The notes under the pieces: generated by a model
Seen by the model: the letters and a program-made list of their open reading frames with translations, nothing else
What the model was told of the DNA's origin: nothing
The model's database searches: none
Made by a program: the position numbers and the translations under genes
DNA from: Chlamydiota bacterium
GTDB taxonomy: Bacteria; Auribacterota; JACPWU01
Assembly (NCBI GenBank): GCA_016196885.1
Contig: JACPWU010000024.1
Span: forward strand, 1-32,000
DNA: 32,000 nucleotides
Direction: 5' to 3'
In this document: positions 1 to 32,000 of the stretch, piece by piece
How the letters are laid out: the number at the start of each line of letters is the position of its first letter
How positions within the stretch are numbered: the first letter of the stretch is position 1

Positions 1-142
1 AGAGATGGTCATGCCCGGGGACAATGTTGCCATGGAAGTAGAACTCATCTGCCCGATCGCGATGGAAAAGGGAGTCAAGTTTGCGATTCGAGAAGGTGGG
101 AAGACGATTGGGGCGGGAAGGGTGTCGGATATTATTGCTTAG
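1..142 (+). CDS. tuf: Elongation factor Tu, C-terminal fragment (5' end lies outside the window)
   Basis: Frame 2 reads [46 protein letters not shown], then TAG at 140-142. This is a typical EF-Tu C-terminus, and it sits directly upstream of rpsJ. Confidence 0.9.
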
Positions 143-189
143 GAAGGCAATGAATCATTGAAAATGGACAATTTAAAGGGTTATAAATT

Positions 190-495
190 ATGTCTCAGAG
201 AATTAGGATTCGGCTTCGGGGGTATGATCAGAGGTTGCTGGACCAGTCCACGGGTGAAATCGTGGATACGGCCCGGCGGACCGGGGCTCAGGTGAAGGGA
301 CCTGTTCCTTTGCCCACACGCATTGAGCGTTACACGGTGCTTCGGTCTCCCCATGTTGATAAAAAGTCTAGAGAGCAATTTGAGATTCGCACGCATAAGC
401 GCCTGTTGGATATTGTAGATCCGACCGCGAAGACGATCGATGAACTGAAGAGATTAAATTTACCCGCTGGGGTAGATATTAATATCAAGGTTTAA
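190..495 (+). CDS. rpsJ: 30S ribosomal protein S10
   Basis: 101-aa [16 protein letters not shown]...[25 protein letters not shown]. First gene after tuf, as in the canonical S10 operon. Confidence 0.97.
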
Positions 496-511
496 TCGTT
501 CAAATAAAAAA

Positions 512-531
512 TCTTGAATTTTAATTCAAGA
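512..531 (+). other. Perfect 8-bp hairpin TCTTGAAT-ttta-ATTCAAGA in the rpsJ-rplC spacer
   Basis: Read directly. Function unknown. Confidence 0.5.
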
Positions 532-564
532 GAGTGTATTCTTTTTCCCTTTTGGGGATTTTTT

Positions 565-1206
565 ATGGTGCATGGAATTTTGGGTAAAAAAGTAGGTATG
601 ACGAGAATTTTCAATCCGCAAGGTTTGGAAATCCCGATTTCTGTCATTGAGGCAGGGCCTTGTCCCATTACGCAAATTAAGACTTTAGGAAAAGATTCTT
701 ACAATGCGATTCAGATGGGCTATGAGCCCATCCAAGAAAAGCGGACGAAGAAACCCCTGCTCAATCATTTTAAAAAGGCGGGGTTGAAACCCATGCGGTG
801 GCTTCGGGAATGGCGGGTCTGTGATGAAAAGCTTTTGTCTGATCTTAAAGTAGGTCAAGAAATTCGCGTGGATATTTTTAAACCTGGGGATCACGTGGAT
901 GTGATTGGGTGGACCAAAGGCCGCGGTTTTCAGGGGGTGGTCAAGCGCCATGGTTTTCGCGGCTTGAGGGCCACGCATGGCAATAAAGAATATTTTAGGA
1001 GACCGGGCTCTATTGGAACCAACACCTTTGGGTCGAATACAAAACGAGGGAAAAAATTTCCCGGACATTATGGCAATGAGCGCCAAACACTTTTGAATTT
1101 GGAAGTGATTCGGGTAGATGTGGAAGAGAATGTTTTGGTTCTTCGTGGCGGCATTCCGGGCGCCAAGGGCGGATTTCTCATGGTGAGAAAGTCCGAGAGG
1201 GGATAA
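565..1206 (+). CDS. rplC: 50S ribosomal protein L3
   Basis: The ORF track starts at 514, but the L3-like N-terminus MVHGILGKKVGMTRIF starts at ATG 565. The GFQGVVKRHGF motif is present. Confidence 0.95.
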   Translation: MVHGILGKKVGMTRIFNPQGLEIPISVIEAGPCPITQIKTLGKDSYNAIQMGYEPIQEKRTKKPLLNHFKKAGLKPMRWLREWRVCDEKLLSDLKVGQEIRVDIFKPGDHVDVIGWTKGRGFQGVVKRHGFRGLRATHGNKEYFRRPGSIGTNTFGSNTKRGKKFPGHYGNERQTLLNLEVIRVDVEENVLVLRGGIPGAKGGFLMVRKSERG

Positions 1207-1208
1207 GC

Positions 1209-1853
1209 ATGTCCAGCATTCCTGTTTTAGACATGAAGGGTCAGTCGGTGGGAGAGAAAGCCATTCAAGAAGATTTTCTGAATGGGAAAATCAATCGCCA
1301 GGCGATGAAAGAAGCGATTGTGGCCTTTCTGACGCATCAGCGCGAGGGCAATGCCTCGACCAAAACGCGTGCCGAGGTGAGTGGTTCAGGCCGCAAGCCC
1401 TGGAAGCAAAAGGGGACGGGCCGCGCCCGATCAGGCGAGCGCACTTCTCCTGTGTGGAGAGGCGGCGGAACGGTTTTCGGCCCTCAACCCCATGAGTTTC
1501 ATTATCGGGTGAATCGAAAGGCCGCGAGTCTAGCAAGGTCTTCTGCGCTTCGTCTCAGTTTCAAGGAAGGTCGGGTGAAAATCATCAAGGAATTGAAATT
1601 AAATGAACCCAAAACGAAATCGGCTGCAGAAATTTTAGAAAATTTGAAAGTTGCAGGGAAAACATTAGTCGTCGTGAAGAATCAAGATTCAAATTTGAAG
1701 CTAGCGTTTCGCAATTTACAGGGTGTGCGCCTCATGCGTCCAGAAGATCTAAACACGTATGAAATTCTCACCCATCGAAATCTCGTTTTTTCCGAGGAGG
1801 CGCTAGATCTCTTGTTCCAATCTTGGGTCAAGCCCGAGGAATCCCTCTCATGA
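1209..1853 (+). CDS. rplD: 50S ribosomal protein L4
   Basis: 214-aa ORF with KPWKQKGTGRARSG...SPVWRGGG, plus synteny. Confidence 0.95.
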   Translation: MSSIPVLDMKGQSVGEKAIQEDFLNGKINRQAMKEAIVAFLTHQREGNASTKTRAEVSGSGRKPWKQKGTGRARSGERTSPVWRGGGTVFGPQPHEFHYRVNRKAASLARSSALRLSFKEGRVKIIKELKLNEPKTKSAAEILENLKVAGKTLVVVKNQDSNLKLAFRNLQGVRLMRPEDLNTYEILTHRNLVFSEEALDLLFQSWVKPEESLS

Positions 1854-2137
1854 AGCCTCCTTATAAAATTATTTTAGAACCTGTTGTCAGTGAGAAGGGA
1901 ACCGATTTGACTCAGAAGGAAAACAAGGTTCTCTTTAAAGTGGATCGGTATTCGAATAAGTCTGAAATCCGTTGGGCTGTAGAAGAACTTTATCCGGCGG
2001 TGAAGGTGTGTGAGGTGAACACGATTTCTGTGAAGGGTAAGCCCAAGCGTGTTCGCACCCAATTGGGGAGAACCTCGCATTGGAAAAAGGCTCTCATTAA
2101 ATTGAGAGAAGGGGATAAGATCGAGTTTGCGTCATAA
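1850..2137 (+). CDS. rplW: 50S ribosomal protein L23
   Basis: MKPPYKIILEPVVSEKGT... starts at ATG 1850 and overlaps the rplD stop as ATGA. The track start at 1823 is an upstream extension. Confidence 0.92.
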   Translation: MKPPYKIILEPVVSEKGTDLTQKENKVLFKVDRYSNKSEIRWAVEELYPAVKVCEVNTISVKGKPKRVRTQLGRTSHWKKALIKLREGDKIEFAS

Positions 2138-2159
2138 ATAAAAAGTTCAAAGGTTTGTT

Positions 2160-2981
2160 ATGGCACTGAAAACATATCGACCCATGACGCCGACAAGGCG
2201 TTTTACAACGGGATATACGTTTGAGGAAATCACGCGCGGCCGCCCTGAGAAAAGTCTCGTCGAGCGTATTTCCAGGAGCGGCGGACGCAATTTTCAGGGG
2301 CGTTTGACGATGCGCCATCGTGGGGGAGGGTACCGCAAGATTTATCGCATCATTGATTTTAAGCGAGAAAAGCTAGATATTCCGGCGCGTGTTGTTTCCA
2401 TTGAGTACGATCCGAACAGATCTTGCCGCATTGCCCTTTTGCAGTATCGGGATGGAGAGAAGAGATATATTTTGGCGCCTTTGGGGCTTCAGGTGAATGA
2501 TGAACTTGTGAATTCTGACACAGCTGAACCCAAGGTTGGAAATTCCATGAAATTAAGTCAGATTCCCCTCGGCACCTTTGTTCACAACATTGAGCTTGTG
2601 CCAGGCAAGGGCGGTCAAATGGTTCGCAGCGCGGGGACTGCGGCTCAATTGATGGCCAAAGAAGGGGCGTTTGCTCATTTGAGATTGCCGTCGAAAGAGA
2701 TTCGCTTGGTTCGTGCAGAATGTCGCGCAACGATCGGTCAGTTGGGTAATACAGATCACATGAACGTTTCCATTGGAAAGGCGGGGCGTGTGCGCTGGAA
2801 GGGCCGTCGTCCCATTGTGAGAGGTGTGGCGATGAATCCAGTGGATCATCCCCTGGGAGGTGGAGAAGGGAAGGCCAATGGAGGCCGTCAGCATTGTTCT
2901 CCAACGGGCTTGATTGACGGGACAAAGACGAGAAATAAACGAAAAGCTTCCAATAAATATATTCTTCAAAGGCGGAAGTAA
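2160..2981 (+). CDS. rplB: 50S ribosomal protein L2
   Basis: 273 aa, [14 protein letters not shown]...GGGEGK...; unmistakable L2. Confidence 0.97.
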
Positions 2982-2992
2982 TTTTAAAAAAA

Positions 2993-3026
2993 GTTCAAAA
3001 GTTCAAAAGTTTTAAAGGTTCAAAAG
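2993..3026 (+). repeat. Octamer array GTTCAAAA-GTTCAAAA-GTTTTAAAG-GTTCAAAAG abutting the rpsS ATG
   Basis: Read directly. The array ends at 3026 and the ATG is at 3027. Confidence 0.85.
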
Positions 3027-3311
3027 ATGCCAAGATCATTAAAAAAAGGTCCTTTTGTGGATGTGAAGTTGATGGAGCGCATCGAGCGGATGAATCGCTC
3101 AGGGGAAAGGCGTCCTGTCAAGACATGGTCTCGAAGGTCCATGATTGTTCCCGATTTTGTGGGGCATAGTTTTTCTGTTTACAATGGTCGGAAATTTATC
3201 ACGGTGTTTGTTTCTGAAAACATGGTGGGTCATCGTTTGGGAGAATTTTCTCCGACCCGAACGTTCAAGGCCCATGGAGCGCATACCGAGAAGGCATCGG
3301 CGAAAAAGTAG
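3027..3311 (+). CDS. rpsS: 30S ribosomal protein S19
   Basis: 94 aa, [12 protein letters not shown]...FSVYNGRKF...[13 protein letters not shown]. Confidence 0.97.
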
Positions 3312-3347
3312 TTTCATATTCAAAGGCGTTGTCATTCTAGAGGTTTT

Positions 3348-3391
3348 AATCGGGAATCCGTTTTTTTGGATGATGCGTGGGATCCCCGATT
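3348..3391 (+). other. 12-bp inverted repeat (one mismatch) AATCGGGAATCC ... GGATCCCCGATT in the unusually long rpsS-rplV spacer
   Basis: Read directly. It contains ATCGGG and CCCGATTCAT, words shared with the inner hairpin of the GTAGTCGCCC elements. Confidence 0.5.
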
Positions 3392-3456
3392 CATACGCTT
3401 GGGGATAACACAGAGATGAAATTGGAGATGATAGAAGTGTTATTTTAGGGGTCAAC

Positions 3457-3813
3457 ATGGAAGCAAAAGCTTTTACAAGATTTGTCAGAATATCTCCTGT
3501 GAAGGGGCGTTTGATTGCAGATCAGATTCGAGGAAAAAATATTGCCGAAGCCTTGAATGTGGTGAATTTTTGTGCTCGAAAAGGCGGTGCCGTGGTCGGA
3601 AAAACTTTAAAATCTGCCCTTGCCAATGCCCGCGCCAAAGAAGGCATGGATTTAGATGCCTTAAAGGTGAGCAAAATTTGGATTGATGGAGGACCTTTTT
3701 GGAAAAGATTTATGCCCAGGGCGATGGGCCGCGCCACCAAGATTCGAAAGCGCATGAGTCATATTAATATTGTTTTGTCGGATGGAAAGACGGCTGCAAA
3801 GGCACAATCGTAG
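3457..3813 (+). CDS. rplV: 50S ribosomal protein L22
   Basis: 118 aa, MEAKAFTRFVRISPVKGRLIADQIRGK...; its TAG stop (3811-3813) lies inside the first arm of a palindromic repeat. Confidence 0.95.
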   Translation: MEAKAFTRFVRISPVKGRLIADQIRGKNIAEALNVVNFCARKGGAVVGKTLKSALANARAKEGMDLDALKVSKIWIDGGPFWKRFMPRAMGRATKIRKRMSHINIVLSDGKTAAKAQS

Positions 3814-3872
3814 TCGCCCGATTTATCGGGCAAACCCATGCAAGAAGATTGCCCCATGAATGGGGCGACTAC
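3810..3872. repeat. Palindromic double-hairpin element, copy 1 (63 bp)
   Basis: GTAGTCGCCCGATTTATCGGGC-aaacccatgcaagaagatt-GCCCCATGAATGGGGCGACTAC. The outer arms are GTAGTCGCCC/GGGCGACTAC and the inner hairpins are GCCCGAT..ATCGGGC and GCCCCAT..ATGGGGC. Confidence 0.9.
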
Positions 3873-3883
3873 AAAAGGAATTT

Positions 3884-4645
3884 ATGGGACAAAAAGTTAA
3901 TCCAATTGGTTTACGTTTGGGGATCAATCAAGAGTGGCGGTCGCGCTGGTACGCCACGAAGAAAGATTATCCAAAACTTTTGAGCGAGGATTTAAAAATC
4001 CGAGATTTTCTAAAGGAAAAACTTTTTTATTCAGGTGTTTCAAAAATTGAGATTGAGAGAGCGGGGCGTCTTCGTGTGATTATTCACACGGCCCGACCCG
4101 GGTTGGTCATTGGCCGAAAGGGTGCTGAAATAGACAAGCTCAAGGAAGATTTGGCCCAGATGACAGGTCAGGGAGAGGTGGTCATTGACATTGTCGAGGT
4201 AAAACATCCAGAAATAGATGCCCAATTGATTGGAGAGAATATCGCGCTTCAGTTGGTTCGAAGGGTTTCTTTTCGCCGGGCCATGAAAAAGGCTGTTCAA
4301 TCTGCTCTTTCGGGAGGCGCAAAGGGAATTAAGGTGACTTGCTCTGGAAGATTGGGCGGGGCTGAGATTGCGAGGCGAGAGGCTTATAAAGAGGGGAGCA
4401 TTCCTCTTCATACGTTAAGGGCGCTGATTGATTATGGTTTTGCGGAGGCCCATACGACGTATGGTCTTATCGGTGTCAAGGTATGGGTTTTCAAGGGTCA
4501 GGAATTGGTGAAGCAGACTCCACCCAAGGTTCAAGCTGAAGCGGGGGTCGAGAAAGTCTCCGTTGCTCCGGTTCCTCCTTCTAAGCCATTAGAAATTAAA
4601 GAAGTAAAGGAGTCGGACCATGCCGTTGATGCCAGCCCGAGTTAA
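3884..4645 (+). CDS. rpsC: 30S ribosomal protein S3 (with a Pro/Val/Lys-rich C-terminal tail)
   Basis: The canonical S3 start [13 protein letters not shown] is at ATG 3884 (track ORF starts at 3860). KH-domain sequence is present. Confidence 0.94.
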
Positions 4646-5036
4646 ATATCGAAAGGCACAAAAAGGTTGTAGATCTGGCAAAGCCACCCGTGTCACTACC
4701 TTAAGCTTTGGTGAGTATGGTCTTCAGACTTTAGAACGTGGATGGGTCACCAATATTCAGTTGGAGGCTATTCGTGTGGCGGTGGCTCGTCACATGAAGA
4801 GAAAAGGCAAAATTTGGTTGCGTCTTTTCCCGGATAAACCCATCACCAAAAAGCCGGCTGAGACCCGTATGGGTAAAGGAAAAGGGCAGCCTTCCGGTTG
4901 GGTGATTGTGGTAAAACCCGGCAATATTTTGATGGAAATAGAAGGTGTTCCGGAACCCGTTGCTAAAGAGGCTTTAAGTTTGGCATCGTATAAATTGCCG
5001 GTGAGGACCCGCTTTTTGGTGAGGCAGCACCATTAA
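4620..5036 (+). CDS. rplP: 50S ribosomal protein L16
   Basis: [16 protein letters not shown]..., with AAGGAG 6 nt upstream. Overlaps the rpsC 3' end by 26 nt. Confidence 0.95.
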
Positions 5037-5074
5037 AAGCAGTGAAGGGTGCGTAGTGTTTAGTGGATGATCCT

Positions 5075-5272
5075 ATGAAACCAAAAGAGATTCGAGATTT
5101 AACGAAGGACGAGGCAAATTTGAAATTGCGAGAGTTGGGAGACTCCCTTTTTAAATTGAGATCTCAAGGAAAAATGGGGCAGCTTGAGAATCCGGGTAAG
5201 ATTCGGCAGACGAAAAGAGACGTTGCCAGAATTCAAACTATTTTGAAGGAATGGGAAAAGAAAGAGAATTAA
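5075..5272 (+). CDS. rpmC: 50S ribosomal protein L29
   Basis: MKPKEIRDLTKDEANLKLRELGDSLFKLRSQ... from ATG 5075. The track start at 5063 is a GTG four codons upstream. Confidence 0.9.
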   Translation: MKPKEIRDLTKDEANLKLRELGDSLFKLRSQGKMGQLENPGKIRQTKRDVARIQTILKEWEKKEN

Positions 5273-5275
5273 CCT

Positions 5276-5569
5276 ATGGAAGCTAGAGATAGTCGTAAAG
5301 AAAAAAGGGGTGTGGTCATTCAGGATCGAATGGACAAAACGATTGTTGTCCAAGTTGAACGTCGTGAGCCTCATGTTATTTATGGCAAGGTGGTCAGGAA
5401 AGTGAAGAAATTTTATGTCCATGATGAAAAGGAAGAGGCTAGACCCGGGGATCACGTGCGCATTCAAGAGACGCGCCCCTTGAGTAAATTGAAAAGATGG
5501 CGTTTGGTCGAGATTGAACAGAAGGCCGAAGGGGTTGTGCCGGCCCAGCGAGAAGGTTCAGTGGAATGA
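5276..5569 (+). CDS. rpsQ: 30S ribosomal protein S17
   Basis: 97 aa, ...[42 protein letters not shown]... Confidence 0.93.
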
Positions 5570-5573
5570 CGTT

Positions 5574-5942
5574 ATGATTCAGCTCAGAACAAGATTAGAA
5601 ATTGCAGATAACTCGGGTGGCAGGAAAGCCGCTTGTATCAAGGTGCTTGGAGGAACTGCTCGTCGCTATGCTTCTCTCGGAGATGTGGTTGTGGCTTCCA
5701 TTAAGGAGGCGATTCCAGAGGGCATGGTCAAAAAGGGGGAAGTGGTGAAGGGCGTGGTGGTGAGAACCAAGAAGTCTGTGCGCCGCTTGGACGGGTCTTA
5801 CATCCGATTTGACTCTAATGCGATTGTCTTGATTGACAATCAGATGAATCCAAGGGGAACGCGTATTTTTGGACCTATTGCTCGAGAATTGCGCGACAAA
5901 AATTTTATGAAAATTATTTCTTTGGCGCCGGAAGTGCTTTAA
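5574..5942 (+). CDS. rplN: 50S ribosomal protein L14
   Basis: [27 protein letters not shown]... from ATG 5574. The track ORF from 5514 overlaps rpsQ and is an extension. Confidence 0.96.
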
Positions 5943-5946
5943 CGAG

Positions 5947-5970
5947 GTTCAAAAGTTCAAAGGTTCATTC
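5947..5970 (+). repeat. Octamer array GTTCAAAA-GTTCAAAG-GTTCATTC abutting the rplX ATG
   Basis: Read directly. The array ends at 5970 and the ATG is at 5971. Confidence 0.85.
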
Positions 5971-6306
5971 ATGAAGACAGAAACCGTTAGATACAAAACA
6001 TATTTAAAGAAAAATGATGTGGTCTTTGCCTTGGCGGGTCGCGAAAAAGGTAAGAAGGGTAAAATCCTTCAAGTGCTTCCAGAAAAGAATCGGGCCATCG
6101 TAGAGGGCTTGAATTTTTTGAAAAGGCATGCGAGACCTACGCAGAATAATCCTCAAGGAGGGGTGATTCAAAAAGAGGCTTCGATTCATTTGTCTAATTT
6201 GGCGCTCTTTTGCGCGAATTGCGATCGGCCAGTGCGAGTGGGCGTTAAGATTTTAGAAGAAGGGGCCAAAGAGCGTGTTTGTCGCAAATGTGGGGAAGAG
6301 GTTTAA
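5971..6306 (+). CDS. rplX: 50S ribosomal protein L24 (carries a C-terminal CxxC...CxxC motif)
   Basis: 111 aa with a KOW-like LKKNDVVFALAGREKGKKGKIL, plus synteny between rplN and rplE. Confidence 0.93.
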   Translation: MKTETVRYKTYLKKNDVVFALAGREKGKKGKILQVLPEKNRAIVEGLNFLKRHARPTQNNPQGGVIQKEASIHLSNLALFCANCDRPVRVGVKILEEGAKERVCRKCGEEV

Positions 6307-6313
6307 AGGAAAG

Positions 6314-6355
6314 TTGTAAGTTTTAAGTAAAAAACAAACTCCTTAAAACTTACAA
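6314..6355 (+). promoter_or_regulatory. Perfect 14-bp stem hairpin in the rplX-rplE spacer, with a third half-site downstream
   Basis: TTGTAAGTTTTAAG (6314-6327) is complementary to CTTAAAACTTACAA (6342-6355). CTTGTAACTT at 6362-6371 could pair alternatively with the second arm. Confidence 0.5.
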
Positions 6356-6390
6356 TTAGAGCTTGTAACTTATGGCTGGCTTGAGGTCTT

Positions 6391-6945
6391 ATGGAAAATA
6401 GAGTTTTAAAATTTTATCGAGAAAAGGTCGTTCCGGACCTGGCGAAGCGGTTGAATTTTAAGAATGCGCTCCGTGTTCCGCGCTTGGTTAAAATTGTTTT
6501 GAACATGGGTGTTCAGGAGGCGATCAAGGATTTCGCCCTTTTGGAATCTCACGCTCAGGAATTAGGTTTGATCACGGGCCAGAAGGCGGTGATCACACGG
6601 GCGAAGAAAAGCATCGCTGGATTTAAATTGAGGGAGGGAGATCCGATTGGATGCAAGGTGACGCTTCGAGGCTCAAAGATGTACGAATTCATGGATCGTT
6701 TTGTGAGTGTGGTGCTTCCCCGTATCCGTGATTTTAAGGGGCTTTCACCCAAGTCTTTTGACGGCCGTGGCAATTATAATCTGGGTCTTCAGGAGCAAGT
6801 GGTTTTTCCGGAGATCGAGTTGGATAAAATTAAGCAGATTCAAGGCATGGATGTCACCTTTGTCACTTCTGCAAAGACGAATGAAGAGGCGAAGGAATTG
6901 TTAACGGCCTTGGGAATGCCGTTTAAAATAAGTTCAAAGGTTTAA
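6391..6945 (+). CDS. rplE: 50S ribosomal protein L5
   Basis: 184 aa, ...VPRLVKIVLNMGV...AGFKLREGDPIGCKVTLRG... Confidence 0.96.
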   Translation: MENRVLKFYREKVVPDLAKRLNFKNALRVPRLVKIVLNMGVQEAIKDFALLESHAQELGLITGQKAVITRAKKSIAGFKLREGDPIGCKVTLRGSKMYEFMDRFVSVVLPRIRDFKGLSPKSFDGRGNYNLGLQEQVVFPEIELDKIKQIQGMDVTFVTSAKTNEEAKELLTALGMPFKISSKV

Positions 6946-7006
6946 AAGTTCAAAAGTTTAATCCCTACAGGGACTATAAAATCTGAAGTTCAAAGGTTCA
7001 AAAGTT
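6932..7006 (+). repeat. Two GTTYAAAR octamer arrays (6932-6963 and 6988-7006) flanking a short TCCCTacAGGGA palindrome
   Basis: The first array starts inside the last codons of rplE (KISSKV). The second ends at the rpsN ATG 7007. Confidence 0.85.
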
Positions 7007-7192
7007 ATGGCGAAAACATGTTTGATGGTAAAGCAGCGGCTGACTCCGAAGTTTAAAGTGCGCTATTACAACCGTTGCAAGCATTGCGGTAGGAGAAGGG
7101 CCTATTTGAGAAAGTTTGGGATTTGCCGTGTGTGTTTTCGCAAATACGCCTCTACGGGATTGATCCCGGGAGTCTTAAAGGCAAGTTGGTAA
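7007..7192 (+). CDS. rpsN: 30S ribosomal protein S14, short zinc-binding (type Z) form
   Basis: 61 aa with [10 protein letters not shown]...CRVCFR (CxxC-x12-CxxC), in the spc operon position. Confidence 0.93.
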
Positions 7193-7219
7193 TTAAGAAC
7201 AGTGTAGGGTCGAGAGGGA

Positions 7220-7278
7220 TGAGTCGTTAAGAAAATAATACCCTTAAAACTCACGACTCACGACTCACGACTCACGAC
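7220..7278 (+). repeat. (TCACGAC)x4 tandem heptamer array (7251-7278) with an upstream inverted copy TGAGTCGT (7220-7227)
   Basis: Four perfect units, read directly. The inverted copy can pair with the array in several registers. The array ends 1 nt before the rpsH AGGAG. Confidence 0.85.
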
Positions 7279-7292
7279 CAGGAGTTTTTTTT

Positions 7293-7691
7293 ATGAGTAT
7301 GTCTGATCCGATTTCAGATTTATTGACGCGCATTCGCAATGCGAGTTCGGCAAAAAAAGAATATGCCGATGTTCCTGCTTCTTCTTTGAAGGAGGAGGTT
7401 TTAAAGGTTTTGAAGAAGGAGGGATTTATTCAGGATTTCAAAAAGGCCGAAGAAGCGGCTCATCCTTGGCTGCGGGTTTATTTAAAATTTACCCCTTCAG
7501 GCATGAGTGTGATTCAGGGGATTCAAAGATCCAGCACGCCGGGGCGGCGTTTTTATGTGAGTGTAGATGAGATTCCCCGAGTCAAGGGAGGTTTGGGGGT
7601 TGCGATTCTCTCGACTTCGAAAGGAGTTCTTGCCGATCGTAAGGCAAAGTCTCTCCATGTTGGCGGAGAAGTTCTTTGTAAAGTTTGGTGA
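7293..7691 (+). CDS. rpsH: 30S ribosomal protein S8
   Basis: 132 aa, MSMSDPISDLLTRIRNA..., with AGGAG 8 nt upstream. Confidence 0.95.
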   Translation: MSMSDPISDLLTRIRNASSAKKEYADVPASSLKEEVLKVLKKEGFIQDFKKAEEAAHPWLRVYLKFTPSGMSVIQGIQRSSTPGRRFYVSVDEIPRVKGGLGVAILSTSKGVLADRKAKSLHVGGEVLCKVW

Positions 7692-7704
7692 TGGAATAAA
7701 AGAT

Positions 7705-7755
7705 GTTTTATGTTTTAAGTTTAAAAGCTTCCCTTTGTAACGTAAAACATGAAAC
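7705..7755 (+). repeat. Imperfect 13-bp inverted repeat GTTTTATGTTTTA ... TAAAACATGAAAC in the rpsH-rplF spacer
   Basis: 12 of 13 positions are complementary, with a 25-nt loop. Uses the CATGAAAC word family. Confidence 0.7.
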
Positions 7756-7773
7756 TAAAATCGGAGTTTTAAA

Positions 7774-8313
7774 ATGTCTCGTATTGGTCGAAAACCTATT
7801 TTGATTCCGAGCGGGGTCACTGTTCAAGTTGAGGGAAATGTAGTGAAGGTCAAGGGCCCGAAGGGCGAGATGGTCCAGGCCTGCCCGGACGGTGTCGAAG
7901 CGCAAGTCGAAGGGGGAAAGAGTATTCTCTTCAGTGTTCAGGATGAGTCCAAGCGCTTGAGCGCGATTCATGGTCTTTCCCGAAGTTTGTGCTTTAACAT
8001 GATGGAAGGCGTGACCAAGGGTTTTTCAAAGGAATTGGAAATTCAAGGCGTTGGTTTTCGAGCCAAGTTAGAAGGAAAGAAATTGGTCTTAGCTTTGGGA
8101 TTCACCCATCCGGTGGAATTCGTGATTCCTGAGGGCATTAAAATTGACATTGAAGAGCAGGTCAAAATCAAAGTTTCTGGGATAGACAAACAACGGGTGG
8201 GTGAAGTAGCGGCCAAGATTCGTCGTTTTCTTCCTCCCGAGCCTTACAAGGGTAAGGGAATTCGGTATGTGGGGGAACATGTCCGAAAGAAGGCCGGCAA
8301 GACAGTGGCTTAA
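7774..8313 (+). CDS. rplF: 50S ribosomal protein L6
   Basis: 179 aa, MSRIGRKPILIPSGVTVQVEGNVVKVKGPKGE... Confidence 0.95.
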   Translation: MSRIGRKPILIPSGVTVQVEGNVVKVKGPKGEMVQACPDGVEAQVEGGKSILFSVQDESKRLSAIHGLSRSLCFNMMEGVTKGFSKELEIQGVGFRAKLEGKKLVLALGFTHPVEFVIPEGIKIDIEEQVKIKVSGIDKQRVGEVAAKIRRFLPPEPYKGKGIRYVGEHVRKKAGKTVA

Positions 8314-8344
8314 TTTTGTCTTTGCGGCCATAAGGAAATAGATT

Positions 8345-8713
8345 ATGCAAGTCATTCATCGTCGTTCTGTGGGAAGGGTGAGGCGGCATTTGAGAATTCG
8401 CCGCCGGATGGAAGGGACTCTCGAGAAACCTCGCCTGACGGTTTTTAGAAGTCACAAACATCTTTATGCTCAAATGATTAATGATCTGGAGGGCAAAACT
8501 TTGTTGACTGTTTCGACATTGTCTCCTCTTGTGAGAGAGAAGGTGAAATACGGAGGAAATGTCAAGGCCGCCGAGGACTTGGGGGAAATTCTGGCCGAGG
8601 AAGCCAAAAAGAGCAAGATTCAAAACGTGATTTTCGATCGTTCGGGTTATCGCTATCATGGTCGCATTAGGGCGTTGGCTGATGCGGCAAGAAAGGGTGG
8701 CCTTGTTTTTTAA
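8345..8713 (+). CDS. rplR: 50S ribosomal protein L18
   Basis: 122 aa, ...RRHLRIRRRMEGTLEKPRLTVFRSHKHLYAQ...GYRYHGRIRALADAARKGGLVF. Confidence 0.93.
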   Translation: MQVIHRRSVGRVRRHLRIRRRMEGTLEKPRLTVFRSHKHLYAQMINDLEGKTLLTVSTLSPLVREKVKYGGNVKAAEDLGEILAEEAKKSKIQNVIFDRSGYRYHGRIRALADAARKGGLVF

Positions 8714-8731
8714 AATGTTCAAAATTCAAAT

Positions 8732-8788
8732 GTAGTCGCCCCGTTTATGGGGCAATGCAATAGATTGCCCGATAAATCGGGCGACTAC
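8732..8788. repeat. Palindromic double-hairpin element, copy 2 (57 bp, inner hairpins in the opposite order)
   Basis: GTAGTCGCCCCGTTTATGGGGC-aatgcaatagatt-GCCCGATAAATCGGGCGACTAC, between rplR and rpsE. Confidence 0.9.
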
Positions 8789-8839
8789 GAGATCATTTGA
8801 GATTTGGAATTTCCGGTTTATCCGGGTGAGGGGAGTTTT

Positions 8840-9409
8840 ATGGCAGAACAAGAAGGGGTGGAAAAGGTAGGTAAAGATTCTCCAGGTAAAGAGTCTGGGA
8901 AATCGAGTGGAAAAAGGATTTCTCGGGGAGAGGTCTCTTCAGAGTTTCTCGAGAAAGTGGTTTACATCAATCGCTGCGCCAAGGTGGTGAAGGGCGGGAG
9001 ACGCTTTAGTTTTAGTGCCTTGGTGGTGGTAGGTGATGGCAGGGGCAAAGTGGGCTTTGGCTTGGGGAAGGCGAACGAAGTTTCAGATGCTATTCGTAAA
9101 GGGACTGACTATGCCAAAAAGAGCATGAAGTCTGTCTGCCTGAGAGGAACCACCATTCCGCATGAAGCCTTTTCCAAATTCGATGGCGGAAGAGTTTTCT
9201 TGAAGCCTGCTACCAAGGGGACGGGAATCATTGCCGGAGGGGGTGTGAGAGCTGTTTTAGAGGCGGCGGGTGTGAGAGATGTTTTGGCCAAGTCTATGGG
9301 TTCGTCCAATGCCATCAATGTGGTGAGGGCGACGATGGGATGCTTAGAATCCTTGAAGGATTTGACGATGATTCGGGCGATGCGTGGAGGATCTCATGAA
9401 TCTCTCTAG
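8840..9409 (+). CDS. rpsE: 30S ribosomal protein S5 (with an N-terminal Lys/Ser/Gly-rich extension)
   Basis: ATG 8840 is preceded by GAGGGGA. The core [39 protein letters not shown] is present. The track start at 8804 is further upstream. Confidence 0.92.
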
Positions 9410-9848
9410 TATTTTAAGCGTGGATGACCACCGCAAGAAAATGAAGAGGGTCGGCCGCGGACCTGGCTCGGGTCATGGGAAAACCAGTGGCAAGGGCAAT
9501 AAAGGCCAAAAGGCACGTTCTGGAAAGGGTGCCCGGATTCGACCCGGATTTGAAGGCGGTCAAATGCCTCTTTATCGAAGGCTTCCGAAACGGGGCTTCG
9601 TGAATGAAAGAAAAGACCAGTGGACACTCATCAATTTGGATCAGCTGAGTGCCTTTGAAAAAGGCGATTGTGTTTCGCCTGAGATTTTAAAAGAAAAAGG
9701 TTTCGCCAAGAATATCAAAGATGGCATTAAACTTTTGGGACGAGGCGATTTAAAATTTCCCTTAACCATTCAAGTCCATGCCGTGAGTTCCAGTGCCCGT
9801 GCAAAAGTTGAGAAGGCAAAAGGAAAAGTTGAAATCATTCCTTTTTGA
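9396..9848 (+). CDS. rplO: 50S ribosomal protein L15
   Basis: MNLSSIL...[27 protein letters not shown], with GGAGG 5 nt upstream of ATG 9396. Overlaps the rpsE 3' end, so no room is left for rpmD. Confidence 0.93.
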
Positions 9849-9937
9849 TATTTGCATTGTCATTTTGATCTTTGATTTTTAATTTTTGATTTCTATGGGT
9901 TTGTTTGATTCCGGCTTGTCCGGGTTAGGTTACCTAA

Positions 9938-11287
9938 ATGCTGTCTGCCTTTGTTAACATTTTTAAAGTTCCCGATCTTAAAAAGAAGCTCCTTTTGACC
10001 TTGGGGCTTGTGGCGGTGTACCGCGTGGGTACTTATATTCCAACGCCGGGGGTGGATGGGTATGCACTGAGTCAGGCTCTTCAGGACATGGCTAGGACGC
10101 AAGGGGGCGCTGGCACCATTTTTGGCATTATGGATATGTTCAGCGGTGGGGCGATGAACAAGTGCACCATTTTTGCGCTGGGCATCATGCCCTATATCAG
10201 TGCTTCTATTATTCTGCAGCTTTTGACGACGGTGGTTCCTCAATTGGAACGCATGGCCAAAGAAGGGGAAATGGGCCGCCGTAAATTGACCCAATACACC
10301 CGCTATGGCACTGTGGTCTTAAGCATCATTCAATCCTTTTTCATCGCTCTTTGGCTGGAGCGTACAGCCCTTTTCAATCGTGTGATTGTTCCAACTCCAG
10401 GCTGGGGTTTTCGTTTGCTGTGCGCTTTGACTTTGACTTCAGGAACAGCGTTTATCATGTGGTTGGGAGAGCAGATCACGGAGCGAGGAATTGGGAATGG
10501 GATGAGCTTGATCATTGCGGGCGGAATTGTTTCGCGTATTCCGACGGCTGTTCATCAGATGTTTATTCTTCTGAAGCCTTCGAATGCGGAGGCAGTGAGC
10601 CTGGGACCGCTTCAGGCCATTTTTATGTTGGCCGTGCTGATTGCTGTGATCGCTTGTGTCATCATAGTCACGCAGGGCCAGCGTAAGATTCCAGTGCAAT
10701 ATGCCAAGCGTGTTGTGGGTCGGCGTGTTTTCTCGGGCCAGTCTACTTATATTCCTTTAAGGGTGAATCAGGCGGGTGTGATCCCCATTATTTTTGCAGT
10801 TTCCATCTTGATGTTCCCGCGCACCATGGCGGCCTTGATTCAGAATGGGGCTATGCAAAAGTTCGCGAATGGTTTGGTGGAGGGGCGTCTTCTTTACAAT
10901 TTGATTTATGCCTTGTTGATTATTTTCTTCACTTATTTTTATACGGCGATCACGTTTAATCCCTTGGATATTTCTGAGAATATGAAAAAGAGTGGTGCCT
11001 TTGTCCCTGGCATCCGGCCGGGACAGGCGACGACGGATTTTTTAGAGCATGTGATGAGCCGAATCACTTTTTCAGGGGCCGTATTTTTAGCAGCCATTGC
11101 GATTATGCCTGATTTTATTTACCGTATGATGAATGTTCCTTATTTGGTCGCGAGTTTCTTCGGAGGAACCGCTCTTTTGATTGTGGTGGGTGTGATGCTG
11201 GATTCCATGCGACAGCTCGAATCCCAGCTTCTCATGAGGCACTACGATGGCTTTATGAAGAAGGGGAGACTGAAGGGAAGGTATTAG
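9938..11287 (+). CDS. secY: Preprotein translocase subunit SecY
   Basis: 449-aa polytopic membrane protein, ...GIMPYISASIILQLL...WLGEQITERGIGNGMSLII... Confidence 0.96.
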   Translation: MLSAFVNIFKVPDLKKKLLLTLGLVAVYRVGTYIPTPGVDGYALSQALQDMARTQGGAGTIFGIMDMFSGGAMNKCTIFALGIMPYISASIILQLLTTVVPQLERMAKEGEMGRRKLTQYTRYGTVVLSIIQSFFIALWLERTALFNRVIVPTPGWGFRLLCALTLTSGTAFIMWLGEQITERGIGNGMSLIIAGGIVSRIPTAVHQMFILLKPSNAEAVSLGPLQAIFMLAVLIAVIACVIIVTQGQRKIPVQYAKRVVGRRVFSGQSTYIPLRVNQAGVIPIIFAVSILMFPRTMAALIQNGAMQKFANGLVEGRLLYNLIYALLIIFFTYFYTAITFNPLDISENMKKSGAFVPGIRPGQATTDFLEHVMSRITFSGAVFLAAIAIMPDFIYRMMNVPYLVASFFGGTALLIVVGVMLDSMRQLESQLLMRHYDGFMKKGRLKGRY

Positions 11288-11377
11288 AAATTCAAAATCC
11301 AAAAATAAAAATTAAGGAGGTTATTTATTCAATTCTTCCTAAATTTTGATTTCTGCTATGAAAGTGAAGCTCATTCT

Positions 11378-11422
11378 GTAGTCGCCCCATTTATGGGGCT
11401 GCCCGATGAATCGGGCGACTAC
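11378..11422. repeat. Palindromic double-hairpin element, copy 3 (45 bp, minimal form)
   Basis: GTAGTCGCCCCATTTATGGGGC-t-GCCCGATGAATCGGGCGACTAC, between secY and adk. Confidence 0.9.
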
Positions 11423-11521
11423 AAAAAAAGCATGATGGGGAGAACTTTCATCGCACACGATGATCTCGAAAGATCATTGAAATTGATATTTGATTTTTGA
11501 ATTTCTTTAAGAGGGATTTTT

Positions 11522-12202
11522 GTGTGTTTTGTGAATAACAAAGAGACTAAGCGCAGGATAGTTTTATTGGGTCCCCCTGGAGCAGGAAAGGGGACGCATG
11601 CGAAGGATTTGGGGGAGGCGTTAAGGGTTCCTCATGTTTCAACAGGGGATATTTTAAGGGAGGCAGTGAAGCAGGGAACGGCCGTAGGACTGGAGGCCAA
11701 GTCTTACATGGACAAAGGGGAATTGGTCCCAGACGAAGTGATGGCCCGGGTGATTTTGGAGAGGCTTCGCCAGAAGGATTGCGCGCAGGGATTTATTTTA
11801 GATGGTTATCCTCGCACCGTTCATCAGGCAGAGCTTCTGAAGGAAGGATTGAAGAAGGTTTCGGCCGATTTGGATGTGGCGATTGAAATAGGGGCACCCG
11901 CAGATTTAATTGTGTCGCGGCTTGCTTTTCGAAGGGTGTGTCGCAATTGTGGTGCGACCTATCATTTGAAAAATATTCCTCCAAAGGTCGAGGGCCGTTG
12001 CGATCAGTGCGGGGGTGAGCTCTATCAAAGGTCTGACGACGAAGAGCAAACGGTGCGGCGTCGCCTCCAAGTTTATGAAGAGCAATCAGCTCTTGTGATT
12101 GGTTACTATCGCGGACAAGGTTTATTGACAACAGTGGATGGGGCCTTGCCTCGGCAAAAAACTTATGCGCAATTGTTGGAAATGGTAGGAGTCTTTGAGT
12201 GA
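11522..12202 (+). CDS. adk: Adenylate kinase with a Cys4 zinc lid
   Basis: P-loop LLGPPGAGKGT and lid CRNCGATYH...CDQCGG. The start is uncertain (GTG 11522 or GTG 11531). Confidence 0.93.
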   Translation: MCFVNNKETKRRIVLLGPPGAGKGTHAKDLGEALRVPHVSTGDILREAVKQGTAVGLEAKSYMDKGELVPDEVMARVILERLRQKDCAQGFILDGYPRTVHQAELLKEGLKKVSADLDVAIEIGAPADLIVSRLAFRRVCRNCGATYHLKNIPPKVEGRCDQCGGELYQRSDDEEQTVRRRLQVYEEQSALVIGYYRGQGLLTTVDGALPRQKTYAQLLEMVGVFE

Positions 12203-12945
12203 TTTTTATCAAGTCTGAGCGAGAACTTGAGAAGATGCGTGTGGCGGGCCGCAAGACAGCTCGTGTGATGGAGGAAGTGGGAAGAGCGGTTAAGCCAGGG
12301 GCAACACCGCTCGAGTTGGATCGGTTGGCCTTCGAAGTCATGAAACGAGAGGGGACGGACAGTGCGTTTAAAGGCTATCTGGGGTATCCCGCGCATGTCT
12401 GTATTTCTGTAAATGAAGAGGTGGTTCACGGAATTCCCAGGGCCAGACTTTTCCAGGAAGGCGATATTGTCAGTGTTGATTTGGGAGTTATTTGGCAGGG
12501 TTTTTATGGAGATATGGCCCGCACCTTTGCTGTTGGAAAAGTGAGCGAGCTTTCCCTTCGCTTGATGAAGGTCACTTGCGAATCCTTGGAAAAGGGCATT
12601 GAGCAGTGCGTGGCGGGCAATCGTGTGGGAGATATTTCTCATGCGGTGGAAATGTGGGTGACGAGCCACGGATTTTCCGTGGTGAGGGATTTGGTCGGTC
12701 ATGGGATTGGAACCAAGATGCATGAAGATCCTCCTGTCCCTAATTTTGGGGAGGCAGGCGTTGGTCCTAAGCTAAAGAGCGGCATGGTGTTAGCAATAGA
12801 ACCCATGGTGAATGAAGGGGGTTTTGAAGTAGAAACTTTACAAGATGGCTGGACAGTTGTAACAAAGGATGGTAAGCTATCCGCCCATTTTGAAAATACA
12901 GTGGCTATTACGGAAAACGGTCCTGAAATTTTGACGAAATTGTAA
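12199..12945 (+). CDS. map: Type I methionine aminopeptidase
   Basis: 248 aa, ...HGIP...DIVSVDLG...GHGIG...HE...; the GTG start overlaps the adk stop as GTGA. Confidence 0.95.
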
Positions 12946-12971
12946 GGGGAAAAATTTTTATTCATTCAAAT

Positions 12972-13205
12972 ATGCCTGAACCTCAATCATCCAAAGAGGA
13001 ACCCATTCGTATCGAGGGAACAGTGGTGGAGCTTTTACCCAACACCATGTTCAGGGTGGAATTGGCCAATGGTCATCGCATTTTGGCGCATATTTCAGGG
13101 AAGATGAGAATGAATTTTATTAAGATTCTTCCGGGGGATAAGGTGACTTTAGAAATGTCTCCCTATGATTTGACAAAGGGAAGAATTGTTTATCGAGAGA
13201 AATAA
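12972..13205 (+). CDS. infA: Translation initiation factor IF-1
   Basis: 77 aa, ...[62 protein letters not shown]. Confidence 0.96.
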
Positions 13206-13214
13206 GAATCAGTG

Positions 13215-13282
13215 TTCAGCGTATAGCGTATAGCGTACAGCGTTCAGAAAAAATCGTCTCCTTATAAAAACTGACCGCTGAA
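13215..13282 (+). repeat. Heptamer array TTCAGCG-TATAGCG-TATAGCG-TACAGCG-TTCAG (13215-13247) with a downstream inverted copy CGCTGAA (13276-13282)
   Basis: Read directly. It occupies the infA-rpsM spacer where rpmJ usually sits. Confidence 0.85.
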
Positions 13283-13313
13283 TGCTCGCCCGTTGATTGC
13301 TAAGGAGAAACAA

Positions 13314-13712
13314 GTGCCGAGAGTTGTGGGAGTGGATATTCCGAAGGATAAAAGAATTGAGATTTCGTTGACCTACCTTTTTGGTGTCGGACGATCTCTC
13401 TCAAATGAGATTTTGAAAAAAACCCAAATTGATCCGGACGTTCGTGCAAAGGATTTAACGGAAGAGCAAGTCGCCAAGTTGAATACTGTGATTCAGAAGG
13501 ATTACAAGGTGGAGGGAGATTTGAGGCGGGACATCTCTCAAAATATCAAGCGCTTGATCGGTATTGGTTCTTATCGGGGGCTGAGGCATAAAAAGGGACT
13601 TCCCGTTCGAGGTCAAAGAACCCATACGAATGCGAGAACCCGCAAAGGGCCTCGAAAGACGGTGGGTGTGAAGAGAACGAAGTCGGCTCCAGCCGCACCA
13701 GCAAAGGAATAG
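13314..13712 (+). CDS. rpsM: 30S ribosomal protein S13
   Basis: The S13 N-terminus [25 protein letters not shown] starts at GTG 13314, with AAGGAG 6 nt upstream. The track start at 13293 is an extension. Confidence 0.92.
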
Positions 13713-13719
13713 ATCCATT

Positions 13720-14124
13720 ATGGAAAAAGAAGCTGAAAAAAAACCAGCTGTGGCAAAGAAGAAAAAGGCTTCCAAACATGTTCCAGTAGGCAGGGCACAT
13801 GTGAAGGCTACGTTTAATAATACTTTTGTGGCGATCACCGATTTACATGGCAATGTGATTTCTTGGTCTAGCGCTGGTGTCTTAGGGTTCAGCGGAGCCA
13901 AAAAGAGCACGGCCTATGCGGCTCAAGTGGTGGCTCAGGATTGTGCTAAAAAAGCCAAGGAACATGGGCTTCATGAAGTGGAGGTTTTTGTGAAAGGGCC
14001 AGGGGCTGGGCGTGAGTCGGCCATTCGGGCCTTGCAGGCTTCGGGTTTGACGATCACCGCGATTAGGGATGTGACGCCGGTTCCTCACAATGGATGCCGG
14101 CCTCCGAAGAGGAGAAGGGTGTAG
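13720..14124 (+). CDS. rpsK: 30S ribosomal protein S11
   Basis: 134 aa, ...[30 protein letters not shown]...[12 protein letters not shown]. Confidence 0.95.
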
Positions 14125-14133
14125 TAAAAAGGA

Positions 14134-14186
14134 ATGTTTCAAGTTTTATGTCTCATGTTTCAAGTTAAAAACATCAAACATGAAAC
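14134..14186 (+). repeat. Direct 12-nt repeat ATGTTTCAAGTT (14134-14145, 14155-14166), followed by an inverted-type CAAACATGAAAC
   Basis: Read directly. Same GTTTCATG/CATGAAAC word family as 7705-7755 and 23245-23296. Upstream of rpsD. Confidence 0.75.
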
Positions 14187-14208
14187 AATAGTTCAAAGGA
14201 TTAATGCT

Positions 14209-14835
14209 ATGGCAAGATATGTGGGACCTGTATGCCGCTTGTGTCGGCGTGAAGGGATTAAGCTTTTTTTAAAGGGGACAAAGTGTGAGACAGCCAAGTG
14301 CACGCTTGAAAAGCGGGCGGCACCCCCTGGGCAGCATGGTCAGACGAGAACCAAGCTTTCGGAATATGGCGTTCAGCTTCGTGAGAAGCAGAGATTGAAG
14401 AGAATGTGGGGGATGCTCGAGCAGCAGTTCAAAAATTATTTCCGCAAGGCAGCCCGTCAAAAAGGTGTTACCGGTGAGACCTTGCTTCAAAGCCTTGAGT
14501 TGAGGTTGGACAATGTGGTTTATCGGCTTGGTTTTTCCGCTTCAAGACTCGGGGCTCGTCAGGCGATTTTACATGGTCATGTTCATGTGAATGGACATAA
14601 GGTGAATCGTCCTTCCTTTGGTTTGAAGATTGGCGATCAAATTCAAATTGCCAACCGGCCCAATGTAATGGAGTTGGCGAAGTTGAATTTGGAAAAGACA
14701 GCTTCTCGTCCAACTTTGGCGTGGTTGAAATTGAATCGTGAAGGATTGAAGGGTGAGATTGTGAGCATTCCAACACGAGAAGAGATCTCGGTTCCTGTGA
14801 ATGAGCGGCTGATTGTGGAATTGTATTCGAAATAG
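14209..14835 (+). CDS. rpsD: 30S ribosomal protein S4 (with an N-terminal Cys4 knuckle)
   Basis: MARYVGPVCRLCRREGIKLFLKGTKCETAKC... from ATG 14209. The track ORF from 14134 reads through an upstream repeat region. Confidence 0.95.
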   Translation: MARYVGPVCRLCRREGIKLFLKGTKCETAKCTLEKRAAPPGQHGQTRTKLSEYGVQLREKQRLKRMWGMLEQQFKNYFRKAARQKGVTGETLLQSLELRLDNVVYRLGFSASRLGARQAILHGHVHVNGHKVNRPSFGLKIGDQIQIANRPNVMELAKLNLEKTASRPTLAWLKLNREGLKGEIVSIPTREEISVPVNERLIVELYSK

Positions 14836-14846
14836 GAGGTTCATCC

Positions 14847-15848
14847 ATGAAGTTAGGACGTTTTGAATTGCCCAAGCAATTGGTAAGAGATGAGCAAAGT
14901 GCAACACCCACTTACGCGAAGTTTTACGCGGAGCCTTTTGAAAAGGGTTTTGGTTCCACGATTGGAAACTCTTTGCGGCGAGTGCTTTTGTCTTCGATTG
15001 AAGGTGCCGCGGTCCGCAGTATTAAGATTGATGGGGTTTTGCATGAATTTAGTACCCTGCCTGGCGTGGTGGAAGATGTGCCTCAAATCATTTTGAATGT
15101 GAAGAACATTCTCTTCAGGGCCCATTCTCGTGAGATGAAAAAGGTTGAAATCAATGTGGACAAAGTGGGTGAAGTGAGGGCGTCTGATATCAAGGTGGAT
15201 AATACCCTAGAGATTGTGAATCCGGATTTTCATATCGCTGAACTCACGAAGAAGACAAAGTTTCGATTGGAGATGGAAGTGGGCGTGGGAAGAGGGTATC
15301 TCCCTTCTGAAAGAAATAAAGATGTGGATCAACCGATCGGTGTGATTCCGATTGATTCTATTTTTACCTCTGTCCGAAAGGTAAAATATTATATTGAGGA
15401 TACGCGGGTGGGCCAGATGACTGATTTCGACCGCCTGGTGCTTGAAATTTGGACCGATGGAAGAATCTCTCCAGAGGACGCCCTTCGCCAAGCCTCGGGT
15501 ATTTTAAGACATCATCTGAACGCCTTTGTTAATTTTGATGAGAATCTCATTCAATTTGAGGAAGAGCCGACGCAAGAGGATCAGAAGAAGGCCCAGACTG
15601 AGAAAGTGCTTAACATGAGCATTGATGAGATTGAGCTCTCTGTTCGTGCCTCTAATTGCATTCAGAAGGCGAATATCAAAACGATCGGGGATTTGGTTCA
15701 GAAGACGGAAGGAGAAATGCTCAAGTATAAGAATTTTGGCAAGAAGTCCTTGAATGAGATTAAGAAAATTCTCAGTGATATGGGACTCTCACTGGGTATG
15801 AGTTTGGAAGAGGCCCGCGGCAAGACTGAGGAGAAGGCAGTGCTATGA
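14847..15848 (+). CDS. rpoA: DNA-directed RNA polymerase subunit alpha
   Basis: 333 aa, ...FEKGFGSTIGNSLRRVLLSSIEGAAV... and a C-terminal domain ...IDEIELSVRASNCIQKANIKTIGDLV. AGGAGG lies upstream. Confidence 0.96.
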   Translation: MKLGRFELPKQLVRDEQSATPTYAKFYAEPFEKGFGSTIGNSLRRVLLSSIEGAAVRSIKIDGVLHEFSTLPGVVEDVPQIILNVKNILFRAHSREMKKVEINVDKVGEVRASDIKVDNTLEIVNPDFHIAELTKKTKFRLEMEVGVGRGYLPSERNKDVDQPIGVIPIDSIFTSVRKVKYYIEDTRVGQMTDFDRLVLEIWTDGRISPEDALRQASGILRHHLNAFVNFDENLIQFEEEPTQEDQKKAQTEKVLNMSIDEIELSVRASNCIQKANIKTIGDLVQKTEGEMLKYKNFGKKSLNEIKKILSDMGLSLGMSLEEARGKTEEKAVL

Positions 15849-16273
15849 GGCATCAGAAATTATCGAAGAGACTGAGTCTTCCTACAAAGCATCGCCGTGC
15901 CCTTTTGGCCAATTTGGTGAAAAACCTTTTTCGCCATGAGAGAATCCAGACCACTTTACTCAGGGCCAAGGTTGCATCTCGATTTGCCGATCGCATGATT
16001 ACCCTGGCCAAGCGAAAGGATCTTCATGCCGAGCGTCAGGCCGCACGTTTCTTGACGGATCGCGGGATTGTGAAAAGACTTTTTAAGGAGATCGGACCTC
16101 GTTTCCAGGCGCGGCACGGGGGTTACACCCGTGTGATTCGTTTGGACCGGCGGGTGGGAGATCGTGCCTTCATGGCCCTCTTGGAATTAGTGGATCACAC
16201 CTTTCAACCTCCTGCACAACCTTCGAAGGAGGCCAGGAAGAAAGAAAAGTTGGAGGAAGCCAAGGCTTCATGA
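15845..16273 (+). CDS. rplQ: 50S ribosomal protein L17
   Basis: MRHQKLSKRLSLPTKHRRALLANL...GGYTRVIRL; ATGA overlap with the rpoA stop. Confidence 0.94.
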   Translation: MRHQKLSKRLSLPTKHRRALLANLVKNLFRHERIQTTLLRAKVASRFADRMITLAKRKDLHAERQAARFLTDRGIVKRLFKEIGPRFQARHGGYTRVIRLDRRVGDRAFMALLELVDHTFQPPAQPSKEARKKEKLEEAKAS

Positions 16274-16635
16274 GGGAAGTTCATTCTCATCAACACGCTT
16301 GGAAAAATTTTTTCCAGAACACCGCTTATTCTGTAGAAGCCTACGAGTTTGTTTTGGACACGCTTGATTTTGCCCTTCGTAAACTCGACAAACCTCGTCA
16401 TTTAACCGCACAAGAACTTTTAGAAAGACTGCGGGAATATGCCCTGAAAATTTATGGACCTATGGCGAAAACACTTCTCGAAAACTGGGGGGTCAAGAAC
16501 TGTCAAGATTTTGGAGAAATTGTTTTTGGCCTTGTTCAGTATGGCATCATTTCGAAGCAGGACTCCGATTCGAAAGAGGATTTTAAAGTGGGTTATGATT
16601 TTGAAGAGGCTTTTCAAAAGCCTTTTAATGTATAG
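16270..16635 (+). CDS. Conserved protein of unknown function resembling the Minf_1886 family of the Planctomycetes/Verrucomicrobia group
   Basis: 121 aa. From memory of that family, the stretch ...HLTAQELLERLREYALKIYGPMAKTLLENWGVKNCQDFGEIVFGLVQYGIISKQDSDSKEDFKVGYDFEEAF is typical. The ATG overlaps the rplQ stop as ATGA. Confidence 0.7.
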   Translation: MREVHSHQHAWKNFFQNTAYSVEAYEFVLDTLDFALRKLDKPRHLTAQELLERLREYALKIYGPMAKTLLENWGVKNCQDFGEIVFGLVQYGIISKQDSDSKEDFKVGYDFEEAFQKPFNV

Positions 16636-16643
16636 AAGACGAC

Positions 16644-16943
16644 ATGAGGATGTCTATGCTCGAAGAAAACGTTAAACAATCTGAAATGTTGTTCATGGGC
16701 CTTGTGGCAATGCTGGCGCAAGGGGCCATGCAGCATTTGGGTAAAATGGCAGATCCCTTAACGGGCAAGGTTGAGAAGAACTTAGAGGCTGCGAAGGCCA
16801 CCATTGATCTTTTGAGTGTGATTAAGCAAAAAACCAAAGGGAATTTAAGTCCAGAAGAGGAGCGGGCTCTGGATGCTTTTTTAACCAACCTCCAGCTCAA
16901 TTATGTGGAGGAATCTTCTTCAACCCCCTCGGAGAAAAGCTGA
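16644..16943 (+). CDS. DUF1844-like small protein
   Basis: 99 aa. From memory of DUF1844 members, ...LVAMLAQGAMQHLGKMADPLTGKVEKNLEAAKATIDLLSVIKQKTKGNLSPEEERALDAFLTNLQLNYVE fits. Confidence 0.68.
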   Translation: MRMSMLEENVKQSEMLFMGLVAMLAQGAMQHLGKMADPLTGKVEKNLEAAKATIDLLSVIKQKTKGNLSPEEERALDAFLTNLQLNYVEESSSTPSEKS

Positions 16944-17485
16944 TGGATTGGGATATCCAGAGCCTTTCAAAGGTGTGCGTTCAATGTCAACATCCCCTTA
17001 CGGAGGGGAATGTTTTTCATTGTTTTCTCGTTTTGTCGAGCGAGGGGTCTCTTGAGAGAAAGGATTTTTGTGGGGGATGCTATCCTCAGATGAAGGCCTC
17101 CTGGGAAGGTCGTCCCGATTTGTATTCTTATTGGGAGGGCCGGGTCCAACGGGTGGAAGAAATGCCGCAACCAAAACCTTTGCCCTATGAGCGCTTTGAA
17201 ATTCTTTTGAGAAAATACATGGTTTCTGAAAGTGATCGAGACCGTAAATTTACTTACATTCTTGCGCTCCTTCTGGAAAGAAAAAAAATATTTGTCCATA
17301 GAGAGAGTGTGATTCGAGAAGCCCAGGACAAGTCTTTTTTGGTGTACGAACATTTGGAGACAGGAGAGACTTTCATCTTAGAGGATCCTCGTTTAAGTTT
17401 GAATCAAGTAGAAGAATTGAAAAGTGAATTAAAAGATTTGATGGAGCAAGAGTTTCAGACTGTTTTGGTTGAGAAGGCATCGTAG
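16943..17485 (+). CDS. Hypothetical protein with an N-terminal CxxC...CxxC zinc-ribbon-like motif
   Basis: 180-aa ORF with CVQC...CGGC near the N-terminus. Its start overlaps the previous stop as TGATG. No family recognised. Confidence 0.6.
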   Translation: MDWDIQSLSKVCVQCQHPLTEGNVFHCFLVLSSEGSLERKDFCGGCYPQMKASWEGRPDLYSYWEGRVQRVEEMPQPKPLPYERFEILLRKYMVSESDRDRKFTYILALLLERKKIFVHRESVIREAQDKSFLVYEHLETGETFILEDPRLSLNQVEELKSELKDLMEQEFQTVLVEKAS

Positions 17486-17535
17486 ACCCTTGGCCCTCTT
17501 CTGGTAGGGACCTTTATTAAGGTGTCCATACTCCT

Positions 17536-19125
17536 ATGAGTGAAAAATTATCCATGGCCCGCTCCATGTCTCGCGTGGGCTTTTGGACTTTTACGAGCCG
17601 TTTGTTGGGTTTGGTGAGAGACAGCATGGTGGCTCGCCTCTTTGGGGTCGGGTTTGCGACGGATGCCTTCATGGTAGCCTTTACCATTCCCAACTTGCTC
17701 CGGCGCTTGTTGGCCGAGGGCGCTTTGTCCATTGCCTTCGTCCCCATTTTTACAGACTCTTTGACCCGTCAACGAAAGGAAGATTCTCAAGACACCTTTC
17801 AGGCCATTTTTACGATCTTTTCCGCTTTGTTAATTCTCATCAGTATTTTGGGAGTTTTTTTTTCCCCATTTCTTGTTAAGGTTTTCGCGCCCGGCTTTGA
17901 AATTGAAAAATTTCATTTGACCGTTCTCTTGAATCGCTTGATGTTCCCCTTTATTTTTCTGATGGGATCTTCTTCGGTGGCGATGGGCCTTTTGAATGCC
18001 TTGAATTCCTTTTCTGTCCCTGCGGCTGCTCCCATTTTACTCAATGTCTGCATGATTTTGAGTTCTTTTCTTTTTTACCGCTTTTTGAATCCTCCCATTC
18101 TGGCTTTGGGCTGGGGGGTTCTCGCAGGGGGGGTGACACAATGGCTGCTTCAAGTTTGGAAGGTAGGACAATTCGGTTTTAAAGTTCGCTTCTCTTGGGA
18201 TTGGAAACATCCCGGTTTACAACGCGTCTTTCGTTTGATGGCCCCAACGGTTTTTGGGGTGGCCGTTTATCATTTGAATATTTTGGTCTCGCGGGCCTTG
18301 GCCTCTCTTCTTCCTCAGGGAAGTGTGACCTACCTTTATTATTCGGATCGGTTTTTGGAATTTCCCTTGGGAATTTTTGCCTTTTCGATTGCAACGGTGG
18401 CGCTTCCTCAATTGTCTCGGGAAGCGGCAAGTGGAAATGATGATCGTTTGAAGGAGACGCTCTTTTTTGCTTTAAGATTGGCCTCGTTTATTTGTATTCC
18501 TGCCATGTTTGGGCTCATGATGCTTCGCCTTCCCATTCTCTCGCTTGTTTTTCAATATGGGAAGTTTTCTCTTCAAAATACTTTAGAATTGGCACAAGTT
18601 TTTGGGATGGCCTCACTGGGATTGATCGCGGTGGCGGGACTCAGAATTGTGGTTCAGGCCTTTTATTCGATGGGAGATGTGAAGACCCCTGTCAAGGCGG
18701 CTTGTGCAAGTTTCCTTGTGAATGCAAGCCTCGGCTTTGTTTTAATGAGATGGCTTGGCCCTTCAGGACTGACTCTCTCCAGTTCCATTGCGGCCTGGGT
18801 ACAATGGCTCATGCTATTTTGGTTTTTGGGGCGCCGCGTGGGGAAAATTTCTTTCGGGATTTTTTTTCGTGAGATTTGGCCTATTCTCCTTGCTTCTTTG
18901 GTGATGGCCCTCGTGATTTGGCCCTTGGGGGGAAGCGATCTTCGTTTCTTTCCAAAGACCGTTGTATTAAAATTGGCCTATGTTTTAGGGGCAGTGGCGG
19001 TGGGAGCGGGGATTTACATGGGACTTGTCTATCTTTTCGGATTTAAGGAGTTGAGGGGATTGATAAAGAAGTTGAGGGCAAGGGAGGAGAGGTTGCCTGT
19101 GGCAGGGCCTGACATTTCTGATTAA
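17536..19125 (+). CDS. murJ: Lipid II flippase MurJ (MviN)
   Basis: 529-aa polytopic protein, ...SRLLGLVRDSMVARLFGVGFATDAFMVAFTIPNLLRRLLAEGALSIAFVPIF..., a hallmark MurJ N-terminus. Confidence 0.9.
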   Translation: MSEKLSMARSMSRVGFWTFTSRLLGLVRDSMVARLFGVGFATDAFMVAFTIPNLLRRLLAEGALSIAFVPIFTDSLTRQRKEDSQDTFQAIFTIFSALLILISILGVFFSPFLVKVFAPGFEIEKFHLTVLLNRLMFPFIFLMGSSSVAMGLLNALNSFSVPAAAPILLNVCMILSSFLFYRFLNPPILALGWGVLAGGVTQWLLQVWKVGQFGFKVRFSWDWKHPGLQRVFRLMAPTVFGVAVYHLNILVSRALASLLPQGSVTYLYYSDRFLEFPLGIFAFSIATVALPQLSREAASGNDDRLKETLFFALRLASFICIPAMFGLMMLRLPILSLVFQYGKFSLQNTLELAQVFGMASLGLIAVAGLRIVVQAFYSMGDVKTPVKAACASFLVNASLGFVLMRWLGPSGLTLSSSIAAWVQWLMLFWFLGRRVGKISFGIFFREIWPILLASLVMALVIWPLGGSDLRFFPKTVVLKLAYVLGAVAVGAGIYMGLVYLFGFKELRGLIKKLRAREERLPVAGPDISD

Positions 19126-19137
19126 AGGAGGTTTCTC

Positions 19138-20916
19138 ATGAAAAGAGTTTTTTTAATTAGGCATATGCACTTGATTCCCCTTTGTAGTCGCCCGATTCAT
19201 CGGGCAAACCCATGCAAGGGGCACAGCCCCATGAATGGGGCGACTACAACTTCTTGCCATGGCGCTTGCTATCTAAGGGGAATCAAGTGCATATGCCAAG
19301 AAAATGTGTCTTTGGAGGTGGACTCTCAGGTTAAATCCGTGGTGGTGTATCCGGATCGCGTACTGGTAAAGAGAATGGCTTCTTTGGATTTGAAGGAAGG
19401 ATCTTTTCAAGCTGTTTTTAAGGATTTGCCGGATCTTCTGGAGGAAGATTCTTTAAAGGCGCTCGGAAGGGGAGAAGCCCGTGTGAAAATTTTGGGTCTT
19501 GAAACGAAGCGTGTTTATCTGGAAAAGCCTTATGAAGGGGAGATTCGCAAGTTGAAAGAGGCAGTCACACAAACCGAGGATGAAATTTCTGTTTTGGACG
19601 ATCAGGAGGCTGTGCTCGACAAAGAAAAAAGTTTGGTCGAGGGGATTCGCGTTTATTCTGGCGAACAATTTTCAAAAGAATTTATCACGCGATCTCCCAG
19701 TCCAGACGATTGGGAAAAGATGGTTCAATTTATGACAGGACATCTTTCAAAAATCAATGAAGAGAAAATGTCTTTGACTCAAAAGAAAAGAGAATGGACG
19801 GAGAGTTTGGACGTGATGAAGCGCAAGTTGTCCGAACTTTCTTCAGGCACTCGTTCCAAGCGCCATGTGACCGTTCAGTTGGAAGCCCTTTCAGCGGGTC
19901 ATTTTGAATTGGAGGTTTCTTATGTGCTTCCAGGGGCGAGCTGGTATCCCGGTTATGAGGCGAGAGCCTCTCTCAAAGAAGGAAAAGTTGAATTCTCTTC
20001 TGTAGGCAATGTCAAGCAGATCACCGGTGAGGATTGGAAGGGTGTGGAGCTTTCTCTTTCAACGGCTCGGCCTGCGGTAGGAGCCCAGATGCCTAAAATA
20101 GAGGCTTGGGAGTTGAACCCTTATCAGCCTCCTCTTCTTTACCAGAGTCAGGCAGCTCCTGAAAAGATGGAGAGATTGGGAAAGGGGAGAGTGATGTACG
20201 GTCTGACCGATGATTATTCTCCGGAGCCGCAAAGGGCTTCGAAGGAAGAAGCGCTTGTGGAGGCAGAAGTGGCCATGAGTGAAACCATTCGCAAAGGAAC
20301 AGCTGTAGAGTTTAAAATCCCTGGCTTTGTGGATATCCCCAGCGATCAAAACATGCACAAGGTCTGGATTTCTGCTCTCGATCTAGCCGGAAAATTTCAT
20401 TATTTGGCCACGCCCAAATTAAGTCCTTACGCCTATTTGGTAGCCGATGTGAAAAATGAATCAGATATTCAATTTCTAGAAGGGGATGTGCGTGTATTCC
20501 TCGAGGGAGATTTCGTCGGCACTTCTCACATTGAGCCTGTAGCGCCGGGAGAAGAGGTCAGTCTCCATCTGGGAATTGATGAAGGATTAGAAATCAAACG
20601 AGAGGGGGTGGAGGATAAACAAGACGAAACTTCTTTTTTTTCCAAGAAAAAAGAGTGGGTCCGTTCTTACAAAATCAAAATCAAGAATTTTAAGGACAAG
20701 GATGTCGAATTGACTCTCTGGGATCAAATTCCCGTTTCCAATCATGAGGACATTGTCGTGGATGAAGTTCAATGGAGTGAGAAACCGGTCGAACAAACCG
20801 GGCGTGGTCTTGTGAAATGGGTTTTGAATATTCCAGCCAAACAGGAAAAAGAAGTCACGATTCATTTTAGAATTACTTATCCAACTCAGATGCAAGTGGA
20901 GGGGTTGGAGGGGTGA
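19138..20916 (+). CDS. DUF4140/DUF4139 protein (MuiA-like, TIGR02231-type by recollection), with a 46-codon repeat-derived insertion after codon 7
   Basis: AAGGAGG lies 7 nt upstream of ATG 19138. The family-like N-terminus VKSVVVYPDRVLVKR...FKDLPDLLEEDSLKA begins after the insertion. An alternative start is GTG 19306, which has no obvious SD. Confidence 0.72.
   Translation: MKRVFLIRHMHLIPLCSRPIHRANPCKGHSPMNGATTTSCHGACYLRGIKCICQENVSLEVDSQVKSVVVYPDRVLVKRMASLDLKEGSFQAVFKDLPDLLEEDSLKALGRGEARVKILGLETKRVYLEKPYEGEIRKLKEAVTQTEDEISVLDDQEAVLDKEKSLVEGIRVYSGEQFSKEFITRSPSPDDWEKMVQFMTGHLSKINEEKMSLTQKKREWTESLDVMKRKLSELSSGTRSKRHVTVQLEALSAGHFELEVSYVLPGASWYPGYEARASLKEGKVEFSSVGNVKQITGEDWKGVELSLSTARPAVGAQMPKIEAWELNPYQPPLLYQSQAAPEKMERLGKGRVMYGLTDDYSPEPQRASKEEALVEAEVAMSETIRKGTAVEFKIPGFVDIPSDQNMHKVWISALDLAGKFHYLATPKLSPYAYLVADVKNESDIQFLEGDVRVFLEGDFVGTSHIEPVAPGEEVSLHLGIDEGLEIKREGVEDKQDETSFFSKKKEWVRSYKIKIKNFKDKDVELTLWDQIPVSNHEDIVVDEVQWSEKPVEQTGRGLVKWVLNIPAKQEKEVTIHFRITYPTQMQVEGLEG
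19160..19297. mobile_element. 138-bp composite MITE-like insertion with perfect 21-bp terminal inverted repeats
   Basis: GGCATATGCACTTGATTCCCC (19160-19180) is the exact reverse complement of GGGGAATCAAGTGCATATGCC (19277-19297). The segment encloses repeat copy 4 and a GCCATGGC palindrome. 138 bp is 46 codons, in frame and stop-free within the 19138 ORF. Confidence 0.55.
19184..19247. repeat. Palindromic double-hairpin element, copy 4 (64 bp), nested inside the 19160-19297 composite
   Basis: GTAGTCGCCCGATTCATCGGGC-aaacccatgcaaggggcaca-GCCCCATGAATGGGGCGACTAC. It shares the linker AAACCCATGCAAG with copy 1. Confidence 0.9.
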
Positions 20917-20979
20917 AGGAGCCATTTTTCACCTGAAAATAGTCTTTAGTCATTCTTATACAATGACTCATGATAGCTT

Positions 20980-21051
20980 GTAGTCGCCCGATTTATCGGG
21001 CAATGCCCAATACCCCAATGTCATAGACCGCCCCATAAATGGGGCGACTAC
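20980..21051. repeat. Palindromic double-hairpin element, copy 5 (72 bp)
   Basis: GTAGTCGCCCGATTTATCGGGC-aatgcccaataccccaatgtcatagacc-GCCCCATAAATGGGGCGACTAC. Overlaps the 3' end of the pabC-like ORF. Confidence 0.9.
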
Positions 21052-21850
21052 AAGGGTGATTTTCATCCCCCTTTGTGCCGACCCAGGGGACGATGCCCAT
21101 GAGGCTGTTCGTGAGAAAGGCTTCGTCTGCGGTTAGAATTTCTTCAGAGTTCAAGGCTGTCAATTTTACTTCTAAACCAAAGGTGCGGACCTTTTCCAGA
21201 ATGATTTTTCGAGTGACACCCGGGAGAATTCCATCTTCGACTCTGGGAGTTAAAAGGAGATTCCCTTTGATTAAAAAAAGATTGCTCGCCGTTCCTTCCG
21301 TGAGAAAGCCTTGCGTATTGAGAAAAATCCCTTCGTCATATCCCTTCTCTAATGCAGTCATTCGGCCCAAAATATTGTCCAAGTAATTTAGGGATTTGAT
21401 TTGTGAAAGGGGAGAAGTCTCATTTCTTCGGGTGGAAAGGGTCAGGGTCTGGTAACCTTTTTCATAAAGTTCTTCTCGAAAGGGAAGAAAACGTCGGCAG
21501 GTCAGAATGAACTGTGGGGGAGTAGGTACCATGGGAGGAATAGATCCCATCCATTTGCCGCGTGTGATGGTGAGTCGCAGATAGCAATCCTCAAGACCAC
21601 TTTTTTCAATGATTTGATTGATCCATTTTTCAATTTCTTCAGGGGTCCAAGAAGGTTGGATTTGAAGAACTTTCATTCCTTCAAAGAGGCGATGGATGTG
21701 GTCCATTCTACCTAAAATTTTTCCCTGGCAGGCTCTCATGCTTTCAAAAACGCCGTCTCCGAAATACAGACCCCGGTCCAGCATCAAAGGATGAGCCTCA
21801 TTCTCCTTAAAAAAAGAACCATTAAAACAAATAAGATTCTCATTCTTCAT
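20993..21850 (-). CDS. pabC: Class IV (fold type IV) PLP enzyme, probably aminodeoxychorismate lyase
   Basis: 285 aa, ...RGLYFGDGVFESMRA...IKSLNYLDNILG...TEGTASNLFLIKG...PGVTRK... Overlaps the pabB 3' end by 11 nt. The last ~19 codons and the stop lie in a palindromic repeat. Confidence 0.72.
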   Translation of the reverse strand: MKNENLICFNGSFFKENEAHPLMLDRGLYFGDGVFESMRACQGKILGRMDHIHRLFEGMKVLQIQPSWTPEEIEKWINQIIEKSGLEDCYLRLTITRGKWMGSIPPMVPTPPQFILTCRRFLPFREELYEKGYQTLTLSTRRNETSPLSQIKSLNYLDNILGRMTALEKGYDEGIFLNTQGFLTEGTASNLFLIKGNLLLTPRVEDGILPGVTRKIILEKVRTFGLEVKLTALNSEEILTADEAFLTNSLMGIVPWVGTKGDENHPCSRPIYGAVYDIGVLGIAR

Positions 21851-23258
21851 TGGGAATCCATTTTTTGGAATCAGTTTTTTGAGCTTTTATGCGTGTTGGG
21901 ATTTCAAAAAATGCTTTTCCCTTCACCAGGGTTTCTTCGTACTCTGCTTCTGGATCTGAATCTGCCACGATCCCGCCTCCCACTTGAAAGGATAACTCTT
22001 TTTCTTGATGAATCAAAGTTCGAATGAGAATGGAAAGATCGCTGACTTGATTAAATCCGATGTATCCAAAAACACCCGTGTAAAGATTTCTCCGTGTAGG
22101 TTCCAGTTCTTCAATGATTTCCATGGCCCGAATTTTCGGAGTTCCTGTGATAGAGCCTCCGGGGAAGGAGGCTTCGAGAACATCAAAAACATTGAGCCCT
22201 GGCTTTAAATCTCCTTCAATGGTCCCCACGAGATGAAAAACCGTGGGATGCCTTTCAAGGTGTTTAAGCGAAGGGACATGGATAGAACCATATTCACAGA
22301 CTTTCCCCAAATCATTTCTTTCTAAATCGATAATCATCAAAAGCTCCGCTGCATCCTTGGGACTCTTTAAAAGTTCCTCTTGAAGGATCTTATCTTCAAT
22401 AAGAGATTTCCCGCGCGGACGTGTTCCTTTGATCGGGCATGTTTGGATGTGGCGGTTCTCAATTTTAAGAAAACGTTCGGGAGAGAGGCTCATCAATGTA
22501 AGAGAGGGCGTCTTAAAGTAGGAGGCATAGGGGGCAGGATAATCGAGGGCGAGTTCTTGAAAGAGGGGGTAGGGGTTTCCCGAAAATTTTGTTTTGAAAC
22601 GTTGAGAGAAATTAACCTGGTAAATATCTCCCTGGGCAATGTAGTCTTTTGCTTTTCGAATAGCACAGAGATAGTCCTCTTTTTTGAAATTTGAAATGAA
22701 GGGAGCCATATTCTTAAAATCTAATGGAGATTTAGGCGCTTTTTTATTGAACCTTTTTCTGAAAGATTCAATTTTGGAAAAGACCTCTTTGTCATTTTCT
22801 TTAGGAAGTTTTTTTGCGATGAGCCAACCTTGGCTTTGGAGGCGGTCGTAGAGATAGAACTTGTCATAGAAAGCTACTTCGATATCTGGGGCGGGCGAGA
22901 TGGCTAAAGCACGTGAAGGAAGACTTTCCAGGGTCATCCCCAAGTCATAGCTGAAATAGCCAACGGCCCCCCCTTGGAAAAAAGGGTTGTGAGAATAATC
23001 CTGAGCGTAGCTGGAAAATAGTTTTTTCAATTCCAAAAGAGGCCGCTCTGAATTTTTTTCTTCTAGGGTTGTTCGGGTCTTGATTTCAACATGACGACCC
23101 TTGCTTTTGAAAATAAGAAAGGGGTCATGGCCCAAGATGCAGTGATGTTCATGGTAAAGAAGGAAGGCGTAGGGGTCTTCGCTCAAGGGAGAAAAACAGT
23201 CAAGCAGATTTCCCGAATGTGTCCAGGACTTAAGGTCAATTAAAGTTTCATGTTTCAT
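21840..23258 (-). CDS. pabB: Aminodeoxychorismate synthase component I
   Basis: 472-aa chorismate-binding enzyme, SPERFLKI...CPIKGTRPRG...LERNDLGKVC...SFPGGSITGTPKIRAMEIIEELE. The PIKGT lysine is typical of PabB; TrpE has PIAGT. Confidence 0.85.
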   Translation of the reverse strand: MKHETLIDLKSWTHSGNLLDCFSPLSEDPYAFLLYHEHHCILGHDPFLIFKSKGRHVEIKTRTTLEEKNSERPLLELKKLFSSYAQDYSHNPFFQGGAVGYFSYDLGMTLESLPSRALAISPAPDIEVAFYDKFYLYDRLQSQGWLIAKKLPKENDKEVFSKIESFRKRFNKKAPKSPLDFKNMAPFISNFKKEDYLCAIRKAKDYIAQGDIYQVNFSQRFKTKFSGNPYPLFQELALDYPAPYASYFKTPSLTLMSLSPERFLKIENRHIQTCPIKGTRPRGKSLIEDKILQEELLKSPKDAAELLMIIDLERNDLGKVCEYGSIHVPSLKHLERHPTVFHLVGTIEGDLKPGLNVFDVLEASFPGGSITGTPKIRAMEIIEELEPTRRNLYTGVFGYIGFNQVSDLSILIRTLIHQEKELSFQVGGGIVADSDPEAEYEETLVKGKAFFEIPTRIKAQKTDSKKWIPNEE

Positions 23259-23296
23259 GTTTCATGTTTCATGTTTTTTAACTTGAAACATGAAAC
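23245..23296. repeat. (GTTTCAT)x4 tandem heptamer array (23245-23272) with an inverted partner TTGAAACATGAAAC (23283-23296)
   Basis: Read directly. On the - strand the array reads (ATGAAAC)n and contains the pabB start codon (23258-23256). Confidence 0.85.
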
Positions 23297-23310
23297 TTGG
23301 AACCTGAGAC

Positions 23311-24990
23311 TTAAATCTCTCCCCCCACAGGCCTTGCCCCCTTCTGTTGAAGCAGGTCCAAAATTTCTTTCCGCTTGATTTTGAGCGTGGTGGTTTTGGG
23401 CAGTTCCTCCCAGATTTCAAAGCCTCGGATTCTCTTATAGTCAGCCAGGCGCAGGTTCACATGTTTAATTTCGTTTAAAATTTGTGCCTCGACTTTAGGA
23501 TTGTTTTTGAGTTCTTCAGGGTTCTCAACCTTTGGAACAATCAGGGCGTAAACTTGTTCGTCCCCTTTGAAACCCCTTGAATCCTTCTTGAGCCCTATCA
23601 CACAGGCCTCTCGAATCCAGGTGCTTCTCAAAAGTTCCTCTTCTAATTCCTCGGGGTAAACATTTTTTCCACCCCGTGTGACAATCACATTTTTAAGCCG
23701 TCCTGAAATATGAAGGTGTCCCTTGCGGTCGAAAAAGCCCAAGTCTCCCGTGTGAAGCCAGCCGTCTTTTAAAATTTCAGCCGTAGCCTCAGGATTCTTG
23801 TAGTAACCTTTCATGATGTTGGGTCCACGGGCTAGAATTTCTCCATCTTTCAATTTGATTTGAACCCCGGGGATGGGCTTGCCGACAGAACCCATCACCT
23901 GGTGAGTAGGGGTGTTGACATTGAGAATCGGGCTTGTCTCTGTGAGCCCGTAACCTTGATAAATGGGGATTCCTAAGAGGAAAAATTCCTGAATGATTTT
24001 GGGATCAATCGGGGCTCCTCCCGATATCATGAAACGCAGGCGGGGGCTCAAGTGATTTCGGACGGATTTAAAGAGAATCGTCCCTAAAGGAATGTGAAAA
24101 GCCATTCCTAGTTTTGAAAGGGCGCGAAGTATTTTGAAAACGAGGCGTTTCATTTTGGGAAGCGCTTCAATTTTTGAAAAAATTTGATGGTACATCAGTT
24201 GAATCAAAGCCGGGACCGCAATCAAAACGCTGCCCTGATTTTCCTGCATGCGCTCGACCAGGACAGGGCCTTTGAGATTTTCAACATAGGTGATGGTGCC
24301 TCCGGAATAAATCGGAATAAGAAAATCGGCCGTGATGGCATAGGTGTGGCAAAGGGGCAGCACCGAGATGAAATGGTCATTGAATGAAAAAGGGAAGACA
24401 GACGAAACAGATTCCACGTTAGAGGCCAGGTTCCCGTGTGTGAGCATCACTCCCTTGGGAGACCCCGTGGTTCCTGAGGTGTAAAGAATGATCGCCAAGT
24501 CTTCTGCCTTGGGCTTTTCAAGGAGGACGCCCGAATTTTCTTTGATCTGGAGGATTTTCTGAAGAGAGTTTTCCGATGCATTTGTATCGTCTAAGACGAT
24601 GATGTGAGGTTGAACCTTTGCATTTTTCGCCACGGACACAATCGTTTCCTTGAATTTGAGAGAAGTGAAAATCACTGTGCATTCGGCATGATCGAGAATA
24701 TTGAGTATTGAATGTTCTTTGAGCTTGTTATCGAGGGGAACCACCACGCCCCCGGCCCAGAGGGCGCCGAAAAAGACCATGCCCCAATAAGGAGAATTTT
24801 CGGTGATGAGACCGATCCTTTGAGAAGGTTTGAGGCCTTGGGCCTTGAGGGCGAGTGCGATTTTTTGGGCCCATTCATAGAGTTCTTGGTAAGTCACCCG
24901 AAAATAGTTTTCGCCCTCTTTGATTTGTAAAGCGATTCTTGATGCGAAACTCCCATGGGCTCTTTCGAGAATATTAATGAGGGTGTTCAT
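23311..24990 (-). CDS. AMP-dependent acyl-CoA synthetase (long-chain fatty acid-CoA ligase-like)
   Basis: ILYTSGTTGSPKGVMLTHGNL, GYGLTETSP and TGDLGFFDRKGHLHISGRLKNVIV motifs. The likely start is ATG 24990 (MNTLINILERA); the track ORF extends to 25086. Confidence 0.85.
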   Translation of the reverse strand: MNTLINILERAHGSFASRIALQIKEGENYFRVTYQELYEWAQKIALALKAQGLKPSQRIGLITENSPYWGMVFFGALWAGGVVVPLDNKLKEHSILNILDHAECTVIFTSLKFKETIVSVAKNAKVQPHIIVLDDTNASENSLQKILQIKENSGVLLEKPKAEDLAIILYTSGTTGSPKGVMLTHGNLASNVESVSSVFPFSFNDHFISVLPLCHTYAITADFLIPIYSGGTITYVENLKGPVLVERMQENQGSVLIAVPALIQLMYHQIFSKIEALPKMKRLVFKILRALSKLGMAFHIPLGTILFKSVRNHLSPRLRFMISGGAPIDPKIIQEFFLLGIPIYQGYGLTETSPILNVNTPTHQVMGSVGKPIPGVQIKLKDGEILARGPNIMKGYYKNPEATAEILKDGWLHTGDLGFFDRKGHLHISGRLKNVIVTRGGKNVYPEELEEELLRSTWIREACVIGLKKDSRGFKGDEQVYALIVPKVENPEELKNNPKVEAQILNEIKHVNLRLADYKRIRGFEIWEELPKTTTLKIKRKEILDLLQQKGARPVGGEI

Positions 24991-25113
24991 AGGTGATATC
25001 GCGAGAGTATACTCTTTTTGAGTCAAAAAGGGGTAGAAAATCTTATGGGCAATAAGCACAAAATTCGAAGCACGAAACAAATTCAAAATTCAAATTTGTG
25101 TTTCAATATCTCC

Positions 25114-25141
25114 TTGAATTTAAGTCCCCGGGTGGTAAAAT
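25114..25141 (+). promoter_or_regulatory. Candidate sigma-70-type promoter for the pgs operon
   Basis: TTGAAT (25114-25119), a 16-nt spacer, then TGgTAAAAT (extended -10; TAAAAT at 25136-25141), about 75 nt upstream of the pgsB ATG. Motif match only. Confidence 0.3.
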
Positions 25142-25217
25142 GAACTCATTTTATCAATAGCAAGTGATGCGAGAAGATGCTATGTTGCTGATGTCCAACG
25201 AGTTGGAATAATATCCT

Positions 25218-32000: not shown

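What the first reader, a model, noticed from the sequence alone, without database searches (positions are those of the whole stretch)
3810..21051. Five copies of a GTAGTCGCCC-bounded double-hairpin palindromic element in 32 kb
There are copies at 3810-3872, 8732-8788, 11378-11422, 19184-19247 and 20980-21051. All share identical 10-nt terminal arms, GTAGTCGCCC and GGGCGACTAC.

All five also share two inner 7-bp hairpins, GCCCGAT-nn-ATCGGGC and GCCCCAT-nn-ATGGGGC. The loops vary (TT, GA, AA, TC). The order of the two hairpins is swapped in copies 2 and 3, meaning those copies sit in the opposite orientation.

The minimal 45-bp copy folds as a three-way junction: a 6-bp outer stem plus two hairpins. 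The G/C tracts are shared between stems, so alternative pairings are possible. Longer copies differ only in the central linker. Copies 1 and 4 share the linker AAACCCATGCAAG.

The elements sit inside co-transcribed, highly expressed operons (rplV/rpsC, rplR/rpsE, secY/adk). They would therefore be part of the ribosomal protein mRNAs. I do not recognise this consensus from the REP/BIME, ERIC, Correia or RPE families.
Basis: seen in the sequence. Interest (0 to 1): 0.72.

Follow-up and report, generated by a model that had tools for sequence, protein, structure and literature searches.

The report
REP doublets in ribosomal protein operons
The five palindromic elements are real, but they are an ordinary kind of bacterial selfish repeat: paired GTAG-tagged REP hairpins, which elsewhere flank a dedicated REP-associated tyrosine transposase (RAYT) gene, recently inserted between genes of an uncultured groundwater bacterium.

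Summary
There are five copies at the stated coordinates, making ten arms of GTAGTCGCCC where 0.5 would be expected by chance.

Each copy is a head-to-head pair of two different REP units. One is GTAG-TC-GCCCGAT-TY-ATCGGGC and the other is GTAG-TC-GCCCCAT-TY-ATGGGGC.

This is the published anatomy of GTAG-tagged REPs, REPINs and BIME-like dimers: an unpaired GTAG, a 7-bp perfect stem, a TY loop, and heterodimers with GTAG on the outside.

- **Structure.** Across 49 distinct units from many MAGs, GTAGT and the apex ATTYAT never change while the lower stem covaries (94.5% paired against 71% in shuffles).
- **Transposase link.** In five other genomes, genes scoring above NCBIfam's cutoff for "REP-associated tyrosine transposase" are flanked by REP units of the same type. 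In three of them (L093, L146, L153) these are GAT/CAT doublets whose CAT arm differs from the window's by as little as one compensated base pair.
- **Mobility.** Relatives with 83-88% SecY identity have empty sites at the same intergenic positions. The copies are therefore recent insertions, not conserved regulators.
- **Fold.** The predicted fold is one long interrupted hairpin, not a three-way junction.

No RAYT could be sought in the rest of this MAG. The exact consensus was not found in Rfam or in the literature searched.

Verdict: a new member of a known kind, of modest interest.

The parts
3810..3872 (.). Copy 1, 63 bp. GAT arm 3810-3831 (+), 19-nt linker, CAT arm 3851-3872 (-). Bases 2-4 of its GTAG are the rplV stop codon. 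The rpsC Shine-Dalgarno sequence starts 1 nt after the element.
   Evidence: 35.5 and 33.4 bits
8732..8788 (.). Copy 2, 57 bp, in the opposite orientation. CAT arm 8732-8753 (+) carries one A>G change that gives a G.T pair. A 13-nt linker follows, then GAT arm 8767-8788 (-). It lies between rplR (stop 8713) and rpsE (start 8840).
   Evidence: 23.8 and 35.5 bits
11378..11422 (.). Copy 3, the minimal 45-bp doublet, in the opposite orientation. CAT arm 11378-11399 (+), 1-nt linker, GAT arm 11401-11422 (-). It lies 90 nt after the secY stop and 135 nt before adk.
   Evidence: The Logan contig L002 ends 6 nt into it.
19184..19247 (.). Copy 4, 64 bp. GAT arm 19184-19205 (+), 20-nt linker, CAT arm 19226-19247 (-). 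It lies between murJ and the DUF4140/DUF4139 gene.
20980..21051 (.). Copy 5, 72 bp. GAT arm 20980-21001 (+), 28-nt linker, CAT arm 21030-21051 (-). It lies between convergent genes. In the window's version the aminotransferase ORF (20993-21850, minus strand) reads 59 nt into it.
19160..19297 (.). Perfect 23-bp inverted repeat (19160-19182 and 19275-19297) that encloses copy 4 plus 27 nt. Its relation to the REP doublet is unexplained.
   Evidence: RNA fold -88.6 kcal/mol, z = -11.9

Best explanation
Each element is a head-to-head (GTAG-outward) heterodimer of two GTAG-tagged REP units. It is a REPIN/BIME-like, non-autonomous mobile element of the kind that a REP-associated tyrosine transposase (RAYT / TnpA-REP, an HUH Y1 enzyme) binds and cuts as folded single-stranded DNA.

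**Shown here.**
- The anatomy of the elements.
- The conservation pattern: GTAGT and the apex are fixed while the lower stem covaries.
- The specific association of this REP type with one RAYT clade in other genomes.
- The absence of the elements from orthologous sites in relatives.

**Inferred.**
- From published biochemistry on group 3 RAYTs, the RAYT reads the hairpin apex and needs GTAG to cleave next to the unit.
- Copies spread through single-stranded DNA at replication, leaving no target-site duplication.
- The five copies here landed wherever an intergenic spacer, or the last codons of a gene, tolerated them.
- Because copies 1-4 lie between co-directional genes, they are presumably transcribed. 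They would then add very stable hairpins (-29 to -41 kcal/mol) to those mRNAs. This is a side effect that may alter mRNA decay or the translation of neighbouring genes, and it is not the reason the elements exist.
For: **Anatomy.** Each unit has an unpaired GTAG plus TC, a 7-bp perfect stem and a TT/TC loop. Two different units sit in inverted orientation with 1-28 nt between them. This matches the published definition: terminal GTAG, 6-13 bp stems, TY loops, head-to-head dimers preferred and heterodimers common (PMC3733652).

**Covariation.** The test used 49 distinct units, anchored only on the 5' half and the apex.
- 94.5% of cells pair, against 71.2% in shuffles and 24-46% when the partner is slid.
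- 78 double-change cells, against 21 in shuffles.
- Within-arm Watson-Crick pairing is 97%, against 67% between arms.
- 0 of 36 doublets have identical arms.

**RAYT link.**
- The genes in L093, L146 and L140 score 93-97 bits on NCBIfam NF047646, "REP-associated tyrosine transposase", whose cutoff is 80.
- The only PDB match is E. coli TnpA-REP 4ER8, with the HUH and YIxxNPVKHG motifs aligned.
- These genes are flanked by doublets such as GTAGTCAGGCGATTCATCGCC-5 nt-GCGCCATCAATGGCGCGACTAC.
- L153, which was not used to build the model, carries about eight units around its RAYT gene. Four of them score 33 bits, as high as the window's.
- Its CAT arm GTAGTCGCGCCATTYATGGCGC differs from the window's GTAGTCGCCCCATTYATGGGGC by one compensated pair.
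- RAYTs outside this clade carry CTTYAG-apex REPs instead.

**Mobility.**
- In relatives with 83-88% SecY identity, rplR-rpsE is 9-11 nt (126 nt here) and secY-adk is 13-51 nt in two relatives, and 211 nt without any REP unit in a third (270 nt here).
- The model finds 10 hits in the window and 0 in 56 kb of syntenic DNA from three relatives.
- There is no flanking direct repeat. The flanks instead extend the palindrome (T...A, TT...AA).

**Agreement with published biochemistry** (PMC8266576).
- GTAG is needed for cleavage.
- A loop base is read specifically.
- Complementary changes at the three bottom stem positions did not impair cleavage.
- A perfect stem is required.
Against: - No RAYT gene lies in the window (tblastn). 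None was called in the 20.5 kb of the NCBI record held as L058 (record 19261-39746), which extends about 8 kb past the window end. The rest of the MAG could not be searched.
- No RAYT flanked by the exact GCCCGAT/GCCCCAT stems was found.
- Copy number outside these 40 kb is unknown. The copies are clustered: five in the first 21 kb and none in the remaining 11 kb of the window or in the roughly 8 kb of the record beyond it.
- Transposition by any RAYT in vivo has not been demonstrated in the literature read. That literature says REPs "might represent" mobilisable elements.
Confidence: 0.85

Rival explanations
1. The elements are selected RNA-level cis-regulators of the ribosomal and secY operons. 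They would act as intercistronic stabilisers, RNase processing sites or translation modulators, kept because they tune the stoichiometry of neighbouring genes.
For: - The RNA folds are very stable: -29 to -41 kcal/mol, z = -6 to -9.
- Copies 1-4 lie between co-directional genes.
- Copy 1 abuts both the rplV stop codon and the rpsC ribosome-binding site.
- One arm carries a change that keeps pairing only as G.U.
- REPs in E. coli are reported to affect mRNA turnover (background cited in PMC3479197 and PMC3733652).
Against: - Orthologous spacers in relatives with 83-88% SecY identity lack the elements.
- Both orientations occur within the same transcription direction.
- Copy 5 lies between convergent genes.
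- Units with the same arm sequences sit in unrelated contexts in many phyla.
- G.T pairs make up about a third of the non-Watson-Crick cells (9 of 28). That is about what unselected mutation would give, so there is no sign of RNA-specific selection.
- No U-tract follows any copy on the sense strand.
Confidence: 0.08
2. The elements are domesticated DNA-level sites, like E. coli BIMEs that bind gyrase, IHF or Pol I. They would structure the chromosome near highly transcribed operons, with a RAYT serving only to maintain them.
For: - The five copies cluster in the 21 kb that holds the most highly expressed operons. None lies in the remaining 11 kb of the window or in the roughly 8 kb of the record beyond it.
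- RAYTs behave like single-copy, vertically inherited host genes (PMC5581495).
Against: - No binding-site evidence is available.
- Sites are empty in close relatives.
- With only five copies, the clustering may be chance.
Confidence: 0.05
3. The element is a classical MITE derived from a DDE-transposase insertion sequence, using the 22-24 bp terminal inverted repeats.
For: The arms form 88-92% complementary terminal inverted repeats of 24-25 nt.
Against: - No target-site duplication flanks any copy.
- The two ends are each self-complementary hairpins whose stems covary internally rather than with each other.
- No recurrent transposase neighbour was found among 52 loci carrying the unit.
- The only gene type found repeatedly bracketed by this unit is a RAYT.
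Confidence: 0.02

Closest known systems
GTAG-tagged REP superfamily, head-to-head heterodimers (Di Nocera, De Gregorio & Rocco 2013, PMC3733652)
   Same: - Unpaired terminal GTAG, a short perfect stem (7 bp) and a 2-nt TY loop.
- A dinucleotide lies between GTAG and the stem, as described for GTAG-1 and GTAG-2.
- Complementary stem variants occur.
- Dimers have GTAG outside and are made of two different units with variable spacers.
- Locations are between co-directional or convergent genes and at gene 3' ends.
- The superfamily is already reported in the PVC superphylum.
   Different: The specific stems and apex (GCCCSAT-TY-ATSGGGC, apex ATTYAT) were not found in that paper's text or supplements. 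Its figure with the 24 consensus sequences is not held, so identity with one of the numbered families cannot be excluded.
REPINs of Pseudomonas fluorescens (Bertels & Rainey 2011, PMC3116915 and PMC3337134)
   Same: - Two REPs lie in inverted orientation with a short spacer.
- The whole doublet is predicted to fold as one hairpin.
- The elements are non-autonomous and linked to a RAYT.
   Different: - The two arms here are always different units (0 of 36 identical).
- Selection is visible on each arm's own hairpin, not on arm-to-arm pairing.
- A RAYT in the same genome has not been shown.
- Population size is unknown.
E. coli BIMEs with TnpA-REP (RayT, PDB 4ER8) and S. maltophilia group 3 REPtrons (PMC3479197, PMC8266576)
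   Same: - GTAG lies 5' of the palindrome.
- Two REP types are paired in inverted orientation.
- The flanking-gene product is homologous to 4ER8.
- The REPs are perfect palindromes with a conserved apex and a tolerant stem base, as for S. maltophilia.
   Different: - E. coli REPs are longer, imperfect palindromes with a bulge.
- The RAYT clade found here is only about 25-30% identical to E. coli RayT.
- No biochemistry exists for this clade.

Membership tests
GTAG-tagged REP superfamily | Unpaired GTAG tetranucleotide at one end of a short palindrome | tested here: met
   All ten arms start with GTAG followed by an unpaired TC. GTAGT is invariant in all 49 distinct units, though the anchor pattern required it.
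GTAG-tagged REP superfamily | Stem of 6-13 bp with complementary (covarying) variants and a very short loop, often TY | tested here: met
   The stem is 7 bp and the loop is TT or TC when read in the GTAG orientation. Five of the 7 pairs show double changes, with 94.5% of cells paired against 71% in shuffles.
GTAG-tagged REP superfamily | High-copy, dispersed, mostly extragenic distribution in the genome | tested here: inconclusive
   There are five doublets in 32 kb, all in or at the edge of intergenic DNA. Only about 40 kb of the MAG could be read, and the last 19 kb or so holds none.
REPIN (REP doublet forming a hairpin) | Two REPs in inverted orientation, separated by a short spacer, that fold together into a hairpin | tested here: met
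   The minimum-free-energy fold of all five as RNA, and of four of five as DNA, is one long arm-to-arm hairpin with two mismatches.
REPIN / REPtron | A cognate RAYT gene in the same genome, itself flanked by the same REPs | not testable with these tools
   There is no RAYT in the window, and none was called in the part of the record held beyond it. In other genomes the feature is met for the same REP type: L093, L146, L153, L140 and L145.
RAYT (for the flanked genes in L093, L146 and L140) | Scores above the curated cutoff of NCBIfam NF047646, with the HUH motif and the catalytic-Tyr motif | tested here: met
   Scores are 93-97 bits against a cutoff of 80. NHYH and YIHYNPVKHG align to 4ER8. 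Pfam Y1_Tnp is at or below its cutoff for two of the three.
DDE-type MITE | Terminal inverted repeats flanked by a target-site duplication | tested here: not met
   No direct repeat flanks any of the five copies.
Intrinsic terminator | GC-rich hairpin followed by a U-tract on the transcribed strand | tested here: not met
   No sense-strand terminator call falls at any copy, and region-wide counts are at shuffle level.
Any Rfam family | Covariance-model match | tested here: not met
   There were 0 matches at gathering score and 0 at E <= 1.

The most novel reading that the evidence does not exclude
This REP type (GTAGT, a covarying stem and an ATTYAT apex) and its well-conserved RAYT clade would form a single REP-RAYT lineage spread across many mostly uncultured phyla. 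The phyla involved include Stahlbacteria, WOR-3, Zixibacteria, Poribacteria, Planctomycetota, Nitrospirota, Elusimicrobiota and CPR, as well as this MAG, which is labelled Chlamydiae but is close to Omnitrophota.

Near-identical heterodimers, with partly conserved linkers, occur in MAGs labelled Actinomycetota and Nitrospinota. That would imply repeated cross-phylum transfer of a REP-RAYT system, which is usually described as vertically inherited. Its insertions would reach into the core ribosomal protein operons and donate stop codons and C-terminal tails to essential genes.
Probability: 0.2. Interest if true: 0.5.

Novelty: new member of a known kind. Interest (0 to 1): 0.3.

Why it matters
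The result extends GTAG-REP/RAYT systems, studied mostly in Proteobacteria, to an uncultured PVC-related groundwater lineage and to a broad set of candidate phyla.

It gives a clean natural "SELEX" picture of what one RAYT clade probably reads: GTAGT and the apex stay fixed while the lower stem is free to covary.

It also shows that such elements can settle inside the S10/spc/secY gene cluster, even supplying the rplV stop codon.

For annotation, recognising the doublets explains three things:
- the unusually long spacers in these operons;
- contig breaks in short-read assemblies;
- spurious ORF extensions.

It does not reveal a new kind of system.

Tried and rejected
1. **Finding the RAYT in the window's own MAG.**
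   - tblastn with E. coli RayT and a Stahlbacteria RAYT against the window found nothing, and no RAYT was called in L058.
   - The plan to match NCBI protein accession ranges failed because most RAYT hits carry no accession.
2. **The first RAYT found next to the unit.** The gene at L008 1500-2045 turned out to be bracketed by a different REP (GGAGTAGGGCGTTTACGCCC), so it is not the cognate enzyme.
3. **Recurrent neighbour genes.** None was found among the 52 loci carrying the unit.
4. **Literature search by sequence.** It returned only chance primer matches to the 10-mers and none to the 16-mers. The supplements of Di Nocera 2013 contain none of the motifs.
5. **Viral contigs.** There was a single match, so this is not a phage feature.
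6. **Cross-phylum identity as evidence of transfer.** I rejected the identity of the 22-mer as sufficient evidence on its own.
   - The scan pattern itself fixed the GCCC stem.
   - About 17 chance matches are expected in 596 Gb, by my estimate from the pattern's degeneracy.
   - The singletons in Nioella, Pseudofulvimonas and a Gammaproteobacteria MAG lie in coding-like GC-rich DNA without partner arms.
7. **Other readings considered and rejected on anatomy.** These were integron attC sites (no GTTRRRY/RYYYAAC core), CRISPR (no unique spacers) and IS200/IS605 ends (there the hairpins share one orientation).


Full report
**1. The observation**

The 10-mer GTAGTCGCCC occurs exactly ten times in the window, as five convergent pairs at the coordinates given. 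Dinucleotide-preserving shuffles give 0.53 on average.

Reading the sequence shows each element is made of two 22-nt units pointing outward.
- The "GAT arm" is GTAG-TC-GCCCGAT-TY-ATCGGGC.
- The "CAT arm" is GTAG-TC-GCCCCAT-TY-ATGGGGC.
- The arms are separated by 1-28 nt.

Copies 1, 4 and 5 have the GAT arm on the left, and copies 2 and 3 have the CAT arm on the left. Copies 1 and 4 share the linker start AAACCCATGCAAG. One arm (8732-8753) carries a single A>G change.

Three searches find only these ten arms and no decayed copies:
- a 16-mer pattern search;
- a 22-mer consensus scan allowing 6 mismatches;
- a covariance model run without filters.

**2. Where the window comes from**

SecY of the window is encoded on NCBI contig JACOUD010000058.1 of MAG GCA_016178005.1. 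NCBI labels it "Chlamydiae bacterium". Two accessions, and contigs of 77,719 and 77,993 nt, carry the same SecY.

Beyond its own clade, the nearest SecY proteins are from Omnitrophota, at 65-68% identity.

The NCBI record differs from the window by one substitution and lacks window bases 19298-19402 and 21080-21123. Both extra segments restore conserved protein motifs, so the window probably comes from the sibling assembly.

All five elements are present in both versions, so they are not assembly artefacts. A short Logan contig stops 6 nt into copy 3, as assemblers do at repeats.

**3. Gene context**

- **Copy 1** fills the whole rplV-rpsC spacer. The TAG of its GTAG is the rplV stop codon, and the rpsC ribosome-binding site begins 1 nt after the element.
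- **Copy 2** lies between rplR and rpsE.
- **Copy 3** lies between secY and adk.
- **Copy 4** lies between murJ and a DUF4140/DUF4139 gene.
- **Copy 5** lies between that gene and a convergent class IV aminotransferase gene, whose ORF in the window reads 59 nt into the element.

The remaining 11 kb of the window and the roughly 8 kb of the record held beyond it carry no copy.

No sense-strand terminator signature accompanies any copy. Rfam gives nothing at gathering score or at E <= 1.

**4. Structure**

ViennaRNA predicts one long arm-to-arm hairpin, interrupted at the two positions where the arms differ.
- This holds for all five copies as RNA (-29.4 to -40.6 kcal/mol, z = -6.2 to -9.0).
- It holds for four of five as DNA. 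Only the 45-nt copy folded as DNA gives the two-hairpin junction.

Comparative data show which pairing is under selection. I took every 22-mer in the fetched loci that matches GTAGT-N6-ATTYAT-N5. This fixes only the 5' half and the apex. It gave 49 distinct sequences.
- With the hairpin imposed, 94.5% of cells pair, against 71.2% in column shuffles and 24-46% when partners are slid.
- Five of the 7 pairs show double changes.
- There are 78 double-change cells, against 21 in shuffles.

In 36 head-to-head doublets, Watson-Crick pairing is 97% within arms and 67% between arms. No doublet has two identical arms.

So each arm's own hairpin is the conserved structure. GTAGT and the apex AT-TY-AT are fixed, and the lower four to five stem pairs are free to covary.

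**5. Relatives elsewhere**

Most hits are in MAGs of Candidatus Stahlbacteria (three MAGs, many contigs), WOR-3, Zixibacteriota and Poribacteria. Single hits come from several other phyla:
- Planctomycetota;
- Nitrospirae;
- Nitrospinota;
- Elusimicrobiota;
- Doudnabacteria;
- others.

In nearly all of these the unit is followed by an inverted partner with another stem, for example GTCTGATAAATCAGACAACTAC.

MAGs labelled Actinomycetota (L007) and Nitrospinota (L009) carry the same GAT/CAT heterodimer.

Two caveats apply. The pattern fixed the stem, so the apparent identity across phyla is partly a result of the search design. By my estimate from the pattern's degeneracy, roughly 17 chance matches are expected in 596 Gb. 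The GC-rich singletons without partner arms look like such chance matches.

Only one viral contig matched. No gene recurs next to the unit.

**6. The transposase link**

A tblastn search with E. coli RayT found one Y1_Tnp gene in a Stahlbacteria locus, but it is bracketed by a different REP.

I used its homologues to fetch 80 RAYT loci from metagenomes. Most of these RAYT genes are bracketed by GTAG(T)-hairpin units, usually with a CTTYAG apex.

One locus, L093, is bracketed by doublets of the window's type: GTAGTAAGGCGATTCATCGCC-7 nt-GCGCTATGAATAGCGCGACTAC. There are two upstream and one downstream. Its protein has 1,927 homologues at E <= 1e-5.

Contigs of four close homologues (70-89% identical) show ATTYAT-apex REP units on both sides of the gene. 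These are L146, L153, L140 and L145.
- In L146 and L153 they are GAT/CAT heterodimers like the window's.
- L140 and L145 carry AAT-type arms.
- In L153 the CAT arm GTAGTCGCGCCATTYATGGCGC differs from the window's by one compensated pair. L153 was fetched after model R1 was built, and four of its units next to the RAYT gene score 33 bits, as high as the window's.

Homologues at 53-66% identity (L141, L144, L147) carry CTTCAG-apex units instead.

The L093, L146 and L140 proteins score 93-97 bits on NCBIfam NF047646, "REP-associated tyrosine transposase", whose cutoff is 80. Their only PDB match is E. coli TnpA-REP 4ER8, with the HUH and YIxxNPVKHG motifs aligned.

**7. Mobility**

Three relatives with 83-88% SecY identity keep the same gene order but have short spacers.
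- rplR-rpsE is 9-11 nt, against 126 nt here.
- secY-adk is 13-51 nt in two relatives, against 270 nt here. A third has 211 nt without any REP unit.
- rplV-rpsC is 27 nt in one relative.

Model R1 with filters off finds 10 hits in the window and none in 56 kb of these relatives.

The five copies have arms with at most one substitution but very different linkers, and no target-site duplication. Together these point to recent insertions of a mobile or copied element. They do not support an ancestral regulatory feature of ribosomal operons.

**8. Comparison with the literature**

Di Nocera et al. 2013 (PMC3733652) define GTAG-tagged REPs by these features:
- an unpaired terminal GTAG;
- 6-13 bp stems with complementary variants;
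- loops often TY;
- preferred head-to-head dimers that are frequently heterodimers;
- locations between co-directional or convergent genes and sometimes inside gene ends;
- frequent RAYT association.

They list members in the PVC superphylum. All testable features are met here.

Corneloup et al. 2021 (PMC8266576) studied a perfect-palindrome REP-RAYT pair. They show that GTAG is needed for cleavage, that a loop base is read specifically, that complementary changes at the three bottom stem positions did not impair cleavage, and that a mismatch in the stem is harmful. This is the pattern seen in the covariation data here.

The specific consensus was not found in the text or supplements searched. 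The figure listing the 24 family consensus sequences is not held.

**9. Verdict**

The interpretation as an unrecognised type of element is not. These are GTAG-type REP head-to-head heterodimers (REPIN/BIME-like) of a type that, in other genomes, brackets one RAYT clade.

What remains open:
- whether this MAG still encodes the RAYT;
- how many copies it holds;
- whether the hairpins affect the mRNAs they sit in.

I rate it a new member of a known kind, of modest interest.

Noticed in passing
window 19160-19182 and 19275-19297: A perfect 23-bp inverted repeat encloses copy 4 plus 27 nt. The whole region folds at -88.6 kcal/mol (z = -11.9). The right arm ends 14 nt before the likely start of the DUF4140 gene, and the 105-nt difference from the NCBI record begins exactly at its end.
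   Followed up: partly
window 19298-19402, 21080-21123 and 8577: The window differs from NCBI JACOUD010000058.1 by two extra segments (105 and 44 nt) and one substitution. The extra segments encode conserved motifs: SVVVYPDRVLVKR of DUF4140 and DEAFLTNSLMGIVP of the aminotransferase. The deposited record therefore appears to carry deletions, or the window comes from the sibling MAG, whose contig is 77,993 nt.
   Followed up: partly
window 3811-3813 and 20993-21051: REP sequence is used as coding sequence. The rplV stop codon is the TAG of copy 1's GTAG. The last 19 or so codons and the stop of the aminotransferase ORF (minus strand) lie inside copy 5.
   Followed up: partly
window 23239-23318: A run of GTTTCAT heptamers faces an imperfect inverted copy (37-nt arms, 84% complementary). 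It lies in the spacer between two minus-strand genes, the chorismate-binding and AMP-binding enzyme genes.
   Followed up: no
L008 (minus strand, near 3700-3790); L028 near 1094-1150 and 4736-4790; L031 (minus strand): In Stahlbacteria and an unclassified MAG, a second small palindromic element is inserted exactly in the apical loop of the partner REP hairpin, with a few loop bases duplicated. One example is CCCCGCTCCTTTATAAGGGGCGTGGGT. This looks like a repeat that targets REP apices.
   Followed up: no
L039 about 5870-6010 (minus strand): A head-to-tail tandem array of at least five copies of the same REP unit, each followed by the identical 12-nt spacer AGGTTTCTCTCT (period 34). It lies just upstream of a gene start.
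   Followed up: no
L093 36-2249; L146 5373-9925; L153 3511-6435 and 7430-10081: In three loci the RAYT of the L093 clade sits directly beside a DUF1156 or N6_N4 methyltransferase with ResIII or DUF499 genes, which is a defence-like gene set. This may reflect related genomes or a real linkage.
   Followed up: no
whole window: The MAG is labelled Chlamydiae at NCBI. Outside its own small clade, however, its SecY is closest to Candidatus Omnitrophota (65-68% identity), so the phylum label may be unreliable.
   Followed up: partly

What the first reader, a model, noticed from the sequence alone, without database searches (positions are those of the whole stretch)
19160..19297. A 138-bp nested palindromic insertion lies in frame and stop-free inside the 5' end of the DUF4139 gene
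A perfect 21-bp inverted repeat (19160-19180 and 19277-19297) brackets repeat copy 4. The bracketed segment is exactly 138 bp, or 46 codons, and contains no stop in the reading frame.

That frame starts at ATG 19138, which has a strong AAGGAGG 7 nt upstream. Conceptual removal of the segment gives MKRVFLIKENVSLEVDSQVKSVVVYPDR..., a plausible native N-terminus for this family.

This resembles Rickettsia palindromic elements, which insert in frame into protein genes. Alternatively, translation may now start at GTG 19306, in which case the element sits in the leader.
Basis: partly seen in the sequence, partly recalled or inferred. Interest (0 to 1): 0.66.

Follow-up and report, generated by a model that had tools for sequence, protein, structure and literature searches.

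The report
REP-doublet palindrome disrupting a signal peptide
A common bacterial hairpin repeat (a GTAG-type REP doublet, or REPIN), wrapped in a one-off perfect 23-bp inverted repeat, sits right after codon 7 of a muiA-family gene where the export signal should be; it is a known kind of event and probably damages the gene rather than being a tolerated in-frame insert.

Summary
The perfect inverted repeat is 23 bp, not 21 (19160-19182 / 19275-19297). The bracketed 138 bp is stop-free in the frame of ATG 19138.

The core (19184-19247) is a GTAG-headed REP doublet (REPIN). The window holds five copies, and the same 22-nt REP occurs in about a dozen phyla. The outer arms and a 25-nt spacer are unique to this copy.

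The reading as a clean, RPE-like insertion is only partly supported.
- All 119 orthologues carry a 20-27 aa signal peptide at this position.
- Excision leaves MKRVFLI|KENV…, with no hydrophobic core. About 12-15 residues are missing.
- Only one of the element's three frames is open, so an in-frame, open result has a chance of about 0.1.
- AlphaFold gives residues 8-53 pLDDT below 50.

The right junction (19297|19298) is not reproducible. A 100%-identical sister record lacks the next 106 bp. The window itself lacks 94 bp at a second REPIN-adjacent junction (21079|21080) compared with a raw-read contig.

The most likely picture is a REPIN-bearing palindrome that destroyed the export signal. The arms' origin is unresolved, and the junctions are either deletions or scaffolding gaps. 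This is a new member of a known kind, of modest interest.

The parts
19125..19140 (+). Shine-Dalgarno AAGGAGG (19125-19131), a 6-nt spacer and ATG 19138. This is the probable native start of the muiA-family gene.
   Evidence: Sequence read. MKR followed by hydrophobic residues matches the orthologue starts MKRVLPVLVLL and MKRIIFLVGLL.
19138..19159 (+). Codons 1-7 (MKRVFLI): the n-region and first residues of a signal peptide, cut off by the element.
   Evidence: The junction 19159|19160 is confirmed by an independent raw-read contig, L056.
19160..19182 (+). Left arm of the perfect 23-nt inverted repeat, GGCATATGCACTTGATTCCCCTT. It abuts the REP doublet.
   Evidence: It is absent from the other four doublets.
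19184..19205 (+). REP-L: a GTAG head (19184-19187) plus the hairpin GCCCGA-TTCA-TCGGGC ('G-type').
   Evidence: The same 22-mer occurs in more than 51 loci from about a dozen phyla.
19206..19225 (+). Linker between the two REPs, AAACCCATGCAAGGGGCACA. Its first 13 nt are shared with copy 1.
   Evidence: (family D4).
19226..19247 (-). REP-R: an inverted 'C-type' REP, GTAGTCGCCCCATTCATGGGGC on the minus strand.
19250..19274 (+). A 25-nt unpaired spacer, CTTCTTGCCATGGCGCTTGCTATCT, that makes the palindrome asymmetric. Its first 13 nt resemble the reverse complement of copy 1's linker (12 of 13 with one gap).
   Evidence: It is unique in the window and in L057. The similarity was found by eye.
19275..19297 (+). 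Right arm of the perfect 23-nt inverted repeat.
   Evidence: It is present in the window and in the sister record, but joined to different right flanks.
19297..19298 (.). A junction that differs between assemblies. It lies flush with the outer end of the right arm and is also a k=21 de Bruijn branch point.
19298..19403 (+). 106 bp encoding KENVSLEVDSQVKSVVVYPDRVLVKRMASLDLKEGS, the start of the DUF4140 domain. It is absent from the otherwise identical record JACOUD010000058.1.
   Evidence: It is homologous to orthologue N-termini.
19138..20916 (+). The 592-aa ORF (DUF4140 + DUF4139, MuiA family). Its body is intact but no signal peptide is recognisable.
3808..3874 (+). REP doublet copy 1, between rplV and rpsC.
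8731..8790 (-). REP doublet copy 2, upstream of rpsE.
11377..11424 (-). REP doublet copy 3, between secY and adk.
20978..21053 (+). REP doublet copy 5, between the convergent muiA-like and pabC-like genes.
21079..21080 (.). Second discordant junction, 26 nt from copy 5. The window lacks 94 bp that a raw-read contig (L053) has. The sister record lacks those 94 bp plus window 21080-21123.

Best explanation
What it is. The core is a REPIN: two inverted GTAG-headed REP hairpins. This is a non-autonomous element of the kind mobilised in trans, as single-stranded DNA, by a RAYT (Y1/HUH) transposase. Here the REPIN lies inside a larger, apparently single-copy palindrome with 23-bp perfect arms and a 25-nt bulge. 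The whole 138 bp sits directly after codon 7 of a MuiA-family (DUF4140/DUF4139) gene, inside the stretch that should encode its signal peptide.

What it does to the gene. It is not a clean insertion. The hydrophobic core and cleavage region of the signal peptide, about 12-15 codons, are absent. In this assembly the gene therefore encodes, at best, a protein with a 46-residue disordered N-terminal tail and no export signal. The open frame is most likely incidental.

Effect on the mRNA (inferred). A very stable hairpin starts 22 nt after the start codon. Its 23-bp perfect duplex has the length of an RNase III substrate. It would further depress or uncouple expression, so the gene is probably disabled or decaying.

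The right edge. The right end of the palindrome coincides with a junction that differs between assemblies of the same population. This is either a palindrome-adjacent deletion hot spot or a scaffolding gap.

Shown:
- the anatomy of the element;
- membership of a REP-doublet repeat family;
- absence of the signal peptide;
- the discordant junctions;
- the predicted disorder of the tail.

Inferred:
- mobilisation by a RAYT;
- loss of function;
- RNase III sensitivity;
- the origin of the arms.
For: Repeat family:
- There are five doublets in the window with identical REP hairpins and unrelated flanks.
- They have a GTAG head and compensatory stem changes: G-type versus C-type here, and GTCTGA/TCAGAC, GTCCAA/TTGGAC and others elsewhere.
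- The same REP is found in more than 51 loci.
- A Y1_Tnp ORF lies 1.7 kb from one such REP.
- Intragenic GTAG-REP dimers encoding 20-30 aa, and REP clusters encoding 43-82 aa, are documented, with N-terminal cases common (PMC3733652).

Disruption of the gene:
- All 119 orthologues carry an N-terminal hydrophobic signal. No candidate N-terminus in the window does: KD at most 1.46, against an orthologue median of 2.98 and minimum of 1.76.
- MKRVFLI matches orthologue signal-peptide starts.
- The left junction is confirmed by raw-read contig L056.
- AF2 gives pLDDT below 50 for residues 8-53, and the fold begins at residue 57.
- Only one of three frames through the element is open.
- The hairpin energies are -99 kcal/mol as RNA and -49 kcal/mol as DNA.
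- There is no Shine-Dalgarno sequence before GTG 19306.

Junction instability:
- The sister record lacks 19298-19403, flush with the arm.
- At 21079|21080 the three assemblies form a nested series of 0, 94 and 138 bp missing.
Against: - The body of the gene is fully intact: both Pfam domains are matched end to end, with 45% identity to orthologues. Any inactivation is therefore recent, or the protein is still in use.
- An open, in-frame read-through has a chance of only about 0.1, which gives mild support to selection for translation.
- No closer relative than 46% identity exists in the databases searched, so the true empty site is unknown.
- If the right junction is a scaffolding gap, the missing signal-peptide codons may exist in the real genome. 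The insertion could then be clean.
Confidence: 0.55

Rival explanations
1. This is a precise, RPE-like in-frame insertion of a palindromic element into a protein gene. It is translated from ATG 19138 and tolerated as an extra N-terminal segment.
For: - The segment is 138 bp (46 codons) and stop-free in frame, and ATG 19138 has a strong Shine-Dalgarno sequence.
- The rest of the gene is intact.
- Intragenic REP and RPE insertions encoding 20-80 aa are documented.
- The residues are predicted to be disordered, as expected for a tolerated appendage.
- If 19297|19298 is a scaffolding gap, the missing signal-peptide codons might be present in the real genome.
Against: - Excision does not restore the family's signal peptide.
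- The insert lies inside the export signal, not in a surface loop, so it would abolish targeting even if translated.
- The chance of an open frame is about 0.1.
- The sister record is frameshifted at the same junction.
- The core is GTAG-tagged, not of the RPE type.
Confidence: 0.15
2. The element lies in the 5' leader. Translation starts downstream of it, at GTG 19306 or at one of the starts chosen by the annotation pipelines: ATG 19231 inside the REPIN in this assembly, or ATG 19293 inside the right arm in the sister record.
For: - NCBI gene calls start inside the element: P0121, 561 aa, from ATG 19231, and P0001, 505 aa, from ATG 19293.
- Di Nocera et al. note that many N-terminal 'intragenic' REPs are really extragenic.
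Against: - There is no Shine-Dalgarno sequence before GTG 19306.
- The internal ATGs are buried in the hairpin stem.
- Every downstream start gives a protein without the family's signal peptide.
- The AAGGAGG-ATG-MKRVFLI arrangement 12 nt after murJ looks like the genuine start.
Confidence: 0.1
3. On the origin of the outer arms: they are a recent local inverted duplication. Template switching or fold-back synthesis at the REPIN hairpin copied 23 nt of one flank onto the other side, with loss of native sequence. On this view they are not the terminal repeats of a mobile element. The main alternative is a composite multi-copy element or a pre-existing 71-bp hairpin into whose loop the REPIN inserted.
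For: - The arms are 23/23 identical, whereas the REP arms always carry two mismatches.
- The arm is unique in about 40 kb of this genome. Exact-match scans of GTDB representative genomes, JGI metagenomes and IMG/VR found none; the scans of the first two also failed to return the window's own locus, so those collections do not appear to hold this genome.
- Among 43-48 doublets surveyed, no other has a comparable private flank repeat.
- The left arm continues the REP stem without a gap.
- Native sequence is missing next to the element.
Against: - A 25-nt bulge separates the REPIN from the right arm, which simple hairpin extension does not predict.
- No microhomology is visible at the presumed switch points.
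- Composite multi-copy units carrying this REP within outer inverted repeats do exist in Stahlbacteria.
- The rest of this genome could not be searched for more copies.
Confidence: 0.35
4. The in-frame continuity, and the apparent loss of signal-peptide codons, are products of assembly. The MAG was built from MEGAHIT contigs joined by the IDBA-UD scaffolder. Short pieces under 200 bp next to REPIN or palindrome branch points were dropped, and the flanks were butted together.
For: - The window lacks 94 bp of genuine pabC coding sequence that a raw-read contig contains, with 100% identity on both sides.
- The sister record lacks 106 and 44 bp more.
- Every missing piece is under 200 bp, and none shows more than 1-2 nt of microhomology at its ends.
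- The 23-nt arms create a k=21 branch exactly at 19297|19298.
- The probable source study used MEGAHIT followed by IDBA-UD scaffolding, with each filter assembled separately. The link between this MAG and that study is my inference from accession ranges. The 200-bp figure is my recollection of MEGAHIT's default minimum contig length; it was not checked with the tools here.
Against: - No repeated k-mer (k of 17 or more) lies at 21079|21080 within the window.
- No Ns mark the joins.
- Real palindrome-adjacent deletions would look the same.
- The left junction and left arm are independently confirmed, so the interruption of the gene after codon 7 is real in any case.
Confidence: 0.4

Closest known systems
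REPINs / GTAG-tagged REP dimers (Bertels & Rainey 2011, PMC3116915; Di Nocera et al. 2013, PMC3733652)
   Same: - There are two inverted REPs, each a GTAG head plus a 6-bp-stem hairpin, separated by a short linker.
- They are dispersed in several copies, mostly between genes or at gene ends.
- The stems show compensatory changes.
- Intragenic and N-terminal cases encoding tens of residues are already described.
   Different: - This copy is wrapped in a private, perfect 23-bp inverted repeat with a 25-nt bulge.
- It sits inside a signal-peptide-coding region from which native codons are missing.
- No RAYT could be located for this genome.
- The REP sequence is shared across about a dozen phyla. 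REPIN-RAYT systems are described as mostly vertically inherited (RAREFAN abstract).
Rickettsia palindromic elements (RPE)
   Same: It is a palindromic repeat of about 100-150 bp lying in frame and stop-free inside a protein-coding gene, and the added residues are unrelated to the host protein.
   Different: - It belongs to a different sequence family. The core is GTAG-tagged, whereas Di Nocera et al. describe the short Rickettsia conorii elements RPE-4 and RPE-6 as CGTC-tagged.
- The host is not Rickettsia.
- The host protein is not left intact on both sides, because the signal peptide is lost.
- The outer arms have no further copies.
MITEs, and composite REP-plus-stem-loop terminal repeats (the Pseudomonas 'bizarre structures' of Di Nocera et al.; Stahlbacteria composite units seen here)
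   Same: It is a short element (138 bp) with perfect terminal inverted repeats and no coding capacity of its own. REPs joined to unrelated stem-loops, and multi-copy composite units, do exist.
   Different: There is no target-site duplication, and no second copy was found anywhere that could be searched.
Templated mutation at quasipalindromes and palindrome-stimulated deletion (classical E. coli work; cited from my own knowledge and not checked in the library)
   Same: There is a perfect inverted copy of flanking DNA next to an imperfect hairpin, and the deletion endpoints lie flush with the base of the palindrome.
   Different: The 25-nt bulge and the lack of microhomology do not fit the simple models. 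The deletions may be assembly gaps.

Membership tests
REPIN (REP doublet) | Two REP sequences in inverted orientation, separated by a short spacer and able to form a hairpin. | tested here: met
   REP-L is at 19184-19205 and REP-R at 19226-19247, with a 20-nt linker. All five copies have the same layout.
REPIN (REP doublet) | Each REP is a conserved GTAG tetranucleotide at the foot of a short palindromic hairpin. | tested here: met
   The REPs fit GTAGTCGCCC[GC]ATT[TC]AT[CG]GGGC. Stem changes are compensatory within the window and across phyla.
REPIN (REP doublet) | Many dispersed copies in the genome, predominantly extragenic. | tested here: inconclusive
   Five copies lie in the first 21 kb and none in the next 18.6 kb of the sister contig. 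Four of the five are intergenic or at gene ends.
REPIN (REP doublet) | A cognate RAYT (Y1/IS200-like transposase) gene in the same genome, typically flanked by REPs. | not testable with these tools
   None was found in about 40 kb (motif scan; Pfam lists). One Y1_Tnp ORF (E = 4.8e-10) lies 1.7 kb from this REP in a Stahlbacteria locus. The rest of this genome could not be fetched.
Rickettsia palindromic element (RPE) | Member of one of the Rickettsia RPE sequence families. Di Nocera et al. describe the short elements RPE-4 and RPE-6 as CGTC-tagged. | tested here: not met
   The core is GTAG-tagged, and NCBI labels the organism 'Chlamydiae bacterium'. No alignment to RPE sequences was run.
Rickettsia palindromic element (RPE) | In-frame, stop-free insertion that leaves the host protein sequence intact on both sides. 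| tested here: not met
   The segment is in frame and stop-free, but excision leaves no signal peptide and an N-terminus about 12-15 residues short.
MITE | Terminal inverted repeats. | tested here: met
   The arms are 23/23 complementary.
MITE | Target-site duplication flanking the element. | tested here: not met
   The flanks are …TTAATTA| and |AAGAAAA…, with no direct repeat of 2 nt or more. The right flank may be incomplete.
MITE | Multiple copies in the genome. | tested here: inconclusive
   No other copy was found in the window, in L057, or in exact-match scans of GTDB representatives, JGI metagenomes and IMG/VR. The first two scans did not return the window's own locus either, and most of this genome was not searchable.
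MuiA / DUF4140-DUF4139 family (host gene) | DUF4140 and DUF4139 domains. | tested here: met
   Pfam E-values are 3.9e-17 and 1e-55, both matched end to end. There are 492 homologues.
MuiA / DUF4140-DUF4139 family (host gene) | N-terminal signal peptide, present in all 119 orthologues examined. | tested here: not met
   The highest 10-residue KD value is at most 1.46 for every candidate start, against an orthologue minimum of 1.76 and median of 2.98. See also the alignment.

The most novel reading that the evidence does not exclude
The discordant junctions are real biology. Under this reading, REPIN-bearing hairpins in a natural groundwater population act as fixed anchors for one-sided, nested deletions.
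- At pabC the series is 0, 94 and 138 bp.
- At muiA it is an unknown amount in the window and that amount plus 106 bp in the sister record.
- Both anchors follow T[AG]TGCC.

This would point to hairpin-directed cleavage by a RAYT-like HUH nuclease or by SbcCD, eroding neighbouring genes. It would be REPIN-driven gene decay caught as co-existing haplotypes.

A second, separate possibility concerns the REP itself. Its near-identity across about a dozen phyla could mark a horizontally spreading REPIN-RAYT system. That would run against the prevailing view that these systems are vertically inherited.
Probability: 0.2. Interest if true: 0.65.

Novelty: new member of a known kind. Interest (0 to 1): 0.32.

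Why it matters
Taken alone, this is one more case of a REP or REPIN landing in the 5' end of a gene, with the twist of a private outer palindrome. It matters in three practical ways.

1. Annotation. Both public gene calls start inside the element, and the true N-terminus, an export signal, is gone. The gene should not be annotated as an intact MuiA-like exported protein.

2. Assembly quality. Two 100%-identical MAG contigs and a raw-read contig differ only by indels under 200 bp next to REPINs. Frames and 'fusions' read across such sites in MAGs cannot be trusted without read support.

3. Possible biology. If the indels are real, they would show REPIN hairpins acting as deletion hot spots in a wild population. 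The cross-phylum identity of this REP is also worth a dedicated look.

Tried and rejected
Searches for an empty or complete site:
- The closest homologue outside the window's own population is 46% identical.
- A 160-aa N-terminal query returned nothing usable. The index gave 44 candidates and none scored.
- A 300-aa query found only the sister record's cluster.
- A degenerate codon pattern for VSLEVDSQVKSVVVYPDR in JGI metagenomes gave no hits.
- Guessed cut gene products starting at 19246 and 19249 are not on record. The window's own 561-aa call is not retrievable.

Searches for more copies of the arm:
- There were no hits in GTDB representative genomes, JGI metagenomes or IMG/VR.
- A blastn of the 161-bp region against plasmids found nothing.
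- The window's genome seems not to be in, or to be masked from, genome contigs.

Other negative results:
- Rfam, at gathering thresholds, found nothing in the window.
- The promoter and terminator scan of 18900-19500 found nothing.
- A literature string search for GTAGTCGCCC returned only unrelated primer sequences.

Ideas considered and dropped:
- That the spacer is a relic of the native hydrophobic core. It reads LLAMALAI in frame +1. But the run continues into REP-encoded residues (MGRLQLL…), it requires removing 91 nt rather than 90, and it yields a TAA at the junction.
- That flank palindromes are a general property of REPINs. Copy 3's 12-nt flank repeat has p = 0.07. The few significant cases elsewhere are neighbouring REPs or composite units.
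- That Logan contig ends mark REPIN boundaries. Other Logan contig ends fall at featureless positions, so no inference was drawn.
- That the outer repeat is an assembler fold-back artefact. The palindrome centre is asymmetric, and the left flank and arm are confirmed by an independent k=31 assembly.

Technical failures: three script calls and one paper search failed.
Full report
**1. The observation**

The sequence is as described, with one correction. The perfect inverted repeat is 23 nt, not 21 (19160-19182 and 19275-19297). It is unique in the window even with three mismatches allowed, and none of 100 shuffles produced a match.

The bracketed 138 bp is 46 codons. ORF 19138-20916 (592 aa) reads through it. 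AAGGAGG (19125-19131) lies 6 nt before ATG 19138, and murJ ends at 19125.

The element folds far better than shuffled sequence. As DNA it gives -49 kcal/mol, z = -10.7. As RNA in its context it gives -99 kcal/mol, z = -8.8.

**2. Anatomy**

From left to right the element consists of:
- the left arm (19160-19182);
- REP-L, GTAGTCGCCCGATTCATCGGGC (19184-19205);
- a 20-nt linker (19206-19225);
- REP-R, the inverted GTAGTCGCCCCATTCATGGGGC (19226-19247);
- a 25-nt unpaired spacer (19250-19274);
- the right arm (19275-19297).

The window holds five such REP doublets: 3808-3874, 8731-8790, 11377-11424, 19182-19249 and 20978-21053. Aligning them shows that similarity stops at the REP heads. The arms and the spacer belong to copy 4 only.

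Every doublet pairs a 'G-type' hairpin (GCCCGA…TCGGGC) with a 'C-type' hairpin (GCCCCA…TGGGGC). Each hairpin is self-complementary, but the doublet folded as one long stem always has G·G and C·C mismatches. The outer arms, by contrast, are perfect.

**3. What the core is**

A GTAG head at the foot of a short hairpin, inverted pairs and dispersed copies are the hallmarks of GTAG-tagged REPs, or REPINs (PMC3116915; PMC3733652).

The labels include Stahlbacteria, WOR-3, Zixibacteria, Poribacteria, Nitrospirae, Nitrospinota, Planctomycetota, Elusimicrobiota, Actinomycetota, Proteobacteria and a CPR Doudnabacteria MAG.

In those loci the partner REP has the same architecture but a different, compensated stem. 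One Stahlbacteria locus has a Y1_Tnp (IS200-like) ORF 1.7 kb from a REP.

No RAYT was seen in the roughly 40 kb of this genome that I could read. Rfam has no match.

**4. The host gene and the 'clean insertion' claim**

The ORF carries DUF4140 and DUF4139, both matched end to end. Its best homologues outside its own population are only 42-46% identical.

All 119 orthologues begin with a classical signal peptide, MK[KR] followed by a hydrophobic core and A-x-A. About 10 residues then precede the motif SV[VI]VYPDR.

The window's MKRVFLI matches the start of such a signal, but the hydrophobic core is absent. I measured the highest 10-residue Kyte-Doolittle (KD) hydropathy in the first 45 residues. 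It is 1.39-1.46 for the full ORF, for the excised version, and for the version lacking only the left arm plus REPIN. It is 1.02 from ATG 19231. The orthologue median is 2.98 and the minimum 1.76.

The excised protein also reaches the conserved motif about 12-15 residues early. Removing the 138 bp therefore does not recreate a native N-terminus.

AlphaFold2, run with a 36-sequence alignment, gives pLDDT below 50 for residues 1-6 and 8-53. The first strand is at residues 57-61. The element-encoded residues are thus a disordered tail in place of the export signal, not a loop in a fold.

Only one of the element's three forward frames is open. An open, in-frame outcome therefore has a probability of about 0.1 by chance.

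**5. The junctions are not reproducible**

The window appears to be the first 32 kb of a 77,993-bp NCBI contig.

A second NCBI record, JACOUD010000058.1 (77,719 bp, GCA_016178005.1, labelled 'Chlamydiae bacterium'), is 100% identical over the region compared. It differs only in lacking window 19298-19403 and 21080-21123.
- The first gap starts exactly at the outer end of the right arm. It removes the first 36 residues of the mature protein and shifts the frame.
- NCBI's gene call in that record starts at the ATG inside the right arm (P0001, MPFQAVF…). In the window's own contig it starts at ATG 19231 inside the REPIN (P0121).

A raw-read (Logan) contig from SRR12113387 (L053) shows that the window is itself short by 94 bp at 21079|21080. 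The missing piece encodes the genuine C-terminus of the class-IV aminotransferase (pabC-like) gene. As a result, the window's 285-aa ORF runs out of frame through REPIN copy 5.

The three assemblies therefore form a nested series of 0, 94 and 138 bp missing, sharing one breakpoint 26 nt from a REPIN.

Another Logan contig (L056) confirms murJ, the start codon, the left arm and the first bases of REP-L, and then ends. All Logan contigs are 100% identical to the window wherever they overlap. I could not obtain any independent sequence across 19185-19400.

**6. Real deletions or scaffolding gaps?**

The probable source study assembled each filter separately with MEGAHIT, joined contigs with the IDBA-UD scaffolder, and dereplicated MAGs only within sites (PMC7906910). 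The link between this MAG and that study is my inference.

Points favouring scaffolding gaps:
- Every missing piece is under 200 bp.
- None shows more than 1-2 nt of microhomology at its ends.
- The 23-nt arms create a k=21 branch exactly at 19159|19160 and 19297|19298.

Dropped short contigs would explain this pattern. The 200-bp figure is my recollection of MEGAHIT's default minimum contig length and was not checked with the tools here.

Against this, no repeated k-mer lies at 21079|21080. Palindrome-adjacent deletions would also look the same. I rate the two explanations about equal.

Either way, the interruption after codon 7 is real, but the frame continuity on the right is unverified.

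**7. Origin of the outer arms**

Among 43-48 REP doublets in the window and the fetched loci, the longest perfect flank repeat is this one, at 23 nt. The next, at 16 nt, belongs to a multi-copy composite unit in Stahlbacteria. The rest are 4-10 nt.

No other copy of the arm exists in about 40 kb of this genome. Exact-match scans of GTDB representatives, JGI metagenomes and IMG/VR also found none. The scans of the first two did not return the window's own locus either, so those collections do not appear to hold this genome. A blastn against plasmids found nothing.

Perfect identity and uniqueness favour a recent local inverted duplication at the REPIN hairpin. The 25-nt bulge, the absence of microhomology, and the existence of composite REP units elsewhere favour a different origin. 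That would be a composite element, or a REPIN inserted into the loop of a pre-existing 71-bp hairpin. This question is unresolved.

**8. Verdict**

The finding is a GTAG-REP doublet nested in a private palindrome that has replaced the core of a signal peptide. Intragenic and N-terminal REP dimers are already described.

This case adds the outer perfect repeat and the discordant junctions. It is a new member of a known kind, of modest interest. The main caveat is that the in-frame reading rests on a junction that only one assembly supports.

Noticed in passing
window 21079-21080 and ORF 20993-21850 (minus strand): The class-IV aminotransferase (pabC-like) gene is damaged in the window. A raw-read contig (L053, SRR12113387) has 94 extra bp here encoding the native C-terminus …VQSNNHRIGSGKPGSITKQIRCYYETFMPTEVGHKGG. 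Without them, the window's ORF runs out of frame through REPIN copy 5 (…GTKGDENHPCSRPIYGAVYDIGVLGIAR). The sister record lacks 138 bp at the same breakpoint.
   Followed up: yes
L002-L052; window REPs at 3810, 8767, 11401, 19184, 20980: The 22-nt REP GTAGTCGCCC[GC][AG]TT[TC]AT[CG]GGGC is found essentially unchanged in MAGs labelled as about a dozen phyla: Stahlbacteria, WOR-3, Zixibacteria, Poribacteria, Nitrospirae, Nitrospinota, Planctomycetota, Elusimicrobiota, Actinomycetota, Proteobacteria and CPR. REPIN-RAYT systems are described as mostly vertically inherited, so this breadth is unexpected.
   Followed up: partly
L004 7480-7720, L008, L035, L017, L045 (Stahlbacteria CSMAG_2146): In Stahlbacteria the same REP doublet sits inside a larger multi-copy unit. 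The shared flanks exceed 200 bp and include a 16-nt outer inverted repeat, CCTCTCCCTTTTTAAG. Composite repeats carrying this REP therefore exist.
   Followed up: partly
L036 about 5800-6000 (unclassified 'bacterium' MAG MFD12922): There is a head-to-tail array of at least five REPs with a constant 12-nt linker (GTAGTCGCCCAATTCATCGGGC AGGTTTCTCTCT …). This is a REP cluster rather than inverted doublets.
   Followed up: no
window 19231 and 19293; P0121, P0001: The public gene calls for this gene start at ATGs inside the repeat element. One is inside the REPIN in the window's own contig. The other is inside the right arm in the sister record.
   Followed up: yes
window 19297 and 21079: Both fixed breakpoints follow the same short motif: …GCATATGCC| and …CTTTGTGCC|, that is T[AG]TGCC. 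In the raw-read contig, the sequence across the pabC breakpoint, CCCCTTTGT-GCCCGAC…GTCGGC, also resembles the junction of the left arm and REP-L, CCCCTTTGTAGTCGCCCGA…TCGGGC. This could be coincidence or a degenerate REP.
   Followed up: no
window 11286-11506: REPIN copy 3, between secY and adk, lies roughly at the centre of weak outer inverted repeats. One is 12 nt at 92% (11354-11365 / 11444-11455). The other is 33 nt at 76% (11286-11318 / 11474-11506). The shuffle test gives p = 0.07, which is not significant.
   Followed up: yes
window 2136-2155, 2981-3036, 5938-5965, 6923-7014, 7398-7416: Short runs of an 8-nt-period motif (AAGTTCAA / AAGGTTCAAAAGTT) recur in several intergenic spacers of the ribosomal-protein gene cluster (families D1, D2, D5 and D6).
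   Followed up: no
window 23239-23316, with related 14136-14187 and 7734-7756: An imperfect palindrome built from GTTTCAT heptamer repeats lies in the divergent spacer between pabB and the AMP-binding gene. Related copies lie at about 14150 and about 7740 (I3, I5 and D9). One Logan contig ends at its centre.
   Followed up: no
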